Part shown: positions 1-64,000 of the stretch, piece after piece | Numbering within the stretch: the first letter of the stretch is position 1 | Layout: every line of letters begins with the position of its first letter | Assembly (NCBI GenBank): GCA_002328585.1 | Contig: DCUV01000032.1 | Coordinates: 189,569 to 253,568 of the forward strand | DNA length: 64,000 nucleotides | Direction of reading: 5' to 3' | Source of the DNA: Spirochaetia bacterium UBA2205 | GTDB lineage: Bacteria > Spirochaetota > UBA4802 > UB4802 | The notes under the pieces: model-generated | The model's database searches: none | Told to the model about the DNA's origin: nothing | What the model saw: the letters and a program-made list of their open reading frames with translations, nothing else | Program-made: the position numbers and the translations under genes

Positions 1-503
1 TATTCCTGTATCAATCGGTTGCTTTCCCGTAATGCAGGTATATCACTATGAGCGATAGTTGATTTGGTAACATTCACCAGTGTGATAAAATCACCTATAG
101 CTTCATTACACAGTATAAGTTCGTTACTGGCTACCATTGCATCATCAAGTTTTAAAAAATCAGATTGTATACATGTGATATCACCATCTAAATTTTTCTT
201 TTGTTCAGCAAGCATCACCGGAGATATATCCACCATGGTGACACTGGCAGCATTACAATGCTTTATAAAATCTTTCATTAAAAATCCGTAGCCACCACCC
301 ACCTCCATGATTGCATGGATATCCTGAAAATTGATGTGGTCACTCAAAAAATAATATAATGTGTCACCAAACGATGCATTGTGCTTGGTCACAGCACGGC
401 AGGGACTATTTTCAGGATAGAGCATGTTACAAACGGTTAGTTCCCATCCCAATGTTGTTAATGTATTACTATGGTATGGACCCGTATCATTAATGTACAT
501 CAT
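1..503 (-). CDS. class I SAM-dependent methyltransferase (partial, C-terminus beyond window start)
   Basis: Minus-strand translation from the ATG at 503 reads MMYINDTGPYH...AIMEVGGGYGFLMKDF...VTMVDISPVML. The glycine-rich motif I matches class I MTases. The ATG overlaps the upstream TGA (ATGA). The frame is open to position 1. Absent from the ORF track because it is partial. Confidence 0.6.
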   Translation of the reverse strand, partial: MMYINDTGPYHSNTLTTLGWELTVCNMLYPENSPCRAVTKHNASFGDTLYYFLSDHINFQDIHAIMEVGGGYGFLMKDFIKHCNAASVTMVDISPVMLAEQKKNLDGDITCIQSDFLKLDDAMVASNELILCNEAIGDFITLVNVTKSTIAHSDIPALRESNRLIQE

Positions 504-880
504 ACCGTAATTCCACCTGAAGGAGGCTGTGGTGGTGATGAAAAGAGTAAATAAAAAAGTGCTATAACAAGAAGAATTATAATTATAATAATTACGATAA
601 TTGTTCGTTGCGTTTTTGTGGGCATCAATCTAAAGTTCAGGATTGTGTACCAGTACGAATACAATTTTTCAATGACCCTGCTTATTATACTGGTTTGGGA
701 TGCTTTTGGTTTTGGTTTACTATCATACCACAGATCAAATACTGCATCCGAATAGAGCCGGGGATTATCAGGATTAGCAATAAACGAATATCCGCATTTG
801 CAGGTAACTTTTACAGTACCGGAATTAATCGGGAAACGCAATTTTGCTCCACAGTTGGGGCAGGGTTTTATGACATACAT
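500..880 (-). CDS. zinc-ribbon domain membrane protein
   Basis: N-terminal CPNCG...CKCG zinc ribbon, a Pro-rich linker, and a single strongly hydrophobic C-terminal helix (IIVIIIIIILLVIALFYLLF). Confidence 0.55.
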   Translation of the reverse strand: MYVIKPCPNCGAKLRFPINSGTVKVTCKCGYSFIANPDNPRLYSDAVFDLWYDSKPKPKASQTSIISRVIEKLYSYWYTILNFRLMPTKTQRTIIVIIIIIILLVIALFYLLFSSPPQPPSGGITV

Positions 881-890
881 ACCTGATACC

Positions 891-1751
891 CTACAGGATG
901 TCCTTAGCTTTCATCATCAACTCAGGGATATCAGCAAAAAGTTTTTCTAATTCGGAATCTTTGAGTGATAACAGCTTAATTGCATCATAATTTAGTTCAT
1001 GATATAAACCATCACTACCAATCCCAATCCCCGCCATTAAACACAGCGTATTGGCAATATGAACTATTGATACTATCATTTTATGATCATCAGGTGCATT
1101 CATGGGTTCATGGTGATACCGTACAATAGATTGCAACACTTTTGGGAATTTCCACTTTATTGCAACCTGCTCACCAATCTGCTGGTGATCAAAACCCATG
1201 ACTACCTTCTCAGCTTCCTGGAATGTAATGGATTTCTCTGTCACAGTATTGAGTATCTCCTTAAAGGTACTTTGAACAAAAAGTGCAAGTACTGTTTTTC
1301 CAACATCGTGTATGATACCACCTGTAAATGCTATATCAGCAATTGCTTTTTGATTACATTCTGTGGCAATTTTTTTGGCAAGCATAGCAACAGCAACTCC
1401 ATGTTTCCATAACTCGCCCCGTGCCAGATCATAGCCAACAATCACTTTATTCAGCACTGATTTTGTTGTTGCTATCACTACAATATCCTTAACCTCTTTC
1501 AAACCAAGAATGACAATAGCACGATCAATAGATGAAATCTCTTTGCCTTTACTAAAATAAGCTGAATTACAAAGTTTTAATATATTAGCAGTAATTGCCT
1601 GGTCTTTGGCTATCTCATCAGCCACATGTTTAAACGAAACATCTGGATCATTTACCATATTAATGATCTTGCTTACAACATCTGGCAATGATGGCAACTG
1701 CTCAACATTCTGAATTATGGACTGAATCCTTTGTTGTATATGTTCATGCAT
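891..1751 (-). CDS. HDOD domain signalling protein
   Basis: HDOD-like pattern (LPSLP..V..KI.......D..FKHVADEI..D.AITANILKLCNSAYF...ILGL) and an HD-like HDVGK region. Confidence 0.8.
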   Translation of the reverse strand: MHEHIQQRIQSIIQNVEQLPSLPDVVSKIINMVNDPDVSFKHVADEIAKDQAITANILKLCNSAYFSKGKEISSIDRAIVILGLKEVKDIVVIATTKSVLNKVIVGYDLARGELWKHGVAVAMLAKKIATECNQKAIADIAFTGGIIHDVGKTVLALFVQSTFKEILNTVTEKSITFQEAEKVVMGFDHQQIGEQVAIKWKFPKVLQSIVRYHHEPMNAPDDHKMIVSIVHIANTLCLMAGIGIGSDGLYHELNYDAIKLLSLKDSELEKLFADIPELMMKAKDIL

Positions 1752-1773
1752 AGTTATTTCTCCAATCCATCAA

Positions 1774-2334
1774 TCAAACCTTATAGTATATCTTTTCATC
1801 GCCGCTGGCTTTTACCTTTAATCGGCCATCTTCTAAAAAAAAGTCAATTATCCTGCCAGCACTGCCACCAATATCCTCAGCTACTATCGGTATACTAAAT
1901 TTAGCAAGCGCCTGTCGTGTTGCTTCAACATTATTTTCGCCTATATTTGCCAATGTTGTTGTAGACTTAAATTTAAACATTGATGCACCACCGGCAATCT
2001 TTGCTGTCATAAATTCCCTTTTGCAGCCCTTTTTCAACATCTGCTGTATTAGCATAGGAATTGCAGTATCTGCATATTTCTCAGGATTGGCATTACCAGG
2101 ATTTTTGGGCAGTAAGATATGTGCCATCCCTCCAATCTTTTTATTGCGCTCATAAACACAAATACCAACACAACTCCCCAGTATTGTTCGCATTATTACA
2201 GGGTTTTCTGCTACAGCTAATTGCGCAACACCTATGTTTAAAAGATTGTCCATCCTTATTCCCGCTATCAAAAATATACAGAATGAAAAATTATTATCTT
2301 GATTAATTATGACTGTCTGTACAATATTTGTCAA
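1774..2334 (-). CDS. cheD: chemoreceptor glutamine deamidase CheD
   Basis: ILGSCVGICVYERNKKIGGMAHILLP matches the CheD catalytic Cys-His region. The true start is probably the internal Met at 2253 (MDNLLNIG...), given typical CheD length of about 160 aa. Confidence 0.8.
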   Translation of the reverse strand: MTNIVQTVIINQDNNFSFCIFLIAGIRMDNLLNIGVAQLAVAENPVIMRTILGSCVGICVYERNKKIGGMAHILLPKNPGNANPEKYADTAIPMLIQQMLKKGCKREFMTAKIAGGASMFKFKSTTTLANIGENNVEATRQALAKFSIPIVAEDIGGSAGRIIDFFLEDGRLKVKASGDEKIYYKV

Positions 2335-2382
2335 GGCAAAAGATATATTTTACGTAAATAATCACGTAAATAATAAAATTAG

Positions 2383-3303
2383 ATGTCAACAACAGTTATT
2401 AACAGTATGCTGAACGCTATCCCATCCAATGCTGCCAATAAAACAGGTGGCATATATATTAATATTGTAAAAAATGAATTTATAATCCTTGATAACGAAA
2501 TTAAGATTCCCAGAATTGCGGTAACAAGCCTGTCATATGATGATGCATTGACTTTTATGCCCTCCATCGTTTCCCTCATACCTGCATTTTTATATAACCA
2601 TATACTGCTGCAACAACGCAACCCTGCAAACGAATTACATAGCCTCCATTTTGCGTCTTTGCTGGAAGGGAAGCTGTTGCATTTTTATCATATTTTGCGC
2701 ATAGACTTTAAGTTTGGGGGCGATAGTTCCTCGGTAATTCAACCTGGCAGTAATGATTATTATCCTTCATATACAACAAACAGGCTTTATTATAAATCCC
2801 GACTGATACCAACACTGCAGTATTCACCTGAGCCAATTATTCCTATTAAACTCATACAGTCTATTACAACTGAATCAGACCAGTTTTTCCATACCTACGC
2901 ACTGTTTGATGATGTTGATACAACAAAAGTAACCCATGAATTGAATACTCTTTTACATGCATTCACGATACCAGAAAACCTGTATCCCTTCGTTGTTTTT
3001 GATTACTATACAGCATGCATGAATATTGTTTATCCTGATTCACATGAACTTGCATGGGCTATCGCTGTATATGAACCGCTTTTTCTTATAATTGCATCAC
3101 ACTACATTGATCTTAATGCCATTATACCGTACCATGCAATAAAGAAAGCGTTTCCTGATTTCTTCACCATAGTAAACGATAAACTGATTCCCGAAGATAA
3201 CCTGCTGAATATGATTCAAACTTATTTCAAACGATTTTCTTTTTCCCGAGATGAACAATGTATGCTGAAAGGATGGTGGCAATTTGTTATTGCACCGCAG
3301 TAA
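2383..3303 (+). CDS. hypothetical protein
   Basis: 306-aa ORF with no recognisable motifs. The start is uncertain. Confidence 0.4.
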   Translation: MSTTVINSMLNAIPSNAANKTGGIYINIVKNEFIILDNEIKIPRIAVTSLSYDDALTFMPSIVSLIPAFLYNHILLQQRNPANELHSLHFASLLEGKLLHFYHILRIDFKFGGDSSSVIQPGSNDYYPSYTTNRLYYKSRLIPTLQYSPEPIIPIKLIQSITTESDQFFHTYALFDDVDTTKVTHELNTLLHAFTIPENLYPFVVFDYYTACMNIVYPDSHELAWAIAVYEPLFLIIASHYIDLNAIIPYHAIKKAFPDFFTIVNDKLIPEDNLLNMIQTYFKRFSFSRDEQCMLKGWWQFVIAPQ

Positions 3304-3799
3304 ATTACCCATTATCGCACTTGTGTTGAGCATAGCATGCACAAATCAACCACTTTCAATAATGAAGGCTAATATAGGAAGCAATGTTGCATTAAACGGA
3401 ACTATCACCAACGCCTCTCTGCATTATACCTTTACACCTTGTACGTGGTGTTCAACCGCTAAAGACATCTGGAATTATATCTATTTTCAGGGCGATACAC
3501 TATGCTTTGCCGTTGAGTGTACTACCAATATAAACGATGCGATTATTACTGCATATTTTGAAAATCCTTCTACAAAAAAAACCTATAAAGCAGAACGCCT
3601 TGAAAAAATCAATACGACCATCTATGGATTTTCACTTATCGGCAGCCTGCTGGAACACATCTATGATGATACATGTATGAAAGTACCCTGCAACACATGG
3701 ATAGCATTACCGTTTGTTATACACATTACTATTGAATTGCAAAATCAAAAGGCAACACATTCAATAGCAAATACTGCATATATTAGTTTTAGCAAATAA
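3284..3799 (+). CDS. hypothetical lipoprotein
   Basis: N-terminal KLPIIALVLSIAC resembles a signal peptide plus lipobox. The mature region is Cys-rich. No homology recognised. Confidence 0.4.
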   Translation: MLLHRSKLPIIALVLSIACTNQPLSIMKANIGSNVALNGTITNASLHYTFTPCTWCSTAKDIWNYIYFQGDTLCFAVECTTNINDAIITAYFENPSTKKTYKAERLEKINTTIYGFSLIGSLLEHIYDDTCMKVPCNTWIALPFVIHITIELQNQKATHSIANTAYISFSK

Positions 3800-3906
3800 A
3801 ATATATTTTTACTAAGTGTATTAATTCATGTTTGAAGTATTTTCTTTTATTTGTCGATGAGTTATGTAATATGATACTATTTGCATCAATTTAAATTTAA
3901 TAAACC

Positions 3907-4773
3907 ATGAAAAAAAAAGACCTGTCAATGTTTGTGCGATTCTGGGGAGTACGTGGTTCAGTTCCTACACCGGGGATAAATTTCATTAAATATGGCGGCA
4001 ATACTGCCTGTGTTGAGCTGAGATGTGGGAATACTATCATGATATTTGACGCCGGTACCGGCATCAGAATGCTGGGAGAAAGCCTTGCTAAAGAATTTTT
4101 TGATAAACCCATCCAGGTCCATTTATTTATCAGTCATACACACTGGGATCACATACAGGGGTTTCCTTTTTTTGCACTGGCATATAACAAAAATGCAACA
4201 ATCAATTTTTATGGTGGCCATAGTGTCTCAACACTTGAAAAGCTCATTTTAGGACAAATGGACAAAGAATATTTCCCTGTGTCATTATTTGAGTTATCAT
4301 CAAAAATTAATTTTATAGAACTTTCCCAAAATGCATTTACTATTAACGATATCGTTATATACTATACCCATCTTTTCCATCCGGGATTATCGTTAGGATT
4401 CAGGGTTGAGTATGATGACAGAGTGTTTGTATATGCCAGTGATAATGAAGTTTTAAACGATCCCGAATTGGGTGAATATAATTTAAAAAATATTGGCACA
4501 CTGATTAAAAATGCTGATATACTTGTCACTGATTGTCAATATACACCCGATGAATACAAAAGCAGGATAGGATGGGGCCATTCATCTATAGAAATAGTTG
4601 CACAGGTAGCATCACGGTTTGGCGTTAAACATCTGGTAACATATCATCATGATCCATCTCATACTGATGATGATATTGCTAAAACTATCCGTAAAGTCCG
4701 CAAACTTTCACTTCCCATCAAGATTACAGCAGCACAAGAAGGAACAACACTGTATCTTTCAAAAAAGTATTGA
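3907..4773 (+). CDS. MBL-fold metallo-hydrolase
   Basis: HTHWDH metallo-beta-lactamase motif and a downstream HH. AT-rich promoter region upstream. Confidence 0.7.
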   Translation: MKKKDLSMFVRFWGVRGSVPTPGINFIKYGGNTACVELRCGNTIMIFDAGTGIRMLGESLAKEFFDKPIQVHLFISHTHWDHIQGFPFFALAYNKNATINFYGGHSVSTLEKLILGQMDKEYFPVSLFELSSKINFIELSQNAFTINDIVIYYTHLFHPGLSLGFRVEYDDRVFVYASDNEVLNDPELGEYNLKNIGTLIKNADILVTDCQYTPDEYKSRIGWGHSSIEIVAQVASRFGVKHLVTYHHDPSHTDDDIAKTIRKVRKLSLPIKITAAQEGTTLYLSKKY

Positions 4774-4806
4774 CCATACTGCCCTGCACATTATCATTAT
4801 GCTGTT

Positions 4807-5421
4807 ATGCATAGTTTACGATTGCACAATACCTATCTACTCATGCGCCATGCTCAAAGCAAGGCAAACCATATGCATATCATTGTCAGCAATCCTGAAG
4901 TTGGTGTTAATGATTATGGTTTAACACAGGAAGGGAAGAATGAAGTTATAAAAGCAATAGCGCATTGCAATGAACTGAAATCAGTTAAATACATCTATAC
5001 ATCAGATTTTTTACGTGCATATGAAACTGCCATGATTATTGCCGGGCATATGGATATCATCCATGTCAAATTTGATACACGTTTACGCGAACGTTATTTT
5101 GGCCAATTTGAAGGAACAGACAGTGAAAACTATCAACGAATATGGGATATGGATTGCCACAATGCAAATGATCCAGTATGTTACAATGTTGAACCCATAC
5201 ATACTGTAGCAAAAAGGATGATTTCATTTTTGTTGGACTGCGAAACCAATCATATAAATGATACTATTTTAATTGTTTCGCATGGCGACCCGTTACAGAT
5301 ACTTTATACCGTATCTATAGGTTTACCTATTAATAAATTTAAAACAGCATCTCATTTCAATAATGCAGAATTAAGACTATTGCCTTCACGTTTCACCATT
5401 GATGAGGAGTTGATCACATGA
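4807..5421 (+). CDS. histidine phosphatase family protein (phosphoglycerate mutase-like)
   Basis: N-terminal LLMRHAQS resembles the RHG catalytic motif. A downstream SHG matches the second His motif. Confidence 0.6.
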   Translation: MHSLRLHNTYLLMRHAQSKANHMHIIVSNPEVGVNDYGLTQEGKNEVIKAIAHCNELKSVKYIYTSDFLRAYETAMIIAGHMDIIHVKFDTRLRERYFGQFEGTDSENYQRIWDMDCHNANDPVCYNVEPIHTVAKRMISFLLDCETNHINDTILIVSHGDPLQILYTVSIGLPINKFKTASHFNNAELRLLPSRFTIDEELIT

Positions 5422-5618
5422 TGTCACCATGGTTGCCATTCATTTACCAATATACTATTTGCTCATTTTTTTTTATTGCTATAATTATACTATCCATTAA
5501 GAAAAAAGCCATCTCTATTCACCACCCAACTGACAGAAAAATTTTATTAGAAATTATTGCCGGTTATCTGATATTTATTTTTGCTCATGCTTTGATGATA
5601 CTATTTGCTGGAGCATAG
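5418..5618 (+). CDS. small hypothetical membrane protein
   Basis: 66-aa ORF with two hydrophobic segments, ATGA-coupled to the preceding gene and ending 2 nt before the SSS transporter. Could be spurious. Confidence 0.3.
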   Translation: MMSPWLPFIYQYTICSFFFIAIIILSIKKKAISIHHPTDRKILLEIIAGYLIFIFAHALMILFAGA

Positions 5619-5620
5619 TT

Positions 5621-7435
5621 ATGATTAAAGGAACACCCATCGATTTTACAATAATTGTAATATATTTTATTTTTATCCTTGGCTTCGGTTCATTTTTTGG
5701 TAAATATGTCAAAAGCACAAAGGATTTCTTTTTTGGTGGGCAGCGCTTTAGCTGGTGGTTAATTGGCTTTAGCTGTGTTGCAACCACTGTTGGTTCATAC
5801 AGTTTTATTAAATATTCTGCTGTTGCATTTGAATATGGATTGTCATCAACCATGACATACCTCAATGACTGGTTTATACTGCCGATTTTTGTATTTATCT
5901 GGTTACCCATCATTTATTACGGACGTATTACATCCATTCCTGAATATTTTGAAAGACGTTTTGATTCAAAAACTCGTACAATTAGTTTAATAATTTTGTT
6001 AATCTACCTATTAGGCTATATTGGAATAAATTTATATACAATTGGTGTTGCCTTTAATGCTATGCTAGGCTGGGATGTGATGGCAACTGCCATAGTTATT
6101 GCTTTTGTATGTGCTCTGTATATGCATGCGGGCGGGCAAACTTCAGTAATAATGACCGATTTAGCTCAAGCCTTAATGCTATTGACAGCAGGAATTTTAA
6201 TATTTATTCTTGGTATAGATAAAATTGGCAGTTTGAAGACATTCTGGACATCACTTCCTTATGAATTTAAACTGCCGTTCTCACCTTTTAATAAACCTCC
6301 TGACTTCAACTTTGTTGGCATTTTCTGGCAGGACGCATTTGGTAGTTCAATGGCATTTTATTTTATAAATCAGGGAATTTTAATGCGATTTTTAAGTGTA
6401 CGCTCACCTCGTGACGGCAGGAAAGCCTTGTTTTTGGTTTGCCTTGTGTTAATGCCATTAGCTGCGTTTGCTGTCGCAAATGCAGGATGGATAGGCAAAT
6501 CAATGTCAATACATGGACTGCTGCCTTCTGATACAAATCCTAATCATATCTTTGTTGAAGTAGTATATGCAATTACAAAACCCGGAACATTTGGTTTTAT
6601 TATGGCTGCGTTAATTGCTGCGCTTATGTCTACCATTGACACATTAATCAACGGCGTTGCTGCAATTGGTGTTAATGATATAATTTCAAAAATAGTCCCT
6701 GATAAAAATGATGCTTACTATCTCAAATGGGCACGTTTAATATCGTTATTAGCTGCAATTATTGGTGTTGCTCTTGTTCCATTATTTATGCAATTCAAAT
6801 CAATCTATGTTGCTCATGGAACGTTTATTGCTGCTGTTACTCCACCCATGATAGTTACCATACTATTTGGTATTTTATGGAAAAGATACACCACACAAGC
6901 TGCCACATATACGTTAATTTTTGGAAGCATAGCAATGCTCATATCCATTAAATGGCCTGGAATATTAACGTTATTTTCACACGGTGTTGCTGCTGAGGGA
7001 CTACAATACTTGCGAGCTTTATACGGACTTACCGTATGTTCAGGAATCAGTATTGCCATGACATTATTACCTGCTTCAAAGGAAATAAAAGACCTGCATG
7101 GTCTTGTGGTGGATACTATCCATGAAGGTAAGGTTTTATTTAAAGGTGGCGAACCTGACGATTTTGATGAGGGAAAAATAATCTCCTGCCATATTGTTGA
7201 AGTAAATGAAGGTGTGTCACTAAGCAAAGCAATGATGGAACACCTGCAGGCAAAACCTGGCGATATACTGTACATTTCAGATGAACGGTGGTGGCTGGGC
7301 GGACTTAAATCCATTCATGCGAAAGCCGGTCCGCCTCATGATAGCAGTGATGATATCATTCTTATAGGCACTGATCTTATAGTGCAGGGAAATCTCGATA
7401 TAAATCGCAAGGTTACAGCAATGAAAATAATTTGA
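5621..7435 (+). CDS. sodium:solute symporter family transporter with ~120-aa C-terminal soluble extension
   Basis: About 13 hydrophobic helices and SSS-like N-terminal pattern (FFGGQRFSWWLIGFS...GSYSF). The C-terminal GKVLFKGGEPDDFDEG...ISDERWWLGG... is not membrane-like. Confidence 0.75.
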   Translation: MIKGTPIDFTIIVIYFIFILGFGSFFGKYVKSTKDFFFGGQRFSWWLIGFSCVATTVGSYSFIKYSAVAFEYGLSSTMTYLNDWFILPIFVFIWLPIIYYGRITSIPEYFERRFDSKTRTISLIILLIYLLGYIGINLYTIGVAFNAMLGWDVMATAIVIAFVCALYMHAGGQTSVIMTDLAQALMLLTAGILIFILGIDKIGSLKTFWTSLPYEFKLPFSPFNKPPDFNFVGIFWQDAFGSSMAFYFINQGILMRFLSVRSPRDGRKALFLVCLVLMPLAAFAVANAGWIGKSMSIHGLLPSDTNPNHIFVEVVYAITKPGTFGFIMAALIAALMSTIDTLINGVAAIGVNDIISKIVPDKNDAYYLKWARLISLLAAIIGVALVPLFMQFKSIYVAHGTFIAAVTPPMIVTILFGILWKRYTTQAATYTLIFGSIAMLISIKWPGILTLFSHGVAAEGLQYLRALYGLTVCSGISIAMTLLPASKEIKDLHGLVVDTIHEGKVLFKGGEPDDFDEGKIISCHIVEVNEGVSLSKAMMEHLQAKPGDILYISDERWWLGGLKSIHAKAGPPHDSSDDIILIGTDLIVQGNLDINRKVTAMKII

Positions 7436-7511
7436 TAGTAACTATCGCCTTTTACAAAACATAGAATATATAATTTTTGTTTTTAAATGTATAGATCAAA
7501 AAAAATATGAA

Positions 7512-8096
7512 TTATTTTTTCTTTATTAATGAAGCAAACTTTGATACAAATCCATTATGAATAGTAAAACCACTCAATTGCTGTTTAACATCTTCTATGG
7601 TGATGAATGCATTGGGTTCTAACATTTGAACAATTTCAACCACTCTTTTCACATCTCTTTTTGGTATAACAGTAAACAACATCGTTATAGGCCCTTTCAT
7701 GCCAACACCATCAATTTGACTTACTCCAAAACCCTCTTGCCTCAATACCAGAGGAAGTGCAGAAACAACCTTGCTGGTGATAACTCGGACTGATTGGTAC
7801 CCAATGGCTATTTTTTCCTCCAATAACATCCCAACATAATTCCCTGTGGCAAAACCTAATGCATAAACAATATAACTTATAATCCCATTAAAATGTTGAA
7901 GTGCAGAATTAATCGCAAAAAGCCAGATAAGAACCTCAAAAAATCCCAGGACCGGGGCTATAGATCGGTATCCTCTTGCCACCAAAATTATTCGCACTGT
8001 TCCAATTGACACATCAAATATTCTGGCAGTAAATATTAATACTAAGGTACCATACTGATGAACGAAAGAACTGAAGAAAGCAATGATTGCATCCAT
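7512..8096 (-). CDS. UPF0316/DUF2179 family membrane protein
   Basis: N-terminal TM helices followed by a soluble C-terminal domain (VIPKRDVKRVVEIVQMLEPNAFITIEDV) typical of YebE/DUF2179 proteins. Confidence 0.55.
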   Translation of the reverse strand: MDAIIAFFSSFVHQYGTLVLIFTARIFDVSIGTVRIILVARGYRSIAPVLGFFEVLIWLFAINSALQHFNGIISYIVYALGFATGNYVGMLLEEKIAIGYQSVRVITSKVVSALPLVLRQEGFGVSQIDGVGMKGPITMLFTVIPKRDVKRVVEIVQMLEPNAFITIEDVKQQLSGFTIHNGFVSKFASLIKKK

Positions 8097-8318
8097 AGCG
8101 AAATATTATTATCTCCTACCATGTCTGATATATCTCTTGAAAAATATATATATGTATCAATGTCAATATATATTTTACATACATATTACAGGCATGTTGA
8201 GTATAATATGATGCTACAGTGCGACAAAAAAATTATTGCAATTACCACTACATTATGGCATAAATGTATCAACATTAATCATTCAAACACCGTCAGGAGT
8301 AACAGTATACCATAAAAA

Positions 8319-8396
8319 TCTAAAGTCAAAAAGCCAGATGCCCGGTCAAGCCCGGAATGATATTGATGCAAAATTCTATTTTCAGAGGCGTGTTTT
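8319..8396 (+). promoter_or_regulatory. conserved ~78-nt leader element, copy A (tctaaagt...aagcccggaatga..ttgatg...tctatttt...gagg)
   Basis: Near-identical blocks are shared with 11785-11862. It ends in an RBS (agagg) 7 nt before the ATG at 8397. Confidence 0.6.
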
Positions 8397-8690
8397 ATGA
8401 AACCTTCATTTATTACATCCATTGTGTTGTTTATAGTAGTATACATGCTTATCCCAATACACATAACTGCACATAATCAAAACCATACAATGATTGGTCC
8501 ATATTTTTTTGTAAAGATAACTGATGACTCAAATGCCCAGGAAGAAAAATCAAAACCTGATGATAAAGAACAAAAATCATTAGACAATCCATCCGATGAT
8601 AACACCTTTAGTAATGACGAAGATGAAAATGATAATGATATGGAAGATATCCCTGATGATTTCTATGATTATCAGGAAGAGAACCTTTGA
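8397..8690 (+). CDS. secreted acidic protein (hypothetical)
   Basis: N-terminal signal-peptide-like hydrophobic stretch, then an extremely D/E-rich tail (SNDEDENDNDMEDIPDDFYDYQEE). Preceded by conserved leader element A and a plausible RBS. Confidence 0.5.
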   Translation: MKPSFITSIVLFIVVYMLIPIHITAHNQNHTMIGPYFFVKITDDSNAQEEKSKPDDKEQKSLDNPSDDNTFSNDEDENDNDMEDIPDDFYDYQEENL

Positions 8691-9133
8691 TGCCTTTTAA
8701 CAACAAGACAGGGCATCGTCGACTTTCTTACCACTTTTTCAGTGACAGATCCCAATAGCATCTCTTCAATATTGCTTTTGCCATGCGACCCCATTATTAT
8801 GCATGAAACCTTCTTTTGTTCAGCAATAGTAATAATCTCTTTAAACGGAATACCTTCAATAATGAGAGGAGTAACTTTGTATACCTTTGATAATTGTTTC
8901 TTTAAATTATTCATCTGTTTTTCAGCTTCTTTTTTCAGAATATCAGAAATATCATAGGGATAAACAAATGTTTCACCAAATGCTGTGGTATCAATTATTG
9001 TGCTATGACGGATGTCAACTACATGAAGAATAATAAGCTCCCTTGCCCCTGTTTTTTTCATTAACTTTATGTAAGGAATGGCTGCATTAGCACATTCTGA
9101 AAAATCTGTTGGATATAAGATTTTTGTAAACAT
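8672..9133 (-). CDS. universal stress protein UspA family
   Basis: ILYPTDFSE...A...A and the C-terminal GSHGKS...LGSVTEKV motif typical of UspA. Confidence 0.85.
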   Translation of the reverse strand: MFTKILYPTDFSECANAAIPYIKLMKKTGARELIILHVVDIRHSTIIDTTAFGETFVYPYDISDILKKEAEKQMNNLKKQLSKVYKVTPLIIEGIPFKEIITIAEQKKVSCIIMGSHGKSNIEEMLLGSVTEKVVRKSTMPCLVVKRHQRFSS

Positions 9134-9160
9134 TTTGTTGTCCTTCTAAGATTAATGTAT

Positions 9161-10171
9161 CTAATTCTTTATGATGCAACAACCAGTTTCATTAACAACT
9201 TTTTCTATCATCATAAAAAATTTATTACCATTTATCAACGCGTTATAACCTCCATCTACCAAAAGAAATTCATTTGTTCCACCTAATATGCTATAAGTAA
9301 ATGGTATTGCATAAAATGTATTATCATAATTATACACTACTATTCCATCGCCGTTGTTTATGATAATACCATCATTAAGCAAATGAACATCCTGCAGTTT
9401 TGTAAAGCTTTTCATTGTCTTGTCCTTTTTCGTTGTGATACTGATACTTTTTAAATCCCAATGTCCAGCACTACCCGTAATAACAAACAGCTTATCATCT
9501 TTTAGTATATTCTTCCATGAGGCAATCCGTATACGGGATAGCAAAATATCTCCTTCAGTGGACAATACCCATGCATTGTACATTCCGGCTATTCCCACAA
9601 TTATAATGAGCTTATTACTGACAGCATGCATATATCCATTGTAGTATTTCAATGTTTCCGGTGGTGGAAAATCTATAGATGACAATCTTCTTATTTTTTT
9701 ATCATCCTGACTATGTACATATAACTCTTCCCCGCAGAGCAAATAAACATCCTTATTACAATACGAAACTGCTTTAATGGGTTTGGTTGTTGGGTTATTG
9801 ATAATGATTTCCTCATCAGACGAAAACTTACATACCATAATGCCATCAGTTACAACACAAACATCATCGGTAGAATCATACCATACACTAACCACTTCAC
9901 GTGGGAATTCATATGCTTGTTTTTTGGGATACAGCATGGTGAGTAACGTTTCAGTAGAAAAAACTGCATATGGAGTACAAACAAAACTTTGCTCATCCAA
10001 CGTTTTTTCCATAGAATACTCTATCAACCCGTCTTTAATTTTTACAAAGGCACTTTGATATAATCCCTCCTGATACAGTTCAATTCCTTCATTTACCGTT
10101 TTTTGCCTTGAACATGATATAGTAATAAGTAAAAGAACAATACTGCAAGCTGAAAGATAACGAAGAATCAT
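9161..10171 (-). CDS. hypothetical lipoprotein
   Basis: N-terminal LLLITISCS lipobox-like signal. No recognisable catalytic motifs. Confidence 0.45.
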   Translation of the reverse strand: MILRYLSACSIVLLLITISCSRQKTVNEGIELYQEGLYQSAFVKIKDGLIEYSMEKTLDEQSFVCTPYAVFSTETLLTMLYPKKQAYEFPREVVSVWYDSTDDVCVVTDGIMVCKFSSDEEIIINNPTTKPIKAVSYCNKDVYLLCGEELYVHSQDDKKIRRLSSIDFPPPETLKYYNGYMHAVSNKLIIIVGIAGMYNAWVLSTEGDILLSRIRIASWKNILKDDKLFVITGSAGHWDLKSISITTKKDKTMKSFTKLQDVHLLNDGIIINNGDGIVVYNYDNTFYAIPFTYSILGGTNEFLLVDGGYNALINGNKFFMMIEKVVNETGCCIIKN

Positions 10172-10173
10172 GA

Positions 10174-11529
10174 CTAACCTTTTTTACCTTTAATTTTTTC
10201 CATTGTTTTTTGTAAAAATCGCCCGTCCATGATTTCAATCATTTTATTTGCTGCCTGAGATTTAGCATTAATACTAAATTTTGATGTTGTTATATAAATA
10301 CCACTTTTACACTTCTCTTCAAGCATACGCTGGTAAAAAGTATTAATCTGCCCTTCGGTTATATCACGGGTTGTTCGTATAAAATTAATTAAAACCGGCG
10401 GTTCATTTATCCTTTTAACGCTAAAACATTTATACATGTACTCATTGGCCGAAACTTCTTTTTTATATACTATACTATAATTTAGCTGAGCAATAATCTC
10501 AGTAATAAGCGGCTGTAACTCTGCCATAGTAGAAGTAAACAAGAATTTAAGATTTTTATTTTCAAGAATTGATTTGTAATCGTCAAGCTTTACCTGTGTG
10601 CTGCGATAATTAGGATTTATACTTGCAATCTTTTCCCAGTGATGTACTGCTTCTGGTATCTTATTTTCCATCTCATAACATTCCGCCAATAAATAACGAT
10701 ATGCCAATCCTTCGTCTGTATTATCCTTTATATATGGCAATCCTTTTTCCAGTTCTTCGATTGCTTTAGAATATGCATCATTATCAAAATATAACTGTCC
10801 TATAGCATACTGGCTTTTATCAAAATACCGTCTATCGTTGCGAGCCTTACCAAGCATCTCTAAAGCAGCAGTATAATCCTTTTTCATCTTAAAGATCATA
10901 CCAAGATAGTAATGGGCTTCATAATTTGTAGCATTTGTTTCAACAGCTTTAATCAGAAAATTTTCTGCTGTTCCATATTCACCTGTATTATACAGACATA
11001 TACCTAACGGTGCATAAAGATCAGAAAGAGCAGGGTCCAGTGTAACTGCTTTCAATAAATAATCTTTGGATCCGGTATAATCATGCTGGCGGTAAAGCAC
11101 AATCCCCAATCTGTAGTTGGCATTGATATCGTCGGGATTAAACTGTAAAATAATTCTGAACTCTTCAACCTCTTTTTGCCATTGTTGTGTTTCATGGTAT
11201 AGGTCAGCAAGATGATAATGGATATCCAGTTCCCCTACATATTTATCAAAATCAGGTATACTGAGTATTCCATTAAGTTCTGCAATAGCCAGTAAATATT
11301 GTTTTTGTTGAATCAATATCTGCGCCCTGAGATAACGCGCAGGGACATAATCCTTTTTTCGTTCAAGAACCAGCTTGACAATTTCACTTGCTTTTGCAAT
11401 GTCTCCATTATCAAGATATTCCTGAGCTTTTCGTACTTTTGCAGGATATTGATGTGCCCGTATAATTACCAGCAGCGCGCCAACAATTGATGCGCCAACA
11501 ATAAAAAATGTAATGCTTAATAATGACAT
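10174..11529 (-). CDS. TPR-repeat membrane-anchored protein with C-terminal Mrr_cat-like (restriction-endonuclease-fold) domain
   Basis: N-terminal TM helix, multiple TPR-like repeats (AxxxY/LG spacing), and a C-terminal ~140 aa resembling the Mrr N-terminal endonuclease-like fold (LITEIIAQLNY...IYITTSKFSINAKSQA...IEIMDG). Confidence 0.6.
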   Translation of the reverse strand: MSLLSITFFIVGASIVGALLVIIRAHQYPAKVRKAQEYLDNGDIAKASEIVKLVLERKKDYVPARYLRAQILIQQKQYLLAIAELNGILSIPDFDKYVGELDIHYHLADLYHETQQWQKEVEEFRIILQFNPDDINANYRLGIVLYRQHDYTGSKDYLLKAVTLDPALSDLYAPLGICLYNTGEYGTAENFLIKAVETNATNYEAHYYLGMIFKMKKDYTAALEMLGKARNDRRYFDKSQYAIGQLYFDNDAYSKAIEELEKGLPYIKDNTDEGLAYRYLLAECYEMENKIPEAVHHWEKIASINPNYRSTQVKLDDYKSILENKNLKFLFTSTMAELQPLITEIIAQLNYSIVYKKEVSANEYMYKCFSVKRINEPPVLINFIRTTRDITEGQINTFYQRMLEEKCKSGIYITTSKFSINAKSQAANKMIEIMDGRFLQKTMEKIKGKKG

Positions 11530-11763
11530 AGATTTTTCATATTTTACATTTGATTTTATTACTACATGAGTTATATTTTAAGTCAAGCATTATAGCTTTA
11601 AAAGCAAAAAATGATATGATAGCTTTTTAACTTATGAGGTTATGTGTATAATATAACACATTATATGCAAGTAAGTTTTTCATCACATTATGATGGTATA
11701 GATGCTGAAATGAGCCTACCATAGCAACAGCCCATAATTCAGCATACCAATTGAAAAAAGTAT

Positions 11764-11785
11764 CATCCTGAACTGATTTCAGGAT
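11764..11785. promoter_or_regulatory. perfect inverted repeat ATCCTGAA-ctgat-TTCAGGAT (candidate operator or terminator)
   Basis: 8-bp perfect palindrome arms with a 5-6 nt spacer, immediately upstream of the purE leader element. Confidence 0.4.
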
Positions 11786-11862
11786 CTAAAGTTACATACC
11801 TGGATTCAGGATAAAGCCCGGAATGACGTTGATGAATAAATCTATTTTAAATGGAGGAATAT
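11785..11862 (+). promoter_or_regulatory. conserved ~78-nt leader element, copy B (upstream of purE)
   Basis: Aligns with 8319-8396 over most positions (tctaaagt, aagcccggaatga, ttgatg, tctatttt, ggagg-ATG). Confidence 0.6.
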
Positions 11863-12393
11863 ATGCCAGAAATAGGGATTATTGTTGGCAGTGATTCGGA
11901 CCTTCCTAAATTAAAGGGATGTTTCCAGACATTAGATGATTTTAATGTTTCGTATGATGTAAAAGCGTATTCTGCTCACCGTACTCCTCACCTGGTTGCT
12001 GAATGGGTTGTTCAGTTTGAAAAGGATGGTGGCAAGGTTATCATTGCCGCGGCAGGCGGCGCTGCTCATCTGCCAGGGGTTGTTGCTTCTCATACTATAC
12101 TCCCGGTCATAGGTATTCCCGTTGAAACATCCATAGCTGGAGGGCTTGATTCATTGCTTTCTATTGTCCAGATGCCATCGGGCATACCGGTAGCAACGGT
12201 TGCTACAGGAAAAGCAGGTGCAACCAATGCAGCACTTTTGGCTATTGCAATCCTATCAACCTCCAATCCTGACTATAGTGCTAAATTAAAAAACTACCGC
12301 GACACAATACAAAAAACTATCGCCAGGAAAAATGAAACGTTAACTAAACAGGGTATTTACGAATATATAAAAGAGTTAGAGGCACAAAAATGA
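11863..12393 (+). CDS. purE: 5-(carboxyamino)imidazole ribonucleotide mutase PurE
   Basis: IGIIVGSDSDLP...AHRTP...IIAAAGGAAHLPGVVAS. The ggagga RBS 6 nt upstream favours the ATG at 11863 over the ORF-track start at 11851. Confidence 0.9.
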   Translation: MPEIGIIVGSDSDLPKLKGCFQTLDDFNVSYDVKAYSAHRTPHLVAEWVVQFEKDGGKVIIAAAGGAAHLPGVVASHTILPVIGIPVETSIAGGLDSLLSIVQMPSGIPVATVATGKAGATNAALLAIAILSTSNPDYSAKLKNYRDTIQKTIARKNETLTKQGIYEYIKELEAQK

Positions 12394-13958
12394 TAGAGCA
12401 TGGCATTGGAATATCCTCTCAAAATAAAGTGCTCATACTGGACTTTGGTTCGCAGTACACACAGCTCATTGCTCGTAAAATACGGGAATTGCATGTATAT
12501 GCAGAGATAGTTCCCTACACAATAACTATCGCCGAAATAACAAAAGAAAATCCCGGTGCCATTATACTTTCTGGAGGACCTTCCTCATTATACGAGGATA
12601 ACGCTCCGCACATCTCAGATGATCTATTTTCGCTGGGATTACCGGTGCTTGGTATTTGCTATGGGTTATATGCTGTGGTTAATGCATTTCATGGTATCAT
12701 CAATCCTTCCCCATTCAAGGAATATGGCAGGGCAACCATAAAGTTAGTTGAAGAATCTCCATTGTTTAAGGATCTTCCCCGCACACAAACGGTATGGATG
12801 AGTCACGGCGATACCGTTGAACGTATTCCGGAGACATTTAAAACAATAGCACGTTCTGAAAATGCGCCATACGCTGCTATAGAAAACAGGGAAAAGAAAA
12901 TTTACGGCGTACAATTTCACCCCGAAGTGTATCATACCCAGTACGGAAAGGAAATTTTATGCAATTTTTTATTTACTATCTGCAATTTCCAGCCTACATG
13001 GACCATGCAATCTTTCATTGATGCTGCGATTAATGATATACGCAATGTAGTAAAAGATGGCACTGTTTTACTGGGGCTGTCCGGCGGTGTTGATTCTTCA
13101 GTTACTGCAGTGTTGCTACAACGAGCAATTGGTAATCATCTGTACTGTGTGTTTGTTAACAATGGATTATTGCGCAAGGATGAGCATAGAAAGGTTATAG
13201 AACGTTTCAAAAAACATCTAAAACTCAATCTCATCTATGCTGATGCTGAAGAACATTTTTTACATAAACTTAAAGGCGTTATTGACCCGGAAGAAAAGCG
13301 TAAAATAATTGGTAAAGAATTTATTACTATTTTTAAACAAGAAGCTGCTAAAATTGGCACGTTTGACTTTTTAGCCCAGGGTACACTCTATCCCGATGTC
13401 ATTGAATCAGTTTCCACAAAGGGCCCATCTGATACAATAAAGAGCCACCACAACAGGGTGCCTGAAGTGCTGGAGCTTATCAATGAAGGCAAAGTGATTG
13501 AACCATTAAAAGAGCTATTTAAGGATGAGGTTCGCGAGTTAGGAAGGCAATTAGGAATGCCCGAAGAATTAATAAACAGGCATCCATTCCCTGGCCCAGG
13601 GCTTGCCATCCGCATCATTGGTGAGGTCACCAGAGAACGTCTTGCCATAGTGCGTGAAGCTGATGACATACTCATAGAAGAGATTAAGAATGCTCATTTC
13701 TATAACAAATTGTGGCAGGCTTTTGCGGTATTTTTACCCGTTAAATCGGTAGGCGTCATGGGTGATAAACGTACCTACGATAATGTCATAGCACTACGCG
13801 TTGTTACTTCGCTTGATGCAATGACTGCCGACTGGGCATATCTGCCTGAAGATTTAATGCGCCGAATCTCTACACGCATTATTAATGAAGTAAAAGGCGT
13901 GAACAGAGTTGTATATGACATTTCATCAAAACCACCATCAACCATTGAATGGGAATAA
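12390..13958 (+). CDS. guaA: GMP synthase (glutamine-hydrolysing)
   Basis: GATase region (LGICYG, GVQFHPEV) and PP-loop SGGVDSSV. 522 aa, ATGA-coupled to purE. Confidence 0.95.
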   Translation: MIEHGIGISSQNKVLILDFGSQYTQLIARKIRELHVYAEIVPYTITIAEITKENPGAIILSGGPSSLYEDNAPHISDDLFSLGLPVLGICYGLYAVVNAFHGIINPSPFKEYGRATIKLVEESPLFKDLPRTQTVWMSHGDTVERIPETFKTIARSENAPYAAIENREKKIYGVQFHPEVYHTQYGKEILCNFLFTICNFQPTWTMQSFIDAAINDIRNVVKDGTVLLGLSGGVDSSVTAVLLQRAIGNHLYCVFVNNGLLRKDEHRKVIERFKKHLKLNLIYADAEEHFLHKLKGVIDPEEKRKIIGKEFITIFKQEAAKIGTFDFLAQGTLYPDVIESVSTKGPSDTIKSHHNRVPEVLELINEGKVIEPLKELFKDEVRELGRQLGMPEELINRHPFPGPGLAIRIIGEVTRERLAIVREADDILIEEIKNAHFYNKLWQAFAVFLPVKSVGVMGDKRTYDNVIALRVVTSLDAMTADWAYLPEDLMRRISTRIINEVKGVNRVVYDISSKPPSTIEWE

Positions 13959-14152
13959 AAATTTTTTAATTGTATCTGTTGACGAAAAATAAAATAATCA
14001 TTATATTTTATAATTAAATAATATTCTTAATTATTTCCTCTCAGGTAAGGCACCCTGTCGCATGATGCCAATTTTGGGAGTTAGTAAGGAGGATAAATAT
14101 CCCTCTTACAAAAACCTTAAAATTTTATTTTTGACGGAGGACTGAACGATAC

Positions 14153-14443
14153 ATGCTATTGCGTGAATATGATGCAGAACAAATCAAAGATGAAATAATA
14201 CAGTGTGTGGCATCTAACGTTTTTGATTCAGAATCAGAGAGCTATCCTAAAGCAAAAGAATTATTGCACGAGCTTTTCATAGTTTCAGGTGGGGATTTTG
14301 ACAGGCCTGATTATGATTCAATAATGAAAGTGTTAAAGCTAATAGCTGCGCGCCAGCTTAAAAAGGGTAAGGATACAAAGGTTATAGCCCAGCGTTTTAA
14401 AGAAATAGCTAAAAAAATTGAATCGGTAGCTCTTTATACATAA
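14153..14443 (+). CDS. hypothetical protein
   Basis: 96-aa charged ORF with a GGAGG RBS 12 nt upstream. No motifs recognised. Confidence 0.4.
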   Translation: MLLREYDAEQIKDEIIQCVASNVFDSESESYPKAKELLHELFIVSGGDFDRPDYDSIMKVLKLIAARQLKKGKDTKVIAQRFKEIAKKIESVALYT

Positions 14444-14911
14444 TCACCGCATGCGCTTATAGCGCTGCAGCTCTCTGTCCGAATCACGCTTTTTTATATC
14501 ATGACGTTTGTCATAGAGGGTTTTCCCTTTCGCAAGTCCAAGCAGCACCTTAACCTTACCATTTTTCCAGTATACCTTTAACGGTACCAGGGTAAGCCCC
14601 TTTTCCTGTTGTTTGCCGGTAAGACGTTTTATCTCCTGTTTATGTAACAAAAGCTTACGTACCCGCAACGGGTCATGATTAAAGATATTTCCACTCTCAT
14701 ACGGTGAAATATTCATCCCATAGAGAAAAGCTTCGCCATCTTTAATGCGTGCATACGCATCCTGAATGTTTACCTTTTTTAAGCGCACCGATTTTACCTC
14801 AGTGCCCTTCAATACTATACCTGCTTCTATAGTATCAAGTATTTCATACTCAAAGCGTGCCTTTTTATTCTGTACTATTTCCGTTTCAGATGACATGATT
14901 ATTCCCTTCAT
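14444..14911 (-). CDS. smpB: SsrA-binding protein SmpB
   Basis: KKARFEYEI.DT.EAGIVL.GTEVKS and the basic C-terminal tail. Confidence 0.9.
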   Translation of the reverse strand: MKGIIMSSETEIVQNKKARFEYEILDTIEAGIVLKGTEVKSVRLKKVNIQDAYARIKDGEAFLYGMNISPYESGNIFNHDPLRVRKLLLHKQEIKRLTGKQQEKGLTLVPLKVYWKNGKVKVLLGLAKGKTLYDKRHDIKKRDSDRELQRYKRMR

Positions 14912-14920
14912 AGCTTATGC

Positions 14921-17077
14921 TTAACTGCGTCTGGCAAGCGGCAATGCAACACCGGCAACTATTAGCACCGTACCTAACCAGACAAGCCAGATAAGTCGTT
15001 TAAACGATATATCAACAATAACCGAATCAGGAGGAAGAACTGCATTGTCATGAGCATCAATATGTAAAACAACTATCGCATCCCTTACATCAAAATCAAG
15101 CAGCACAACAGTGCGGTTTGTGCCGGGAATCATAGCTTTTATATCCTGTCGCATATCATTGTTATAGGCTACGCCGGGTTTAACCGTATACTGTGTTCCC
15201 TTATAGGTAATGGTACATTGTGCATAGACAATTGCATTCCCTTTCATCATGGCTACCCTATCAACATCAAAGCTATCAAAACGTATGGTGATATCACCAA
15301 GCGTATTTATCTCACCTTTTTTGAGCATCACCTGAGTCAGCTTATCATACCCGCTCATATATTCAACAGGTGAAATATACGCATCATAGAGTATATTGTA
15401 ATCAATAGAGGGCTCCCTGAATAACTGGTTTGTTCTGGTATCAATAAAATAGGGTGTGGTAATGGTTTTGTCTTTGTTGTAGTAACTATAATGAAAAACC
15501 AGAGCGTTTTTAGTGCCGCCTGTCATCCCGACAAGCTCAAGTGTGATAGGATAAATGGTTTTTTTCTCTTTCTGGATTAATTCAGTATGATAATCCAGCG
15601 ACTGCGTTTGTGATGTGATTATACCAATAACAAGCAGCGCCACACCACTGTGGGCTACCCTTGCAGCTACATTCAAATGGGTATACGGGAACAAGCCTTT
15701 TATATTGGTAACAATAATAAAAAAGCTTACAAACATTAGTATTAATGGGAATATGTGGATTGTTTGCCCAATATATAAAAGGATTGTTAAACCTGAGGCG
15801 ATAGTTATCGGTATAACAAAAGTCCTGATTTTCAACGGTAATTTTTTTGTGAAAGTAGCAAGCAGTAATAATACTACGATAACAAAGCCAACTGGTTTTA
15901 CAATGCTTATGTAATACGATTCTCTAACGGTCGATGGTTGCGATAGTAATCTGGTAAGCAGCGGCATACAGGTGCCAATAGTAACAAACAATGCAAAAAA
16001 TAACATTGCAGCAATACCGTATACCATTATATTTTCTTTTGAAAGTACATTATTCTCAAGAACTTTGCCACATGCATCCCTGTAGCGATAGATAATCAAG
16101 CCAATGCTTAGCACAACTATCGTGCTCAAAAACAACAAAAGATCGGTAAAATTGCCAGCCCCGCTGAATGAATGAACCGAAAAATCTGAAAGCACACCAC
16201 TTCGTGTTAAAAATGTGCCAAAAAGGACAAAAACATATACCCCTATTGCCATGGCAATATTAGCCCGCACCAGAACCTGTTTCCGTTTCTGCAGTATTAA
16301 TCCATGCAATAGTGCAATACTGATAAGCCATGGGATAAGAGATGCATTCTCAACGGGGTCCCAACCCCAGTAACCACCCCATCCCAATACCTTGTATGCC
16401 CAGTAGCCTCCTAAAAAAATCCCGGCGCCCAGGGCCAACACGGTTGCAAGCACATAACGGTAAGCAGTAAGTATAATGGAATAGTTATTATATAGTAACG
16501 ATAATATTGCATAAATAAATGCTATGGTAGATAATGCATAGCCAATAAAAAGAACCGGCGGATGAATGATCATCCAGAAATCCTGTAATAATGGATTAAG
16601 CCCTGCACCATCTGTGGGAATTATATTTACAGGAAAATTTTTTGATGTATCCCATATATAGGCAAATGGATTATTATTAATACAATGAATCATAAAGATA
16701 AGCGACACTAAACCCAATATTGTTAAAAAGCTTTGTTTCAATTGTTCTTCCCTGTTAACAGCAATAATCCCGGCAATCATTATAAAAAATGTCCATAAGG
16801 CGATGGAACCTTCCTGACCTGCCCATACAGCGGCAATACGGTATAGTACTGGCAAATCTACTGATGAATAATGATATACATAGGAATATTGAAATTTACA
16901 GGTAACAAATGCCATTAACAAACATATAAGCATTAATGCTACAATTCCTGTTGCTGCATAATACAGATATTTTGCTAAAGTAAATATTTTTGGTTTACTC
17001 AATGAATATACAGCTATCATTGTCGATAGCATAATCAATAGTGCTGGAATCCATGGCAGATAATATAAACTATTCAT
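14921..17077 (-). CDS. ccmF: cytochrome c-type biogenesis protein CcmF (heme lyase)
   Basis: WGGYWGWDPVENASL WWD motif, about 15 TM helices, 718 aa. Confidence 0.85.
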   Translation of the reverse strand: MNSLYYLPWIPALLIMLSTMIAVYSLSKPKIFTLAKYLYYAATGIVALMLICLLMAFVTCKFQYSYVYHYSSVDLPVLYRIAAVWAGQEGSIALWTFFIMIAGIIAVNREEQLKQSFLTILGLVSLIFMIHCINNNPFAYIWDTSKNFPVNIIPTDGAGLNPLLQDFWMIIHPPVLFIGYALSTIAFIYAILSLLYNNYSIILTAYRYVLATVLALGAGIFLGGYWAYKVLGWGGYWGWDPVENASLIPWLISIALLHGLILQKRKQVLVRANIAMAIGVYVFVLFGTFLTRSGVLSDFSVHSFSGAGNFTDLLLFLSTIVVLSIGLIIYRYRDACGKVLENNVLSKENIMVYGIAAMLFFALFVTIGTCMPLLTRLLSQPSTVRESYYISIVKPVGFVIVVLLLLATFTKKLPLKIRTFVIPITIASGLTILLYIGQTIHIFPLILMFVSFFIIVTNIKGLFPYTHLNVAARVAHSGVALLVIGIITSQTQSLDYHTELIQKEKKTIYPITLELVGMTGGTKNALVFHYSYYNKDKTITTPYFIDTRTNQLFREPSIDYNILYDAYISPVEYMSGYDKLTQVMLKKGEINTLGDITIRFDSFDVDRVAMMKGNAIVYAQCTITYKGTQYTVKPGVAYNNDMRQDIKAMIPGTNRTVVLLDFDVRDAIVVLHIDAHDNAVLPPDSVIVDISFKRLIWLVWLGTVLIVAGVALPLARRS

Positions 17078-17449
17078 TTATTTTTGCTCCCGGGTATACT
17101 TTGATGGGCATTTAACCAATATTTTATCTGCTTCAAACATCTGTTTTTTGTTATTATAGATGCCGATTGCAACAACGCTGGTAGCATGTTCAAAGTTCAA
17201 CGGTTTGGCACCCCTGTATAGTACCGTCATCCGTTCCAATGCATTATCTTCTATCACAAATATAAAACCATCTGTGGTATTCTGCACAGGCACTGTTTTA
17301 ACCAGCCTGCCAATTATCTGAACATAATCGGGATTATTCTTTGCATCATCAAAGGGAACATACGGTGTTAAAAGCCCCTTAAACGAAAAGAGTGCTACAG
17401 CAGAACATATAACAATGATTGCCACAATAATGATCTTACTTTTTGCCAT
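17078..17449 (-). CDS. ccmE: cytochrome c-type biogenesis heme chaperone CcmE, CxxxY variant
   Basis: N-terminal TM anchor and an OB-fold-like body. The C-terminal LVKCPSKY occupies the position of the canonical LAKHDENY heme-binding HxxxY. Confidence 0.75.
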   Translation of the reverse strand: MAKSKIIIVAIIVICSAVALFSFKGLLTPYVPFDDAKNNPDYVQIIGRLVKTVPVQNTTDGFIFVIEDNALERMTVLYRGAKPLNFEHATSVVAIGIYNNKKQMFEADKILVKCPSKYTREQK

Positions 17450-17609
17450 TGACCCTCTTTTCCAGCTGTTTTATTTTACGGTGTAAAACAACAAGATAGC
17501 ACACTATTCCACACCATACAACCGCAGATACCCAGAAAAGCGTTTTTGAATAATTTGAATCTGTCTGCGCCAAAAACTGCATTGCGGTAACTATCGCATA
17601 TAATTTCAT
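17436..17609 (-). CDS. ccmD: heme exporter protein CcmD (small membrane protein)
   Basis: 57-aa ORF missing from the ORF track (<60 aa). Its ATG lies 1 nt after the ccmC stop and it overlaps the ccmE start by 14 nt. Single TM helix plus a basic tail (HRKIKQLEKRVNGKK). Confidence 0.55.
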   Translation of the reverse strand: MKLYAIVTAMQFLAQTDSNYSKTLFWVSAVVWCGIVCYLVVLHRKIKQLEKRVNGKK

Positions 17610-17610
17610 A

Positions 17611-18258
17611 CTATTCCTCGTGCAATTTTGATTTCAGTACATAAATCCGCACCCACAATCCAAGCAATATATAGTACAAAAGAGTAAATGATACCAACGA
17701 TATAGCAAGCACCAATCGCATTTCTGTATCCAGCATCAATTGTCCCTGAGCATTAATGACAGGCTCAGGATGCAGTGTTGGGTAAAGCCGTGGTGCTACA
17801 AAGATTAAAAATGGTGATGCAACAAACGCAATGATGAGATACACACTTTCTAACATAGGGGCTTTTGGATTACCGCTAACAATCTGTTGCAGGCTGAAAT
17901 AGGCAATATACAATAAAAGCAATAGTGTGATGGAGGTTTCACGCGGGTCCCAGTTCCAGTAACTGCCCCACATAACCTTTGCCCACAACGAGCCAGTAAT
18001 TACGGTAAGGATGCTAAAAAAAAGACCTATGTGTGCAGAACTTCGTGCATACACTATATAGTTTATTTTTGACTTTTTCAAAAACGATAGCGAAGCAATA
18101 CCTGCTACTGCAAAAGCCAAACACGATACCCACGCAAGAGGCACATGGAGGTATACTATACGGCTTGTTTCCCCTAATATAGCCGCTGGAGGCACCCATA
18201 TATAGATTAAATACAATGACAGCATCATGACAATGCCATTTAATAGTATTACAATCAT
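17611..18258 (-). CDS. ccmC: heme exporter protein CcmC
   Basis: WGSYWNWDPRE WWD motif, about 6 TM helices. Confidence 0.85.
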   Translation of the reverse strand: MIVILLNGIVMMLSLYLIYIWVPPAAILGETSRIVYLHVPLAWVSCLAFAVAGIASLSFLKKSKINYIVYARSSAHIGLFFSILTVITGSLWAKVMWGSYWNWDPRETSITLLLLLYIAYFSLQQIVSGNPKAPMLESVYLIIAFVASPFLIFVAPRLYPTLHPEPVINAQGQLMLDTEMRLVLAISLVSFTLLYYILLGLWVRIYVLKSKLHEE

Positions 18259-18275
18259 AGCTATTCTCGTTACTA

Positions 18276-18938
18276 TTAAAATTCGCGCCAGATATAAGGA
18301 AATAATAAATACGATACCATTCCCAGAACCATTGAAAACGCAAGTAGAAAAATTATAGCGCTTAATGGAGAAAAAACCTGCTGTTCAAAGCACCTGGCTG
18401 TAGATTGTATTGCAACAGTAAAAAGCGGTAATACCACCGGGAAAGCCAATATGGTAAACAACCCTCCCCGTGCACCGGCTAATGCTGCAATAGCTCCTAT
18501 AACCGTTGTTGCAAAAGCAAGCGATAAACTTCCAGCAATGAGTATTGCTATAAGATAGATACCGTGATAGACAGAAACTGAGATAACAAAGACATAGATA
18601 ATGATGACCATAATGGCAATAACAACCATTACACAACAATTAATCAAAAGTTTTGAAAGATAGATAACAACAGCCGGATAATGTATTACACCAAACAGTG
18701 CAGTCGACTCTTCTATTTCTCTGAAAAAAACATGCGATAGCGTATTCATCCCGGAAAAAAAAATGATTATCCATAGTATAGCAGCATGGAGTAAAGGACT
18801 ATTGATGATACCACCTGTTGCAAATCCAATGGAAATAGTAACAATGACACTGAATGATAAGACAATTGAAACGATAATACGACTTCTGAATTCAATCAAT
18901 ATATCCTTCTGGATGTTCCGCCATAATGCCTTAATCAA
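18276..18938 (-). CDS. ccmB: heme exporter permease CcmB
   Basis: 220-aa polytopic membrane protein between ccmA and ccmC. The conserved FSRE-like region (FFREIEEST) fits CcmB. Confidence 0.75.
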   Translation of the reverse strand: MIKALWRNIQKDILIEFRSRIIVSIVLSFSVIVTISIGFATGGIINSPLLHAAILWIIIFFSGMNTLSHVFFREIEESTALFGVIHYPAVVIYLSKLLINCCVMVVIAIMVIIIYVFVISVSVYHGIYLIAILIAGSLSLAFATTVIGAIAALAGARGGLFTILAFPVVLPLFTVAIQSTARCFEQQVFSPLSAIIFLLAFSMVLGMVSYLLFPYIWREF

Positions 18939-19527
18939 GCACTATACTCCTTTTACAAAAGTTCAACTCATGAGCATCATTTGTTGCAATGAAAATAGCC
19001 GTTGTTGGCTGTACTTTCTCCAGTAAAGAAAAAAGCACCCTTTTACCCTGCTCATCCAGATTGCTGCCGGGTTCATCTAAACAAAGTACACTGGCTTTTT
19101 TTAAAAATGCAAGTGCTAACTTAACACGCTGAATCATACCTGTGGAATAAAACATAAGCATGGTATTGCTATGGGGCGATAGTCCCAGTACATCTAAAAG
19201 CTGCACTGCATCATCATCAACAGTCCCAATTGCAAACGTAATATTTTCAAGTGCAGTCAGATATTTATACACATTAATATACGGTGCAGCAAAACCAATA
19301 TAGTTTCTGATATATGCAGTATCAACAGGTTTATCATTATACCAGTATGCAACGTTTCCACTATCAGGTGTCATAACTCCTGCTATAATCTTAAGCAAGG
19401 TTGACTTGCCACTTCCATTAGGACCTGCAATGGCAAGGGACTGCCCTGTAGCAACACTAAATGACATATCCCTGAATAACATTCTGGTATACCGTTTTGA
19501 AAGATTACTGGCTTTAACCGTTACCAC
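18931..19527 (-). CDS. ccmA: heme exporter ATP-binding protein CcmA
   Basis: Walker A GPNGSGKST, an ABC signature-like STGMIQR and Walker B LCLDEP. Confidence 0.85.
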   Translation of the reverse strand: MVTVKASNLSKRYTRMLFRDMSFSVATGQSLAIAGPNGSGKSTLLKIIAGVMTPDSGNVAYWYNDKPVDTAYIRNYIGFAAPYINVYKYLTALENITFAIGTVDDDAVQLLDVLGLSPHSNTMLMFYSTGMIQRVKLALAFLKKASVLCLDEPGSNLDEQGKRVLFSLLEKVQPTTAIFIATNDAHELNFCKRSIVLD

Positions 19528-19533
19528 AACACC

Positions 19534-20925
19534 TTACAATATAATATCTTTTTTTGCAGTTGCCATCTCAATAATATCAAGTTTGACAGCTTTTTCCTTC
19601 ATTACGGTATCAACTGCTTTTTGATCAGCAATTCTGTACAGCAACCGCACCTTGATAGTATAGCTACCTTTTAAGCCTTTTGGTAAAATAATGGTGCTGG
19701 TAATTTTTTGTTTGGGTGGAATCCTGTTGTCAGAGAGTACCTCCTTAGCTTTTGCAATGTTCATAACTGGCTTGCCGTTACCATCACCAAAAACAGTTTT
19801 AAAAATTATTGTATTATTGGGCAAATAACCCTTTTTATCAGCCTTCCCTACTGCATACACCTCTCTTCCATACTGATTGACAACTACTATCTCAAGCCAC
19901 ATCTGCCGCACATCAGTAAGCCCTGTTGGAAGTTTATGACCGGCACCAACATTGGTTACAGCAATACCAACCGTACCACTGTTACTGTCACCGGTTTCAA
20001 TTTCCAGCAGTGCTGCATTTTTCAACCGTTCCTGTGCCATCTTGGCTTTCACAGTATCCTTAAATAATCCAGGGATAACACTATTTCCGCCAACAAAATA
20101 ATGAGTAAAGATATGATCACGTTGTGGACCGCCAAACGCTGCAAAACCGGGATTAGCAGGGCGAGGCGTCGAGCCGGTTGCAGGCACCCCTGGTCGGTGA
20201 TACATGTGACAACCCTGACAGGGCACCGTTGTTTTGGAGTCACCGGTGTTATAGGGGCTTTTTGACCATTCCTCAAAGGTTGTCTCCAATTTTGTTCCAT
20301 AAACCACATGACGTACATCATGGCATGTCCCGCAAAAATCAGCTTTTGTATGGAATGATGAATATGCTGCTGTATGCCAATCGGGATTAGCATCCTTAAA
20401 AGGTCCACGCTTTACTCCAGGATCCGCCTCACCATTACCTGGTTTATACACAAATCGTGCGTTGTAATGTTTCTTTGCTTCAACAATAGTATGACAGTAA
20501 TCGCACTGTATACCTTCCATGGTTATTTGTGGCAGGTCCTTTTCCATGGATAATTCTTCAGTTACCGATAATGGCTTACCAGTAATATATCCCACAGGGA
20601 TGTGGCATTTTACACAGCTTTCTGCCTCTTTTAGTTCATCATTATTGACAGGATTTTGACTTTTGCTATCATCCAGATAAAACCGTGCAAACTCTTTATA
20701 GATGATATCCTTTTGAGCTACATTATGCATGGAATTTTTCCACTGTTCATATATCTCATCATGACAACCACCACATGTGGAAGGATTGATAAACTGTGCT
20801 AATGTATAATGAGGCGTTGATTTGCAGCCAAGAAAAAGTGCATACCCAACACATAAAACAAAACTAACGGTAATTATTATTTTTGATTTCATACTGTATC
20901 CCTTACTCCTGTTTATTCTCATCAT
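19534..20925 (-). CDS. pentaheme c-type cytochrome lipoprotein
   Basis: Lipobox LFLGC. Five CxxCH motifs (CGGCH, CVKCH, CDYCH, CGTCH, CQGCH). No CxxCK. About 220-aa non-heme C-terminal region. Confidence 0.85.
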   Translation of the reverse strand: MMRINRSKGYSMKSKIIITVSFVLCVGYALFLGCKSTPHYTLAQFINPSTCGGCHDEIYEQWKNSMHNVAQKDIIYKEFARFYLDDSKSQNPVNNDELKEAESCVKCHIPVGYITGKPLSVTEELSMEKDLPQITMEGIQCDYCHTIVEAKKHYNARFVYKPGNGEADPGVKRGPFKDANPDWHTAAYSSFHTKADFCGTCHDVRHVVYGTKLETTFEEWSKSPYNTGDSKTTVPCQGCHMYHRPGVPATGSTPRPANPGFAAFGGPQRDHIFTHYFVGGNSVIPGLFKDTVKAKMAQERLKNAALLEIETGDSNSGTVGIAVTNVGAGHKLPTGLTDVRQMWLEIVVVNQYGREVYAVGKADKKGYLPNNTIIFKTVFGDGNGKPVMNIAKAKEVLSDNRIPPKQKITSTIILPKGLKGSYTIKVRLLYRIADQKAVDTVMKEKAVKLDIIEMATAKKDIIL

Positions 20926-21261
20926 TGCACTATACAGTAATTACTATCTTCAACTAATCATATTTAAAATTATACAATTACTACTTTTACTACCTTACTC
21001 ACAAAGATAAACTATTCATTTCAACTACAATGCTATAGCAACACTACTTCCTGTTCATTTCAGTATCTATAAACAAAAATGTCAATTACGTTATTGTTAA
21101 AATTATACGATTTGTTTTCAAGAAAATTTTACTTGCTAATATGAAATGGATAGCTATCATATTACAATAAATAGTGAATTACTCTGAATGTAACCAAAAT
21201 ATGTTTTACTATACATATTAATACATTTATTACAACAATTATAACATTACTGGAGGGAGTT

Positions 21262-22698
21262 ATGAAAAAATTTTTAAAATGGTTGGCGATAGTTATTGGT
21301 GGATTGATTGCACTGATTATTATTGCCAGTATTGTCTTAATGCTTGTCATCAATAAAGATATGATTGCCCAGCAGGCAGAAAAAGCCCTTAACCGCCATG
21401 TAACCATTGAATCCATTGATGTCAGTATATTCAGTGTGCTTTCTGGAATCGAGGTTAACGGTGTTGCTATATCCAATTTCAAAACACCAAAACAGCTGGA
21501 AGCCTTAAAGGGAAAACCTGTTGATAAAGCTGATCTTTTTATAGGGCTTGATTCGTTCACCTTTAAGCTCAAAATCATGCCGTTATTACAGGGAAAATTT
21601 GAGCTAAGAGAACTTGTACTCAGTGCTCCTAAGGTAAATATTGTGCGCTACAAAAGCGGAGCATTTAATTTCTCTGATTTAATGCAACCATCCAAAAAAG
21701 AAAAGGAAGAAAAAAAAGTTGAAGAGGTCAAAAAAGAAGAACCAGCAAAACCTTTAACAGCGGACATATTGCCGGTAAGCATTACTGTCGGCAGGGTTGG
21801 CATGGAAAAAGGAACGGTTACCTTTACCGATCAATCATCAGGGCAAAAGATAATGCTCTATAATTGCAATGCATTGGTGCATGATATAGAGATTGACCCT
21901 AAAGATTTAAAGAATAAAAATCAGGTAAAACTTACCGTAGATATAGGCATTAAAACCATTGGCAAAATAAGTACTGGGAGTGTTGAGTCATTTGATATAG
22001 GGCTATCTGCAAAAGGCAACGTAAAACCATTTGATCTTAAAACACGGATTCTAAATCCTGAAATAGCGCTTAAATCGGGAAGCCCCTATGGTACCATGAC
22101 AGGATTACAGATATTTGATGCTATAAAGAGCAATGAAACACTGGCAAATTATGCAGGAAAATTTGATTTCTTAGCAAAGGATGTTAAATGGAAAAACGGC
22201 TATATTGATATATGGTATAAGGGAGGATTGCTCAAGATTACAAACGGTAAAATAAGCACTGATGATTATGCAGGCAACTTCAAAGCCGACATCAATCTTA
22301 ACACCAGCACAGTTAATGCCGACATTGATATGATTCTTAACGAGAAGCACAACAAGAGAATCTATAACGGCATAAAAGATAATGCTTCTAAGCTTATCAA
22401 GGGTGATGTTGCCAAATATGTAAAGCCTGAAAACGTTGCCGATCAAGCCTTCAAATACTTAACTAATAAAGACGGAAAGGTTTACCTTCAATTTGCTGTA
22501 ACTGGCTCTATGAATAAGCCTAAAACAAAGCTTGTAGCACCAGAGCTTCCTTCTTTAAATGATATAATTAAAGATATGGCAGGTGATGTTGTTGATGTTG
22601 CTAAAGAAAAAGCAGTTAAAAAAGCATCAAAAACAGTAGAAAAAACAACCGACAAAGCAAAAGATAAAGCTTCAAAGAAACTTAAAAAGTTGTTTTAG
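21262..22698 (+). CDS. AsmA-family protein
   Basis: N-terminal TM anchor and AsmA-like N-terminal region. Lys-rich C-terminal tail. Confidence 0.5.
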   Translation: MKKFLKWLAIVIGGLIALIIIASIVLMLVINKDMIAQQAEKALNRHVTIESIDVSIFSVLSGIEVNGVAISNFKTPKQLEALKGKPVDKADLFIGLDSFTFKLKIMPLLQGKFELRELVLSAPKVNIVRYKSGAFNFSDLMQPSKKEKEEKKVEEVKKEEPAKPLTADILPVSITVGRVGMEKGTVTFTDQSSGQKIMLYNCNALVHDIEIDPKDLKNKNQVKLTVDIGIKTIGKISTGSVESFDIGLSAKGNVKPFDLKTRILNPEIALKSGSPYGTMTGLQIFDAIKSNETLANYAGKFDFLAKDVKWKNGYIDIWYKGGLLKITNGKISTDDYAGNFKADINLNTSTVNADIDMILNEKHNKRIYNGIKDNASKLIKGDVAKYVKPENVADQAFKYLTNKDGKVYLQFAVTGSMNKPKTKLVAPELPSLNDIIKDMAGDVVDVAKEKAVKKASKTVEKTTDKAKDKASKKLKKLF

Positions 22699-22717
22699 AT
22701 CAACCTTGATCATTACT

Positions 22718-22742
22718 CCCTCTCCTTTTTTCCAGGGAGAGG
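22718..22742. terminator. bidirectional rho-independent terminator hairpin (CCCTCTCC-tttttccag-GGAGAGGG)
   Basis: 8-bp GC-rich stem between convergent genes, with T-rich flanks. Confidence 0.55.
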
Positions 22743-22762
22743 GCGATAATGATGGTTTATTA

Positions 22763-23581
22763 TTATTTTCCGGTAAAGTTTGGCTTTCGCTTCTGAGCAA
22801 ATGCAGTAAAGGCTTCAAATAGATCATCAGAAGGGATGGTGTTGGCGCTTATTGTTGCCACATATTTTAACGCATCATCAACAGTCTTGCCAATACCATA
22901 GTTTAGTACATCCTTTGACGCCTGTACCGCTAATGGCGAATTTTCGGCAATCTCCATAGCCATCTTCTCAGCCCCCTCATATAAAGCCTTTTGATCAGCA
23001 AATACCTCATTTACCAGCAATATCTCTTTTGCACGCTGTGCAGTAATATATTTCGCGGTATAGGCTAACTCACGTGTAATCCCCTGTCCAATGATGTGAG
23101 GGAGGCGCTGCAAAACGCCAACATCAGCCACAAATCCTACTGCAGCTTCGCGAAGGCTAAACTGTGCATCAGCACTTGCCAGCCTTATATCGCACGAGGC
23201 TATCATATCAAGCCCGGCACCAATGCAGTATCCATGCACTGCAGCAATAACCGGTTTGCGGCATTTTTCAATACATGTCATGGTGTCCTGCATTCTATAA
23301 ATTTTCTGTAACAGACTTCGCTTAATCCCACCTTTTTGGGATGGTTCAGCAAGCTCTTTTATCTCGCCAGCCATCTCAATCAAATCAATACCCACTGTAA
23401 AGGATGCCCCTTTAGCAGCTAAAACAATAACTCGTATATCATCATCAGCATCCAGCTCTTTAAATACTGACGGCGACTCCCACCACGCTGCAGGATTCAT
23501 AGCATTCTTCTTTTCAGGCCTGTTTAAAAATACCCATGCAACCGGTGGCTTTTTTTCCACTAAATAATATTTGTATTCCAT
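22763..23581 (-). CDS. enoyl-CoA hydratase/isomerase family protein
   Basis: Crotonase-fold motifs (VIAAVHGYCIGAGLDMI). Confidence 0.85.
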   Translation of the reverse strand: MEYKYYLVEKKPPVAWVFLNRPEKKNAMNPAAWWESPSVFKELDADDDIRVIVLAAKGASFTVGIDLIEMAGEIKELAEPSQKGGIKRSLLQKIYRMQDTMTCIEKCRKPVIAAVHGYCIGAGLDMIASCDIRLASADAQFSLREAAVGFVADVGVLQRLPHIIGQGITRELAYTAKYITAQRAKEILLVNEVFADQKALYEGAEKMAMEIAENSPLAVQASKDVLNYGIGKTVDDALKYVATISANTIPSDDLFEAFTAFAQKRKPNFTGK

Positions 23582-23962
23582 AGTTTATACCCCTATTACA
23601 ATATTTATGAACATAGTAATCACCATGCATTTATTTATCAATTAAAAATTACACTGTTATGTTTTATTGTGTTAGAAAGTTACTATCAACAAATACAGAT
23701 TAAAATTATAAATATGTTTATATTCCTACAAAAATTCCTCTATATTATCTTTCACCTGCATTTTTTATTAAAATGTATGTAATTACAAATTTATTTTATG
23801 TAATTTTTTTCAGTGGATATCTATAATAATGTATTTCTTTTATGAAACAATATAGTAATGGCTATATAACAATTAAAAAAAGATGCACGTAATAAATTGT
23901 TTCCAATAGTGTTTTGTACAATAAAAAAAACTGTACTATTGATCAAACATCTGTAAAATGTA

Positions 23963-23992
23963 TTGACATAAAGCATTTCTATAAAGTATTAT
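23963..23992 (+). promoter_or_regulatory. candidate sigma70-type promoter (TTGACA-18nt-TATTAT)
   Basis: Canonical -35 hexamer and a -10-like hexamer in a 630-bp ORF-free AT-rich region upstream of the DedA gene. Confidence 0.3.
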
Positions 23993-24035
23993 TGGTTATA
24001 AAAAAGAGAGCCTAAACAATGAAACTATATACAAT

Positions 24036-24061
24036 ACTATCAATCTAAACTATCAATCTAA
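24036..24061. repeat. perfect tandem duplication of 13-mer ACTATCAATCTAA (x2)
   Basis: Direct reading of the sequence. Confidence 0.7.
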
Positions 24062-24208
24062 ACTTGAAATACGGCAGCTTCATGAAAAGATAGATCATCT
24101 TATTTCTCACCCGATGCATAAGCTTTTTGAAATTCAGGATGTGCAAATTGATTACATACAGGAACTTCTGAGCACCAGAGAGGAAAAGAAAGAGTAAAAG
24201 GATTTATT

Positions 24209-24787
24209 ATGAATTTTGAATTGATAGTCCAGCATTTTGGGTATCTTTCCATAGTCATAGGTACCTTTCTTGAAGGGGAAGCCATATTGATTCTGGGAGG
24301 TTTTGCTGCTCATCAGGGATACCTTCACCTACCGCTGGTCATGGTATCTGCCTTCTTAGGAAGCTTCATTGGTGATCAGATATATTTTTTTATTGGCAGG
24401 AAAAAGGGTTTAGCATATTTCAGTAATAAACCTTATGCTCAGAAAAAGATAAAAAGATTTCAAAATCTTATGGATCGCTATCACACAGCCATAATCCTTT
24501 CATTCAGGTTCCTTTATGGACTTCGAACTATCGCTCCCTTTACCATTGGTCTTTCATCGGTTACTTCCAAAAAGTTTTTTATTCTCAATATGATAAGCGC
24601 CATGGTTTGGTCTATAACCATAGGTGCGCTGGGATTTTTTTTTGGTCAGGCATTTGAGATAGTACTTCAGGATATCAAACAATATGAAATGTGGATTATG
24701 GGTGCTGGATTGGTTGTTTTACTTATACATATAGTTTTGCGATATCTGAAAAACAGGAGGACACAACCATGCAATACCGTCAGTTAG
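24209..24787 (+). CDS. DedA family membrane protein
   Basis: FLEGEAILILGGFAA...G..IGDQIYFFIGRKKG matches the DedA/SNARE-associated signature. Confidence 0.8.
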   Translation: MNFELIVQHFGYLSIVIGTFLEGEAILILGGFAAHQGYLHLPLVMVSAFLGSFIGDQIYFFIGRKKGLAYFSNKPYAQKKIKRFQNLMDRYHTAIILSFRFLYGLRTIAPFTIGLSSVTSKKFFILNMISAMVWSITIGALGFFFGQAFEIVLQDIKQYEMWIMGAGLVVLLIHIVLRYLKNRRTQPCNTVS

Positions 24788-25800
24788 GCAAATCAGGTTT
24801 ACTTGTTTCGGAGTTGTGCTTTGGCACCATGAGCTTTGGCAGTCAGGGATACTGGACAAAGATAGGCGGACTTGACCAGAATACTGCCCAGAAACTGGTG
24901 GACATAGCGCTGGATGGTGGCATCAACTTCTTTGATACAGCCAATGTGTATTCTTATGGTCAATCTGAACAGATACTTGGCAAGGCTATCAAAGGCAAGC
25001 GTGACAAGATAGTGCTTGCAACCAAAGTGCGCGGACGAATGAGCCAGGAGATCAATGATGTAGGATTAAGCCGGCGCCATATCATAGAGAGCTGCGAAAA
25101 CAGCTTGAGACGGCTGGATACAGATTATATTGATTTGTACATCGTGCACAGCTTTGACTTTATGACACCCCTTGAAGAAACGCTTTCGACCCTGAATGAT
25201 CTGGTTCACCAGGGGAAGGTGCGTTACCTGGGATGTTCCAATTATTTTGCATGGCAACTGATGAAAGCGCTATCGATTGCCGAAAAGCATTACTGGGAAA
25301 AGTTTGTTTCGTTGCAGGCATATTATTCGCTTGTTGCACGCGACGTGGAGCTTGAGCTTGTTCCACTATGTGATGACCAGGGGCTGGGATTAACTCCATG
25401 GTCACCTCTTGCCGGTGGGTTTCTTACCGGTAAATACTCTCGCGATGGGAAAGGCCCACAGGACGCACGCCGCAGTAAGGAAGAGCAAAATTTTATCAAG
25501 TTTGAAAACGTTAAAGCCTATGCAATTCTTGACGAGGTTCAACGTATAGCACAAGCTCGTGGTGTGACTCCAGCGCAGGTATCGCTTAATTATCTTTTGC
25601 GCAAGCCAGTAGTTAGTGCAGTTTTAATTGGAGCAACCAAACCCGAACAACTTCAGGATAACCTCAAGACAGTGGAATGGCAGCTAAACCCTGATGAAGT
25701 TAAGGCTCTTGATATGGTCAGTGCTCTGCCACGCCTCTATCCTCAGTGGATGTTAGAATCAACAAGGCTGGACCGCAACAATCCAAACATGATCAGGTAA
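24769..25800 (+). CDS. aldo/keto reductase
   Basis: MQYRQLGKSGLLVSELCFGTMSFG N-terminus and IDLYIVHSFD. The start is placed at the ATG at 24769, since the longer ORF-track start overlaps DedA. Confidence 0.85.
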   Translation: MQYRQLGKSGLLVSELCFGTMSFGSQGYWTKIGGLDQNTAQKLVDIALDGGINFFDTANVYSYGQSEQILGKAIKGKRDKIVLATKVRGRMSQEINDVGLSRRHIIESCENSLRRLDTDYIDLYIVHSFDFMTPLEETLSTLNDLVHQGKVRYLGCSNYFAWQLMKALSIAEKHYWEKFVSLQAYYSLVARDVELELVPLCDDQGLGLTPWSPLAGGFLTGKYSRDGKGPQDARRSKEEQNFIKFENVKAYAILDEVQRIAQARGVTPAQVSLNYLLRKPVVSAVLIGATKPEQLQDNLKTVEWQLNPDEVKALDMVSALPRLYPQWMLESTRLDRNNPNMIR

Positions 25801-25836
25801 AAGCCATTTATTTGATCATAAATAAGGAGGAATGAT

Positions 25837-26829
25837 ATGAACAATACTGAAAAACCTCTTATAACAATAAGCTTTAACTTAAATGCTGAAGAAAAAGATC
25901 ATATAGAGTCTGTTCTGTCTCCCATTGCAAGAATTATTTATATAAAAAACCTCAACGCTGATGACCGCGCAAAATTGTTGCAAACATCCCATGTTGTACT
26001 GGCATGGGCACCACACACTGAGTTTTCGCCAACTGAAATTACCTTGCTGGAAAAAGTAAAGTTTATGCAACTTTTGTCTGCTGGCGCTGATCATCTTGAC
26101 TTCAGCCGTCTGCCGGCAAACCTGACAGTGGCAAGCAATGTAGGTGCCTATGCCCAACCAATGGCCGAACACGTTCTTGCTATGGTGCTGGCTTTGGCCA
26201 AGCGGCTCTACACCCATCATGAAAAGTTAAAGCAAGGAATCTTTGACCAATTTTCTGAAAACAAGTCATTGTCCGGCACTACCGCAGCTATACTGGGTTT
26301 TGGTGGGATTGGTAGAGAGGTGGCAAGGCTTTTCAAGCCTTTTAACATGCATATCCTTGCCATTAACCGTAGTGGCAAAAGTCCTGATCCGGCTGAATTT
26401 TTAGGAACACCCGCTGATATGGATAAGGTATTACCACTTGCCGACATCATTGTCATCACATTGCCCTTAAACCGTGCAACGCGAGGGCTTATTGGCGAGC
26501 ATGAATTTAAACTCATGAAGCCAGATGCAGTATTGGTCAACGTAGGCCGCGGGGAAATCATAGACGAAGAAGCGTTTTACCATCACCTTAAAAATACTCC
26601 AACCTTTATGGCCGGGATTGATGCATGGTGGACTGAACCGTTTCGACATGGTCATTTTGAGATGAAGTATCCCTTCCTTGATCTGCCAAATGTGCTTGGA
26701 ACACCTCATAACTCAGCACTTGTGCATGGTGCGCTTGCTTCAGCAGCACAAAAGGCTGCGGAAAATATCAGGCGATTTTTGCTATCAGAACCAATTACCG
26801 GTCTTGTACAACCGGAAGACTATGTATAG
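25837..26829 (+). CDS. D-isomer-specific 2-hydroxyacid dehydrogenase family protein
   Basis: NAD-binding GFGGIGREVAR. Catalytic region LVNVGRGEIIDE...GTPHNS. Confidence 0.85.
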   Translation: MNNTEKPLITISFNLNAEEKDHIESVLSPIARIIYIKNLNADDRAKLLQTSHVVLAWAPHTEFSPTEITLLEKVKFMQLLSAGADHLDFSRLPANLTVASNVGAYAQPMAEHVLAMVLALAKRLYTHHEKLKQGIFDQFSENKSLSGTTAAILGFGGIGREVARLFKPFNMHILAINRSGKSPDPAEFLGTPADMDKVLPLADIIVITLPLNRATRGLIGEHEFKLMKPDAVLVNVGRGEIIDEEAFYHHLKNTPTFMAGIDAWWTEPFRHGHFEMKYPFLDLPNVLGTPHNSALVHGALASAAQKAAENIRRFLLSEPITGLVQPEDYV

Positions 26830-27230
26830 GCGGTATTGACGGTAAAATGTGAACCGACATGAAGTAATACAATAATACAACCACATTTCAAGATTAGAAA
26901 CATCCCTGTATAGACTCAGGATTGATAGATTGGCGTATCAACTCTATGATTTAACCATAGATGAGATACCAATTATTGAGAGGGAAAGAATACCGTATAT
27001 GCCAATTGTGATGCATTGCATGTAATACATTATTAAAGATTGTTATATAGTGTATGTTTTAGTGAATGGTATTGTTGTTGCGCTGTTGTATATACATTAT
27101 CGTGCACGATTGTACTATTGCGCGGACCAGGCTAAAACCTGTCTTTCCAATAAAAGCATCATTTTTTTATTGCTATATACTATTTAATGCTATACCATCC
27201 CACCATTATTGCATTACAGGATAATTCATC

Positions 27231-29288
27231 ATGAAAAATACAACTTTATTGTCAGTAACTATCGCCATGATTTTTTGTTGTTCTTATCTGGCATATAGCG
27301 CTGAGGCTACCTATGATATGCGTACCCTAACATTGAATGCTACAACCACCCATGCCATTAAAGCGCAATGGCTTTTCTGGTGGGATGAGCTTGTTGACCC
27401 TATTGCAATACAAAATGGTACAGCCCCGGTTCCAACCGATATCGTTATGATGCCCCAACACTGGACCGACTACAATCTCAATGGCACCATGCTCCCTGCA
27501 AAAGGATGTGCAACCTATGCGCTGAAGATACTCCTTCCTGATAATGCCATCTACGGGATTTATTTAGACCACATGGTCACAGCGTATCGATTGTACATCA
27601 ACGGGGTGGAGGTTGCAAATAACGGGAAGGTGTCAAAGGATCTGTCAGCAATGCGTAATGAATGCAGGCACCATGCAATATATTTTACTCCAAAAAATAA
27701 AACTGCATTGTGCGTGCTGCACATCAGTAACCGGGACTATCGCACCGCTGGCATGTGGCATCCTTTCATTATTGGCAAGGATAGGGCGATACTTGCACAC
27801 TACAACACTAAAGTTATAAGCGATCTTTTTTTGTTTGGTGCAATCCTCATCATTGGTTTATATAACATAGCATTGTTTCTTTTCCGAATTAGGGACAGGG
27901 CCCCGCTGTGGTTTGGGCTATTTTGTTTAACGGTATGTTCCCGCATTGTAGCTACCGGCAGCACAACCATTGCCAATATATTTCCTGGCTTTCCATGGGA
28001 GTTGCAAATTAAAATGGAATTGAGTGTATTTTATTTAGGCAGTCTTTTCTTTGGACTTTTTTTCCATGAAATTTATCCCATGGAAATAAAGAAGAAACAT
28101 CTGCAATTCTTCAACGGCATATTTATACTGCTTACAGTGCTGGCAATAACCACTCCGGTTTCATTTTTTAATAGGTTGGTACCTTATATGCAGATAGCAG
28201 TTATGGCAGGACTTTCATATATTCTTGGTTGTCTTATCATCGCAGCATTACGCAAACGTCAGCATATACACTATTTCCTTGCGGGGTTTGTGCTGTTTAT
28301 GTTAACTGCCGTTAATGACATACTCTATGCAAAAAATATACTGCCAACCATGTATATTCTTCCTGTGGGATTGTTCATTTTTATATTTACCCAGGCTATT
28401 GCTATTGCCCGTATCTTTTCATTTTCTTTTTTGCAGGTTGAGCATCTTTCCGCACATCTTAGCGATCTCAACATATCGCTTGAACGCTTTGTTCCGCATG
28501 AATTTTTATCATTTTTACAAAAACAGAGCATCCTTGATGTGCAGCTTGGCGACCAGACACTTGAAGACATTACCATACTCTTTGCTGATATTCGCTCTTT
28601 TACCACGTTATCCGAAAAAATGACTCCGGAGGAAACATTCAAATTTTTAAATTCGTACCTTAACCGTATCGGGCCAATTATACGCGGCCATAACGGTTTT
28701 ATTGATAAATACATAGGGGACGGTATCATGGCGCTTTTCCCGCAATCTCCACAAGACGCATTGAATGCGGCGATAGCCATGGTAAAACGTATCGCTGAAT
28801 ATAATAACGAGCGTAAAACATACCAGCTTTCACCCATCAGTATTGGGATAGGTATTCACACCGGCAGTGCTATCTTAGGAATAATTGGCGAAACCATGCG
28901 TATTGAAAGCACCGTTATATCCGATACGGTAAACCTATCAAGCCGTATAGAGAGCTTAACAAAACATTTTCGCACCACTATACTTGTTTCAGGTGATGTA
29001 TATGAACAGGTAAAAGACATCCCAGAATATAACTTCCGTTACATCAGCAAGGTTATAGTTAAGGGAAAATCCCAACCAACAAAGGTTTACGAGGTATTAT
29101 CCATGTATCCGGATGACGCAGTTGCGCTGTTTACATCTACCATGGAGCAATTCCAGAAGGCTATGTCCCTCTATAACAAAAAACATTACGCTGAAGCGCT
29201 TCACATCTTTAAAGAGGTTGCATTAAAAAATCCCCACGATATGATTACAAAAAATTTTATAGGGGACATGGAAGAAAAAAGGGAATAA
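27231..29288 (+). CDS. adenylate/guanylate cyclase with 7TMR-DISM extracellular sensor and 7TM domains
   Basis: Signal peptide, a large extracytoplasmic domain, 7 TM helices, and a class III cyclase catalytic domain (FADIRSFTTLSE...KYIGDGIMALF...IGIHTGSAILGIIG). C-terminal TPR-like helices. Confidence 0.85.
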   Translation: MKNTTLLSVTIAMIFCCSYLAYSAEATYDMRTLTLNATTTHAIKAQWLFWWDELVDPIAIQNGTAPVPTDIVMMPQHWTDYNLNGTMLPAKGCATYALKILLPDNAIYGIYLDHMVTAYRLYINGVEVANNGKVSKDLSAMRNECRHHAIYFTPKNKTALCVLHISNRDYRTAGMWHPFIIGKDRAILAHYNTKVISDLFLFGAILIIGLYNIALFLFRIRDRAPLWFGLFCLTVCSRIVATGSTTIANIFPGFPWELQIKMELSVFYLGSLFFGLFFHEIYPMEIKKKHLQFFNGIFILLTVLAITTPVSFFNRLVPYMQIAVMAGLSYILGCLIIAALRKRQHIHYFLAGFVLFMLTAVNDILYAKNILPTMYILPVGLFIFIFTQAIAIARIFSFSFLQVEHLSAHLSDLNISLERFVPHEFLSFLQKQSILDVQLGDQTLEDITILFADIRSFTTLSEKMTPEETFKFLNSYLNRIGPIIRGHNGFIDKYIGDGIMALFPQSPQDALNAAIAMVKRIAEYNNERKTYQLSPISIGIGIHTGSAILGIIGETMRIESTVISDTVNLSSRIESLTKHFRTTILVSGDVYEQVKDIPEYNFRYISKVIVKGKSQPTKVYEVLSMYPDDAVALFTSTMEQFQKAMSLYNKKHYAEALHIFKEVALKNPHDMITKNFIGDMEEKRE

Positions 29289-29295
29289 GAAAACA

Positions 29296-29323
29296 TTACA
29301 GGCAGGATTTAACCTGCCTGTAA
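29296..29323. terminator. bidirectional terminator hairpin (TTACAGGCAGG-atttaa-CCTGCCTGTAA)
   Basis: Perfect 11-bp stem between convergent genes, followed by A/T-rich sequence. Confidence 0.65.
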
Positions 29324-29362
29324 TATAATTTAAATCTATTAGCTCAAAAAATGCATACGTCA

Positions 29363-29956
29363 CTATATCCCCGTTGAGCGGGTGCGTGTGCCTATACCAA
29401 CATACACAGCATAATCATAGTTGTTATCAATATCAGCAACATCTTCAAACTGATTTTTGGTAAGGTTCCAGCCAAACCGTGCCTGAACATCCAGATAAAC
29501 AGCCTCGGCAATGGGAGCCATCCAGCCTGCAACAGCATTTACCCATAGGTCAACTTCTTTGTCAGGTTCATCAACACCCGAAGGTGTATCTGCGCTCATC
29601 ATGTACCGGGCAGAAATTCCAGGCCCAATGTATAAACCGCCGGCAGCTAGAAATTTCAATGAAATCATTGGCGAAAGGTAATAAAAAACAAGGTCGCTAT
29701 CATCGTCATTTACCAAACGTGCCCATTCCAATGAAACTCCCAGCAACCAGCCACCCAAGTTCAGGTTATACTCACCTTCTATTGCTACACCATTATTTTC
29801 CAGATCATCCATACCTGAAACATCAAATCCTACCGTATTCCACTGATAGCCTACACGTAAAAAAGCAACATCATCAGTTAGCTCCTGAGCCTGTAATCCA
29901 GTAGTCATACATGCCATGCATAAAGCCAGAATACACAACGACAATTTTTTAACCAT
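29363..29956 (-). CDS. outer-membrane beta-barrel protein (OmpA-like/OmpW-like fold)
   Basis: Signal peptide ending AQA, alternating aromatic/hydrophobic strands, and a C-terminal ...RSTGI. Confidence 0.55.
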   Translation of the reverse strand: MVKKLSLCILALCMACMTTGLQAQELTDDVAFLRVGYQWNTVGFDVSGMDDLENNGVAIEGEYNLNLGGWLLGVSLEWARLVNDDDSDLVFYYLSPMISLKFLAAGGLYIGPGISARYMMSADTPSGVDEPDKEVDLWVNAVAGWMAPIAEAVYLDVQARFGWNLTKNQFEDVADIDNNYDYAVYVGIGTRTRSTGI

Positions 29957-30217
29957 TGAAAACCTCCTGAAATAATATAATCTTTACTCATCTTTGTTTT
30001 ATGTATCATAAAACAAAATGCAATAATAGAGATTTCGCATTATAGCAATTAGAATATATGAAAATCAAGCCTTATTTTTATTCATGCACCTTTTTTTACC
30101 GGTACATTGGTCTTACTTATTTATGCTTATGGTATTAATGTTATTTTAGTAAATAGCCTATTTGCCATGCTTTTGATGAATGGTCATTGTTGATTAAAAA
30201 AAATTGGTTTTTATAAT

Positions 30218-30703
30218 CTATGGCTTACATCGGGTATATTTTCGTGGCAATCCCCAATAAAATCGGCAGCAATGAACACCTTCTTTAGTATCATATTCAA
30301 ATAGGTAGCTTCTATTTATCTCGTAAACCAGATAGTTATCGGTATCCCCTTTCCTTTCTGCTTCAATTAAGTTATTTAAAAATTGTGCAAACTCATCCAG
30401 CACATTTTCAACACAAAACGCAATCGCCTTGGCAACACTCATTTTCCATATTTTTTTAACATCCAGTAAATACTCATACTCCTTAAATGCTAAATATAAA
30501 TGCACCCTCTTCCATGGATTAAGCTTGTTCCTGCTTCTATACGAAATACCTTTAAACGCTTTTGCTGGTGCTTTTTCTTTTTTTGCGGCATAGATAAGAA
30601 GGTATACAATACATGAGTGAAGAGGCATATTAAATTTATCTGCTAAACTATAAAGTGTGTTTAAATGTTCATACGAAATACAAGTAGTGGTTTCAAAATC
30701 CAT
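30218..30703 (-). CDS. hypothetical protein
   Basis: 161-aa ORF with no motifs recognised. Confidence 0.4.
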   Translation of the reverse strand: MDFETTTCISYEHLNTLYSLADKFNMPLHSCIVYLLIYAAKKEKAPAKAFKGISYRSRNKLNPWKRVHLYLAFKEYEYLLDVKKIWKMSVAKAIAFCVENVLDEFAQFLNNLIEAERKGDTDNYLVYEINRSYLFEYDTKEGVHCCRFYWGLPRKYTRCKP

Positions 30704-30817
30704 GGTACAATCTCCTATATACTATAATTTTTCTATTTCATGATGGTAGACTATAAAATAACATCATATTATTCAACTATATTTTAATACTACATATTTT
30801 ATTGGTGTATTTATTAT

Positions 30818-31111
30818 TTACGCAATTGCATCAAAAAAAGTACCGGGAACTGTATACTGCATGTCTTTCTGTATAAATGCATTTTTTGTATACAGCGGCT
30901 CTTTATTGTCATTTATCTGTGAAAGTAAGCGAGCATGTTCATCCGGGGTTGGTTTTACATACTGTACATTATTTTCTAACCGCCGTGCGATGCCTTTGAT
31001 TGGGGTAATGCGCGTATCATCATATACAGGCCAAACCATCATTGTTGACTTTGGCTGTGATGAAACCGCCGATGGTAGTGAAAATAGCGATAATCCTTCA
31101 GATATCCTCAT
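30818..31111 (-). CDS. hypothetical protein
   Basis: 97-aa ORF 77 nt downstream of an RHH-like gene. The start is uncertain (internal MMVWP). Confidence 0.3.
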   Translation of the reverse strand: MRISEGLSLFSLPSAVSSQPKSTMMVWPVYDDTRITPIKGIARRLENNVQYVKPTPDEHARLLSQINDNKEPLYTKNAFIQKDMQYTVPGTFFDAIA

Positions 31112-31188
31112 GAAGCGATTATCGGCATAACAATATTAAAAATTAAGCCAATTATTTTACAAAGCTTCCCGTTTCATCAATGTTACCA

Positions 31189-31428
31189 TTAATCAACCAT
31201 GCTATAGTTTCCTTGCATAATTTCCTTTAACCTTTGCTTCAACTTCCTAACAAGGATAGGGTCATGTACAACTTCATCCATTTCGTTATTGGAAACTGTT
31301 ATTTCAGTACTATACAATACTGTTGCATATTCAATGCAATGAGATAAAGTTTGTCTTCCACCATCTGCAACCTTCTTCATCAACTCATATGAGGTATCAT
31401 CAATCCGCACAGTAATATTTTTAGTCAA
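31189..31428 (-). CDS. putative ribbon-helix-helix (CopG-like) DNA-binding protein
   Basis: N-terminal ITVRIDDTSYELMKKVA...RQTLSHCIEYA fits the RHH beta-strand plus two-helix pattern. Confidence 0.4.
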   Translation of the reverse strand: MTKNITVRIDDTSYELMKKVADGGRQTLSHCIEYATVLYSTEITVSNNEMDEVVHDPILVRKLKQRLKEIMQGNYSMVD

Positions 31429-31500
31429 TTACCATCATCATTATTATTCATACCTATTCATCAAAACGACGATCATCAATACTGACGCACATCGTTTATT

Positions 31501-33309
31501 TTATTTGTTTTTATTAATAATTATCTCATAGTCCCTGCCGGCATTCCAGAAAATATACCCCTGTGTGCCGGTATCAGTACATGCCTGTATCTGCTTCTGT
31601 ATATAGTCATATCCCCAGCCCGGGGAAAGCATGTTAAACGCCTGCAGGTAAGGGCGCACTGTTGCCTTTGAATTGATATATGCCCTGCTAATACTTTCAC
31701 GCACTATTGTATAATAACCCTCTGAGGTTATCTTCCCATTAAAAAATTTCCTCCCATAGTGCGACGGATACACCATAGGGCAGAGCACATCCACAATGCC
31801 TGTCATTGCCTCAATATCCTGCCCTAACCATTGACCAAATTCATACCATACAGTAAATCCATACACATCTGCTGATACAGGCACGGCAAGCGATGCTTTT
31901 GCTGTACGCAAAAAATCGGTAATGGCTTCATACTTATATATGCCGTTATCCGGTTTAAAGGTAAACACACATCTATTGACCGGGCCATCCGTAGGGAAGC
32001 GTACATAGTCAAACTGTATCTCATCAAAGCCTGCATCCTGTGCCTGCTGTGCAATCGCAATGGTATACCTGTGTACAAACTCGCTGTACGGATCAACCCA
32101 GTATTCTTTTGGATTTCCCTGCCATGCCTTTTTTGTTGCAGCATCAACAATTGCATACGTATGCTTAAAACCATTAAATAAATGCTTATCCTTAAAAACC
32201 ACCATACGCCCTATTACCTGTATGCCATTGGCGTGACAATAATTGCACAGCTCATGTAAAGGCAGTGATGATTGCAAAGCACCTATCACACCTGCTGTTT
32301 CATTGTTTATGCCATACACATTGCCATAATCATCTTTAATGTCAAACACCAGCGCGTTGCATCCTGAGCGTTTTGCATACCCCACACACTTTTTGATAGC
32401 CTGCCATGAGGTAGGCGTGGCGGCATATAATCCTCTAATGGAATCGTTTCTGGTTTTCGCTGCTTTTACAAAAATATAATGGGTGCCATCGGTCAATACG
32501 GCACAACAAAAGTTTTTTGGCGATAGTTCCTGATAAACAAATGTTCCGTTGTTATTTACAACCAGTTTATCACCATCAACTATCGCCCAGCCACCTTCGT
32601 AAAGAGAACATCCATAGTAATGACCGCCATTCCCTGCAAACACCATCTTCCAGCCTGACGCACCGTATGAATATACCTGCGGTGTAAAATGTGTTGCCGC
32701 CCGTACCGGCGAGCCACCGGAAACATGCGCAATTGTTTCATAAAAGCCAATGCTGTCCGAATACATCTTCCTGGGCAAACCGCCGTTTACTGCAACAAAC
32801 CTGTTTGCCGTATGACGGTATATGCCATTCCACGATGTTCCCACAACAAGCTGCCCGCCCTTTGCATAGAGCGCAGTAATACATGCATTGGCAGGAAGTC
32901 CTGCTAATGGTATAACCTCCCAACGTTTGCCCGCATCACCTGATGTATACAGCGTGTATTTTGTTGCACAGTACATACGGGTGGGGTCATAGCCATCAAC
33001 ACAAAATGCTGATATGCTTCGATACTGATTACACGGTGAATGTATGGTGCGTGTATATGCGCTTGCAGGGGTTATATTTTCCCAGTAACTATCGCCACCA
33101 TTATTTTTAAAAATACCATGCTGCGATGTTGTAAGGTATATGATTTTCCCATGAACCTGAATATCATTGATGGCAATGTTTGCTGATAATCCTTTACATT
33201 TTTCTTCATGATAATATAAAAAGCCATTGTTTTGTACCAGCAATGGCTTCCATGAAGCATATACCGTTGAAGAAAAAACAAGAATAAGGCTAAGCGCTAA
33301 ACTTTTCAT
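31501..33309 (-). CDS. secreted BNR-repeat protein with C-terminal putative glycoside-hydrolase TIM-barrel (DUF4015-like) domain
   Basis: Signal peptide, Asp-box (SGDAGKRW), and C-terminal motifs FDEIQFDYVRFP and MVYPSHY typical of GHL/DUF4015 domains. Confidence 0.6.
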   Translation of the reverse strand: MKSLALSLILVFSSTVYASWKPLLVQNNGFLYYHEEKCKGLSANIAINDIQVHGKIIYLTTSQHGIFKNNGGDSYWENITPASAYTRTIHSPCNQYRSISAFCVDGYDPTRMYCATKYTLYTSGDAGKRWEVIPLAGLPANACITALYAKGGQLVVGTSWNGIYRHTANRFVAVNGGLPRKMYSDSIGFYETIAHVSGGSPVRAATHFTPQVYSYGASGWKMVFAGNGGHYYGCSLYEGGWAIVDGDKLVVNNNGTFVYQELSPKNFCCAVLTDGTHYIFVKAAKTRNDSIRGLYAATPTSWQAIKKCVGYAKRSGCNALVFDIKDDYGNVYGINNETAGVIGALQSSLPLHELCNYCHANGIQVIGRMVVFKDKHLFNGFKHTYAIVDAATKKAWQGNPKEYWVDPYSEFVHRYTIAIAQQAQDAGFDEIQFDYVRFPTDGPVNRCVFTFKPDNGIYKYEAITDFLRTAKASLAVPVSADVYGFTVWYEFGQWLGQDIEAMTGIVDVLCPMVYPSHYGRKFFNGKITSEGYYTIVRESISRAYINSKATVRPYLQAFNMLSPGWGYDYIQKQIQACTDTGTQGYIFWNAGRDYEIIINKNK

Positions 33310-34972
33310 GGAACATGCTCTCGTTCATGATGATATAGGTGTATCCTTGCTCGGTTAAAAAAAGTTGGCGGTTATGAGCAAAATGTTCCTCAACCGTATG
33401 AGCGGTAATGATTGAATAAAAGTAAGCGGTATTATCGCCTGGCTTTGGGCGCAAAATCCTCCCCAGCCGTTGTGCCTCTTCCTGCCTTGAACCAAATGTG
33501 CCTGACACCTGAATGGCAACGTTTGCATCCGGCAGGTCAATAGAAAAATTTGCAACCTTTGATACAATGAGCCGCGTAATAGTACCATCTCTAAATTGTT
33601 TGTAGAGCTCTTCGCGCTCCTTTACCGGTGTACTTCCGGTTATGATAGGATAGTTAAAACGCTCTTTTATTATTTGCAACTGATCAATATATTGTCCAAT
33701 AATCAATATTCTGTCTTTGGGATGTGCGTTGAGGAGCCTTTCAATGTAGTATAGTTTTTTTTCGTTTTCTGATGCTATTCTAAATTTTTGCCTGTCGCCT
33801 GCCACGGTGTATTGATAGCGTATGCTTTCAGGCAGTTCAATGCGTATCTCGGAACAGATTGCCTTTGCAATCCAGTTGCATTCTTCCAGCATCTTCCATG
33901 GCATATCAAATTTTTTAGGCCCAATGAGGCTAAATACATCTGTCTCAAGTCCATCCTCGCGCACCAGTGTGGCGGTAAGCCCTAACCTGCGTTTTGATTG
34001 AATCTCGGCAGTCATCCTGAACACTGGAGCTGGCAGTAGATGTACCTCATCGTATACAATAAGCCCCCAGTTGTTTTCCGTAAACAGTTTAAAATGTTTA
34101 AATTCATCTTCTTTTTTTCGACGGTAGGTTAATATGTTATAGGTGGCGATAGTTACCGATTTTATATCCTTAACATCACCGGAATACTCACCAATCATGT
34201 CAGGTGGTAGTGTTGTCTTATCCAGCAGTTCATCAATCCACTGGCGCAATGCAACGGTGTTGGTTACAAGGATAAGCGTCTTTGTTTGATAGATATGCAT
34301 GATGCCCATCCCAACAATGGTTTTCCCCGCACCACAGGGAAGCACAACAACACCGCTTCCCCCTTCATCACTGCCATGCCTATAAAAGCTGTTTATTGCG
34401 TTTTGTTGATAATCACGGATAACAAACGGACTACCACTTTGCGTAACCGTTCGCAATGCAAATGGACAGGGGTCACCATCAATATAGCCGGCTTTATCCT
34501 CAACAGGAAATCCTATTTTTATAAGAGCCTGTTTTATATGTCCACGACTGTATGGTTTTATTACCAGTTCATAGTCGGATAACTGGCTATCAATAAACTT
34601 TTGTATGGATTTATGGGTAACTATCTCACGAATGATATGAGCATCATTACTTTGCAATATACAATTTTCATTGTGTTTTATTAATGTCAAAAGTCCATAC
34701 CGCTGCATCTGTTCTTTAATGGTGGTGACAACAATTGATGGTACATCATACCGGGAATACTGTGCAATTCGCTCAAGTATTTCTTTTGTAGTTAATCCCG
34801 ATGATGCTGCATTCCACAGGGATAATGGTGTGATCCTGTATGTATGTATATGTTCAGGACTTTTTTCAAGTTCGGCAAATGGAAGAATAGCATCCCGCAC
34901 CTCTTCATATAGCGGGTTGTCTACTTCCAGCAGCAGAGTATTATCACTCTGAACGATAAGTGGCTGTATCAT
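33290..34972 (-). CDS. XPB/Ssl2-family DNA repair helicase (SF2)
   Basis: RDYQQNAINSF, SGVVVLPCGAGKT (Walker A), VYDEVHLLPA (DEVH box), GLTATLVRED, and the N-terminal XPB damage-recognition-like domain. Confidence 0.85.
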   Translation of the reverse strand: MIQPLIVQSDNTLLLEVDNPLYEEVRDAILPFAELEKSPEHIHTYRITPLSLWNAASSGLTTKEILERIAQYSRYDVPSIVVTTIKEQMQRYGLLTLIKHNENCILQSNDAHIIREIVTHKSIQKFIDSQLSDYELVIKPYSRGHIKQALIKIGFPVEDKAGYIDGDPCPFALRTVTQSGSPFVIRDYQQNAINSFYRHGSDEGGSGVVVLPCGAGKTIVGMGIMHIYQTKTLILVTNTVALRQWIDELLDKTTLPPDMIGEYSGDVKDIKSVTIATYNILTYRRKKEDEFKHFKLFTENNWGLIVYDEVHLLPAPVFRMTAEIQSKRRLGLTATLVREDGLETDVFSLIGPKKFDMPWKMLEECNWIAKAICSEIRIELPESIRYQYTVAGDRQKFRIASENEKKLYYIERLLNAHPKDRILIIGQYIDQLQIIKERFNYPIITGSTPVKEREELYKQFRDGTITRLIVSKVANFSIDLPDANVAIQVSGTFGSRQEEAQRLGRILRPKPGDNTAYFYSIITAHTVEEHFAHNRQLFLTEQGYTYIIMNESMFHEKFSA

Positions 34973-35408
34973 ATCCGTTAAATTTTTGTTTTACTATTGT
35001 TTCTAAAATTGTGAGTTCTTTAGTAAGTCTGTGTTTTATTATAGCACTTAGAAAAGGCTGAACAATAAAATACCGTAAAGGGAGCGCTATAGAACAATCT
35101 ACTGTGACATCGGTTTTATTGTCAGATTTTACAAATGTATAGGTATAGCTATATTCCCTGATAGTCCCTTTTAATTTTTTTAGCTCACAGTATTTAAAAG
35201 GTATCGCAGTATAGGTAAATCTCATTGGAAAATTTTTTACAATAAAACGAATATCTACATCAATAAGCTGTAATCCTTCTTCATCACGAGCTATGCGATA
35301 GCTCCTGAAAGCGGGTTTTAACCGTGCCAATTTATTGATATGGTCTATCGCTGAATAAACCTCGTCAATGGGGAATGGGATTGTTCTGGAAATGGTTACT
35401 TTTATCAT
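34944..35408 (-). CDS. SRPBCC (START/Bet v1-like) family protein
   Basis: About 150 aa with the typical pattern of polyketide-cyclase/START-like proteins. Overlaps the XPB start by 29 nt. Confidence 0.5.
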   Translation of the reverse strand: MIKVTISRTIPFPIDEVYSAIDHINKLARLKPAFRSYRIARDEEGLQLIDVDIRFIVKNFPMRFTYTAIPFKYCELKKLKGTIREYSYTYTFVKSDNKTDVTVDCSIALPLRYFIVQPFLSAIIKHRLTKELTILETIVKQKFNGYDTATYRSE

Positions 35409-35477
35409 GATACATCTCTTTTACCAAAAATTGCACCATGTATTCTGCATCCCATGAAAAATTTGTCAAATACTTAA

Positions 35478-36560
35478 TTACGCTGTTTCAAACAATACAA
35501 AATAATACAGTCTCCCTCCACATTTCATCCAGCATGGGTTGCCTGATGCCAAAACCGAATTGGACTGGTCATCTTTGTTGATGAATATTATCTTAAACCT
35601 TTTCTTTTTTTTGCCAATCTTTCGGGCAATTACATTGAACGGTACATAAACAATAAAGCTTAAAGCAAAAAGAATAATCATATATTGTGAATACACTGCT
35701 TTATCCATTTGTAAAAGCGCTGTCATGTAGTATACAAGTCCAGTAGTAATAAATGTTAACGCTACCCAATATGCTAAATCAGAAATGGTGAAGAACAAAA
35801 AGTTTTTATTTTTAAAAGCAGAACGCAACGCTTCAAACGTCCCCTCGGTAGAAACATTTTATTCACAATACCTGCGTTCATCTATAACCAGTACTGGCAG
35901 ATACATAAGGATTAGTGATATTCCACCAAATATAACCATCACGTCTGAAAGGTCCGGAGAGAACTATATCCATAGCTTTTTTCAAACATTGATTGCAGCG
36001 CCACAGCCTGTGAGCCTATTGCAAATCCTATAGCCCATGTAATTGAAATGAGCGTACTTAAAAAAAGCCGTTCATGGTGATTATGACCTAACTCAGATAA
36101 CCATGCAAAAAATAGTGTTACATACATGGTCATAAACAGGTAAAAAAGTGTCCCCACAACAAAAAGTCATACCACATTCTATGGGGACATTGCATTAACC
36201 GGAGGGGTAAATGCCAATATACTCAAAAGAGCAAAAGGGAGTCTGCTAATTGCCAAAAATTTTCTGCGCCTTCCAAAGCTTGATTTTGACCTGTCCGACA
36301 TTGCTGCAATAATAGGATCAGTAATAGCATCCCACAACCTACCAAACGCATAGATTAATCCAATAATAGTCAAAACACCTATAACATACCTCTGATAACT
36401 GTAGCATGGAAAGATTGTACTGTTACCTTCCTTCGATGGCAGATAAAAATATACCAGAAGGTTCCCAACGCTGGATGAATCAAGTGACCATCATACTGGC
36501 CCTAAAGCACAGGTAATCTTTTCCCATAGCTGAAGCATATAATATTTTGCATGACTTCTC
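35478..36560 (-). pseudogene. degraded GPH-family (MelB-like) sugar:cation symporter
   Basis: Three ORF fragments (36373-36179, 36157-35939, 35828-35478) plus upstream remnants carry GPH signatures (GRLWDAITDPIIA...SDRSKSSFGRRRKF). Two in-frame stops lie between fragments 1 and 2, and there is a frameshift before fragment 3. Confidence 0.65.
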
Positions 36561-36734
36561 CTCATACCGCCTATTATATCGTTATCGATAATTATATATC
36601 ATATAATGAATTGCAAATATTTTTTCACATAGTAACCACCACACTTGCAACTGATTGAAATAAAATTTGACTTCAGTAACGTCCAATGTACCCTTATAAT
36701 TTTCAACTATGACAAATATAATGTGGTTTTCATT

Positions 36735-38861
36735 TTAACTGGTGGCAGTTTTTGGAACAATTGTTTGCTTTTGTAAAACCATACGCGCATCAACAGCAAT
36801 ACACCCTTCGCCTTTGGGATATACCATAACAGGGTTGCATTCAATATCAGCAATTTCATCAATAGTCGAAATAGCATAGCTTAAAGTCATAATCACTTCA
36901 CTTAATGCTTCTCCATCAAGAGGTTCTTTACCTCTGAAGCCATCAAACAACTGTGCAGATTTCAACTGCTGTATCATATCCCATGCTTCAGCTTTTGTAA
37001 CCGGGGCTAACCGTATAGCTATATCTTTAAAAAGTTCAACATATATTCCCCCTAATCCAACCATTACAATGGGACCAAAGACCGGGTCTTTTTGTGCTCC
37101 TACAATAAACTCAACTCCTGCTTTTGCCATTGTATGTACATATATGCCTTTAAATACTGCATTGGGATTATAATCATACAGTGACTGTTGCATATCTATA
37201 AAAGCATCTTCCAATTGTTCAACATCCATTATATTGAGCCTGACTCCATCAACCTCCGTTTTATGAGTTGCATCAGGTGATACAATTTTTGCCACAACCG
37301 GAAATTGGAATTTCTTTGCAAAAATTTCATCAGCTGTTGTAATAAGTGTACCATTGACAATGGGCAGGCCAATGGATTCACAAAAACTGATTGATTCATC
37401 CAACAGCAGATTTTTGTTGTTGCACAATAGATCATTTACCATGGTAAAATTTTGTTTAACCTTCTCCATTTTCCCATGGTCAATATCACCTCTATTATTC
37501 CGTATTTGCTTTTTTTGATAATACTCTGCTGATATTGCAAGTGCATGTGCAGCACTGTATGGGGTGTTGAATATCGGCATAGGATGATTCATATTTATAT
37601 CCAGCATTTCCTGTGCATCAGATATCATGGCAATCATGACTGGTTTATTATATTCTTTGATAAGTCGTTCTACGGTATCTAAAAATGTCCGTGACATAGT
37701 AGCTTCATATTCTGATTGATAGAGATGGTTAAACAGTATACCATCAACATTATCCAGCTTAATAGTTTCTTCAACTATTCTGCCAAATATGGTATAATCA
37801 AAAATTTCTCCAAGATCCAGCGGATTCTGATGAGCTATGATGCGTGTGTTATAAATGGTACATATTATATCAATATATGATTGCGGGAATGAAACCAGGT
37901 TGAAATTATATTTGGCACACGCATCTGCCGAGATAACGGCATGCCCTCCTGAACGTGACAACACAGCAACATTTCGCCCTTTCATTAGTGGAAGCTGCAT
38001 TGCTTTGACAGCTTTAATCATCTCTTCTTCATCTTCTGCTCGTATCACTCCGCTCTGTGCAAAGGCTGCATCAACGATTGCATCACTGGCAGATAGTGCC
38101 GTTGTGTGAGATTGAGCAATCTTAGCACTGATAGGCGACCTGTTGGATTTATGTACAATAATGGGTTTTTCGGATAAACGGGCAATTTCAAAAAATTCCT
38201 TTCCTCTATTAAATCCTTCAAGATAGCATAATATTATTCTGGTTTCTTCATCCTCATTTACTAAATAGTTTATAAAATCAACTTCATCAAGCATTAACTT
38301 ATTACCAATACTAATAAATTTATTCATAAATATATGATTTTCAGGGAGAGCGTGTAAATAAGTGTTCCCAATGCCCCCACTTTGTGAAATCAGTGATACC
38401 TGCCCTGCCTCCGGGATGTTCTGGATAAATGCAAATGGCATAATTATCTTTTCTTCAAAATTTATTATTCCTATACAATTGGGACCTATAATCTGGATTC
38501 CATATTTTTTTGCTATTTCAAGTATTTGTTCCTCCATAGTTTGCTCTTGTTCAGAATATTCACTAAACCCTCCTGATTCAATAACAACATGGCAAATACC
38601 CTTTTTACCACATTTTTCTAACTGTTCAGGAACGGTTTTCGCGGGGGTTATTATGATTGCTACTTCCGGGCTTTCTGGCAAATCCAGAATGTCTTTATAT
38701 ATCCTTACCCCCTCTAGTTCTCCTTCATGGGTGCTTACACCATACAGCATCCCTTTATATCCCTGCCGTATATTATTTAGAAGTATTATCTTGCCTAAAT
38801 TTATTTTTGTTAATGAAACACCAACTACAACCATGCTCCCGGGGTAAAAAAATGTTTTCAT
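36735..38861 (-). CDS. acetate--CoA ligase family protein (ADP-forming, fused alpha/beta)
   Basis: CoA-binding N-terminus (MVVVGVS...), succinyl-CoA-synthetase-like flavodoxin and ATP-grasp regions. 708 aa. Confidence 0.8.
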   Translation of the reverse strand: MKTFFYPGSMVVVGVSLTKINLGKIILLNNIRQGYKGMLYGVSTHEGELEGVRIYKDILDLPESPEVAIIITPAKTVPEQLEKCGKKGICHVVIESGGFSEYSEQEQTMEEQILEIAKKYGIQIIGPNCIGIINFEEKIIMPFAFIQNIPEAGQVSLISQSGGIGNTYLHALPENHIFMNKFISIGNKLMLDEVDFINYLVNEDEETRIILCYLEGFNRGKEFFEIARLSEKPIIVHKSNRSPISAKIAQSHTTALSASDAIVDAAFAQSGVIRAEDEEEMIKAVKAMQLPLMKGRNVAVLSRSGGHAVISADACAKYNFNLVSFPQSYIDIICTIYNTRIIAHQNPLDLGEIFDYTIFGRIVEETIKLDNVDGILFNHLYQSEYEATMSRTFLDTVERLIKEYNKPVMIAMISDAQEMLDINMNHPMPIFNTPYSAAHALAISAEYYQKKQIRNNRGDIDHGKMEKVKQNFTMVNDLLCNNKNLLLDESISFCESIGLPIVNGTLITTADEIFAKKFQFPVVAKIVSPDATHKTEVDGVRLNIMDVEQLEDAFIDMQQSLYDYNPNAVFKGIYVHTMAKAGVEFIVGAQKDPVFGPIVMVGLGGIYVELFKDIAIRLAPVTKAEAWDMIQQLKSAQLFDGFRGKEPLDGEALSEVIMTLSYAISTIDEIADIECNPVMVYPKGEGCIAVDARMVLQKQTIVPKTATS

Positions 38862-39113
38862 GTCAACCTCATATAATTATCATACAATATTACATCTTTA
38901 ACGATATGTTATAGCTATATTTTAATAGTCAAGTAATTTTACTTTCATTATTTTATTTTAATGCTATTGTTATTGACGGTATATCAGGCTTGCTATATGA
39001 TACGCAATGATTAAAGATTCTTTTGATAGTATTTTGCAGGAATGAACATTAAAGTTTTACATGTCTACTGTTATTTTATAAGGGGGTCTTTACTATTATC
39101 ATAACACATACAT

Positions 39114-40316
39114 CTACAATAACACATCAATTAACATGTCCAGATGATCCATAAGTTCTCTTGTAATGAGGAAGTTCTTCCTTACATGTTCTTTTCCATT
39201 TTTCCCCATACTGATTCTAAGCTCTTCATTTTTCAGAATCTCAATTACTTTTTTGGCACATCCATCAATATCATAAGGATCAATAAGGAATCCGTTTTCA
39301 CCATCTATGATCTGTAATGGTATGCCACCAACATCAGAAGCCACTACCGGCGTTCCCTTCCATAAAGCTTCTGAAACAGTTAAGGCAAATCCTTCTCTCA
39401 ACGACTTTTGTAATACCACTGCTGCTTTGGTTTGTAAAATATTGACAAGAACATTGTTTTCCAAGGTAAATAAAATAACATCCTTCAAACCTTTTACTTT
39501 TTGCTGAATTTTATTATAAATGTGCATGCCCTCAGGGTCATCACTTGCCATTGAACCACATAAAATGAGATAACAGTCAACCTCTTGTTTAACCTTTTCA
39601 AAAACTTTTAATACACCTTCAGGATCCTTCCATTTATCAAAACGTGATATTTGTACAATAAATGGTTTATCAGTAGGGATTCCAAATTTATTTATATATT
39701 TATCCTCAACAGCTTGCGAAAGACGAATATTTTTTACAGAAAGAGGATCTATAGAAGGATGGATGATGCGCTGAGGTATCGGGACATCATTTTTTTTATA
39801 TTTCTCATGAGAAACGATCATCAAATCATAATGGAGAATAAACGTTTTCAAATAATCCCATAATTGGACGTTTTGATTAGTAATATCTATATGGCATCGC
39901 CATATCCATGGTTGTCTTTTTCTATAAAATTTAATCATAGATAATGGCTGCGGATCATGAACAATAACGCAATCATGATTTATATGAGTAAAACGTGCAA
40001 AATTTTTATTTGTTTCCTCATATAACTGGCATTTCATTTTTGTAAAGTGTATATAGTCACCCTGCAATGCATTATGAAATTTTTTTGTTACCGAAAAAAA
40101 ATCAGGCGCTCCATGCAGTATTCTCCACCCTGTAAATACACCAGCATCATTCATCAATATTACAAGATTATTTAATATCTCAGCTACACCACCACCCTGA
40201 TATGTTGAATTAATATTCACAATATGTTTTTTTGAGAGTTTAGTCGCTTTACTGTATAGATTGCTTAAAACAGAATCATCTATAATACCCTTATAATCAT
40301 CAAGACTCTTATGCAT
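39114..40316 (-). CDS. treT: trehalose glycosyltransferring synthase TreT-like (GT4)
   Basis: NSTYQGGGVAEIL, FFSVTKKFHNALQG, HDPQP...WIWRCHID, HPSIDPLS, SRFDKWKDP, DDPEG, REGFALTVSEALWKGTPVV..VGGIPLQIIDGENGFL. These match conserved TreT blocks. Confidence 0.75.
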   Translation of the reverse strand: MHKSLDDYKGIIDDSVLSNLYSKATKLSKKHIVNINSTYQGGGVAEILNNLVILMNDAGVFTGWRILHGAPDFFSVTKKFHNALQGDYIHFTKMKCQLYEETNKNFARFTHINHDCVIVHDPQPLSMIKFYRKRQPWIWRCHIDITNQNVQLWDYLKTFILHYDLMIVSHEKYKKNDVPIPQRIIHPSIDPLSVKNIRLSQAVEDKYINKFGIPTDKPFIVQISRFDKWKDPEGVLKVFEKVKQEVDCYLILCGSMASDDPEGMHIYNKIQQKVKGLKDVILFTLENNVLVNILQTKAAVVLQKSLREGFALTVSEALWKGTPVVASDVGGIPLQIIDGENGFLIDPYDIDGCAKKVIEILKNEELRISMGKNGKEHVRKNFLITRELMDHLDMLIDVLL

Positions 40317-40317
40317 A

Positions 40318-42531
40318 TCACATCTCTGCTAACGTAGCAAGCAGTTTTCTTACTTCACTGTAATTTAGTATATTATAGTGCGCATATGATTGTATCATAC
40401 CCACTCTTAATGTATATGCAGATTCGGGAAGCACTTTAAAAAGATATTCATCTGTCCAATCATCTCCAATGGCAAGAATAAAATCATAATTGATATTTGA
40501 TATAAGTTTAAGCACTGCACTACCCTTATCTATTCCAGCATTTTTGATTTCTATTACTTTATTCCCTTGCATAACCAAAAGATTCATATTGGAAGTAAAA
40601 CTCAACAAATAATCTGTCAACTCTTTTACTAAAATAGAACTCATTTCGGGGTCAGATCTGCGGTAATGCCAGACTAAAGAATATTCTTTTTCTTCAATAA
40701 ATGAACCTGGCAGACGGTCAGTATATATTTCTAAAATTTTTTGTACTTCTTCTTTCCATTCATTAGTTGGCATGATATTTATTTCCCAATTTTTATCCTT
40801 TCTCTTTATCCAGACACCATGTTCAGCAATCAATATGATACCTAAAAATCCAAACCAATGATCCAATGTATTTTTATCTCTGCCACTTACAATAGTAAGT
40901 GTATTCATAATATTCTTTGATAACAACTCAAGAAGATTTAAAAGATCTTTATCTGGCTTAGCTAAATCAGGACGCTTTTCAAACGGCACTAATGTCCCAT
41001 CATAATCCAGGCAAATGATCCTGTTTTTGGCTACTTTCATATCATTAAGTATTTTATCTTCAATAACTTTATTAAGTAATCGAGCATTTAATTTTAATTG
41101 ATCCTCTTTAACAGCCTTAACTTCTTGCAAAAAACTATCAGCCCATTTTATTATGTTGTAGCGTTCCAATCTTCTTTGCATAATTGTATTTCGTTGGTTC
41201 TGTTCTTCTTTTGAAATCTCAAGAGCTTCTACAAGTGCATTAACCATATCATTGATATCATTTGGATTTACTATAATTGCTTCTCCTAATTCACTGGACG
41301 CTCCTGCCATTTCACTTAAGATCAACACTCCTGTTTTATCCTCATGCGATGCAACATATTCTTTAGCAATAAGATTCATTCCGTCCCGCAAAGGTGTTAT
41401 CATTGCTATATCGCTGATTATATATAACGCTGCTAACCTATTAAAAGGTTCAAACCTGTATTGATAAACTATTGGTGTCCAGCTAACATTACCAAATTCC
41501 CCATTAATTTTTCCAACCATCTGATCTATATCTCTTTTAATTTTATCGTAATTTGCAACCCCTGTTCTTGATGGTACAACTATTAGTAGTAGCACTACTT
41601 TATTATGCAATTGAGGATAGTTAGTTAAAAATTTTTCAAATGCAAAGAGCCTGTTTAAAATCCCTTTTGTATAATCCAATCGATCTACCGATAAAATGAC
41701 TTTAACATCCGATAGTTTCTTGCTATAATATTTTATTGCCTTTTTTACTTCTTTTAGTCTAATTGCACTATTAAATTTTTTGAAATCGATCCCCATAGGG
41801 AATGTATCTACCCTTGCAACATTATTTTCCAGAATAATTTTATTCATATCATTACTGATTCCTAACAAATAGAGCACGCACCGTAAAAAATATTGCGTAT
41901 AACTATAGGTATGGAAGCCAATAACATTAGCCCCTAACAGGCCATACAGGATTTCTATTGCCCACTTTCGTGGAAGAAGTCTAAATATTTCATAGTCAGG
42001 AAAAGGTATATGAAGAAAAAATCCTATGGGATTGTGTAATGATTTGTTGAGCATCCCGGGTAATAACATTAAATGATAATCATGGACCCATACTATATCA
42101 TCATCTTTTATTATTTCCTTTGAAGTAGTATAAAATATTTCGTTTACCTTTTTATATGCTTTCCAATACTCATCATCGTAAATAGTATATTCAGTAAAAT
42201 AATGAAAAAGTGGCCAAATGGTTTTATTACAAAATCCAAAATAAAACTTATCAATGATATGCTCATCAATATATACTGGATAGCAATGTAACTCCCTCAT
42301 TAGCTTTTCTGTAAGCTCTTCCGCTTTTTTCTCATTTTGAAAATCAAATGTTCCTGGCCACCCTATCCATATATATTCAATATTTTTTGAGGTTGAATCC
42401 TTTATAAAATCGATATATGATTTTAATCCGGTTGCAAGCCCTCCCACACTTTCTTTAATAATCAATCTGCCATTTTTTTCAGAAACTGTAACGGGCAACC
42501 TGTTTGAAATAATTACTAAACGCATACTCAC
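40318..42531 (-). CDS. otsA: bifunctional trehalose-6-phosphate synthase/phosphatase (OtsA-OtsB fusion)
   Basis: GT20 N-terminus (LVIISNRLPV...GGLATGL...WPLFHY) and a C-terminal HAD phosphatase (ICLDYDGTLVPF). Confidence 0.9.
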   Translation of the reverse strand: MSMRLVIISNRLPVTVSEKNGRLIIKESVGGLATGLKSYIDFIKDSTSKNIEYIWIGWPGTFDFQNEKKAEELTEKLMRELHCYPVYIDEHIIDKFYFGFCNKTIWPLFHYFTEYTIYDDEYWKAYKKVNEIFYTTSKEIIKDDDIVWVHDYHLMLLPGMLNKSLHNPIGFFLHIPFPDYEIFRLLPRKWAIEILYGLLGANVIGFHTYSYTQYFLRCVLYLLGISNDMNKIILENNVARVDTFPMGIDFKKFNSAIRLKEVKKAIKYYSKKLSDVKVILSVDRLDYTKGILNRLFAFEKFLTNYPQLHNKVVLLLIVVPSRTGVANYDKIKRDIDQMVGKINGEFGNVSWTPIVYQYRFEPFNRLAALYIISDIAMITPLRDGMNLIAKEYVASHEDKTGVLILSEMAGASSELGEAIIVNPNDINDMVNALVEALEISKEEQNQRNTIMQRRLERYNIIKWADSFLQEVKAVKEDQLKLNARLLNKVIEDKILNDMKVAKNRIICLDYDGTLVPFEKRPDLAKPDKDLLNLLELLSKNIMNTLTIVSGRDKNTLDHWFGFLGIILIAEHGVWIKRKDKNWEINIMPTNEWKEEVQKILEIYTDRLPGSFIEEKEYSLVWHYRRSDPEMSSILVKELTDYLLSFTSNMNLLVMQGNKVIEIKNAGIDKGSAVLKLISNINYDFILAIGDDWTDEYLFKVLPESAYTLRVGMIQSYAHYNILNYSEVRKLLATLAEM

Positions 42532-42570
42532 CTACTTATCTATTTATTAATTATACAATAATCCATACGG

Positions 42571-43629
42571 CTACATCTTGCTTTTTGTTACATAAATAAG
42601 ACTTGTTGGATAGGCAAATTCAATGTTATGTTTTCCAAATTCATCCTTTATCTTAAGATTGATTTCCTGTTGTATGTCCATATATACATTGTAATCATTG
42701 CTGTTCACATAGTATACAATCTCAAAATTTAAACTAAAATCACCATACGAAAAAAAATGTGCTCTATCAAACGTTGTACCATCAAGATTTTCTATAATTT
42801 CCTTTATAATCTCTGGAATTAATGTTAACTGTTCTAGACTTGTTTCATAAACAACACCGATAGTAAAAACAACCCTTCGTCTATTCATTCTTTTATAATT
42901 GCGAACACGAGCATTGGCAAGGTTGGTATTAGAAATAATTATTTGTTCACCGCCTATACCCCGTATCTTTGACGACTTGATACCAATTTTTTCTACTGTA
43001 CCCATGAAATCTTTATCAATAATGATAAAATCTTCAATTTCAAAAGGACGATCAAAGAGCATAACAAAATATGCAAATAGATCTCCCAATATATTTTGAG
43101 CAGCTAATGCAACAGCCAATCCACCTATGCCAAGCCCTGCAATCAGTGGGGTAAGTTTGATCCCCAGATTTTCTAATAAAATAAAGATTGCAAACGACCA
43201 TACAAGAATCTGTATCAACGGATTCAATGCTCTTAATGCTTTTTGTTTTGTTACATTGCCTTCTTTTTGTATTATAGCGGAAATAAAAATTTTAATCCCA
43301 TTGAGAACAAACATCACACCAAATATAGTCATCAGTATTAATACAATAACATCCAATGCCTTCTTTAAGGAAGGATGTAATGTTAATTGTATAATACTGA
43401 TATAGAATGAACATATATATATCAAGGGGATGAATTTTTTTTCAAATGCTTCAACAGCAATATCATCCAATTCTGTTGTTGTTTTCCGTGACCATGATTT
43501 TAATGCTCTTATAATTATTGTTTTAAAAATATAAATAGCTATAACCGCAGCAATAAAAATTAACAAACTTATACAATAATCTTTTAATGTATTACCAAAC
43601 AACGTTATATTGAGCAACCTTTCAAGCAT
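42571..43629 (-). CDS. mechanosensitive ion channel MscS family
   Basis: TM3 region GIGGLAVALAAQNILGDLFAYFVMLFDRPFEIEDFI. Confidence 0.85.
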   Translation of the reverse strand: MLERLLNITLFGNTLKDYCISLLIFIAAVIAIYIFKTIIIRALKSWSRKTTTELDDIAVEAFEKKFIPLIYICSFYISIIQLTLHPSLKKALDVIVLILMTIFGVMFVLNGIKIFISAIIQKEGNVTKQKALRALNPLIQILVWSFAIFILLENLGIKLTPLIAGLGIGGLAVALAAQNILGDLFAYFVMLFDRPFEIEDFIIIDKDFMGTVEKIGIKSSKIRGIGGEQIIISNTNLANARVRNYKRMNRRRVVFTIGVVYETSLEQLTLIPEIIKEIIENLDGTTFDRAHFFSYGDFSLNFEIVYYVNSNDYNVYMDIQQEINLKIKDEFGKHNIEFAYPTSLIYVTKSKM

Positions 43630-44037
43630 AGCAATATCCTCACATTATCATGTAATCAAAGGTAATAGTTATTGTATGAAATGAGAAGAACTTATTGCAA
43701 AAAAATTATGTAAGTAGATATGTTCATCTGTGAATTATACACATATTATAATTATTATAATACTTTATTAAATACTCATGACTTTGCCCTATTATAAATC
43801 ATATTGAATATCTATGATAAATTTATACTTTGTCAAACTTTTTTCATATTTTAAGTAACTATCGCACCCCGCTATTGCTTTATATGTTTTGTAATCTTTG
43901 AATCATGGTCATGGAACGTATTCAACCATTGATTGCAACTTCTTATGTTTTATTGCAAAAAATATTGTACTTGATTTCTATGTCAAGACTCGTAATTAAA
44001 TCCTATACTATAGCTATTATAATTTACAAAACTTTCA

Positions 44038-44544
44038 ATGCAGGGTAAAATTATGAAAAAAGTATCTCCTAAAAGTCAAAGATGGTTAAAAGCTTTCCAT
44101 ATACTATGTGCTTCATTATGGGTTGGCGGTGCAATCACAATATCAAGCAAGCAATTTTTTATACAGGCAAAAACTGATGGTGAATTATACGGTATTCTGT
44201 CCGCCATGGATTATGTTGATTTTTTTATTATCATTCCTGGCGCCCTTGGTTGTTTTATTACCGGCTTTATGTATTCAACGTTGACAACATGGGGGTGGTT
44301 TAAATACAGATGGATTATTGTTAAATGGATACTATGTCTATATGGTATTATTTTTGGCACTTTTTTTCTGGGTCCATGGCTTGTCACATTAGTACAATTA
44401 TCACAGACCTATGGTTTAAAAGCATTGACTAATCCTTTATTCTGCTATTATTTAACTATGCTTATGGTATTTGGAACCTTTCAAGCAGCTACGCTTGTTT
44501 TTGCTTGCTTTATTTCCAGCTTAAAACCATGGGGAAAAAGGTGA
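44038..44544 (+). CDS. hypothetical membrane protein
   Basis: Four hydrophobic helices. Start is 44038 or 44053. Confidence 0.45.
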   Translation: MQGKIMKKVSPKSQRWLKAFHILCASLWVGGAITISSKQFFIQAKTDGELYGILSAMDYVDFFIIIPGALGCFITGFMYSTLTTWGWFKYRWIIVKWILCLYGIIFGTFFLGPWLVTLVQLSQTYGLKALTNPLFCYYLTMLMVFGTFQAATLVFACFISSLKPWGKR

Positions 44545-44551
44545 GTTGTTT

Positions 44552-44971
44552 ATGGCAACCATTACTGAATACATAACTGTAGCAACAAAAGGTCAGGGTG
44601 ATATCATTGATATAACCATGGATGCGCAAGCGATAGTTACTAATAATACTATTAACAATGGGCTATTGTGCCTTTTTGTGCCAGGTTCCACTGCTGCTAT
44701 CACCACCATTGAATACGAGCCGGGCTTACAGAAAGATATAAATATTTTTCTTGAAACAATCATTCCACGCAATGCTCATTATCATCATCACGATACCTGG
44801 CATGATGACAATGGTTCGTCGCACCTGCGAGCTGCAATGATAGGTGCTTCAATCACTGTGCCAATAGTTCAGGGTAAGCTTACACTGGGAACATGGCAGC
44901 AGATAGTATTAATAGAATGCGATACCCGAAAAAGAGATAGGAAGATAGTAGCTCAGATTGTATATTCATAG
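44552..44971 (+). CDS. YjbQ/UPF0047 family protein (secondary thiamine-phosphate synthase-like)
   Basis: GLLCLFVPGSTAAITTIE...HHHD...H...GASITVP...LTLGTWQQIVL.E. Start assigned to the ATG at 44552 (GGTGAG RBS 7 nt upstream) rather than the TTG at 44546. Confidence 0.75.
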   Translation: MATITEYITVATKGQGDIIDITMDAQAIVTNNTINNGLLCLFVPGSTAAITTIEYEPGLQKDINIFLETIIPRNAHYHHHDTWHDDNGSSHLRAAMIGASITVPIVQGKLTLGTWQQIVLIECDTRKRDRKIVAQIVYS

Positions 44972-45319
44972 ATTGCATTAATGTTAACTACATCCCTTTC
45001 TATTTCTATAATGATAACTGTGCAAATTGGGGTATTATATTGCTCACTATGCGATGCATTGTCACCCGTTTCATTATGGCAAATACTTATTGCCAATGTT
45101 GCCGTATAATTTTAAAATTATTTTACCACTGAAATCGTACTATAAATAAAATTAACTGCACCATACCATATACACACGCTTGCAATTTACCAATTTATCA
45201 TTGTAATTAACGAAATAGTCATAACCGGATCATAAATCACATATCCCAGTTTTTTACTTGACTTTCCATAATTATTAATTATAGTAAAACCAAATTTATA
45301 ATAATTACAGGAGGATGCT

Positions 45320-46033
45320 ATGCCACAGGAATTTAAAGCTGGTTGTACTCGTCCCACACCTCCCGAAGAAGCCGTTAAACCAATCTCTACTGAAAATACT
45401 ATTCAAAAAAAGGAGGAGAATGCTATGATACACGTTGGTCAAAAAGCCCCGGATTTTTCGCTTCCCGCATACCTGAAAGGGAAATTTGTTGAGGTTAAGC
45501 TATCTGAATACATGGGAAAGTGGGTTGTGCTTTGTTTTTACCCCGGTGATTTTACCTTTGTCTGAGCTACAGAGGTTTCTGCGGTCGCAGAAAAATATCC
45601 TGAATTTCAAAAATTGGGCGTTGAAGTGCTTTCTGCAAGCGTTGATAGCGTTTTTGTCCATAAGATGTGGAACGATTTTGAATTGTCAAAAATGGTAAAA
45701 GGTGGCATACCGTTCCCCATGCTTTCTGATGCTGGTGGAAATATTGGGACACTGTATGGTGTGTACAATAGCAGTGCCGGTGTTGAAAATAGAGGGCGTT
45801 TTTTAATTGATCCTGATGGTACCATTGTTGGCTATGAAGTTTTAACACCACCGGTTGGGCGTAATGTTCTGGAAACTATCCGACAAATTCAGGCTTTCCA
45901 ATTGGTTCGTGAATCTAAAGGAACTCAAGCAACACCTTCAGGATGGCGTCCGGGCAAAGACACGTTAAAACCAGCTCCCGATCTGGTAGGCAAGGTGTGG
46001 GAAGTTTGGTCTGTTGATAAAGCTTTTGATTAA
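45320..46033 (+). CDS. peroxiredoxin (AhpC/Prx1-like) with in-frame TGA at the peroxidatic position - candidate selenoprotein (Sec-Prx)
   Basis: ORFs 45320-45565 and 45614-46033 share one frame and are separated only by the TGA at 45563-45565. The conceptual read-through gives [17 protein letters not shown]..., matching FYPLDFTFVCPTE. An alternative start is the ATG at 45425 ([11 protein letters not shown]); both starts are preceded by AGGAGG. Confidence 0.75.
45576..45593 (+). promoter_or_regulatory. candidate bacterial SECIS hairpin (UUCUGC-GGUC-GCAGAA)
   Basis: 7-bp stem with a GGUC apical loop beginning 11 nt 3' of the in-frame UGA. The spacing and G/U-containing loop resemble the E. coli fdhF SECIS. 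Confidence 0.6.
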
Positions 46034-46129
46034 AATTTTTTAAAAAATGCTTGATTTTTTTTAATATTATATTACAATATTATTAAGCTATTTGTATGCT
46101 ATAATTCGACTATCAAACATTTAATAATT

Positions 46130-47071
46130 ATGAGCTATACAGCATATTGCTTTCATCCACATTATTTAAACCATATAACAGGGGATTCCCATCCTGAATC
46201 CCCTAAACGCCTTGAACAATTAGATAAATATATCCGTAATAATAACAATTATTCATCATTGCTGTATGTCCAGCCACGGAAAGCAGACCCAAAAGTGTTA
46301 TCTTATGCTCATGATATTAATTATATTCAATCAATAGCCAATGCAAAACCCAATGGTATAACCTGTATTGATGGGTATGATACAGTAATATGCGATGAAA
46401 CGTATGATGTATCATTATGGGCAGTAGGTGGTATTTTAGAGGTATGTGACTATATCATGGCTGGTGAAGCTCACAATGGATTTTGCGCCATTCGCCCTCC
46501 GGGTCATCATGCGGAGATAGCTCAGGCTATGGGTTTTTGCATATTTAATAATATAGCAATAGCTGCTCGCTATTTACAGTATACTTACAATATCCAGAAA
46601 ATTGCTATTATTGATTGGGATGCCCATCACGGCAATGGTACTCAGCATATTTTTGAAGCCGACCCTTCTGTTTTTTATATCAGCCTCCACCAATTCCCTT
46701 TTTATCCCGGTACCGGCAGTGTTGATGAAATTGGCATTGGACCCGGTTATGGATATACTCTTAATATTCCAATGAATTCGGGAAGCAATGATAAAACCTA
46801 TAAAAGTGCATTCACTGAAATCATAATCCCTGCACTTGATCATTTTCAACCGGAATTTATATTAATATCAGCCGGTTTTGATGCCCATAAAAGCGATCCC
46901 CTATCCTCATTAAATGTATCAAGTAGTGCGTACTACATGTTCACGCGAATGCTGTTAGATATTGCACATCAATATTCCAACAAACATGTGCTTGTAGTGC
47001 TTGAAGGTGGTTACGAAATCAATTCAATGATAGAAAGTGTTGACTATGTGCTGAAAGCCCTAATGGAATAA
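46130..47071 (+). CDS. histone deacetylase family protein (AcuC/HDAC-like amidohydrolase)
   Basis: HPESPKRL, and DWDAHHGNGTQ metal-binding motifs. Confidence 0.85.
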   Translation: MSYTAYCFHPHYLNHITGDSHPESPKRLEQLDKYIRNNNNYSSLLYVQPRKADPKVLSYAHDINYIQSIANAKPNGITCIDGYDTVICDETYDVSLWAVGGILEVCDYIMAGEAHNGFCAIRPPGHHAEIAQAMGFCIFNNIAIAARYLQYTYNIQKIAIIDWDAHHGNGTQHIFEADPSVFYISLHQFPFYPGTGSVDEIGIGPGYGYTLNIPMNSGSNDKTYKSAFTEIIIPALDHFQPEFILISAGFDAHKSDPLSSLNVSSSAYYMFTRMLLDIAHQYSNKHVLVVLEGGYEINSMIESVDYVLKALME

Positions 47072-48151
47072 TTAGCGAAAACTATATTCAATATAATTGT
47101 TATTAATAGAAGCCCTATCTACAAAATTACCATCCAGCGACTTGGATATTTGTAAAAAATGGTGCAAAAGGTGTGTTGCATCATCTGCATTCAGTACTCC
47201 GGGCTGTATAATCTGATCATCAAATTTACCTTTAATGGCATAGACACGTATTTTTGTTATTTTCCCTTCAGGGGCAATATATAAAGCGCATGCAATAGTA
47301 TCATTGATACCTTCATGCTTTGATCCAAATAAAAAATTTCCCAGTGAATAGATAATAGGTTTGTTTTTATATATTTCAATACCCTGATAAACATGCGGAT
47401 GATGACCAGCAATAACATCTGCTCCAGCATCTATCAGCGCATGAGCTATTTCAATCTGTTTTGAAGAAGGATAGTAAAAATATTCATTACCCCAGTGAAG
47501 ATTAATAACAATGAAATCTGCAAAATTATATTTTTGAATATCCTGTATAGCCTTTGATAATTCAAAAAAATTTACACCGGGGTTGCCCCTCGCAACCATA
47601 TCCCTGGAGCAGATTTGAGTATAGCATATAATCACCATCTGCATGGCACCCAATTTATAAAATATTGGCCGAGAAGCTGTTGTTTCATTAATCCCTGCTC
47701 CTGCATATACTATACCATAAGAAGAAAGAGCAACAAGCGTGTCGGTTAACCCGCCAATACCATAATCTAACATATGATTATTTGCTATGGTCACGGCCTG
47801 TATACCTGCTTTATTCAGCAGGTGAGCAGTATCCATAGTTGCTTTAAAGATATATTTTTTATCAAGAGAACTATCGCCAAAACCTTTATTGGTCAAAGGT
47901 GCTTCCAGATTTGCCATGACAAAGTCAAATGAATGTAAAAAGCTTTGTATGTTTTGCAGGGGATAATCAGCACCCTTTTTGCTCATAGTATCATTAACTG
48001 CCCATTCAAACATCATATCGCCAACAAAAAGAACACTGCTTTCTGAAGATAATGCTGGATACTGCTCTGGTACGCGATACCCGGCAGTTGAGCAGCATAA
48101 TCCAGCGTGCAACAACAGCACTATAATGAAACCAATTCTTTGCACTTTCAT
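47072..48151 (-). CDS. CapA-family poly-gamma-glutamate synthesis-like metallophosphatase
   Basis: N-terminal anchor/signal, and GNHMLDYG, INLHWGNEY, IAGHHPHV motifs. Confidence 0.75.
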   Translation of the reverse strand: MKVQRIGFIIVLLLHAGLCCSTAGYRVPEQYPALSSESSVLFVGDMMFEWAVNDTMSKKGADYPLQNIQSFLHSFDFVMANLEAPLTNKGFGDSSLDKKYIFKATMDTAHLLNKAGIQAVTIANNHMLDYGIGGLTDTLVALSSYGIVYAGAGINETTASRPIFYKLGAMQMVIICYTQICSRDMVARGNPGVNFFELSKAIQDIQKYNFADFIVINLHWGNEYFYYPSSKQIEIAHALIDAGADVIAGHHPHVYQGIEIYKNKPIIYSLGNFLFGSKHEGINDTIACALYIAPEGKITKIRVYAIKGKFDDQIIQPGVLNADDATHLLHHFLQISKSLDGNFVDRASINNNYIEYSFR

Positions 48152-48834
48152 TAATGCCCTTTCTGGATATAAGGATACAGATAAAGCTCACCTGCTATAA
48201 AATCCTTTATATTGGGCAAGTCTTCAACATCCTGCATCTGCGATGCAATAAGCGATTCTGGATACGAGCATTGAAACTCCTTTATTGATATATGGAAGTG
48301 ACGTGCCTGAATTAATAATTGTAAAAAAGCAGTATCAGAAAATTCTGTTATTTCAAAACTATCACAATGCTTCATTGCAATCCCTTTAACAGGTGACAGG
48401 GGGTCAACGATATACAATCCTGTTTCATTATTCAGGTAGGTAACAATTTCTTCATAAAACCCTTTAGGAGCGCTGTATGAGGAAGGTAGTCTATTCCCTG
48501 TAATAATATCTGATGATTCAAAATGCTGAACGTAAGTTGCTATTGCCTGCCAGCCGGTAAACGCTTCAACAGGCATTATAAATAGGTAGTGCAATGAAAA
48601 ATCCCGTGCATACGATAGTGCACTGACCAGCGCTCCTCCATACCCCAACGGTTCTTCATGAATGACAAAATGTATTCCAGCATCAGCAAGTTCAGATGCA
48701 GATTCAATCTCCACGCCATCATTGATGACAAGTGGCATCATGTTGGGAAAAGGACATTCCTGTATATTGTCCAAATTCTTTTGTATCAATTCCTCATTAT
48801 TGCGGGCAATAAAAGCTGCTAATATATCACTCAT
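48151..48834 (-). CDS. glycosyltransferase family 2-like protein (divergent, no clear DXD)
   Basis: LVINDG...EEPLGYGGALVSALSYAR resembles the GT2 nucleotide-binding region. Overlaps its neighbours by 1 and 8 nt. Confidence 0.4.
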   Translation of the reverse strand: MSDILAAFIARNNEELIQKNLDNIQECPFPNMMPLVINDGVEIESASELADAGIHFVIHEEPLGYGGALVSALSYARDFSLHYLFIMPVEAFTGWQAIATYVQHFESSDIITGNRLPSSYSAPKGFYEEIVTYLNNETGLYIVDPLSPVKGIAMKHCDSFEITEFSDTAFLQLLIQARHFHISIKEFQCSYPESLIASQMQDVEDLPNIKDFIAGELYLYPYIQKGH

Positions 48835-49651
48835 GTGGTAACATCCTGTTTAAATTTCCTGATGAAAAACCTTCACAATCAACCGTTACGTATAAAAAAC
48901 CAAGTTCCTTTATAAAAGCAACAACTTTATTACGGAGGGTTGTATCCATAAAATATGCAATTTCTTCTTCTGGTATCTCAATACGTGCAATGGGATAATG
49001 ATACCGCACCCGTACCGCTGTAAATCCCAATCCGGCAATAAAAGTCTCTGCTTTTGCAATACTATCAAGCATATTATTTGTTATGTTAGTATGGTACGGT
49101 ATGCGCGTTGCTAAACATGAGTTGGAAAATTGTGCATGCGGTATCTGCATATCTGCCAGAGCACTATAAATATCATCTTTTGTTATGCCAGCCTCAACAA
49201 ACGGCGATAGTATCCCTAATTCTTCCAGCGCCTTTTTTCCGGGCCTATAATCGTTACAATCCGAAGCATTGCTTGCATCTATGACATTTATAAAACTATT
49301 AGCGTGTGCATACGCAAGAATATTTTTAAAAATTTCATGTTTACAGTAGTAGCACCGCATTTCAGTATTTGCTATAATCTGGCGATTGCTCATTACCGAT
49401 ACTGTAATCTCGTGATACGGGATACGATGGTTCTGTGCAAAATAACGGGCATATTCTGTTTCGCCCGGAATGGTAAATTCGCTGATGCAATGAACCGCAC
49501 AAAAATCCATACTCCGGCGCATAGATATTGCAGCAAGCAATGTTGAATCATTACCCCCGGAATATGCCACGATAAACGGCTGGAGTTTTCTCAATATTTG
49601 ATGTACTTGTTCAATCTTTTTTTCATCCATACGGTAACCATTATACCACAA
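48827..49651 (-). CDS. PP-loop ATP pyrophosphatase, LarE-like (TIGR00268 family)
   Basis: SGGNDS PP-loop, and a CYYCK cysteine pair at the position of the LarE sacrificial Cys. Confidence 0.6.
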   Translation of the reverse strand: MWYNGYRMDEKKIEQVHQILRKLQPFIVAYSGGNDSTLLAAISMRRSMDFCAVHCISEFTIPGETEYARYFAQNHRIPYHEITVSVMSNRQIIANTEMRCYYCKHEIFKNILAYAHANSFINVIDASNASDCNDYRPGKKALEELGILSPFVEAGITKDDIYSALADMQIPHAQFSNSCLATRIPYHTNITNNMLDSIAKAETFIAGLGFTAVRVRYHYPIARIEIPEEEIAYFMDTTLRNKVVAFIKELGFLYVTVDCEGFSSGNLNRMLPHE

Positions 49652-49689
49652 ATACCTTTTAGTGCAACTACTCTATAGAATCAATGTAT

Positions 49690-51246
49690 CTAAAACCATG
49701 CGGTTGCACCAAATTCACCTTTACCATTTTTTATGTGCGATAGCTCCGATAATAACCTCAATGACAGTTGACATAATCTGCTGCGATAACTTACCCGCAT
49801 AGCCAGATAAACGGCTGTACTGGAACAGGCTTCAGTTAGTATATTGCTGTTTGATAAGGGAAGCATTGCGCAGTACACCTTTTTACCATTACTGTTTACA
49901 TAGACAACACTCATGGCATGCTGTAGAGAACCCCACTGGACCCCATAGCCTGATCTGATATACCATGCTGAATCATCTCCCGTATATAGTCCGTATTTCA
50001 TATTCAGTGATACATTTTTTGTAACCATCCAATCCAGCCCTGTTTGATACCGCGAATCCTGCTGCTCTGCACCTTCTTTATACAATGTCATGAGGCGATA
50101 ATCCGTTTGTATCTGTAAGGATTGTATAGTAAACGTTGTCCTGATACAATGAAGTCGTTTATGAGGATATTCAGCATAATATGTTGATGGTACAAGATAG
50201 TTCTGGTCAATGTATGCCCATGAAAACAGCATCCACCTGATTGGTTTTATCTGAGCTGAATAATAATAAATATCACGTGGCGCATTACCGCCAAATGAAC
50301 TGCTGAATGGAGCATAGAAATATCGTTCTGTTTTTTGTATTATGCTGCGAAGTTGTATGCCTTTCTTTTTAACGGTAATCCCATACAGGTAAGCATTGTT
50401 GTATTGTGATGGTGAAGAGCTATTGCCTTTTACCTCTTTTTGTGCGATAGCCCACTCAGTAAATACTGTTAATATGTTATCCTGATATCTTCCATACAGG
50501 CTATACCCTCCAAACGACTGTAATGCTGTTCCATTCCCATTATCTTTATCAAATACTATTTTTGTATTCTCATGATATAATCCCGTATGGTAATAGCATC
50601 CCTGCACAACAACATATTCAAAGGGCTGCAACGTTACATTGGCAAAATAGGTGATAATATTAACTGGTTCGGAATATAATCCATCCTTGCTATCATGTGA
50701 AAGCAAACCACTAATACTGTAAGGATACAGCTTTTCCTCAACATCATCAGATCGCATAAATCGCTCCTGCAATGATGCTCCGATACGCAATCGTACCTGC
50801 GGCTTGTTTAATCTATCATAGAGTGATAGAACTATTCCATGCATCGCGTAGTCAGGGTTTCCGCTTTTACATAGTGATATCCCCGTTTCGCCGCTCCGTA
50901 CAGGGAATGAGTATGGATCAGGATTATAAACAGCAGGCTTACCCAGCAACAGCCCTGATGCATTATGGATAAAATAATATCCAGCTACTATTGCCGCATA
51001 TTCTCCTGTATTGCTAAAAGCCCATGTTGCCGTTGTTTTCCCATTATTTGTTTTTATCAGTGTTGCATAAACCTTTGCATAATCTGTTGTGACACTTATT
51101 GAGGAACGTAGATATCGTTGCGTATCAGCTTCATAATCCATGGCATCCTCTCTATATTCAACTGATACGGTACTCAACGCCACCACTGCATGAAAAAACA
51201 CCACCGTAAATACCATGCTTAACAGTGCAACTATTGTATTCCGCAT
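49690..51246 (-). CDS. large outer-membrane beta-barrel protein (hypothetical)
   Basis: Signal peptide. Aromatic-rich alternating strands throughout. The C-terminal ...ATAWF has the terminal Phe typical of OMP barrels. Confidence 0.5.
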   Translation of the reverse strand: MRNTIVALLSMVFTVVFFHAVVALSTVSVEYREDAMDYEADTQRYLRSSISVTTDYAKVYATLIKTNNGKTTATWAFSNTGEYAAIVAGYYFIHNASGLLLGKPAVYNPDPYSFPVRSGETGISLCKSGNPDYAMHGIVLSLYDRLNKPQVRLRIGASLQERFMRSDDVEEKLYPYSISGLLSHDSKDGLYSEPVNIITYFANVTLQPFEYVVVQGCYYHTGLYHENTKIVFDKDNGNGTALQSFGGYSLYGRYQDNILTVFTEWAIAQKEVKGNSSSPSQYNNAYLYGITVKKKGIQLRSIIQKTERYFYAPFSSSFGGNAPRDIYYYSAQIKPIRWMLFSWAYIDQNYLVPSTYYAEYPHKRLHCIRTTFTIQSLQIQTDYRLMTLYKEGAEQQDSRYQTGLDWMVTKNVSLNMKYGLYTGDDSAWYIRSGYGVQWGSLQHAMSVVYVNSNGKKVYCAMLPLSNSNILTEACSSTAVYLAMRVSYRSRLCQLSLRLLSELSHIKNGKGEFGATAWF

Positions 51247-52472
51247 GCAGCCCTGACCATTTTTTGCTGATAGGTATCAAGACTTCTATATAATGGCGAT
51301 TGCAGTATCCCCTGTATACCCGCCTTTTGATATTCCTCAGCCAGTACTATGGCAATATCCGACGGTATATCGGCAGCTAACATAGACTGAAAGAGCCTTT
51401 TTATTTTTTTATTCTGCTCTTCTTTTGATATATATGTTCTGCCTTGATATTTCTTATGGTAATCCTTTTTTTCGTCTTTGTCATCATCACAATAATTACA
51501 GGTAACCTCCTGCAATTGACGTATCTGCTGTGTTGTAAATCCCAGCTGATATAATGATCTTGTGCTGACGGCTCCAAACATCTCTCTAAATTTGATAATA
51601 CGCTGACACAAGACATCAGGTGCAATACCCAGAGCAATAAGCTCCTGTTGGCTGCATGTCTGTATATTGAGCTTTATTGCAGTATTTTGTTTATATTCAC
51701 TATGAGCCGGGAAAGCATATCCCGCGCTTGCATAGGTTATCCCAAATCTATGCGTGTTTCCCAGAAATGAATGATGCTGAAGCATATAGTAAAGAAGGAT
51801 ATTGCCCCATGCAACATTCACACCGGCTGAAGATAGTTCCAGTTCCTTACTATATCCAACCAGTACGCTTACATGCCTGGTTATATATCCGTTTATCCAT
51901 ATACATTGCTGTATATCCCCATCATAGGAAAGCGTATATTCAACAGCACATCCATCAAAAATATCAGCATTGCATGAAAATATTGTAGTTGGCGTAATAT
52001 ACTCATCATCGCCGTAATGCTGTATATTGTTGGTGAATAAAGTGCACGACAATCGTTCGAAGGGTGTTACCGTAGCCAGCAATCCATAATCAACACTATG
52101 TTTTGTTGCAGTAAACTCTTCAGTTTTTATTGAAAGAATATAGTCATGTACCCTGCAACCCACCTTTATCCAGTGAGCTATCGCCCAATCAAGCCCTGCG
52201 GATAGTGTATCCTCACGATACTCGGGTATGCCAAAATAATGCCACCGTATTCCACCTTCATATTCTTTCCCCTTGTAGGCAACATTTGAATTTGTTTCTT
52301 TAAGCTGAGGAAAGCCAAAAGGATTTGCATAGCTAAGGCTGCACACAAATGCAGGGTAGTTGCTGTACAATTTTCCCAATAACGGGTCCTGCACATGTAA
52401 CGGTAATGCTACTTTATATGCATTTTCAAACGCGCCTATAAGCATAGTTATTGTCAGCAGCAATGAACCCAT
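51231..52472 (-). CDS. beta-barrel domain protein with C-terminal ComEA-like helix-hairpin-helix DNA-binding domain
   Basis: N-terminal signal peptide, then about 280 aa of beta-strand-like alternation (IRWHYFGI, CIWINGYITRHVSVLVGYS, RFGITYASAGYAF). After that, QQELIALGIAPDVLCQRIIKFREMFGAVSTRSLYQLGFTTQQIRQLQE matches the ComEA HhH consensus. Confidence 0.55.
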   Translation of the reverse strand: MGSLLLTITMLIGAFENAYKVALPLHVQDPLLGKLYSNYPAFVCSLSYANPFGFPQLKETNSNVAYKGKEYEGGIRWHYFGIPEYREDTLSAGLDWAIAHWIKVGCRVHDYILSIKTEEFTATKHSVDYGLLATVTPFERLSCTLFTNNIQHYGDDEYITPTTIFSCNADIFDGCAVEYTLSYDGDIQQCIWINGYITRHVSVLVGYSKELELSSAGVNVAWGNILLYYMLQHHSFLGNTHRFGITYASAGYAFPAHSEYKQNTAIKLNIQTCSQQELIALGIAPDVLCQRIIKFREMFGAVSTRSLYQLGFTTQQIRQLQEVTCNYCDDDKDEKKDYHKKYQGRTYISKEEQNKKIKRLFQSMLAADIPSDIAIVLAEEYQKAGIQGILQSPLYRSLDTYQQKMVRAACGIQ

Positions 52473-53455
52473 TACTCAACCACGATGCAATAAAATTTTT
52501 TACTCTCGCAGTTGGCATTGTCCTGAGCCTCAGCAATACCAAGATATAACCCACAGGTAAGATGCTTGATAGTATTGGTCCAATCAACCAGCTGGAAACC
52601 AGGCAATGCGGCAATCAGTGGGCTTTCGTATATTTTGTAGCCTATAGAGGAAAACAGGCGTATCCTGAGCCTGCATGGCTGGACAGCAAAAACGGAAAGC
52701 TGCTGTATATTTTTTTTAGAAACAACTATCTTGCGTTTAATTTTTATGAATTCTGACCTTGAATGATTTATTGGCAAAATATTGGTGCGCCCTGCCGTTT
52801 GATATGATGTAATGACAAAATCGTTATGACCATTACTATCCACCCCGCTTTTGCGGATAATACTTTGATATTCCAAAATTCCGCTTTGACCAATATCAAC
52901 CATGCACTCTTCACTGGCAGAAGCACCTGCCCATTGATTATGTTGCATAGCGCTTTGAAGATATTGCCCAATTGATTGGTTAAGTGTACCATCCCTGTTG
53001 GAATAAGCCACAAAATCAATTATCCCGCCATTTGACGGCTCATCATCACTATCTATTGCTACCACACAATCGGTATTCCATAAACTGTTGATATAGTTAT
53101 TGCAATAGACATCAAGAACGCCATTGCTATTGGTATCTCCAGTAACATCACACTCATCTGTCACACCTGGTTTTGTAGGATGCACAACAACAAACCTGTC
53201 ATCCCATGGTGTTTCAACTCTATCATAGCTGTATATTGTCACAGGATATTGCGAAAGCGGTTCACTGGTTCCATAATACATGGTTACATACAGCGATGAA
53301 ATATCCAATGATAGCTTCTGCTCAGAGCAGCAAAACAGCTCAACCCAATCGCCCCCTGGTACATTGCAGGCTATTTCATTAATGAGCAGTTGTGGATAAC
53401 CAATAGAAGTGTGGAACAAACACACAATAACAATAATCCAGCGCATACAAATCAT
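52472..53455 (-). CDS. lamin-tail-domain (LTD) secreted protein
   Basis: Signal peptide followed directly by LLINEIACNVPGGDWVELF, the classic LTD N-terminal motif. Its stop overlaps the next start (TAATG). Confidence 0.65.
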   Translation of the reverse strand: MICMRWIIVIVCLFHTSIGYPQLLINEIACNVPGGDWVELFCCSEQKLSLDISSLYVTMYYGTSEPLSQYPVTIYSYDRVETPWDDRFVVVHPTKPGVTDECDVTGDTNSNGVLDVYCNNYINSLWNTDCVVAIDSDDEPSNGGIIDFVAYSNRDGTLNQSIGQYLQSAMQHNQWAGASASEECMVDIGQSGILEYQSIIRKSGVDSNGHNDFVITSYQTAGRTNILPINHSRSEFIKIKRKIVVSKKNIQQLSVFAVQPCRLRIRLFSSIGYKIYESPLIAALPGFQLVDWTNTIKHLTCGLYLGIAEAQDNANCESKKFYCIVVE

Positions 53456-53572
53456 CTCCTTTTTACAGGGTTTGTTTATTAATACGCCGGACTGTTAAAA
53501 AATTAAAAGAATGGGGGAATTTTTTTATTTTTTTACAAAAATTTTTTAAAATACCATCAATGCTTCAATTAA

Positions 53573-54244
53573 TTGCTTGACCAACTAAATTTAAATGGAA
53601 AAGTATTTGCCATGGTAAAGCTCGATAATCCTTATTCACAGTATCGCCCCACATGGAAGGTTTTTATTCCAATGGTTGTGATGTACCCGTTATTGAAAGT
53701 AGCGATGCAGTATGCGTATTTTTCTTTTTTATATCAGTATAGCATTGTGCTTTTATTGTTAATTGTCATTGCACAATATTGTGATAAAGGACTCTTTACA
53801 AAAGAGCGGATTTTTGTCTTTGACCTTCCTTTTGAACGGAAGATATTTTACCTCATGGTCATGGTCATTATCCTGATCCCTATCCGTAATATAGCCATAC
53901 AATTTACACAAAATCCTCAAACGTTACACTTCTATCAGGGGCAGATGCCATTGCTGGAGTCAATGCTTGTAATGGTAGCTATTATTGCGCCATGTGAAGA
54001 GCTTTTTTTCAGGGGATTTGTACAATACAACCTTAGCTTTTATTTTGGGAAATATGGGGCGATAGTTATTGGCGCATTATTCTATAGTTTGATAGGGGCA
54101 GCCGCACATTCACTATACCTTGCAGTCATCTTCTTCTTCATTGGCATAACGATAGGATATATCTACAGCAAGGTAAAATCACTGCTGCAATCTATATTTC
54201 TTCATGTCATAACCATTATTTTTATGTATATCTATCCCTTTTAA
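53573..54244 (+). CDS. CPBP-family intramembrane metalloprotease (CAAX protease-like)
   Basis: EELFFRG (motif 1) and FxxxH-like AAAHSLY. Multiple TM helices. Confidence 0.75.
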   Translation: MLDQLNLNGKVFAMVKLDNPYSQYRPTWKVFIPMVVMYPLLKVAMQYAYFSFLYQYSIVLLLLIVIAQYCDKGLFTKERIFVFDLPFERKIFYLMVMVIILIPIRNIAIQFTQNPQTLHFYQGQMPLLESMLVMVAIIAPCEELFFRGFVQYNLSFYFGKYGAIVIGALFYSLIGAAAHSLYLAVIFFFIGITIGYIYSKVKSLLQSIFLHVITIIFMYIYPF

Positions 54245-54387
54245 TTATCTATCTTTAAGCGCTCCTTCCATACACCGTCCCAGTTGTTGTTAACATCACA
54301 CGGTGCTTCATTTTTGCCAATTTTTGATATAATCAATAACACTATAATCGATGAAATGACCATTATAGTGACAAATATTGAATGCAT
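54241..54387 (-). CDS. small hydrophobic protein (48 aa), not in ORF track
   Basis: ATG at 54387 preceded by AAGGAG 7 nt upstream. N-terminal TM helix (IFVTIMVISSIIVLLII). Overlaps the CPBP stop by 4 nt. Confidence 0.35.
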   Translation of the reverse strand: MHSIFVTIMVISSIIVLLIISKIGKNEAPCDVNNNWDGVWKERLKIDN

Positions 54388-54512
54388 AGCAACACTCCTT
54401 TTAAGCAATAGCTATAAGTATTATCAATAGTTGTAGGATATCGTTAAAAATAAGGTTTTCCGTCAAGCTTTTTATAAAATTTTTGTTATAGTGGCAACGT
54501 TGTTGTGTTATA

Positions 54513-55265
54513 CTACATAATCGCCATTCTGTCAGTGGTGACAGCTATCCTTTTCTGGTAGATAGTACTTTTTAATGGTTCAACATTTGAAAAAGCTCTA
54601 TACAGATCTAATTCAAATTCAAGTCCTAACATAATTGATGTAGCTATATTGTGTGTTTTTGCACAATCAAAGACTAAATGGCGTGTATTTATTCTATCTG
54701 GCTGAATAGCCTTCTGAACCAGCTCAGCATTGTGTGGGTTGATCTGGCCACCAACAGAGGTAATCTTCCCGGCTATCCTGGAACATTGAACAATATGTGC
54801 TGTTACACAAATAACATCATCGTCATCAACAACTTTCTTCATTGATTGAGAAAGATCACTTCTTCCAACAGTAACCTGATTAATATATGAAAAGTATGGA
54901 TTGATACAGATTGCTGGAAGATTGTTATATGCAGTGATAGTTTCCACATTTATTGCTAAGTATGGCAAAGTACTATTGCCATAGATATCCATCATGGCCG
55001 AAACAAAATTTTCAAGTGCATATTCTGATTCAACCATTGGTGCTAAAATCCCATCAATGCCAATTGATTGACAGTAACGAATGTCATTTCGTGCTTCGGG
55101 TCCTCCTATTTTGACTATAACCGGTATATTGATAGCAATCTCCTTCATAAACAGTAACTCATTATATGTCATGTCTTCTACTTCTGTACCACCTTTCAAT
55201 GCTACAAGTCCATGGATATGTATTAATTCATCCAATTTTGCTTCTAATGTTTCAATGAGTTTCAT
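54513..55265 (-). CDS. HpcH/HpaI aldolase/citrate-lyase family protein
   Basis: TIM-barrel aldolase pattern (GIDGILAPMVESEYALENF, VGRSDLSQS). Confidence 0.55.
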   Translation of the reverse strand: MKLIETLEAKLDELIHIHGLVALKGGTEVEDMTYNELLFMKEIAINIPVIVKIGGPEARNDIRYCQSIGIDGILAPMVESEYALENFVSAMMDIYGNSTLPYLAINVETITAYNNLPAICINPYFSYINQVTVGRSDLSQSMKKVVDDDDVICVTAHIVQCSRIAGKITSVGGQINPHNAELVQKAIQPDRINTRHLVFDCAKTHNIATSIMLGLEFELDLYRAFSNVEPLKSTIYQKRIAVTTDRMAIM

Positions 55266-55491
55266 AATTACATTCTCCTTTCATAAGCAAGATGAAGGCA
55301 CCTTACTATCCAATCATACTATCGGCATGATACCTTTTTTCATGTATCATTTTCCATTGAAACGTTATGATGAGCATTATTTATGAACAAATATATAAAA
55401 CATCCTTGACAGAGTTGGGTGTTGATGATATATTATCATCAGACCATCTGATGATAAGTATTACAATACATTCATTTATGGAGAATCTAAT

Positions 55492-56475
55492 ATGATAAAA
55501 ATAGCTGAACTGTTACCCCCTCACCCATCAGCTCTGTGGCGTATGGTTAAACAATGTGGTATTGAGCATGTTGTAGGTGGCATGCAACTTTACGCTGGCT
55601 GGGAAACGATGCCAAAAGATTTTTGGCCATGGAGCTATAACTCGTTAGTGCATATAAAAACTATCTATGAAGATGCTGGTTTTAAGCTCCAGGTCATTGA
55701 GTCACGCCCGCCAATGGATGCAATAAAATTAGGGCTGCCAGACAGAGACAGGGAGATTGAAAATGTCATTATGCTTGTAAAAAATATGGGTGCACTGGGA
55801 ATTCCGGTGTGGTGTTACGAATGGATGCCTGTTTTTGGCTGGACACGTACTTCCACCACAACCCCTATACGCGGTGGTGCACTGGCTACCTCATACAACC
55901 ACGAATATATGGAGCATGCACCGTTAACGGAATATGGCATCGTCACTGAAGAGCAACTATGGAAAAATTTAGAATATTTTTTAAAGGCGGTAATCCCTGA
56001 AGCTGAAAAAGCACATGTTAAACTTGCCATGCACCCTGACGATCCACCCGTTTCGCCCATTCGGGGCGTTGCCCGTATTATGCGTTCTATTGATAATTTT
56101 CAAAAGCTTCTTGATCTATATCCAAGCCCGGTCAATGGTATTGCACTGTGCCAGGGAAATTTTGCTCTTATGACCGACAACCTCCCCCGGGTTATACATC
56201 ACTTTGGTAAACAGGGTAAGATATTCTTTGTACACTTCAGAAATGTAAAGGGTACACCCTATAAATTTACCGAAACCTTTCATGATGATGGCATGCTTGA
56301 TATGTACCAATGCATGAAAGCGTACTATGACACAGGCTTTGACGGTGTTATGCGCCCTGACCATGTCCCCACCATGGAAGGAGATAGCAACGAAAATCCA
56401 GCATATTCATCCATAGGGAGGCTTTTTGCTATTGGGTACATGAAAGGGCTTCTGGAAGCTGTCAGCAAGGCATAA
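55492..56475 (+). CDS. uxuA: mannonate dehydratase UxuA
   Basis: YEWMPVFGWTRT, LAMHPDDPP, FFVHFRNV, FHDDGMLDMY, RPDHVP and NPAYSSIGRL match conserved UxuA blocks. Confidence 0.85.
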   Translation: MIKIAELLPPHPSALWRMVKQCGIEHVVGGMQLYAGWETMPKDFWPWSYNSLVHIKTIYEDAGFKLQVIESRPPMDAIKLGLPDRDREIENVIMLVKNMGALGIPVWCYEWMPVFGWTRTSTTTPIRGGALATSYNHEYMEHAPLTEYGIVTEEQLWKNLEYFLKAVIPEAEKAHVKLAMHPDDPPVSPIRGVARIMRSIDNFQKLLDLYPSPVNGIALCQGNFALMTDNLPRVIHHFGKQGKIFFVHFRNVKGTPYKFTETFHDDGMLDMYQCMKAYYDTGFDGVMRPDHVPTMEGDSNENPAYSSIGRLFAIGYMKGLLEAVSKA

Positions 56476-56478
56476 TGT

Positions 56479-56859
56479 TTATGCTTTTCTTTTGGCTGTG
56501 TAGTCTTTGATATTGAGGATTACTGAAAAGCATAAACAAATAATAAAAACACCGGCTACGGTGATATCAGTTATGTGCGCATCGGGAGCATAGCCTGTTA
56601 TTTCATGGAGTAAAAACTGTATATACGAATTATATACAATAGGTTTTCCCAGTGCATTTCGCACCTGCCAGTGCCAGTCGGTACAAAAGCAATAGCCCCA
56701 GCCATACCATATACCCAGTACACACCATGAAAAAGCGGTTAAAAGCATCGTCACAAGGTGAATCTTCCGTGTCCTTGCAAACATCCACCCTGTTATATTG
56801 AAGAGTGTCAACAGGGTATGGAAGACTAAAAAAAATATATCAAGTGCATGGAGCATCAT
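56479..56859 (-). CDS. hypothetical membrane protein
   Basis: 126 aa, 4 predicted TM helices, Trp-rich. Confidence 0.45.
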   Translation of the reverse strand: MMLHALDIFFLVFHTLLTLFNITGWMFARTRKIHLVTMLLTAFSWCVLGIWYGWGYCFCTDWHWQVRNALGKPIVYNSYIQFLLHEITGYAPDAHITDITVAGVFIICLCFSVILNIKDYTAKRKA

Positions 56860-56948
56860 AGTGCATTAGTATGCATATCATCCTATCATGGTATATGAAG
56901 GCAACACCCTGTAGATTGGCAAATGCAGGGATACTATTGTCTCATTAT

Positions 56949-57977
56949 CTATCGCAGCAATCGGCTGCTTTTATTCTGTAGAATTGCCTCTACATCTGCT
57001 TTACCAACAATAAAATTATCACCATGAACGCTATGAGCCAGGCCACACAAGGCAAGTGCATTATCAACTGCTGTTTCAAGCGATTGCTGTTGTATCAATG
57101 AATAGATAAACCCTGCAGCAAGAGCATCCCCTGCACCAATACGGTCAACGATATGCGGCACCTCCACTGTTTTCATCGACACCTCTTTTTCTCGTGTTGC
57201 TGCTGCTGCGCCCACCGTTACTGCAGAAGCCGTAGCACCTTCTCTATAGGTTATCACAACCGCAGAAAGATTTGCATACGTATTAAAGAGTGCATGTATG
57301 GTGCTATGAATATCCTGTTTCTTTTCAGCATGGGGCAACAAAAAAAGCGCGAGATGCTCTTCATTCCCTATCAATATATTAATAGAGGGCATCAGCCGTA
57401 AAAATGCATCCCTGGCATCATTAACACTTTTCCATAGTGTCTGGCGATAGTTAATATCAAAAGAAACTATTCCCTTTTTTTCATTAACAATACTTGCTGC
57501 TTTAATGCTTTCTTCACAGATAGTATTTGAAAGCGCCAGGGTTATACCTGTTGTATGGAACCATGCATTGCTTGGGATTATTGCATTCCAATGAATATCT
57601 TCATGCTGTAATTGTGTAAATGCGCTGTTGTTTCTGTCATAGATAAGCCGTGAAGCCCTGGGCCCGGCACCCTGTTCATAAAAATACAATCCCATGCGTG
57701 TATCCGGTTTCATCACAATGTCATCAGTGATGACGCCAAACCCCTGTAAATAACGCTTTGCAGCATCACCTAGAACTGTATCAGGCAGAGCAGAAACAAT
57801 CCTGCATGGTATCCCCACCTGTGAAAGTATCACCGCACAGTTTGCCTCTGCTCCCCCAAAGTAAGCCTCAAACATATTTGTCTGAAACAGCCTGCTGTAG
57901 CCTGGAGGTGATAATCGCAGCAATACCTCGCCCCAGGCAATAAATTCAGTTATGGTAGTATTCTCTTTTTCCATCAT
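56949..57977 (-). CDS. kdgK: PfkB-family sugar kinase, 2-dehydro-3-deoxygluconokinase-like
   Basis: N-terminal GE.LLRLSPPG, FGGAEAN, and the C-terminal DRIGAGDALAAGFIY anion-hole motif. Lies next to uxuA. Confidence 0.7.
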   Translation of the reverse strand: MMEKENTTITEFIAWGEVLLRLSPPGYSRLFQTNMFEAYFGGAEANCAVILSQVGIPCRIVSALPDTVLGDAAKRYLQGFGVITDDIVMKPDTRMGLYFYEQGAGPRASRLIYDRNNSAFTQLQHEDIHWNAIIPSNAWFHTTGITLALSNTICEESIKAASIVNEKKGIVSFDINYRQTLWKSVNDARDAFLRLMPSINILIGNEEHLALFLLPHAEKKQDIHSTIHALFNTYANLSAVVITYREGATASAVTVGAAAATREKEVSMKTVEVPHIVDRIGAGDALAAGFIYSLIQQQSLETAVDNALALCGLAHSVHGDNFIVGKADVEAILQNKSSRLLR

Positions 57978-58048
57978 CCAGTTCCATCATCAGTAACTAT
58001 CGCCCATAATATTTTTTAGCTCATCATCAATGGGTATAGTTTATATAG

Positions 58049-59365
58049 TTACATTGAAAAATCTACCTTCATTATCACAGCATAGAAAAATAGTACAATA
58101 AAAAAAACAAAAAATAGCACCGACAGCACTCCTGTTATGGTAAGCAATTTTCCCGGGCGGTATATAGCTTCCAGATGCTTATGGCAGATATAGATACCAA
58201 GCCCTATGATCAATGGTAAAAAGATAGTATCAATAACTGCCGAGATTTGTAAAAGAATAACCGGCGCTGGAAATAGTACCGAGAAAAGAGCCGTTGACAG
58301 TACATATACAATCACAAACAGGCGGTAATAGTGTAACTTTGTATCATCCTTTTTACGACGCTGATACCATACTGAATTTGAAGCAACACGGCATAGCCCA
58401 TCAATGTTTGCAAGCAGGGTGCTGAACAGCGTACCAAAAATCCCCACCAAAAAGATTATCTCACCTATGCGTCCAAAGTTTTCGCCGGCAATCTGTGATA
58501 TCTGAAGAGCAAGCTTTTCACCCTGTGGCACCATTCCTTTGGGATGTAATATCACCGCACCTGCAATTAAAAACATCACGGTTAACAGCGCAGTGATAAT
58601 GGTGTTGATAGTTAAATCTATCTGATTAATTTTTATCCATTTTTTGATCCTGTTTTTATCTTCATCATTGTCTATTGTTCTATTACCCTTTCCCCGTGTG
58701 CTTCCTTCAACCCACAACGAATACCACACAACACCGATGGCACCGGCACCCGACCATCCTAAAAGCGGTACAAGCTCATGCATGGTATTAAATGGAGCTC
58801 GGGGGATTAAACCCTCTGCTATTTCCTTTGGATTGGGCGATGTTTTTGCCAGAGCATATATCAAAAATAAAACCATTATCAACACTAAAATTCTTGATGC
58901 ATTTTCCAGGGTAGTGTAGCTTCCCACATACAATAGTATACCAACAATGACGATTGAGCAAACTGTAGCTGCTTCCATTGAAATAGCAGGAAATATACCA
59001 TAAATACAGCTCCCCACCGACAGCGCAATCCCTGCCATCCCCGATACGCTTGCGATAAACACTATCCAGAATAAGACAATGATCCATCCTGTTTTTAATT
59101 TAAAAAGTTTAAAATCTAATTCTACCTGGGTAAACGCAATCAGCACATTTTCACCGGTTGCGATGGTATACCGTCCAGCCATTTCAAATATGGCATATTT
59201 CATAATCAGGGAAACAATAGGTGCCCACAACAGTAAATACCCAAAAAGTGCCCCTGCACGAGTGGCAAACACAAGCTCTGACACCCCGATGGCACTTGCT
59301 GACCATACAAGCCCCGGACCTAAAACCTTTAGTAATTGCTTCCCTTTCGGTGGATTCTCTATCAT
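58049..59365 (-). CDS. Nramp-related transporter lacking the DPGN metal-binding motif
   Basis: LGPGLVWSASAIGVSELVFATRAGALFGYLLLW...MKYAIFEMAGRYTIATGENVL follows the Nramp TM1-TM3 pattern, but AIGVSE replaces DPGN. About 11 TM helices. Confidence 0.5.
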   Translation of the reverse strand: MIENPPKGKQLLKVLGPGLVWSASAIGVSELVFATRAGALFGYLLLWAPIVSLIMKYAIFEMAGRYTIATGENVLIAFTQVELDFKLFKLKTGWIIVLFWIVFIASVSGMAGIALSVGSCIYGIFPAISMEAATVCSIVIVGILLYVGSYTTLENASRILVLIMVLFLIYALAKTSPNPKEIAEGLIPRAPFNTMHELVPLLGWSGAGAIGVVWYSLWVEGSTRGKGNRTIDNDEDKNRIKKWIKINQIDLTINTIITALLTVMFLIAGAVILHPKGMVPQGEKLALQISQIAGENFGRIGEIIFLVGIFGTLFSTLLANIDGLCRVASNSVWYQRRKKDDTKLHYYRLFVIVYVLSTALFSVLFPAPVILLQISAVIDTIFLPLIIGLGIYICHKHLEAIYRPGKLLTITGVLSVLFFVFFIVLFFYAVIMKVDFSM

Positions 59366-59428
59366 GGTAGTATCCCCCTTATAACGTTTTTAAAGACACA
59401 GAGATAGTATATTTTCCCCTGCCTTTGC

Positions 59429-60136
59429 CTATACCGTAACAGCTATTGCTTTCCCATGGGGCAATATAACTTTTTGTGCTTCCACATTCCATTGTTGCAA
59501 CGTTTCATCAACAAGATGCTTACCCTTAACCTGATAATGGATGGGGATAACAATGTTTGGCTTGCATTCCCTCACCAACTGCGCTGCCTGCTGAAGATCC
59601 ATCCCATCTTTTCCAATGATAGGATAGGTAGAGCATGCCACCTGCACCATGGCGATAGTTACTGTATAGGGGGTCAGAGCCTTTTTTAAGCTCTCCGTGT
59701 ACAGGGTATCCCCTGAAAAATACAGCACCATGCTATCCTTTTTGATAATGAACCCAACGGCATCCTTTGCCATAGGGTGAAAGGCTGGGACAGCAATGAC
59801 GGTAAATCCTTCACACTCAACAGACTGTCCTGGTGTCATAGCCTTTACCTTTGTTGCCTTATGCTTTACAGCCCTTTTCACTGCACTCGTTGAACCTATG
59901 ATTGGTATATTTCGTTTAACTGCAACATCGATAGCACGCTTACACCAGTGGTCAACATGGTTGTGCGAAACCAGCATATAATGAATTGGCATTATCGATT
60001 CGGGATCAACAGTTAAAGGAACTGCCCGCAACAATTCAAAAGAACCCCACCATGGATCGGTCATAACCATTATGCCATCAAGGTTAATACATACCGTCGC
60101 CTGCCCAATAAGGGTAAATTCAATCTTCATACCCAC
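59429..60136 (-). CDS. MBL-fold metallo-hydrolase (UlaG/lactonase-like)
   Basis: VSHNHVDHW and a downstream H/D ligand. Confidence 0.7.
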   Translation of the reverse strand: MGMKIEFTLIGQATVCINLDGIMVMTDPWWGSFELLRAVPLTVDPESIMPIHYMLVSHNHVDHWCKRAIDVAVKRNIPIIGSTSAVKRAVKHKATKVKAMTPGQSVECEGFTVIAVPAFHPMAKDAVGFIIKKDSMVLYFSGDTLYTESLKKALTPYTVTIAMVQVACSTYPIIGKDGMDLQQAAQLVRECKPNIVIPIHYQVKGKHLVDETLQQWNVEAQKVILPHGKAIAVTV

Positions 60137-61107
60137 CCTCGCATTTTAATATGATACTCATACGCATCGATGGTACTTTCAATATCATTTTTTACAGGCT
60201 TCCAGCCTAATGTTTTTTTTGCACATGTATTGTCAAAGACATAGTCGCGTAATGCTATTTCTAGGTGTTGCGGCTCAACGGGCGATAGTTTTATGGCAGA
60301 TAATCCTTTTACAAGAGTACGGGCAATCCATGCAGGAACTGAAATTATTTTTGGCTTTTTGCCGGCATGTTCAAAGAGCGCCTCTACAAGCTGTCGCGTT
60401 GTTGGCACATTGTCACTGGCAACATTTGCAATGATTATACCCTTTTTCATTTTTTCAAGACACAAATAGATTGCATTTGCAACATCGCGTACATCCACCA
60501 TCTGCAATTTTGTTTTACCACCACCTGGCAGTATCACCGGATTCCCTTTGTACACCGCTTCCATCTGGGCAACTAAAAATGGCTCATTCTGCCCGGGACC
60601 ATTGATCGTTGGTGGGCGCACTATTGAAACAGCACATCCTTTTTCTGCCAGCTGTATGCACATACGCTCTCCCTCAACCTTGTGCCTGCCGTAGGGGCAT
60701 ACGGGCTGTAACGGCACGTCTTCACTGCAGGGGACTGGAACATCAATGCCATATACCTCTACCGATGAGATATAGACAAGTTGCGGAATTTTTAATTCTT
60801 TGCATACCTCTACAACATTTTTTGTTCCCGTAACATTAATGGCAAACATGTCCTTTTCATCGCGCACAAACTGTGCCAGAGCCGCCGCACAATGGACGAT
60901 AGCCTGTACACCCTTACATGCTTTTTGTATAATATCTTTCTGTACAATATCACCTTTCATAAAGGTAAACTTTTTATTGGAAATAACTGACGGTTCATTC
61001 ATGTCTTTCAGGTCTATCCCTGTTACAGCAAAGTTTTTCTCTAACAGGGTTTTTACAACCTGTCGTCCTAAATAGCCCGAACATCCTGTTACGCATATCA
61101 CTCTCAT
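60127..61107 (-). CDS. NAD-dependent epimerase/dehydratase (extended SDR)
   Basis: N-terminal VTGCSGYLGRQVV Rossmann motif and YGRHK catalytic YxxxK. Confidence 0.8.
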   Translation of the reverse strand: MRVICVTGCSGYLGRQVVKTLLEKNFAVTGIDLKDMNEPSVISNKKFTFMKGDIVQKDIIQKACKGVQAIVHCAAALAQFVRDEKDMFAINVTGTKNVVEVCKELKIPQLVYISSVEVYGIDVPVPCSEDVPLQPVCPYGRHKVEGERMCIQLAEKGCAVSIVRPPTINGPGQNEPFLVAQMEAVYKGNPVILPGGGKTKLQMVDVRDVANAIYLCLEKMKKGIIIANVASDNVPTTRQLVEALFEHAGKKPKIISVPAWIARTLVKGLSAIKLSPVEPQHLEIALRDYVFDNTCAKKTLGWKPVKNDIESTIDAYEYHIKMRGWV

Positions 61108-61124
61108 GGCTCCCTCCAGATAAT

Positions 61125-61829
61125 TTATAGTTTACCGTATTTTTTATATATCTCCACCAGAGATTTTCCCCCTCGTATCTCTTCTCGAGAACGCCGTTCT
61201 GCTGTTACAACCTCCTCCGCCTTTTCCACTACCTCTTTCAAATCAACATCTTTGATGGGGATTACCACCACGCCATCACAATCAGCAAATATAATATCAC
61301 CCGGGTTAACCCTGACACCACCGCACCAAATGGGTCCCCCAATGCCTACAAGGTCAACCCTCCCAACAGAATCAGTAGGTATATTGCCACGTGCCCATAC
61401 CGGAAATTCTACCTCTATAACCCTGTTTATATCACGGATGGGGCCATCCACCACCGCTCCTTTCACACCACCATAATACTTGCAGGTTGTTGACATAAGT
61501 TCACCCCATGCCCCTGCTTCATAGAACTCGTTAGCATTGACCACTGCTACCTGTCCTTTTTGCATGCTTCCAAAAAGATCTTCCAGAACCTTTGCTACAA
61601 ATTCAGGATCATACTCGCTAAGGCGCGTACTTTTGCGGGTTTTTGCTTCCTCCATGGTGAAAGCAGGACCGGCAATAGCAGCATCTGACATGATAGGACT
61701 AAATCCTGAACACATCGCCTGATGCATAAATCCCATCTCATCAAGCGTATCACATACTGCAGGTGTATAGGTTTTCTCCAACCTGATACATAGTTCAATT
61801 ATTTGTTCATGGGTATATGTTGGTGCCAT
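61125..61829 (-). CDS. RraA-family protein (RraA / 4-hydroxy-4-methyl-2-oxoglutarate aldolase-like)
   Basis: GGVKGAVVDGPIRD...VNPGDIIFADCDGVVVIP fits the RraA/MenG fold. Start set at the Met at 61829 (MAPTYTHEQ), which avoids overlap with the upstream gene. Confidence 0.65.
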   Translation of the reverse strand: MAPTYTHEQIIELCIRLEKTYTPAVCDTLDEMGFMHQAMCSGFSPIMSDAAIAGPAFTMEEAKTRKSTRLSEYDPEFVAKVLEDLFGSMQKGQVAVVNANEFYEAGAWGELMSTTCKYYGGVKGAVVDGPIRDINRVIEVEFPVWARGNIPTDSVGRVDLVGIGGPIWCGGVRVNPGDIIFADCDGVVVIPIKDVDLKEVVEKAEEVVTAERRSREEIRGGKSLVEIYKKYGKL

Positions 61830-61842
61830 ATAAAACCTCCTT

Positions 61843-64000
61843 TTATTGAATTTCAATAGTAACAAAACGTAATTCGTGAGGCTTTAGCGATAGATACTTT
61901 CTATTGGCCATATCACCTCTTTTTTCCCCAGAGCAGGTTGAATAATAAACTGCTACCGGCTGTTTTGATGTTATATCAATCCGGGTACTTTGTAATTTCC
62001 CCGTGGTTTCAAATAGTCCAACGGTAAACTTTTTATTGGTTATGGGGTACATCCACACCACTACAATTGCTGGATTAGACAGTGTTACCGGTGAAGAGGT
62101 TGTATAACCATATTCCTTGAAACTTTTATCATACGCCTTTGCCAGTGCATCGTTGATGCTATCAGCGCTAAAAGTTGTGAAGGTACTCCTGAATACTGTT
62201 TTATCCTTCAGGCTCTGCCCAAGTCCTACCTTTCCCCATAATGTCCACCCAATACAGCAGTGATAAAATCCATTACTGCCCATGGAATAACTTGACTCGG
62301 GAACTATCGCTTTACTGTCCTTTGTCATAAACAAAGCATACATTGCATCATCCCTTACCATGGTAAAAGCATCACAGTGAAACGATGGTGGCAATCCATA
62401 CATCCACTGGAAGGGATATAAGGTGTCATTGATACTTTTAAACGGCGCAGTATTCTTTGCGGCAGGAATGATATTGCCACCATTATAAATAGATCCCCAG
62501 CGTAATGGAGTGAATGCAGCATCATAGTACAGTGCATCCGATGTTAAAGGATATGCAAAGGAATGCTCAGCTATCTGTGGCTGTGACCCGCTGAATGTCT
62601 GTATCAATTCAATCTTTTTTTCATCCGCTGGAAGCACAATCTCCTGGGTAAGGGTAAGCGAAGGTGTAAAAAGCTGGTAAAAAAAATACACCACCTTTAA
62701 TAGCCATGGCGGTAATGAAACATGAAATGACTTATCCAGAAAATCTGCAATCAGTTCCATCCCTTTGTAATACTCTTTAACCGCACCCTCAATGATTATT
62801 CTATAATCATCATGATAACGGTAAACCAAAACATCAGGACTTTTAAATCCTTCAATGCATTGATAATAATCCCGCCGTGCACCATTTTCGCCACGCACTG
62901 CCTGCACATACTGATTAAATCCGTACTGAGCATTGTTTCGCATCCACTCTTTTTGCAGATCTTTATCATATACACCGGTAATGCTTCCTTTTTTTTGGTC
63001 GATAGTTACCCTGTAAAAATGACTATCGATAATAATGATATCTTTTTTATATTTTATTTTTTCCCAGCTCCGCCCGTCATGATACACCTCACTATATCCA
63101 GCCTTATGCATCAATATCTGCGGCAGCTTTATCCATTCGGAGCGGGTATTCATCCAATCTTTAACATCATCCGAGGTATAGTGTGTTTTGCCAAAAGGAA
63201 CAGGCCGGGGATTGTGATCATTATTGAGGAGTATTGCTTTATATCCCGATTCAGCAACAATATGGAAAGAATCAACATCAATGGGCTTATCATGCACCAA
63301 AGCGTCAACAACGGTTGAAGCAAGCTGATACATCCCTCTATCAAACATGCAGTTTATCAAAAGCCTTTGAGGATCCGTCTGAATAAAGTCCAGATAAATC
63401 TGCTCGCCCCAGAATGGTGCCATCTCACCCTTGATGCGCGGTATTGCGCCGTTGTAGCGCGAACGCACATAATCAAAAAACTGCGAAGGTGTAGCAATGA
63501 TAATCTCTGGATTTATCATTTTTTTATTCCATTCGCGGGCTATTTCAGAGGGGACGATATTTTGTGGCTGGTTGTCGCCACCCTGTGCAGGATAGTAAGG
63601 CAAAAGGTATGCATCATAGGGATAGTCCCAACGTGCATTGCCATAATCAAAATACTGTTGTATTTCAGCGGTAGGGTACCCTTTCTCAAGTTGCGCCAGA
63701 TGCAGGGCAATGCTGTTCTCCATAGTGGTAAAAGCATGTTCATCAAATGGCAGTTTTAGACGCATAGCAAGGTCAAAGTTTTCGCCATAGCCATTGAGCC
63801 CAGCACTGTGCCATACCAGTACATCCGCACTGGCATCCGGCGAAACACAATAAAACAGCGGAGGGACAACATATCGCGAATCATTTGGACCAATCAAAAG
63901 ATAGGGGATGTTATTTGCACACAGTATTTTGGTTACCTTTGAAAAATCCATGACATCATGGATACACGCTGTATGTATTGCTACATTGTACTTTTTTGCA
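61843..64000 (-). CDS. large glycoside-hydrolase-like protein (family uncertain; N-terminus may extend beyond window end)
   Basis: 702-aa ORF starting at 63951, with the frame still open to 64000 upstream. Aromatic/Asp-rich composition typical of GH catalytic domains. No motif confidently assigned. Confidence 0.4.
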   Translation of the reverse strand, partial: AKKYNVAIHTACIHDVMDFSKVTKILCANNIPYLLIGPNDSRYVVPPLFYCVSPDASADVLVWHSAGLNGYGENFDLAMRLKLPFDEHAFTTMENSIALHLAQLEKGYPTAEIQQYFDYGNARWDYPYDAYLLPYYPAQGGDNQPQNIVPSEIAREWNKKMINPEIIIATPSQFFDYVRSRYNGAIPRIKGEMAPFWGEQIYLDFIQTDPQRLLINCMFDRGMYQLASTVVDALVHDKPIDVDSFHIVAESGYKAILLNNDHNPRPVPFGKTHYTSDDVKDWMNTRSEWIKLPQILMHKAGYSEVYHDGRSWEKIKYKKDIIIIDSHFYRVTIDQKKGSITGVYDKDLQKEWMRNNAQYGFNQYVQAVRGENGARRDYYQCIEGFKSPDVLVYRYHDDYRIIIEGAVKEYYKGMELIADFLDKSFHVSLPPWLLKVVYFFYQLFTPSLTLTQEIVLPADEKKIELIQTFSGSQPQIAEHSFAYPLTSDALYYDAAFTPLRWGSIYNGGNIIPAAKNTAPFKSINDTLYPFQWMYGLPPSFHCDAFTMVRDDAMYALFMTKDSKAIVPESSYSMGSNGFYHCCIGWTLWGKVGLGQSLKDKTVFRSTFTTFSADSINDALAKAYDKSFKEYGYTTSSPVTLSNPAIVVVWMYPITNKKFTVGLFETTGKLQSTRIDITSKQPVAVYYSTCSGEKRGDMANRKYLSLKPHELRFVTIEIQ

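Follow-up and report, generated by a model that had tools for sequence, protein, structure and literature searches.

To our knowledge, very few classes of hyper-abundant genomic words exist, namely the DNA-uptake sequences USS and DUS, HIP1, and Chi/KOPS, and each of these has revealed a piece of chromosome biology. In the USS of H. influenzae perfect copies are about as numerous as single-mismatch variants. Most DUS lie between genes, and their reader is the minor pilin ComP. A recent survey describes uptake sequences in two proteobacterial families only, the Neisseriaceae and the Pasteurellaceae, and reports that about half of the known DUES are inverted repeats in terminators, with inverted-repeat DUS sitting in predicted terminators (bioRxiv 10.1101/2025.10.24.684340).

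The word that we describe here, GCGATAGTT, is over-represented in the whole 64-kb stretch of DNA analysed (the window), and by its statistics it appears to match the DNA-uptake sequences best. Similar to the USS of the Pasteurellaceae (Hin-type AAGTGCGGT and Apl-type ACAAGCGGT), it consists of a hard, non-palindromic core of 9 bp between softer flanks, occurs at a density in the order of one per 1-3 kb with both strands used equally, lies mostly within genes in frames that yield tolerable peptides, distorts codon and peptide usage, arises by point substitution at positions that are often conserved among relatives, and has about as many perfect copies as one-off variants. Unlike USS it is of unrelated sequence and found in another phylum (here uncultured Spirochaetota), no helically phased AT-rich flanks were seen around its copies, and none of the five intergenic copies (0/5) forms a terminator inverted-repeat hairpin; the comparison with uptake sequences made in an earlier sequence-only reading thus holds for most statistics and fails at the terminators. 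The motif resembles the DUS of the Neisseriaceae (AT-GCCGTCTGAA and its dialects) in being a 12-14 bp word that tags one lineage without replication skew and with enrichment in ordinary core genes, and differs from it in being 75-80% intragenic, with no pilin and no dialect series seen. With HIP1 of cyanobacteria (GCGATCGC) it shares a GCGAT start, conserved sites and hyper-abundance both inside and outside coding DNA; however, HIP1 is an 8-bp palindrome with cognate methyltransferases, whereas our motif is longer and lacks symmetry. Chi and KOPS/AIMS also mark the host chromosome through an excess of asymmetric oligonucleotides, but they are strongly co-oriented with replication and enriched a few-fold, as opposed to the unskewed, ~70-fold excess of GCGATAGTT.

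Abundance and form of the word

We found 24 exact copies of the core in the window, 11 on the plus and 13 on the minus strand, whereas dinucleotide shuffles averaged 0.36 copies and never exceeded 3. The sequence-only reading had therefore been right that the 9-mer is hyper-abundant and that composition predicts fewer than one copy, although it under-counted at 18; 17 of its coordinates were right, the one placed at 59642 belongs at 59652, it overlooked six exact copies (12315-, 12524-, 15071-, 21286+, 24526- and 32578-), and the one-mismatch variant that it listed at ~24525 is in fact the exact copy at 24526-. The copies are as follows, with the peptide spelled where relevant.

52-60, plus: core copy GCGATAGTT, intergenic by crude ORF calling (window edge)
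2720-2728, plus: sense in DUF8295 gene 2383-3303, G-D-S
7440-7448, minus: full GGCGATAGTTAC, intergenic between convergent genes, with local palindrome GATAGTTACTATC and no terminator hairpin
12315-12323, minus: antisense in purE-like gene 11851-12393, T-I-A
12524-12532, minus: antisense in guaA 12390-13958, T-I-A
15071-15079, minus: sense in ccmF-like gene 14921-17077, A-I-V
15798-15806, plus: antisense in the ccmF-like gene, T-I-A
17589-17597, minus: intergenic, within the ccm operon
21286-21294, plus: codons 9-11 of an AsmA-family gene, A-I-V
24526-24534, minus: within ORF 24209-24787 (VTT-domain gene)
27257-27265, minus: 5' end of a 7TMR-DISM adenylate cyclase gene, V-T-I-A, in 17-mer 27253-27269
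32520-32528, plus: antisense in DUF4015 gene, E-L-S-P, 3' flank not AC
32578-32586, minus: sense in DUF4015 gene, A-I-V, window/L123 lineage only
33087-33095, minus: sense in DUF4015 gene, G-D-S-Y, kept in L123 and L125-L128
34146-34154, plus: antisense strand of XPB helicase gene, V-T-I-A
43857-43865, minus: divergent intergenic region, common to window and L123
44630-44638, plus: sense in gene 44546-44971, A-I-V
47869-47877, minus: sense in PGA_cap gene, G-D-S, lineage-specific
54059-54067, plus: sense in Rce1-like gene, A-I-V
57444-57452, plus: antisense in PfkB gene, N-Y-R
57995-58003, minus: full 14-mer, intergenic, upstream of gene 56949-57977
59652-59660, plus: full 14-mer, antisense in gene 59429-60136, T-I-A, in 17-mer 59648-59664
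60282-60290, plus: antisense in epimerase gene, L-S-P frame
62302-62310, minus: sense in gene 61843-63951, A-I-V

Aligned, the copies give the consensus kGGCGATAGTTACTG, in which the hard core and soft flanks together span about one helical turn and information content is at background level outside positions -3 to +13. The word is no palindrome, since GCGATAGTT reads AACTATCGC on the opposite strand; the orientations were counted apart. Allowing at most one mismatch, the 12-mer GGCGATAGTTAC occurs 17 times in the window where 0.13 copies are expected. The motif also underlies each of the most frequent 9-, 10-, 11-, 12- and 14-mers of the window, and no other k-mer stands out under a 3rd-order Markov model. 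A second enriched word, AATACTGCA, with 9 copies in the window, was unremarkable under the Markov model. Single-mismatch variants of the core number 23 against ~10 expected (~2.3-fold), so that the exact copies are about as numerous as all such variants combined. As had been claimed, the 17-mer CATGGCGATAGTTACTG is present twice; its copies lie at 27253(-) and 59648(+). Over 77 kb of the source genome we count 26 copies, from which we expect ~1000 per genome. Copies are not spaced significantly more evenly than by chance (CV 0.85, P=0.27).

Constraint on DNA and origin of the sites

The copies lie in unrelated host genes, in different frames and in both orientations, as the sequence-only reading had noticed. 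They use 5/6 reading frames, with 9 sense, 9 antisense and 5-6 intergenic, and 18-19 of the 24 are intragenic. The use of five frames, of both orientations and of intergenic positions, combined with a codon choice far off expectation, rules out a peptide motif. The exact word spells 6/19 AIV, 7/18 xTIA and 3/7 GDSx peptides, about a third, whereas codon usage predicts that only 1-2% of compatible AIV/TIA/GDS peptides would be written with GCGATAGTT. Flank deviations at two copies avoid a TAA stop: at 32520 the 3' flank departs from AC, and at 60282 the flank is likewise altered.

Comparison with orthologous loci demonstrates that the sites originate via point substitution. At the XPB site the VTIA peptide is also present in outgroups and is older than the clade, but its spelling as GTA ACT ATC GCC is found in the clade only, with no indel. 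At 54059 the relatives carry GAGGAATAGTT, two substitutions from the core. At ~73% nucleotide identity the word was fully conserved in 18/32 orthologous comparisons, where background 9-mers reach 7.5%, and about half of the sites are gained or lost from one clade member to another. The copy at 21286 has counterparts at the equivalent position in L123-L126 and L128, with variation at the third positions on either side, and that at 27257 is kept in L123-L126; the copy at 44630 is present in L123 and L124/L262 and missing from L125-L127, L261 and L263. In DUF4015 the word is retained within protein segments that are otherwise variable, the core at 32520 being kept by most clade members and the copy at 33087 lying in a segment that differs in outgroups. 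The constraint that holds GCGATAGTT thus acts on the DNA itself, not on proteins or RNAs, and the window has no Rfam or tRNA match that would indicate a structured RNA.

Conservation extends over at most ~15 bp and alignments to orthologs are free of indels, which rules out a mobile element, MITE or insertion footprint; on this point, as on the amino-acid motif, the sequence-only reading was borne out by frames, codon choice and indel-free sites. The motif does not resemble the REP or interspersed repeat class either, having no extended flanks, no Rfam family and 18-19/24 copies in genes. A 3-kb otsAB/treT indel between strains has boundaries without the motif. Sequencing or assembly artefacts were also ruled out, since independent assemblies from NCBI, JGI and ENA contain the same sites, as do different species.

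Distribution within and beyond the clade

Enrichment of GCGATAGTT is confined to one clade, and within it is spread genome-wide. We sampled ~77 kb of the source genome and ~110 kb of scattered clade loci, and the motif was enriched in every member of the clade that was sampled (XPB helicase identity of 85% or more), including syntenic loci at ~73% nucleotide identity and ~11 unrelated housekeeping loci of the clade from metagenomes, with a non-seed density of ~1 per 4.6 kb. The proposal of a genome-wide signature oligonucleotide is thereby supported and extends to other, unrelated loci of this clade. Ordinary core genes such as the XPB and UvrC loci are among those enriched, though density is uneven across the clade, with 1-2 copies per 21 kb in L261-L263.

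In outgroups we found a single copy over five loci (~96 kb), and in Leptospira, where the comparison comprised the L. biflexa p74 replicon and phage LE1, there were none. We saw no sister 'dialect' words in the outgroup loci: the candidate dialects of L136-L138, 9-mers with 5-6 copies, are the tail expected of ~130,000 words (an estimate from counts), and L259 and L260 had no alternative dialect word. A scan of IMG/VR with the 14-mer returned chance-level matches only, and the 6 extra core copies found there in ~1 Mb are near estimated chance, with the contigs bearing 2-3 copies at 42-56% GC. In literature searches the motif string turned up only in primers and unrelated sequences, and searches on Leptospira with uptake sequences or over-represented oligonucleotides gave nothing relevant.

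A candidate protein and competing explanations

The reached loci (~77 kb and ~110 kb) hold a single candidate for a DNA-binding protein of the envelope.

51231-52472, minus: gene for a predicted outer-membrane beta-barrel + HHH_3 (ComEA-type) protein, candidate only

Its structure model is an OmpG-like outer-membrane barrel. The 'ComEA-like' label given to it by the sequence-only reading is weak for the window copy (HHH_3 at E=0.1) and stands at the level of the family, where 15/17 homologs match HHH_3, so that by these models the lineage encodes an envelope protein bearing a predicted ComEA-type DNA-binding domain. A link between this protein and the motif is speculative, as that reading had itself said. 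Outgroup L136, although devoid of the motif, also encodes an ortholog, and the protein therefore cannot explain motif specificity. We found no comEC, dprA or pilus genes in the 64-kb window, and no competence genes are annotated in the ~77 kb of source genome and ~110 kb of clade loci. Natural competence or transformation is not known from any spirochaete.

Our tentative interpretation, the likeliest of those considered although possible rather than probable, is that GCGATAGTT is a clade-specific chromosomal 'self' tag that results from a USS/DUS-like bias in uptake or recombination. We infer DNA uptake or recombination as the biased step. A sequence-biased process on double-stranded DNA, and not selection on protein or RNA, would create and maintain the word: a DNA-binding component of an uptake or recombination pathway would favour fragments that carry it, and word-carrying alleles would be re-imported and recombined more often. 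Near-cognate sites would be converted through ordinary point mutation and then retained wherever the encoded peptide tolerates the word. In favour of this reading count the enrichment, the restriction to one clade, the constraint at the DNA level, the point-substitution origin and the lack of strand skew; against it weigh the lack of terminator hairpins, the spacing, the lack of a dialect in outgroups, the uneven density in the clade, and the barrel + HHH_3 protein in an outgroup without the motif. In its boldest form, which we hold to be rather doubtful, this would be a third, independently evolved system of sequence-specific DNA uptake or self-DNA recognition, the first outside the Proteobacteria, in an uncultured Leptospira-like clade of Spirochaetota, with GGCGATAGTTAC as its tag and a receptor unrelated to ComP. 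One candidate for the receptor would be an envelope protein, for example the barrel + HHH_3 fusion together with a specificity factor.

Similar patterns could be produced by a site array for a clade-specific DNA-binding protein with a role other than uptake, its sites being under direct purifying selection, and we consider this unlikely. Such a protein might be a nucleoid-organising or segregation factor, or the sites might serve as a self-marker for a nuclease acting in defence or repair. A hard core of 9 bp with soft positions around it, over about one helical turn, is what would be expected of a single protein domain, and the orientation independence of the motif, its lack of terminator association, and the conservation of sites at synonymous positions and within variable protein segments would all suit such an array. 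However, no candidate protein was found, and given the turnover of about half of the sites within the clade, position as such is not essential. Known arrays such as those of SlmA, Noc, matS and parS sites comprise tens of copies per genome and not ~1000, and abundant nucleoid proteins have degenerate motifs.

We see even less room for a HIP1-like product of biased repair or modification, in which near-cognate mismatches are converted with no benefit per site; this is improbable in our judgement, as is the type of enzyme it calls for, a methyltransferase-linked or very-short-patch-type mismatch repair system. The point-substitution origin of the sites, their strong over-use at synonymous positions and their presence in coding and non-coding DNA alike are consistent with it. 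HIP1 sites are conserved as well, and the motif begins with the same five bases (GCGAT), but the comparison with HIP1 drawn by the sequence-only reading founders on palindromy, the motif being asymmetric. With 9-14 specified bases it also exceeds any methyltransferase or Vsr-type specificity known to us, the window contains no DNA methyltransferase or Vsr-like gene, and the single-mismatch variants are only ~2.3-fold enriched. The least probable explanation, to which we give very little credence, is that RecBCD/AddAB or FtsK reads the word on one strand, as a Chi-like recombination hotspot or a polar motif of the KOPS/AIMS kind. The word is over-represented, non-palindromic and a 'self' signal in the broad sense, and over 12 loci it leans slightly to the G-rich strand (31:22, 58%), but the lean is not significant (p=0.27), which argues against Chi or KOPS and against the Chi/AIMS comparison made earlier; in the window GC skew is negative throughout, yet copies fall 11 on the plus and 13 on the minus strand. 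E. coli Chi sites are ~75% co-oriented, and known Chi and KOPS motifs are 5-8 nt long with far lower enrichment. The per-site conservation of GCGATAGTT is, moreover, not expected of Chi.

GCGATAGTT would give a handle on whether these Spirochaetota exchange DNA sequence-selectively, and as a marker it would help in practice to bin metagenome-assembled genomes (MAGs) of the clade and to detect foreign DNA in them. If its function is not uptake, the word would be a dense signature of a new kind, either bound by a protein or driven by repair.

A nine-base word and its form

The non-palindromic 9-mer GCGATAGTT occurs 24 times in the window (11 plus-strand and 13 minus-strand copies), compared with a mean of 0.36 and a maximum of 3 in 100 dinucleotide-preserving shuffles, which bears out the over-abundance first noticed in a sequence-only reading of this DNA. 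That reading had listed 18 copies by eye, and 17 of its coordinates are correct, 59642 being an error for 59652; a further six exact copies had escaped it, and the 17-mer that it described as occurring twice is found at 27253 (-) and 59648 (+). We found that GCGATAGTT is the sole outstanding word in the window against a third-order Markov expectation, that the top 9-, 10-, 11-, 12- and 14-mers all derive from it, and that the 12-mer GGCGATAGTTAC, with at most one mismatch, is present 17 times versus 0.13 expected. Across 50 non-seed sites, drawn both from the genome of the window and from unrelated loci of the clade (the source lineage and its relatives with an XPB helicase at least 85% identical) the consensus is k-G-GCGATAGTT-A-C-T-G, with information content at background beyond about -3 and +13, and neither phased AT tracts nor a second accompanying motif were seen at these sites. 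Mismatches in near matches to the 14-mer fall nearly all in the flanks, and the 9-bp core is therefore hard. One-mismatch variants of the core number 23 versus about 10 expected, so that perfect copies roughly equal all one-off variants combined in number. The window DNA is also matched within contig DHGI01000070.1 of MAG GCA_002402695.1, and JGI and ENA metagenome assemblies hold identical or near-identical DNA, which excludes an assembly artefact as the origin of the motif; many metagenomes contain strains 98-99% identical. The encoded proteins are filed at NCBI under "Spirochaetota bacterium".

Distribution, reading frames and turnover

Using the DUF4015 protein as query, a genome scan identified syntenic loci in six related MAGs, some of which carry a Leptospira label; the protein is 94% identical in one and about 59% identical in the other five (about 73% at the nucleotide level), and in all six the word recurs 4-8 times per roughly 20 kb. 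MAGs of the clade include GCA_964509195.1 and GCA_040756435.1. Identity of XPB helicase homologs drops across a gap, from at least 85% within the clade to 71% or less in the next relatives. Five loci from these outgroups, which have 67-71% XPB identity, cover about 96 kb together and contain one copy in total and no other hyper-abundant word, and none is present in the Leptospira biflexa p74 replicon (50 kb) or in leptophage LE1 (50 kb). A metagenome scan with the 17-mer GGTGGCGATAGTTACTG returned 118 loci, 27 of which have further core copies (GC 33-48%). Clade-like GC of 32-41% was observed in 24 of these 27; six are orthologous to the window, and the remaining multi-copy loci form about 11 new independent regions of clade-like GC, encoding ordinary housekeeping proteins, among them UvrC, HslU, SerA, histidine kinases and a chemoreceptor, where per-locus copy numbers give a non-seed density of about 1 per 4.6 kb. 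The earlier proposal of a genome-wide signature thus holds up, since neither a local artefact nor restriction to one gene family, the outcomes it had named against itself, was found; spread is judged here from about 77 kb of the source genome and scattered loci.

Within the window 18-19 copies are intragenic, in unrelated genes (9 sense and 9 antisense), and 5-6 are intergenic. The word is read as AIV (six copies) or GDS (three) in sense frames and as TIA (six), LSP (two) or NYR (one) in antisense frames, the sixth frame being unusable because the word contains TAG there; at the LSP-frame copies 32520 and 60282 the 3' flank departs from AC, which avoids a TAA stop. In 77 kb of source genome the exact motif spells 6 of 19 AIV, 7 of 18 xTIA and 3 of 7 GDSx peptides, where codon usage predicts it in 1-2% of compatible peptides. 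The use of both sense and antisense frames, the intergenic copies and a codon choice this far from expectation exclude a peptide motif. No Rfam family or tRNA was found in the window, excluding an RNA element, and none of the intergenic copies in the window has an inverted-repeat terminator. Symmetry is hinted at around two copies only: the intergenic one at 7436-7451, where the motif is extended to GATAGTTACTATC, a perfect 6+1+6 palindrome, and the one at 57995, which has an imperfect inverted near-copy (ATGGGTATAGTT) about 25 bp away.

Sites 21286, 27257, 32520, 33087 and 34146 are at identical positions across the clade, and at conserved sites third-codon positions are fixed inside the word and variable in its flanks. 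Among the relatives compared first, the word was fully conserved in 17 of 23 pairings of site and relative, where arbitrary 9-mers of these alignments reach 7.5%; this falls to 18 of 32 with three added clade loci covering the right half of the window, comparison with which shows 47869 and 54059 to be specific to the window lineage. Some sites are thus ancient and others recent gains. Density is only 1-2 copies per 21 kb in clade loci L261-L263 (syntenic to window 44.5-56.8 kb), compared with 8 per 21 kb in the 93% relative L123, and the genome of the window, the densest lineage sampled, has 1 per 2.7 kb. Such several-fold differences between clade members and regions suggest that lineages differ in how strongly the process generating the word acts. 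At the XPB site outgroups keep the VTIA peptide, spelled ATA ACC ATT GCG, GTA ACT ATA GCA or ATA ACC ATC GCC, and the spelling GTA ACT ATC GCC is confined to the clade, with no indel. The word is retained within otherwise variable segments of DUF4015, where at 33087 it imposes GDSY and outgroups have other residues, and at 54059 relatives are two substitutions from it. Together these patterns indicate that the word spreads to new sites through point substitution and is kept thereafter. A mobile element is excluded by the return of information to background beyond about -3/+13 and by the absence of an indel at the XPB site.

A predicted barrel protein and other loci of the window

The sequence-only reading had linked the word to a protein it called ComEA-like:

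51231-52472 (-): gene for a 413-aa protein, within operon 47072-53455

Its family is small and fast-evolving (17 homologs; 45-50% identity within the clade). The label suits the family, with 15 of 17 members matching PF12836 HHH_3 (best 1.3e-6) and one named ComEA family protein by NCBI, and is less secure for the window copy, whose own match is sub-threshold (E=0.1). No sequence relative was found in the PDB. An AlphaFold model (mean pLDDT 68.6) has an N-terminal barrel of roughly 14 strands, matching OmpG-type porins (Foldseek E=3.8e-7), followed by helical domains, and we predict that an outer-membrane beta-barrel is here joined to an HHH_3 (ComEA-type) DNA-binding domain at the C terminus, a fusion that is itself of interest. 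The motif-less outgroup locus L136 nevertheless carries an ortholog, and this protein alone therefore cannot explain specificity. Conserved with the gene is a string encoding an Rce1-like protease, unknowns of 327 and 518 aa, LarE, a GT2 glycosyltransferase and a PGA_cap protein.

Elsewhere, the 3-kb segment 39313-42357 is a strain-variable trehalose locus with most of treT and an otsA/otsB fusion gene; it has the lowest GC in the window (about 31%) and no motif copies, and both a 99%-identical strain and L123 lack it apart from gene remnants. A TPR-repeat protein whose C-terminal domain has an Mrr-type restriction-endonuclease fold (10174-11529 (-), Mrr_cat E=7.5e-8) adjoins a 336-aa protein without family match (9161-10171 (-)), and the two may form a defence or nucleic-acid-sensing pair. 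Two adjacent ORFs of 81 and 135-139 aa, at about 45319-46033, make up a split peroxiredoxin (AhpC-TSA/1-cysPrx_C) in the NCBI MAG and in an ENA assembly alike; this is a pseudogene or else a frameshift, programmed or real.

Candidate functions of the word

What remains is a double-strand DNA word, created and maintained in one clade by a sequence-biased process. By almost all the criteria that can be computed, its statistics match those of the Pasteurellaceae and Neisseriaceae uptake sequences: abundance, an asymmetric word with no replication skew, restriction to one clade, reading-frame fitting, codon and peptide distortion, site conservation with turnover, and the ratio of perfect to one-off copies. 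The one difference concerns terminators, which contain about half of the known uptake sequences (bioRxiv 10.1101/2025.10.24.684340) but none of the copies in the window. On this likeness we tentatively place first a model in which uptake or recombination would drive the word. Ranked next, and doubtful in our judgement, is an array of densely spaced binding sites for another DNA-binding protein specific to the clade, and a HIP1-like repair or modification drive seems unlikely; part of the probability falls to none of the models considered. A Chi or KOPS motif is very improbable: GC skew is negative throughout the window, and copies are nonetheless split almost evenly between its strands, and over 12 independent loci the G-rich strand has 31 copies versus 22 on the C-rich strand (p=0.27). 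This lack of significant bias argues against polar motifs of the Chi, KOPS or AIMS type, and the Chi/AIMS comparison drawn in the sequence-only reading is not supported. Copies are not spaced significantly more evenly than expected at random (CV 0.85, P=0.27).

We found no mention of the word as a genomic signature in the literature searched. With the uptake or recombination model as our tentative preference, the word is best described as a hyper-abundant lineage-specific oligonucleotide of putative function, from a phylum in which none had been known.

Follow-up and report, generated by a model that had tools for sequence, protein, structure and literature searches.

In Desulfovibrio, the ccm genes of System I cytochrome c maturation follow the order ccmEFABCD. 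The variant System I of D. desulfuricans (Allen et al. 2006; Goddard et al. 2010 J Biol Chem 285:22882, as cited in PMC9084895) combines a CxxxY (CPSKY-like) CcmE with CcmD, has no CcmH or CcmG and, as Goddard 2010 is cited there, is sufficient without CcmH. Methanosarcina acetivorans CcmABCEF1F2 also uses a CxxxY CcmE without CcmH or CcmI; it has no CcmD, its CcmF is split into two genes, and its genes are dispersed over several loci (PMC9084895). CcmABCEF is functional in this organism, the essential CxxxY Cys is required for haem binding by CcmE, and CcmG and CcdA are dispensable (PMC9084895). In contrast, Escherichia coli CcmABCDEFGH carries His130 in CcmE (HDENY) and needs both CcmH and CcmG. 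Among pentahaem cytochromes, the low-potential c552 of the purple sulfur bacterium Thermochromatium tepidum (PDB 5ze8; Chen et al. 2019) has no known ccm linkage or stress-gene association. MccSep/ExtKL (GSU2936; bioRxiv 10.1101/2025.11.18.688581) and the cable-bacteria PHCs (PMC11976967) are periplasmic proteins with a five-haem helical cap and an Ig-like stem, whose G-H-x-x-P-x-G loop reaches the haem domain. In cable bacteria, PHC relatives carrying a fused truncated haemoglobin have been proposed to reduce O2 in the periplasm (PMC11976967; bioRxiv 10.64898/2026.01.20.700514).

Here, we describe a spirochaete operon from a 64 kb stretch of DNA, referred to as the window, that places both kinds of protein side by side. 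It shares CcmD, the CxxxY CcmE, and the absence of linked CcmH and CcmG with D. desulfuricans, and differs in its host (Spirochaetota), its ABCDEF order, its CcmD of the CcmD_alt type (TIGR04391), and its leading gene, which encodes the operon's own cytochrome substrate. In contrast to M. acetivorans, the spirochaete has a CcmD, an undivided CcmF of 718 residues, and all of these genes in one operon. CcmA-F are homologous to their E. coli counterparts, with WWD motifs and His ligands retained in CcmC and CcmF, whereas CcmE carries Cys114 (CPSKY) and neither CcmH nor CcmG is linked.

Organization and conservation of the operon

A preliminary description of the locus had read the gene order as pentahaem cytochrome, ccmA, ccmB, ccmC, ccmD, ccmE, and ccmF at 14921-20925, and the ORF map and Pfam/NCBIfam matches confirm this order on the minus strand, with smpB next after ccmF (Table 1). 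Intergenic spacing from the cytochrome through smpB ranges from -14 to +17 nt; ccmA starts 6 nt past the cytochrome stop, and ccmB and ccmA overlap by 8 nt. SmpB is encoded by a housekeeping gene located 9 nt downstream of ccmF, where ccmG/ccmH would be; it is probably co-transcribed with the operon and lies outside the Ccm system. The GC content of the operon (0.38) equals that of its surroundings.

Table 1 Features of the cytochrome-ccm operon and its surroundings in the window.
Feature	Position	Strand	Evidence or remarks
Pentahaem c-type cytochrome, PHC / c552-like family	19534-20925	-	463 aa as called
ccmA, ATPase of haem-handling ABC complex	18931-19527	-	PF00005 ABC_tran; best NCBIfam TIGR01189
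ccmB, ABC permease	18276-18938	-	PF03379, 48.4 bits (cut-off 24.9)
ccmC, WWD-domain haem-handling protein	17611-18258	-	PF01578, TIGR01191
ccmD, 57 aa, CcmD_alt family	17436-17609	-	TIGR04391, 29.8 bits
ccmE, membrane-anchored haem chaperone, Cys type, 123 aa	17078-17449	-	PF03100, 51 bits
ccmF, haem lyase/synthetase, 718 aa	14921-17077	-	PF01578 + PF16327; TIGR00353, 252 bits
smpB	14444-14911	-	PF01668, 211.7 bits; NF003843, 217 bits
Candidate operon promoter	21057-21085	-	TTGACA (21085-21080), 17 nt spacer, TGAAAT; conservation

The cyt-ccmABC(D)EF-smpB order with a KCPSKY CcmE recurs in 9 of 80 GTDB loci, each from a Leptospirales/Spirochaetota MAG, and is also present in L001/L002. The ccmF-smpB junction is kept in the nine related loci, and synteny extends over the nine species at 51-80% cytochrome identity. 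This recurrence indicates that the gene order is maintained by selection and does not result from misassembly.

The 57-residue ccmD had been called by hand, and the call is upheld by its TIGR04391 score, above the cut-off of 24, while PF20077 gives 19.8 bits, under its cut-off of 23.5. The predicted protein consists of a single transmembrane helix and a basic tail. It was seen by tblastn in six of the nine syntenic relatives (L011-L014, L017, L027); L002 has a called gene of 57 aa, and L004-L006 each have a CcmD_alt gene of 86 aa. CcmA scores 106.5 bits against TIGR01189, under the equivalog cut-off of 131.6. Because they fall below the NCBIfam equivalog (ccmA) and Pfam (ccmD) cut-offs, both are divergent members of their families.

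Upstream of the operon, the sole well-conserved block in a comparison of the window with L012, L013, L014, and L027 is AAC(A/G)T(A/T)(A/G)TTGACATTTT(T/G)G. A generic promoter scan of the upstream region returned 29 matches against 30.3 expected, i.e. not above chance, so it is conservation that points to the TTGACA-17-TGAAAT block, ~190 nt ahead of the likely start of the cytochrome gene, as a candidate operon promoter.

A Cys-type CcmE in a locus without ccmG and ccmH

CcmE ends in LVKCPSKYTREQK, which contains LVKCPSKY; the CPSKY codons were verified at 17096-17110 on the minus strand. In a profile alignment of 19 homologues against E. coli CcmE (1sr3, 8ce8_E), LVKCPSKYq lies over LAKHDENYT, placing C114 on H130 and Y118 on Y134, as expected from the earlier proposal that a Cys replaces the haem-binding His. 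LVKCPSKY is invariant in all 19 homologues, and the invariant columns of this alignment contain no His that could take over the role elsewhere in the protein. The closest PDB relative is 2kct, the Cys-type CcmE of Desulfovibrio vulgaris. The motif is also invariant in 12 related ccm loci, and the Cys type is carried by 150 of the 150 best CcmE cluster representatives (50%-identity clusters); it is common, not rare, in metagenomic sequence space. The association of CxxxY CcmE in archaea and Desulfovibrio with CcmH-less systems, also put forward at the outset, agrees with the literature (PMC9084895).

The haem-handling residues of the other components are retained. CcmC keeps YLHVP (His60), WGSYWNWDPRETS (WWD), and TLHP (His184) relative to E. 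coli CcmC (7f02_C). Compared with Thermus thermophilus CcmF (6zmq_A), CcmF keeps the WWD motif (GWGGYWGWDPVENAS) and four of four His residues (IHPPV, LLHG, SVHSF, VAHSG), two of them transmembrane (haem b) and two periplasmic.

No ccmG or ccmH follows ccmF, as the preliminary description had stated, and the same is true of the nine syntenic relatives and three more distant ccm loci. The ~60 ORFs of the 64 kb window gave no Pfam match to CcmG (Thioredoxin/Redoxin type), CcmH, or DsbD/CcdA, and no WCxxC motif occurs in window ORFs of at least 80 aa. Thioredoxin-like or LRCxxC genes were found in 0 of the 12 related ccm loci, 10 kb flanks included. With its CcmE Cys, CcmABC(D), the CcmC and CcmF motifs, and no ccmH/ccmG in or beside the cluster, the operon is, judged from its genes, a CcmH/CcmG-less, Cys-CcmE System I variant like those of D. 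desulfuricans and archaea, and CcmF apparently works without CcmH. A canonical System I of the E. coli type was rejected on the Cys at the CcmE His position and the absence of CcmH (LRCxxC) and CcmG (WCxxC) from the window. Taking together the 64 kb of this genome and the flanks of up to 10 kb read in relatives, ccmG and ccmH may be missing genome-wide; an unlinked CcdA or TlpA-like reductase is quite possible, and an unlinked CcmH is unlikely.

Family and neighbourhoods of the pentahaem cytochrome

A motif scan found exactly five CxxCH sites and no CxxCK in the leading cytochrome, matching the initial count. Only one more CxxCH occurs among the stop-to-stop window ORFs of at least 80 aa, so the five sites are not a chance occurrence. 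The true start is probably Met12 (20892), which follows AGGAG and yields the lipoprotein signal MKSKIIITVSFVLCVGYALFLG, ending in LFLG directly before the Cys.

NrfA is defined by a Lys-ligated catalytic haem (CxxCK; CxxCH in some clades), an NrfA-family HMM, and the NrfA fold. The initial decision not to call the cytochrome NrfA was sound: no NrfA-family Pfam or NCBIfam model matches, and fold searches give T. tepidum c552, not NrfA. That the protein resembles NrfA in length and number of haems is a coincidence. The best NCBIfam match is NF040886 ExtKL at 66.9 bits, far under the cut-off of 250, and the cytochrome profile also matches the MccSep structures 9wt8 and 9wt9. An N-terminal helical five-haem cap is followed by a C-terminal Ig-like β-sandwich with a long hairpin and a conserved GH-x-x-PTG loop, the counterpart of the MccSep/PHC stem loop. 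The protein is a member of the PHC fold family, which includes T. tepidum c552 (18-23% identity), ExtKL/MccSep, GSU2801, and the cable-bacteria PHCs. Its own family comprises more than 1400 clusters and is highly conserved and uncharacterised.

The catalytic Sec325 of MccSep (D-G-U-P loop; Sec/Cys) corresponds to Leu336, a position occupied by L, V, or I (PTG-L/V/I) in 35 of 35 aligned family members. The only invariant Cys residues of the family are the ten in CxxCH, so the Cys ligand of haem 2, C239, is absent. Without Sec/Cys325 and Cys239, MccSep chemistry is impossible for this protein, and an identity as MccSep/ExtKL selenoprotein polysulfide reductase was rejected. The family has seven extra invariant His residues, enough for bis-His ligation of all five haems; all-bis-His ligation would favour pure electron transfer.

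We examined the 80 loci for a stress set composed of PerR/Fur, rubrerythrin, desulfoferrodoxin, flavodiiron protein, rubredoxin, NADH:rubredoxin oxidoreductase, Tpx, CydAB, Ogg, and ferritin. At least one of these genes lies within 5 kb of the cytochrome in 29/80 loci and at least two distinct ones in 21/80, counts taken over loci that share ancestry; ~60% of the 80 loci have none within 5 kb, and none lies that close in the window or in any of the nine ccm-linked loci. A PerR-box search of the window was not above chance. The stress-linked loci come from two phyla and differ in arrangement, with the clade recurring in PerR, rubrerythrin, superoxide reductase, flavodiiron, and cytochrome bd clusters of Spirochaetota and Desulfobacterales. 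Two natural Fe/Mn-SOD::cytochrome fusions, P0102 and P0139, both carry a lipoprotein signal. Orthologues are in some cases SOD-fused, in place of the truncated-haemoglobin domain of cable-bacteria PHCs, which the spirochaete cytochrome lacks.

Proposed maturation route and alternative explanations

On the observed gene content, motifs, fold, and synteny, this is very probably a self-contained operon that pairs one substrate, a lipid-anchored periplasmic pentahaem cytochrome, with its maturation machine, a shortened System I CcmABCDEF. As in characterised systems, CcmC (WWD and two His) would hand haem to CcmE, where Cys114 would hold it covalently instead of the canonical His. CcmAB and CcmD would free holo-CcmE in an ATP-driven step, and CcmF, with its haem-b His pair, WWD motif, and two periplasmic His, would act as the lone synthetase, placing haem onto the five CxxCH sites without CcmH. 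No linked gene supplies a dedicated thiol-reduction arm of the CcmG/CcmH kind; the Cys residues of the apocytochrome are presumed to remain reduced in the periplasm of an anaerobe or to be reduced by an unlinked protein.

The operon could instead belong to an ordinary System I whose ccmG or resA, ccdA, and possibly ccmH are encoded elsewhere, making the difference one of gene placement and not of mechanism. The visible part of the genome is 64 kb, many organisms distribute their ccm genes over several loci, and M. acetivorans has both ccmG and ccdA at a separate locus, though they are dispensable (PMC9084895). However, Cys-type CcmE goes with CcmH absence in all characterised cases, and E. coli H130C CcmE binds haem and fails to transfer it to CcmFH (PMC9084895), so that canonical CcmFH would not be expected to function with a Cys-CcmE. 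Together with the 12 related loci, which are equally devoid of such genes, this makes dispersed genes an unlikely explanation. Far less plausible still is a decaying or recently acquired foreign remnant with a non-functional Ccm in a lineage otherwise without c-type cytochromes. Many cultured spirochaetes have no c-type cytochromes, and the window encodes a single CxxCH-rich protein. Against this stand ORFs that are all intact, catalytic residues that are all kept, a GC content matching the surroundings, synteny across nine species, and a 720-aa CcmF type that is widespread in Spirochaetota MAGs, which argues for long residence.

The cytochrome could also be a respiratory reductase, for nitrite (NrfA/ONR) or for polysulfide or selenite (MccSep/ExtKL), and the operon a respiratory module. 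Five haems in ~450 aa resemble NrfA, ExtKL and MccSep are among the profile matches, and a role in sulfur metabolism was suggested for T. tepidum c552 (PMC11976967). The motif, HMM, and fold results and the Leu336 substitution speak against either identity. The gene adjoins neither a quinol dehydrogenase (NrfH/NrfBCD) nor another respiratory partner, and in other genomes it sits next to stress genes rather than respiratory ones. We regard this explanation as improbable. In its most likely role, the cytochrome would reduce O2 or reactive oxygen species in the periplasm or pass electrons to them, rather than take part in nitrite or polysulfide respiration.

The operon itself is a genuine but ordinary case of a known Ccm variant, and its Ccm part adds little beyond extending the Desulfovibrio/archaeal variant to uncultured Leptospirales-like spirochaetes. 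As a naturally minimal package of a substrate and six maturation genes, it is convenient for studying CcmF without CcmH and the incompatibility of Cys-CcmE with CcmFH. The cytochrome is the more useful lead, since its neighbourhoods and SOD fusions point, through guilt by association, to oxidative-stress chemistry in the periplasm of strict anaerobes. We tentatively suggest that the PHC clade (~450 aa, no Sec/Cys) may be an unrecognised component of periplasmic O2/ROS defence in anaerobes, as a haem-based peroxide/oxygen reductase or an electron conduit to one, and that one Leptospirales-like lineage may have turned its whole minimal Ccm into an accessory of this single cytochrome. No paper linking the clade to O2/ROS defence was found in the literature searched, and the hypothesis is directly testable in cultured Desulfobacterales. 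If it is true, the ccm-linked lineage would retain the machinery for making c-type cytochromes largely or solely for its PHC cytochrome.

Organization of the ccm operon and its surroundings

The pentahaem cytochrome gene leads seven minus-strand genes, cytochrome-ccmA-ccmB-ccmC-ccmD-ccmE-ccmF, followed by smpB. ORF calling, Pfam, and NCBIfam bear out this order, which had been read in the preliminary description, and the two profile libraries uphold every operon gene assignment. Intergenic distances range from −14 to +17 nt, a tight spacing as expected for one transcription unit, and the operon GC content (0.38) is that of its surroundings. The hand-called 57-residue ccmD also stands: it scores 29.8 bits against TIGR04391 (cut-off 24), its Pfam match falls slightly short of that library's cut-off, and tblastn recovers it in six of the nine syntenic relatives. 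A sigma-70 promoter scan of the operon returned 29 sites versus 30.3 expected, not above chance. Terminator-like sites number 15 in the operon versus 4.8 in shuffles; nearly all lie within coding sequence, and none of those scanned across the operon marks its end. An Rfam scan of the operon and the whole window gave no match, and a tRNA scan found no tRNA.

Features of the window
Feature	Positions	Strand	Description
cytochrome	19534-20925	minus	463 aa ORF
ccmA	18931-19527	minus	Pfam/NCBIfam
ccmB	18276-18938	minus	Pfam/NCBIfam
ccmC	17611-18258	minus	Pfam/NCBIfam
ccmD	17436-17609	minus	57 aa; TIGR04391 CcmD_alt
ccmE	17078-17449	minus	Pfam/NCBIfam; CPSKY encoded at 17096-17110
ccmF	14921-17077	minus	718 aa; Pfam/NCBIfam
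smpB	14444-14911		9 nt downstream of ccmF
TPR protein	10174-11529		C-terminal Mrr_cat domain
trehalose genes	39114-42531	minus	fused OtsA-OtsB, 737 aa; TreT-type synthase, 400 aa
MscS channel gene	42571-43629		after trehalose genes
palindrome	43746-43760		15 nt, perfect palindrome; PerR box consensus
PerR-box copy	45296-45310		two mismatches
PrxU	45321-46033	plus	in-frame TGA at 45563-45565
LRCxxC ORF	48827-49651		274 aa
large ORFs	48151-53455; 61843-63951	minus	227, 518, 413, 327, 702 aa

Several features lie elsewhere in the window. PrxU, a selenocysteine peroxiredoxin, has its in-frame TGA at the peroxidatic Cys position and scores 385.6 bits against NF040737 (NCBIfam PrxU, cut-off 270) with U replaced by C; plain ORF calling recovers only its C-terminal 139 residues. 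A SECIS-like hairpin (9 bp stem, GGUC loop) begins ~13 nt past the UGA; its fold z-score is only −1.7. The palindrome TTATAATTATTATAA is identical to the Bacillus-type PerR box consensus. It is flanked by the MscS gene and by an unannotated ORF of 168 aa, with the genes for YjbQ and PrxU downstream; the imperfect copy lies just before PrxU. The fused OtsA-OtsB gene stands beside the TreT-type trehalose synthase gene, and together with MscS these look like an osmotic-stress module. In the relatives' loci L001 and L002, MscS immediately precedes the cytochrome, which points to a rearrangement of the region. The large ORFs have no Pfam match at E ≤ 1e-4; the neighbouring 274-residue ORF has only a weak QueC-like match.

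A Cys-type CcmE in a System I with no linked ccmG or ccmH

CcmE ends in ...FEADKILVKCPSKYTREQK, in which L111-V-K-C-P-S-K-Y118 is invariant across an alignment of 19 homologues reaching down to 34% identity; no conserved His occurs anywhere in this alignment. When its profile is compared with PDB sequences, LVKCPSKYq falls over LAKHDENYT of E. coli CcmE (1sr3, 8ce8_E), so that Cys114 takes the position of the haem-binding His130 and Tyr118 that of Tyr134. The Cys-type Desulfovibrio vulgaris CcmE (2kct, E = 1.9e-7) matches best. Alignment to the HxxxY and CxxxY families thus bears out the earlier reading of a Cys in place of the haem-binding His. When 1.84 billion cluster representatives were scanned in full with HMMER, 2709 CcmE-like clusters emerged, and the best 150 of these all have Cys at the haem position (135 with CPSKY, the remainder CP[STD][KR]Y-like). 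Cys-type CcmE is not rare. The partner proteins retain their functional residues: CcmC conserves His60, the WWD motif (WGSYWNWDPRETS), and His184 relative to E. coli CcmC (7f02), and CcmF conserves the WWD motif and all four functional His relative to Thermus CcmF (6zmq). Judged by these residues, the Ccm system appears fully functional.

That smpB, rather than ccmG or ccmH, follows ccmF held up in a wider search. Among ~60 window ORFs annotated with Pfam, none encodes a CcmG-type thioredoxin, CcmH, CcmI, or CcdA/DsbD, and WCxxC is absent from all window ORFs of at least 80 residues. The TPR protein was considered as a CcmI/CycH analogue and rejected: its TPR_CcmH_CycH match is generic and sub-threshold (33.2 vs 42), and it is probably cytoplasmic because an N-terminal anchor is followed by basic residues and the C-terminus carries an Mrr-like nuclease domain. 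The 274-residue ORF, considered as CcmH for its LRCxxC motif, was rejected on its length and its weak QueC-like match. Twelve related ccm loci, with flanks of up to 10 kb, likewise contain no credible thioredoxin-like or LRCxxC gene; the small LRCxxC/WCxxC ORFs found there overlap real genes out of frame or encode Cys-rich cytoplasmic peptides.

The pairing of a Cys-type CcmE with a lack of CcmH and CcmG is what Allen et al. 2006 put forward as a variant System I, and Goddard et al. 2010 showed that it works for D. desulfuricans (both as cited in PMC9084895). In M. acetivorans, CcmABCEF suffice, the Cys of CxxxY is essential, and neither CcmG nor CcdA is required under reducing conditions (PMC9084895). 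The E. coli CcmE H130C variant binds haem that cannot be passed to CcmFH (PMC9084895), which argues that a Cys-CcmE system makes no use of a canonical CcmH. The operon belongs to this already known variant, as the preliminary description had proposed from archaea and Desulfovibrio; its observation is confirmed and its interpretation supported. Like the Desulfovibrio type, the operon has CcmD and a single CcmF; what sets it apart is its gene order, its host phylum, and the placement of its own substrate at the head.

Conservation of the operon and the cytochrome family

The named homologues come from Spirochaetota MAGs. A cytochrome-profile scan of one genome per GTDB species gave 80 loci, the nearest at 78-80% identity and labelled uncultured Leptospira, Leptospiraceae, or Spirochaetota. 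The order cyt-ccmABC(D)EF-smpB recurs in nine of them (L011-L017, L027, L032), all with KCPSKY. In L001, the AsmA, guaA, and purE genes that flank the operon in the window are present as well. In a more distantly related Spirochaetota group, whose CcmE is 46% identical, ccmABCDEF occurs with no accompanying cytochrome. CcmF of the 720-aa type is found widely in MAGs of Spirochaetota. The system is therefore an old resident of the lineage, not an artefact or a recent import. In NCBI annotation, P0148 and many other 720-residue System I CcmF proteins of Spirochaetota are called 'cytochrome c biogenesis protein CcsA'. That name belongs to System II, and automated surveys may as a result assign the wrong maturation system to such genomes. 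In one more distant syntenic relative (L032), a 376 aa gene (11379-12509) lies between the cytochrome and ccmA; by eye only, the sequence of this inserted gene resembles a formylglycine-generating-enzyme/SUMF1-like domain. The cytochrome in L032 is immediately preceded by a Cys-rich ORF of 60 aa and a regulator of the ArsR type.

The true start of the window cytochrome is likely Met12 (20892), which is preceded by AGGAG and yields a predicted spirochaete-type lipoprotein signal, MKSKIIITVSFVLCVGYALFLG followed by C. The protein has five CxxCH sites and no CxxCK, and just one other CxxCH occurs among window ORF segments of at least 80 residues (64 kb). An NrfA/ONR identity was rejected on the missing CxxCK, the lack of an NrfA-family Pfam match, and fold searches that did not return NrfA, in agreement with the earlier decision not to call NrfA. 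The sequence profile reaches the Thermochromatium tepidum pentahaem cytochrome c552 (5ze8, 4e-13) and MccSep/ExtKL (9wt8/9wt9, 2e-6), proteins that a study of cable bacteria united in a 'PHC family' (PMC11976967). MccSep is a newly solved multihaem selenoprotein and polysulfide reductase, whose active site places haem 2, ligated by Cys239, beside Sec325 in a D-G-U-P loop of the Ig-like domain (bioRxiv 10.1101/2025.11.18.688581). In the family of the window cytochrome, the homologous loop reads G-A-G-H-x-L-P-T-G-(L/V/I), with Sec325 on Leu336, and the only invariant Cys are ten, all within CxxCH motifs. Equivalents of Sec/Cys325 and Cys239 are missing, so the cytochrome is a PHC-fold protein and not MccSep; its own haem 2 site is C104/C107/H108. 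The family is large (1482 matches), uniform in length (~450 aa), and strongly conserved (mean column identity 60%), and seven His are invariant in addition to the five proximal ones. Cultured carriers include Desulforapulum autotrophicum HRM2 and species of Desulfobacula and Desulfotignum. This family is uncharacterised and is the part worth following up.

In non-ccm contexts, a small c-type cytochrome often directly follows the pentahaem cytochrome, as with a 77-residue protein with one CSSCH in L007 (11357-11590) or a c3/c7-type multihaem protein of ~110 residues in L009 (11359-11697), L036, L054, L082, L088, and L090. From this position, the small protein may be a redox partner.

Oxidative-stress neighbourhoods and a proposed mechanism

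All genes lying within 5 kb of the cytochrome across the 80 loci were clustered, and recurrent clusters annotated. The stress set comprised PerR/Fur, rubrerythrin(-like) proteins, desulfoferrodoxin, flavodiiron protein, rubredoxin, rubredoxin reductase, thiol peroxidase (Tpx), cytochrome bd oxidase, 8-oxoguanine glycosylase (Ogg), and ferritin. At least one such gene is present in 29 of 80 loci and at least two distinct ones in 21; these loci come from Spirochaetota as well as Desulfobacterales and show several different arrangements. MntP is a further frequent neighbour. Loci with the cytochrome orthologue within or next to such a cluster, MntP included, are L019, L026, L031, L033-L037, L047, L052, L055, L059, L063-L065, L068, L072-L074, L078, L081, L082, L084, L085, L089, and L090. 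In L007 and L026, a co-directional run contains two Fur/PerR genes, rubrerythrin, a small MarR-like gene, desulfoferrodoxin, rubrerythrin, ferritin, flavodiiron protein, rubredoxin, the cytochrome, the 77 aa CxxCH protein, and NADH:rubredoxin oxidoreductase. If a genome has a handful of these clusters, chance adjacency would amount to a few per cent, by a rough estimate and not a computed one. In two metagenomic proteins, P0102 and P0139, a lipoprotein signal and an entire Fe/Mn superoxide dismutase (res. 38-229) are naturally fused to a full-length orthologue of the window cytochrome; in locus L091, a universal stress protein gene follows the fusion gene (8001-9998). Cable-bacteria PHCs fused to truncated haemoglobin were independently proposed as periplasmic O2 reductases (PMC11976967; bioRxiv 10.64898/2026.01.20.700514).

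Together, the neighbours, the fusions, and the cable-bacteria PHCs suggest a periplasmic O2/ROS-related role, a tentative lead, from neighbours outside the ccm-linked clade, that we consider on balance doubtful; a role in oxidative-stress defence is speculative. Caution is warranted because the ccm-linked loci and most of the 80 loci are without oxidative-stress neighbours. A search of the window for the PerR box (TTATAATNATTATAA) was also not significant (36 matches vs 25.6 expected; 6 of 100 shuffles reach 36), with only a two-mismatch site upstream of the cytochrome. No paper in the literature searched links this family to oxidative-stress gene clusters or to such a role.

The gene set, motifs, fold, and conservation are the observed part of the mechanism, and the steps themselves are established for homologues. 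Here, CcmC would present haem to CcmE, where it would become covalently attached to Cys114, and holo-CcmE would be released by CcmAB with CcmD. CcmF alone would then ligate haem to the five CxxCH motifs of the exported, lipid-anchored apocytochrome. A dedicated thiol-reduction arm would not be needed in an anaerobic host; the window has no aerobic respiratory genes and does encode the selenocysteine peroxiredoxin. More speculatively, the Ccm system in this lineage may exist chiefly for a single cytochrome.

Follow-up and report, generated by a model that had tools for sequence, protein, structure and literature searches.

The established bacterial pathway for selenocysteine (Sec) comprises SelA, SelB, SelC and SelD. 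Sec is found, e.g., in peroxiredoxins (Prx). A Sec-peroxiredoxin was purified from Eubacterium (Peptoclostridium) acidaminophilum, according to that part of PMC13188914 where Sohling 2001 is cited, and the protein is listed as an experimentally verified prokaryotic selenoprotein with a TxxU motif (PMC13188914). A survey from 2006 contained 12 Sec-peroxiredoxin genes (PMC1794560), and a survey from 2016 contained 91 proteins from 78 organisms, which placed the family seventh among the bacterial selenoprotein families (PMC5029168). These counts, together with the at least 80 species-level genomes found in the present work, contradict an earlier note on the DNA described here, in which Sec-peroxiredoxins were said to be rare in bacteria.

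Here, we describe a gene, prxU, found in a 64-kb stretch of DNA (the whole of which is referred to as the window) from an uncultured spirochaete MAG, which is Leptospirales-like as judged from its closest relatives. Like the E. acidaminophilum PrxU, its product belongs to the NF040737 family, which carries the annotation thioredoxin-dependent, has Sec at the peroxidatic position in a TxxU motif and is without the canonical resolving Cys near the C-terminus. Unlike that protein, the window protein is of the long form, in which an N-terminal tail of 35 aa contains an invariant Cys, and the host is not a clostridium. The product shares the Prx1/AhpC fold with the typical 2-Cys peroxiredoxins, e.g., human Prx2 (1qmv), AcePrx-1 (4fh8) and S. 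typhimurium AhpC, as well as the pocket residues Pro75, Thr79 and Arg158 and a second Arg, Arg181 (E-values from 1e-48 to 1e-35), but differs from them in having Sec for the peroxidatic Cys, Thr205 for the resolving Cys and the additional N-terminal tail. The data discussed below indicate with high confidence that the locus is a working PrxU gene of the Prx1/AhpC fold in which UGA is recoded and selenocysteine is the peroxidatic residue. As a member of PrxU, a family that has long been known, the gene is ordinary, i.e., a re-discovery of a known kind.

The prxU Gene and Its Product

The gene is a single open frame on the + strand (45320-46033), of which the only interruption is the TGA at 45563-45565 (Table 1). 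Translation and alignment confirmed that this codon is found at the peroxidatic position, as had been noted earlier; it is aligned onto the peroxidatic Cys in the sequence FTFVCPTE of 4fh8 and human Prx2, and the T-x-x-U motif is T79-F-V-U82. Naive ORF calling breaks the gene into two pieces of 81 aa (45320-45565) and 139 aa (45614-46033).

Table 1. Positions of features at the prxU locus, numbered from the first letter of the window
Feature	Positions	Strand	Details
Promoter-like site TTGACT-16-TATAGT	45258..45285	+	about 35 nt 5′ of the first ATG; 10 of 12 consensus matches only
Shine-Dalgarno AGGAGG	45309..45314	+	serves ATG 45320; 64 of 80 loci have GGAG/GAGG ahead of the first ATG
prxU, long form	45320..46033	+	237 codons including Sec82; stop TAA 46031-46033
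N-terminal tail, residues 1-35	45320..45424	+	motif K-x-G-C-[AT]-R-P; Cys9 codon 45344-45346
Internal Shine-Dalgarno AAGGAGG (45410-45416) and ATG (45425-45427, Met36)	45410..45427	+	probable second start
UGA codon, Sec82	45563..45565	+	peroxidatic position by alignment to solved Prx structures; TGA in 80 of the 80 best relatives
SECIS hairpin UUUCUGC-GGUC-GCAGAAA	45576..45593	+	7-bp stem, arms 45576-45582 and 45587-45593; GGUC loop 45583-45586
Thr205 codon	45932..45934	+	counterpart of the canonical resolving Cys at the C-terminus of 2-Cys Prx; QATPSGW vs EVCPAGW (phmmer to 4fh8/Prx2)

With Cys put for the stop, the 237-aa form matches the NCBIfam equivalog NF040737, "peroxi_PrxU", with 400 bits over profile positions 2-232 of 233, where the curated cut-off is 270 bits. 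The 202-aa short form gives 385.6 bits, i.e., the score rises by 14 bits when the tail is included, and because the score of the long form extends over nearly the entire profile, the family model takes in the N-terminal extension. The same Cys-substituted protein matches the Pfam families AhpC-TSA (E = 2.8e-38) and 1-cysPrx_C, and the nearest solved structures found using phmmer are those of typical 2-Cys peroxiredoxins, 4fh8 (E = 1.6e-48) and human Prx2. Residues P75, T79, R158 and R181 are invariant among the 90 homologues aligned, and the Pro/Thr/Arg residues of the pocket align to those in the solved structures.

The promoter-like site upstream of the gene (Table 1) is a candidate promoter, as suggested by its match to the consensus. 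When the gene neighborhood was compared across 81 loci, the commonest neighbor family was found in only 12 of these; prxU is therefore without an operon partner, and the gene appears to stand alone.

Conservation of the UGA Codon

A scan of species-representative genomes yielded 519 confirmed relatives, of which the best 80 were examined. In these best 80 of the 519, TGA is found at the same codon in 80 of 80 cases, at loci that span Spirochaetota, Thermodesulfobacteriota, Nitrospirota, Cloacimonadota, Fibrobacterota, Calditrichota and WOR-3. The sequence CFYPGDF is found at 76 of the 80 loci and CCYPGDF at the other four. On the 3′ side of the TGA, comparison with two of these loci, L001 and L002, gave pN values of ∼0.05-0.06 per site and pS values of ∼0.7-0.77, i.e., synonymous sites are near saturation. 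Judged from these values, the frame after the TGA is under strong purifying selection.

One of the two loci, L001, is a syntenic orthologue, at which prxU is surrounded by the same genes in the order membrane protein, YjbQ, prxU, deacetylase-like gene and the next gene, with neighbors that are 59-87% identical. In this orthologue both the TGA and the hairpin are retained, and the change of the loop from GGTC to AGTT is compensated. Orthologues in close relatives with the TGA and without the hairpin had been named in advance as an indication of a pseudogene; L001, which has both elements, shows the reverse.

True Cys forms of the gene also exist. At the DNA level, L084 (from Desulfoferula mesophila) and L088 have TGC at the Sec codon and are without a perfect hairpin. 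In the wider AhpC family, alignment to solved structures shows a Cys at the position equivalent to Sec82. The L084 gene (6061-6723 in AP028679.1) is a Cys-form PrxU homologue with an AIRS/AIRS_C gene ∼2.3 kb downstream; this domain pair is that of SelD, but also that of ThiL and PurM.

In the window, TGA terminates 13 of the 56 large ORFs and is found internally in none of them, and a scan of the window for in-frame TGA codons gave no other credible selenoprotein candidate besides prxU. The region 3904-5421 was considered as a TGA-split gene and rejected; it consists of two separate genes, Lactamase_B_2 and His_Phos_1. In 103 of 120 database homologues (P0001-P0120), the Sec position is occupied by Trp. 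Given that TGA serves as a normal stop in the window, we infer that these Trp entries are an artefact of gene calling, in which code 4 was applied to short contigs, and do not reflect another code. Genes for Sec-peroxiredoxins would then be systematically mis-translated in metagenome protein sets.

A Hairpin Immediately 3′ of the UGA

The hairpin with a 7-bp stem and a GGUC loop that was described in the earlier note is recovered by ViennaRNA as well as by RNAalifold, and its first stem base is found 11 nt past the A of the TGA. When a 71-nt stretch of the window sequence alone was folded using ViennaRNA, the result was no better than that for shuffled sequences (z = -1.0). In a search against Rfam, the window was without a match at the gathering score, and the hairpin was without a match to a SECIS family even at E <= 10.

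Comparison across loci gave a different result. Base-pair counts were obtained from 77 of the 80 sequences, aligned from the TGA to +45. In the hairpin, 99.5% of the cells are paired, compared to 41-71% in slid controls, and the observed covariation score was reached by 0 of 500 shuffles. Covariation is seen at all three pairs that are free to vary synonymously, i.e., those with members at codon third positions. In alignment columns, these are pair 15-30 (UA 49, CG 18), pair 18-27 (GC 45, AU 12, UA 7, CG 4, GU 1) and pair 21-24 at the ends of the tetraloop (GC 35, AU 34). The remaining four stem pairs never vary because they are fixed by the amino-acid sequence, and the central GU of the apical loop is invariant at the aligned loci. 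For 80 distinct sequences, which span -21 to +66, RNAalifold predicts this hairpin alone. The hairpin is thus under selection, and the evidence that it is real is the comparison across loci and not the fold of the single sequence. At the protein level, the peptide encoded over the hairpin, ATE[IVL]SAVAEK, is almost frozen in the Sec forms, whereas the Cys forms vary over the equivalent peptide (SALAAK, AAVASK, SAIAEK and others).

The element is similar to the SECIS of Escherichia (E.) coli fdhF in that a hairpin in the coding sequence, found immediately 3′ of the UGA, exposes a GGUC apical loop. The stem of the fdhF element carries a bulged U. In prxU the stem is a shorter, perfect 7-bp helix that is without the bulged U and without an extended lower helix. 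The G-U of the prxU loop is found at +22/+23, counted from the U of the UGA, compared to +23/+24 in E. coli fdhF, the sequence of which was folded for the comparison.

N-Terminal Tail and Start Sites

Both ATG codons, at 45320 and 45425, are preceded by a Shine-Dalgarno sequence of the AGGAGG type followed by "atgct", as had been read from the sequence previously. The N-terminal extension of 35 aa was then considered possible; the comparison shows that it is more than that. A tail that starts with M-x-E-E-x-K-x-G-C-[AT]-R-P is found in 81 of 81 genes (the window gene and the best 80 loci), where the motif is followed by a variable, Lys/Glu-rich linker in the 81 Sec-form prxU genes, and both Cys9 and Cys72 are invariant in 90 proteins. 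Because of this conservation of the motif and of Cys9, the long start at 45320 is considered to be real, and the extension is, by this comparison, the norm of the family. A reading of "KAGC" as part of a lipoprotein signal was rejected for lack of a hydrophobic signal peptide ahead of the motif.

The putative internal start is also conserved. The Met36 ATG is present at 81 of 81 loci, and at all 81 a GGAG/GAGG sequence is found 4-18 nt upstream, compared to a background rate of 9.7%, determined from comparable windows in other parts of the genes. The internal Shine-Dalgarno sequence is kept at the nucleotide level despite differences in the encoded residues, which are K-G-G, M-E-V, T-E-E or Q-E-A. 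In addition, the Cys-form gene L088, which is truly short and has stops in frame on its 5′ side, begins at the Met equivalent to Met36. Because the internal Shine-Dalgarno-ATG pair is conserved throughout and L088 starts at the equivalent Met, the gene probably gives rise to two isoforms, one of 237 aa and a tail-less one of 202 aa, from two conserved starts. The characterised PrxU of E. acidaminophilum is reportedly ∼203 aa long and would thus correspond to the isoform made from the internal start.

The tail is without a counterpart in solved Prx structures. In an AlphaFold model of a Cys-form homologue (P0108) the core is confident, while the tail has pLDDT values of 32-61 (predicted disordered), and in this model there is no evidence of docking of the tail on the active site. 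The low confidence of the tail in the model fits a flexible arm.

These data bear on the view that the protein would be a 1-Sec enzyme. It is true that the protein has lost the canonical resolving Cys, with Thr205 at this position, but a 1-Sec mechanism is not established because the invariant Cys9 and Cys72 remain and Cys9 could act as a resolving residue. A tentative possibility, which we consider rather unlikely, is that Cys9 is a resolving residue of a new type, carried on a swinging arm, that would form a selenenylsulfide with Sec82 and so take over from the lost C-terminal Cys; the internal Shine-Dalgarno-ATG start would then yield a tail-less, 1-Sec isoform alongside the tailed, 2-Cys-like isoform, both from a single mRNA.

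Genomic Context

A previous reading, in which no selA, selB, selD or tRNA-Sec was seen in the window, agrees with the present searches: ARAGORN identified no tRNA in the 64-kb window, and no selA, selB or selD was found with NCBIfam among the 27 ORFs of at least 300 aa. When the contig was extended past the two window ends by 9.1 kb and 7.1 kb, using flanks of 10 kb around genes close to these ends, no sel gene and no tRNA was found in the additional sequence either.

The window also contains, on the - strand, a cytochrome c maturation cluster (14921-20925) with a CcmF/NrfE-like gene (14921-17077) and small ORFs of Ccm size. Adjoining this cluster, a 463-aa protein (19534-20925) is weakly similar to the multihaem "(seleno)protein ExtKL" family, with 66.9 bits where the cut-off is 250, and no in-frame TGA was seen in its gene. 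A bacterial XPB-type DNA repair helicase (33290-34972, - strand; NF045503, 866 bits) is located directly upstream of a 602-aa ORF (31501-33309, - strand), which is without an NCBIfam match and may encode a partner nuclease. A group of genes at 39114-43629 (- strand) resembles an osmoprotection cluster, with a TreT-like trehalose synthase, a fusion of trehalose-6-phosphate synthase and phosphatase (974 bits) and a mechanosensitive channel of the MscS type.

Discussion

The proposal that the locus encodes a candidate Sec-peroxiredoxin with a bacterial SECIS element is supported by the score to the PrxU model, the TGA shared by all of the best 80 relatives, the covariation, the purifying selection and the orthologue L001. 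Because the TGA is conserved, the hairpin covaries, the downstream frame is under purifying selection and TGA is an ordinary stop in the window, the locus is considered to be a selenoprotein gene rather than a pseudogene, a sequencing error or the product of an alternative code, each of which is very unlikely. If a nonsense mutation had inactivated the gene in its active-site codon, next to a hairpin formed by chance, the insignificant fold of the single sequence and the lack of visible Sec machinery in the available 80 kb would be as expected. However, the identical TGA would then have to be explained in each of the 80 independent genomes with the best relatives, as would pN values of only ∼0.05 beyond the stop at saturated synonymous sites, the compensatory substitutions in the hairpin and the retention of both elements in the syntenic orthologue. 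A pseudogene is effectively refuted by these observations, and its probability is minute. An even smaller probability, close to nil, applies to an alternative code, in which TGA would be read as Trp or Gly, and to an assembly error, in which the true codon would be TGC or TGT. The Trp seen in the database homologues is what the former would predict, but TGA is used as a stop in the window, where prxU is the only gene with an internal TGA, and a Trp at the peroxidatic position would abolish catalysis; an assembly error would have to be repeated in 80 separate assemblies.

The UGA could also be read through in ways that do not, or do not only, involve Sec, e.g., as Cys or Trp when selenium is scarce, or SelB may have been lost from an organism in which the gene is decaying. 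The presence of true Cys forms in the PrxU family (L084, L088) is in line with such readings. Against them stands the maintenance of the hairpin, including the invariant loop GU, in prxU and in its syntenic orthologue, because the hairpin would be maintained in this way only as long as it is used by SelB. We regard non-Sec read-through as highly improbable, and recoding of the UGA to Sec remains by far the preferred reading.

On the basis of the known bacterial pathway, SelB in complex with GTP and Sec-tRNA(Sec) would bind the hairpin 11 nt past UGA82 as the ribosome arrives, and Sec would be delivered to the A-site in place of release factor 2. By analogy with Prx chemistry, the selenolate of Sec82, located in the Pro75/Thr79/Arg158 pocket, would then attack H2O2 or an organic hydroperoxide to form a selenenic acid, which would be resolved by a thiol, either directly by thioredoxin or possibly by Cys9 of the flexible tail. 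Thioredoxin would regenerate PrxU, where the term "thioredoxin-dependent" is a product name in NCBIfam only.

For annotation, the consequence is that standard gene callers either split prxU in two or translate its UGA as Trp, and because of this treatment PrxU is under-reported. In the literature searched, neither the conserved tail with its N-terminal Cys nor the pair of start sites was found to be described, and only these two features may be new. As for the organism, the sequence evidence makes the uncultured spirochaete a probable user of selenocysteine, and a Sec-peroxiredoxin suits an anaerobic or microaerophilic organism in which peroxide has to be removed fast, in a manner resistant to over-oxidation.

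Follow-up and report, generated by a model that had tools for sequence, protein, structure and literature searches.

In the 64-kb stretch of Spirochaetia bacterium UBA2205 DNA analysed here (the window), six tightly packed genes fall into two modules. The functional unit is genes 1–3, an outer-membrane module whose second protein carries a ComEA-type helix-hairpin-helix (HhH) tail on an outer-membrane barrel, and for which a DNA-related role is the best single reading. Genes 4–6 are a separate lineage-specific module, co-transcribed downstream of this trio. The preliminary description had treated all six genes as one system, which is not borne out: conservation of the neighbourhood covers genes 1–3 only. 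It had also failed to recognise the combination as a described system, and the literature we searched holds no description of the trio.

The local layout is as first reported. ORF coordinates (Table 1) confirm the tight packing on the minus strand, the TAATG junction of genes 1 and 2 at 52472, the 16-nt overlap of genes 2 and 3 at 51231–51246 and the 38-nt gap between genes 3 and 4, which becomes ~59 nt if ATG 49630 is, as is probable, the true start of gene 4. Genes 4 and 5 overlap by 8 nt and genes 5 and 6 by 1 nt. Scanning the operon for promoter and terminator consensus sequences gave no more than shuffled sequence did, and Rfam and tRNA searches returned no match in the window.

Table 1 Features of the six-gene operon (window coordinates).
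Feature	Position	Strand	Description
Gene 1	52472..53455	-	ORF of 327 aa; secreted acidic two-domain beta-sandwich protein, probably Ca-binding
Gene 1 N-terminal domain	52751..53392	-	aa 22-235; beta-sandwich with helical insert and Asp-rich loops
Gene 1 C-terminal Ig-like domain	52475..52738	-	aa 240-327; resembles T9SS C-terminal sorting domains
Gene 2	51231..52472	-	413 aa; outer-membrane barrel with ComEA-type HhH tail
Gene 2 barrel	51729..52352	-	aa 41-248; 14 antiparallel strands, FadL/PorV type
Gene 2 ComEA-type (HhH)2 domain	51498..51677	-	aa 266-325; hairpins degenerate in the window's clade
Gene 2 C-terminal helical domain	51246..51425	-	aa 350-409; HhH-like AGIPA hairpin, ends at conserved Cys410
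Gene 3	49690..51246	-	518 aa; predicted large outer-membrane barrel
Gene 4	48827..49651	-	LarE-family PP-loop ATP-dependent sulfur transferase; outside the conserved trio
Gene 5	48151..48834	-	GT2-derived, DDG motif kept, DXD absent; outside the conserved trio
Gene 6	47072..48151	-	CapA/PGA_cap metallophosphatase fold; outside the conserved trio

A scan of one genome per species recovered at least 87 relatives. When only Spirochaetota loci with room for all three genes are counted (~78, all from uncultured members), genes 1–3 keep their order and overlap or abut one another in nearly all of them; the flanking genes differ by locus and include Lon, a nitroreductase, the CCA-adding enzyme, an acyl-CoA dehydrogenase and MerR. 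The neighbourhood check therefore succeeded for genes 1–3 and failed for genes 4–6, since LarE, GT2-like and CapA genes together lie downstream of the trio in two sub-clades only. About three quarters of the trio loci have none of genes 4–6 nearby. In the close clade the whole region is syntenic, flanks included, so that the co-location of the six genes there carries little weight.

Gene 4 is recognised as LarE by TIGR00268 (240 bits, cutoff 150), and 12 homologues share its motifs SGGNDS, RCYYCK and SNSCLATR. It had been called a sacrificial-sulfur enzyme; judged by its motifs (SGGNDS together with CxxC...C), it belongs instead to the [4Fe-4S] class of LarE, as the two classes are defined in PMC9283937. 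No LarA, LarB or LarC was seen among the annotated parts of the window. Gene 5 scores 18.1 bits against Glycos_transf_2 (PF00535), below the cutoff of 23.3 that its close homologues pass, and the reported lack of a DXD motif extends to 14 of 14 homologues, which have LPLE or LDxx instead. The CapA assignment of gene 6 is secure (PGA_cap, PF09587, 236.6 bits, E = 4e-70), and its N-terminus is a signal or lipoprotein-like sequence. Because neither CapB nor CapC is encoded in the operon or its flanks, the locus is probably not one for PGA synthesis.

These results bear directly on the proposal that all six genes make and anchor a new surface polymer, with genes 4–6 responsible for synthesis and genes 1–3 for export and anchoring. 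Translational coupling of the six genes in the window speaks for it, as does retention of the downstream block in the window's clade and in two further loci (L036 and L041), with six more loci in which the trio is followed by CapA alone or GT2 alone. Only genes 1–3 travel together, however, which leaves this reading without a basis; it must also contend with the many trio loci that have no genes 4–6 nearby, the little weight that co-location carries in the syntenic close clade, a GT2-like protein without DXD, a LarE that is a cofactor-type sulfur insertase, and the absence of CapB/CapC and of polymerase or flippase genes. We consider it very unlikely.

For gene 2 AlphaFold predicts a closed antiparallel barrel of 14 strands, the same number as the segments found by a crude period-2 hydrophobicity count. 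N-terminal to the barrel lies a hatch-like segment that bears the family motif AFEYR...NPAxLP. Its top structural match is FadL, but it lacks sequence-profile membership in the FadL/TodX/OMPP1 family, which in turn lacks a C-terminal HhH extension. The Pfam models Toluene_X, PorV and PorP_SprF matched neither the window protein nor any of 45 relatives; a single outgroup protein matches PorV weakly (17.9 bits, cutoff 27).

The claim of a barrel fused to a ComEA-type HhH domain stands at the level of the family. On its own, the window protein scores 13.1 bits against HHH_3 (PF12836; E = 0.1, gathering score 27 bits). Among its relatives, 44 of 45 match at E ≤ 1 (best 2.8e-11), with 30–38 bits for distant family members and 75–131 bits for outgroups, and the family profile matches crystal structures of ComEA (8DSS, 3e-6; 8DFK, 1e-4) as well as EEPD1 (2.6e-13). 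The hairpins of the window protein read GIA and GFT rather than GIG, the first without Pro-Gly, so that the two canonical G-h-G hairpins of DNA-backbone contact are absent from this protein (L-GIA, L-GFT); across the family the consensus hairpins read IPGLS and QIGL(T/S), and LPGIGP occurs in outgroups only. HHH_3-type matches overlap the PsbU and GspK Pfam families, and HHH_3-like domains are also found in proteins that do not bind DNA. A metagenome scan with INLNTATxEE, a generic ComEA motif, as its pattern gave mainly ordinary ComEA genes.

Beyond the (HhH)2 domain, a Lys/Arg-rich, disordered linker (aa 327–349) leads to the C-terminal helical domain. Per-column comparison shows Cys273 and Cys410 to be conserved across the family, which fits an exported domain, and the pair may form a disulfide. 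The tail is basic, with a family median net charge of +7 and pI of 9.5 (+4 and 8.8 in the window protein). The module is exported, basic and, at profile level, of the same type as ComEA. ComEA itself is soluble in the Gram-negative periplasm and anchored by one transmembrane helix in Gram-positives, whereas the gene 2 module is a C-terminal extension of a 14-strand outer-membrane barrel, with an extra HhH-like helical domain, a putative disulfide and, in the window's clade, partial loss of the hairpin glycines. The architecture was called unusual, and it is both real and unusual, with no description in the literature searched. A barrel always has its N-terminus in the periplasm, and one with an even number of strands has its C-terminus there too, from which we infer that all HhH modules lie on the periplasmic side of the outer membrane. 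Capture of extracellular DNA at the surface by the HhH domain, one of the roles first suggested, is unlikely for the same reason.

Gene 3 had been described as a 518-aa barrel ending in Phe. The C-terminal Phe is invariant and the sequence is barrel-like, with a signal-peptide-like N-terminus, period-2 hydrophobicity over its whole length (~22–24 segments after merging overlaps, a crude and indicative figure) and a conserved N-proximal motif, GNYxxxFGxGLLxGK...SGNPxY; the barrel itself is a prediction from these features. In a profile-profile comparison gene 3 aligns with the large outer-membrane proteins encoded at outgroup loci (hhalign Prob 95.7%, E = 1.1e-8, 416 columns), a homology that is significant only in this kind of comparison, as single-sequence hhalign is weak and a HMMER search from the gene 3 profile did not recover the outgroup proteins. 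These outgroup homologues share the barrel-like features of gene 3 and carry an N-terminal HhH of their own. No relationship between genes 3 and 2 was detected by hhalign.

Outgroup trios, among them L097, share the three-part layout with canonical LPGIGP hairpins and HhH modules on both barrels. In L098 and L099 the parts are an LTD+FlgD_ig protein, a barrel with two HHH_3 domains (131 bits) and an 801-aa protein with an N-terminal HHH_3. One outgroup trio (L014) adjoins a type IV pilin and a prepilin peptidase, a pilin neighbourhood seen at this outgroup locus only, and the outgroup-like L013 has a ComFB-domain gene two genes upstream. Among the genes seen beside the Spirochaetota trios there is none for ComEC, DprA, ComF or a secretin, and none of the 20 other annotated ORFs in the window is a competence gene. 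Since, in the window's clade, the hairpins are degenerate and gene 3 has lost its HhH, any role in DNA handling may be weaker or different there.

Gene 1 had been taken for a lamin-tail (LTD, PF00932) protein, an assignment that we could not uphold: none of 51 family members reached the threshold, three came to E ~0.1, and hhalign found no relationship to the human lamin A tail. The positional equivalent in L098 does pass the LTD model (35.5 bits, cutoff 34.3), and of this protein only the C-terminal domain (CTD) aligns with gene 1 (E = 0.0017). The likely start is ATG 53446, with AGGAG 9 nt before this second ATG, giving a protein of 324 aa that begins MRW. Its AlphaFold model (pLDDT 90.5) shows two domains, the first with the Asp-rich loop motifs DxTGDTNxNGxxD and DTDDDPxNGG, and the protein is secreted and probably Ca-binding. 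All 232 members of the family are unnamed proteins of Spirochaetota MAGs. The strong acidity of gene 1 (net −12, pI 4.9) argues against it as the DNA-capturing part and would make it a poor DNA receptor. When the profiles of genes 1 and 3 were compared with PDB sequences, the only matches, to MEF2 and designed repeat proteins, were spurious.

Foldseek against the PDB gave only generic Ig-like matches for gene 1. The best structural match of its N-terminal part is the DUF4876 protein BT_1938, a proposed transporter lid (bioRxiv 10.1101/2023.03.17.533168). Along with the FadL-like structure and hatch-like NPAxL motif of gene 2, this match favours import of a small molecule or nutrient, in which gene 2 would be a FadL-type hydrophobic channel or gene 3 a specific porin, and gene 1 an extracellular lid or substrate-binding cap comparable to the lipoprotein lids of Bacteroides TonB-dependent transporters. 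We rate such a role as quite improbable.

The C-terminal domain of gene 1 invites comparison with type IX secretion (T9SS), whose cargo proteins use an Ig-like domain of this kind for docking on PorV/PorP barrels. In the PorE-PorP-PG1035 system of P. gingivalis and the SprB-SprF system of F. johnsoniae, as in the trio, the gene for an Ig-like-CTD protein lies beside that for a FadL-family 14-strand barrel and the complex contains a periplasmic tethering module; in the trio, however, an HhH fused to the barrel takes the place of the OmpA-like PorE, a second large barrel is required as a partner, and the host phylum is Spirochaetota. Type B CTD proteins of the T9SS bind adjacent PorP/SprF barrels (PMC9143113), a precedent for docking of a CTD on a barrel. 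On this model the trio could serve surface display and have no part in DNA handling: gene 1, a Ca-dependent surface protein for ligand binding or adhesion, would be exported through or beside gene 3 and held by its Ig-like CTD on a PorV/PorP-like gene 2, the HhH tail being a mere periplasmic tether or a pre-export receptor for the acidic gene 1, in the role that PorE plays to PorP. We regard this as unlikely, as it leaves unexplained the canonical, duplicated ComEA-type HhH on both outgroup barrels, and as all T9SS HMMs (Por_Secre_tail, CHU_C, TIGR04183, TIGR04131) stayed below threshold with gene 1. No T9SS core machinery (SprA/Sov, PorK/L/M/N) was found among the annotated ORFs of the window, and a T9SS translocon is not known from Spirochaetota.

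We tentatively favour the reading of the trio as a gate in the outer membrane that admits DNA or another polyanion and carries its own ComEA-like grips on the periplasmic side. In such a gate the large gene 3 barrel would be the conduit and gene 1 an outer cap or receptor that docks by its CTD on the gene 2 barrel; the HhH tails would take hold of the DNA or other polyanion arriving in the periplasm. A ComEA-like ratchet would then be part of the outer-membrane proteins, in place of a soluble ComEA behind the PilQ secretin. The chief reservation is the degeneracy of the hairpin glycines in the window's clade; the lack of competence genes beside the Spirochaetota trios and the existence of HHH_3-like domains that do not bind DNA also count against this reading. 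We infer the gene 3 barrel, the contact between genes 1 and 2 and the topology. The narrower proposal of a secretin-independent DNA-uptake gate, possibly independent of type IV pili as well, in which two barrels bear ComEA-type ratchets under an LTD-like, CTD-bearing outer cap, is conceivable but doubtful.

Passage of DNA across the outer membrane is understood almost solely for the PilQ secretin/type IV pilus route. Transformation without this route occurs in Bacteroidota such as Riemerella, whose parts for it are barely characterised. In Riemerella anatipestifer a surface protein (RA0C_RS04920), an outer-membrane barrel (RA0C_RS04915) and a periplasmic protein with three HhH domains (RA0C_RS02645) have been shown by genetics to be required for DNA uptake that does not use type IV pili (PMC8459023). 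The trio has the same kinds of parts, namely a beta-rich protein at the surface, a barrel in the outer membrane and an HhH module that is exported. In the published description RA0C_RS02645 is a separate periplasmic protein and not a barrel fusion. The domain families differ (DUF5689, CarboxypepD_reg), and we claim no homology between the two sets. A barrel with a ComEA-type tail may likewise serve pilus-independent DNA handling at the outer membrane.

The presence of ComEA-type domains on barrels with fixed partners, in dozens of species and in distant lineages, makes the trio a testable candidate for a second route. Current pipelines label its proteins 'hypothetical' or, at best, 'ComEA family', and the picture of the operon is corrected here. 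The docking logic of CTD and FadL-type barrel known from the T9SS is hinted at outside the FCB group. If the proposed gate is real, it would be a DNA-uptake gate widespread in uncultured Spirochaetota and more canonical in other lineages; even if the ligand is not DNA, the trio adds three protein families that lack annotation, along with a new architecture of barrel plus periplasmic module.

ORF calling recovered the six minus-strand genes at the positions assigned to them in the preliminary description, and the junctions it listed (a TAATG at 52472, a 16-nt overlap at 51231-51246 and a 38-nt gap ahead of gene 4) are present in the sequence. Genes 4 and 5 overlap by 8 nt, genes 5 and 6 by 1 nt. 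The most likely start of gene 1 is the second ATG at 53446 (MRW...), based on an AGGAG 9 nt upstream and on agreement with the called gene and its homologues, and that of gene 4 is most likely the ATG at 49630 (MDEKK...), matching homologues. The operon region is identical in contig DHGI01000070.1 (assembly GCA_002402695.1), and relatives of the window's proteins are labelled as Spirochaetota MAGs. The operon is flanked upstream by a divergent CPBP/Rce1-like intramembrane protease and at its end, with a 0-nt gap, by a convergent histone-deacetylase-family protein; both flanks are kept only in the window's clade.

A scan with the gene 1 alignment, using one genome per species, yielded 87 relatives, all in uncultured Spirochaetota and many labelled Leptospirales. 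When the 80 returned loci and those from the earlier searches were searched with a profile for each of the six genes, the gene order 1-2-3, with overlaps or gaps of a few bases, appeared in essentially every locus with room for it. Genes 4-6 directly follow this trio only in two groups, the window's clade and loci L036/L041; four other loci have just CapA after the trio and two just the GT2-like gene, and unrelated housekeeping genes flank the trio elsewhere. The six genes therefore do not form one conserved neighbourhood. Since the entire region is syntenic in the window's clade, flanks included, the six-gene block is weak evidence of shared function there, and we consider a single polymer system of all six genes very improbable. 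In the window, the gene for an XPB/ERCC3-like helicase overlaps one for a DUF4015 protein; this pair recurs in the distant locus L012, which may reflect remnant synteny or a looser association.

Individually, the product of gene 6 clearly matches CapA/PGA_cap (237 bits), in line with the earlier description. Gene 4 is indeed a LarE (TIGR00268, 240 bits versus a cutoff of 150); it is not of the sacrificial type, since the homologue alignment shows SGGNDS and a conserved CxxC...C (RCYYCK ... SNSCLATR), which marks the catalytic [4Fe-4S] class as opposed to the sacrificial Lactobacillus type (PMC9283937). Gene 5 falls below the Pfam threshold in the window, with close homologues above it, and by sequence is GT2-derived; the DXD reported missing is absent in 14 of 14 homologues, and a DDG motif is retained.

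Elsewhere in the window, the only break in a peroxiredoxin (AhpC-TSA) frame is an in-frame TGA precisely where the peroxidatic Cys is expected (...FYPGDFTFV[TGA]ATEVSAV...), so that the gene likely encodes a selenocysteine peroxiredoxin. A hairpin 13 nt downstream of the TGA (UUCUGC-GGUC-GCAGAA; folding z-score only -1.7) could be a candidate SECIS. A cytochrome cluster suggests respiratory or extracellular electron-transfer capacity of this spirochaete.

Features of the window and of comparison loci
Feature	Source	Position	Strand	Length	Description
Gene 1	Window	52472-53455	-		Beta-sandwich and Ig-like domain (predicted)
Gene 2	Window	51231-52472	-		Barrel (predicted) and ComEA-type HhH
Gene 3	Window	49690-51246	-		Large predicted outer-membrane barrel
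Gene 4	Window	48827-49651	-		LarE
Gene 5	Window	48151-48834	-		GT2-like
Gene 6	Window	47072-48151	-		CapA
Protease	Window	53573-54244	+		CPBP/Rce1-like
Deacetylase	Window	46130-47071	+		Histone-deacetylase family
Peroxiredoxin	Window	45320-46033	+	81 aa + 139 aa	Reads as two ORFs
In-frame TGA	Window	45563-45565	+
Helicase pair	Window	31501-34972	-		XPB/ERCC3-like and DUF4015
Cytochrome cluster	Window	14921-20925	-		Cytochrome c assembly (ResB/CcsA-like), multihaem cytochrome (Cytochrome_C554/c7)
Helicase pair	L012	6594-10194			Directly downstream of trio and GT2
Barrel-only region	L015	5649-10602
First protein	L098/L099			422 aa	LTD 35.5 bits (Pfam threshold 34.3); FlgD_ig at end
Aspartyl protease	L098	1615-1998		127 aa	Retropepsin-like; between LTD/CTD protein and HhH barrel
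Aspartyl protease	L099	1383-1766		127 aa	As in L098
Barrel	L098/L099			440 aa	Two canonical HHH_3, 131 bits
Large protein	L098/L099			801 aa	N-terminal HHH_3, 75 bits
Barrel	L097			357 aa	HHH_3
Large protein	L097			647 aa	N-terminal HHH_3; follows barrel
First protein	L014			312 aa	CTD-bearing
Barrel	L014			530 aa	Two HHH_3
Large protein	L014			775 aa	HHH_3
Downstream genes	L014				Type IV pilin, prepilin peptidase, TPR protein

For gene 2, a word-index search gave only 17 close relatives and an exhaustive profile search, cut at E<=1e-3, 379 cluster representatives; its full-length architecture recurs in about 80 of these. The AlphaFold model, run on the 17-sequence alignment, predicts 14 antiparallel strands (aa 41-248) followed by two helical parts, the HhH region (aa 275-323) and a second domain (aa 350-409), with a disordered linker between them. 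The window protein alone scores 13 bits against HHH_3; 44 of 45 relatives match it (best 2.8e-11), and the family profile matches the HhH repeats of EEPD1 (2.6e-13) as well as crystal structures of ComEA (8DSS, 3e-6; 8DFK, 1e-4). Together, these matches and the 14-strand model bear out the proposed fusion of a beta-barrel to a ComEA-type HhH. More distant relatives, those of the outgroup loci L014, L097 and L098/L099, sit in an equivalent three-gene arrangement whose domains are easier to recognise. The hairpins are degenerate, with IPGLS and QIGL(T/S) as the family consensus; in the window's clade even the first hairpin's Pro-Gly is gone. The tail is basic (family median net charge +7, pI 9.5; only +4 in the window protein), and conservation of Cys273 (60/78 sequences) and Cys410 (77/78) points to a putative disulfide and, through it, to an exported domain.

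Gene 3 has a hydrophobic N-terminus and alternating hydrophobicity over its full length; its C-terminal Phe is invariant, and the motif GNYxxxFGxGLLxGK...SGNPxY is conserved. A crude strand counter, which also returned the 14 strands of gene 2, gave ~22-24 segments after merging of overlaps. Profile-profile comparison aligned 416 columns with the large HhH proteins of the outgroups (Prob 95.7%, E 1.1e-8), a homology that identifies Spirochaetota gene 3, at the profile level, as the same protein without the HhH. An (F/V)EYR motif directly follows the signal peptide in mature gene 2 (AFEYR...) and gene 3 (VEYRxDxxDY) proteins throughout both families (alignments A4 and A5) and might serve both proteins as a signal for recognition or assembly. 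The C-terminal sequence ...AYWQF is typical of outer-membrane proteins. In loci L015 and L016, gene 2 relatives consist of the barrel only (269 aa, no HhH), flanked by a 620-aa protein with this ending and a 585-aa protein (604 aa in L016), so the barrel pair may be older than the HhH fusion; it adjoins peptidoglycan genes there (amidase, racemase, Mur ligase).

Neither gene 1, gene 3 nor the barrel part of gene 2 matched a Pfam or NCBIfam family. The protein collection contains 232 members of the gene 1 family, none of them named, and every labelled one is from Spirochaetota. The confident AlphaFold model of gene 1 (pLDDT 90.5) predicts an N-terminal beta-sandwich, a helical insert and a C-terminal Ig-like domain resembling a T9SS sorting domain (CTD). 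The sandwich carries Asp-rich loops of the DxNxNGxxD kind, with many invariant Asp, which are putative Ca sites; overall, gene 1 encodes a strongly acidic protein (net charge -12, pI 4.9; family median charge -13). Profile and structure comparisons gave no support on the window protein itself for the earlier lamin-tail (LTD) call. Its positional counterpart in L098 combines LTD and CTD, which makes LTD reasonable as distant ancestry, although only the CTD is alignable to gene 1. The retropepsin-like protease of L098/L099 could be a candidate CTD processor, comparable to PorU in the T9SS, and has no counterpart in the window. By analogy with the T9SS PorE-PorP-cargo pattern (PMC9143113), the trio might serve surface display, with the HhH tail as a mere tether; we regard this main rival as unlikely. 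Less likely than surface display are the polymer system and a nutrient importer of lid plus channel, the latter being improbable.

Our literature search found no published description of the barrel-ComEA fusion or the trio, and databases list these proteins as hypothetical, apart from one entry named 'ComEA family DNA-binding protein'. The domains are known; what is new is how they are combined and which partners go with them. Outer-membrane barrels with an even strand number have both ends in the periplasm. From this established topology, the C-terminal HhH of gene 2-type and the N-terminal HhH of gene 3-type proteins would share one periplasmic face. The simplest reading of two partner barrels that both turn ComEA-type domains towards the periplasm, next to a cap protein whose CTD would dock on a barrel, is that the pair lets DNA through the outer membrane and that the HhH modules hold the incoming polymer, as soluble ComEA does behind PilQ. 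We hold this reading tentatively, at somewhat less than even confidence, given the eroded hairpins of the window's clade and the lack of competence genes adjoining the trio in the Spirochaetota loci. Pilus-independent DNA uptake in Riemerella provides a precedent with the same kinds of parts: a surface protein, a barrel in the outer membrane and an HhH protein are all required there (PMC8459023).
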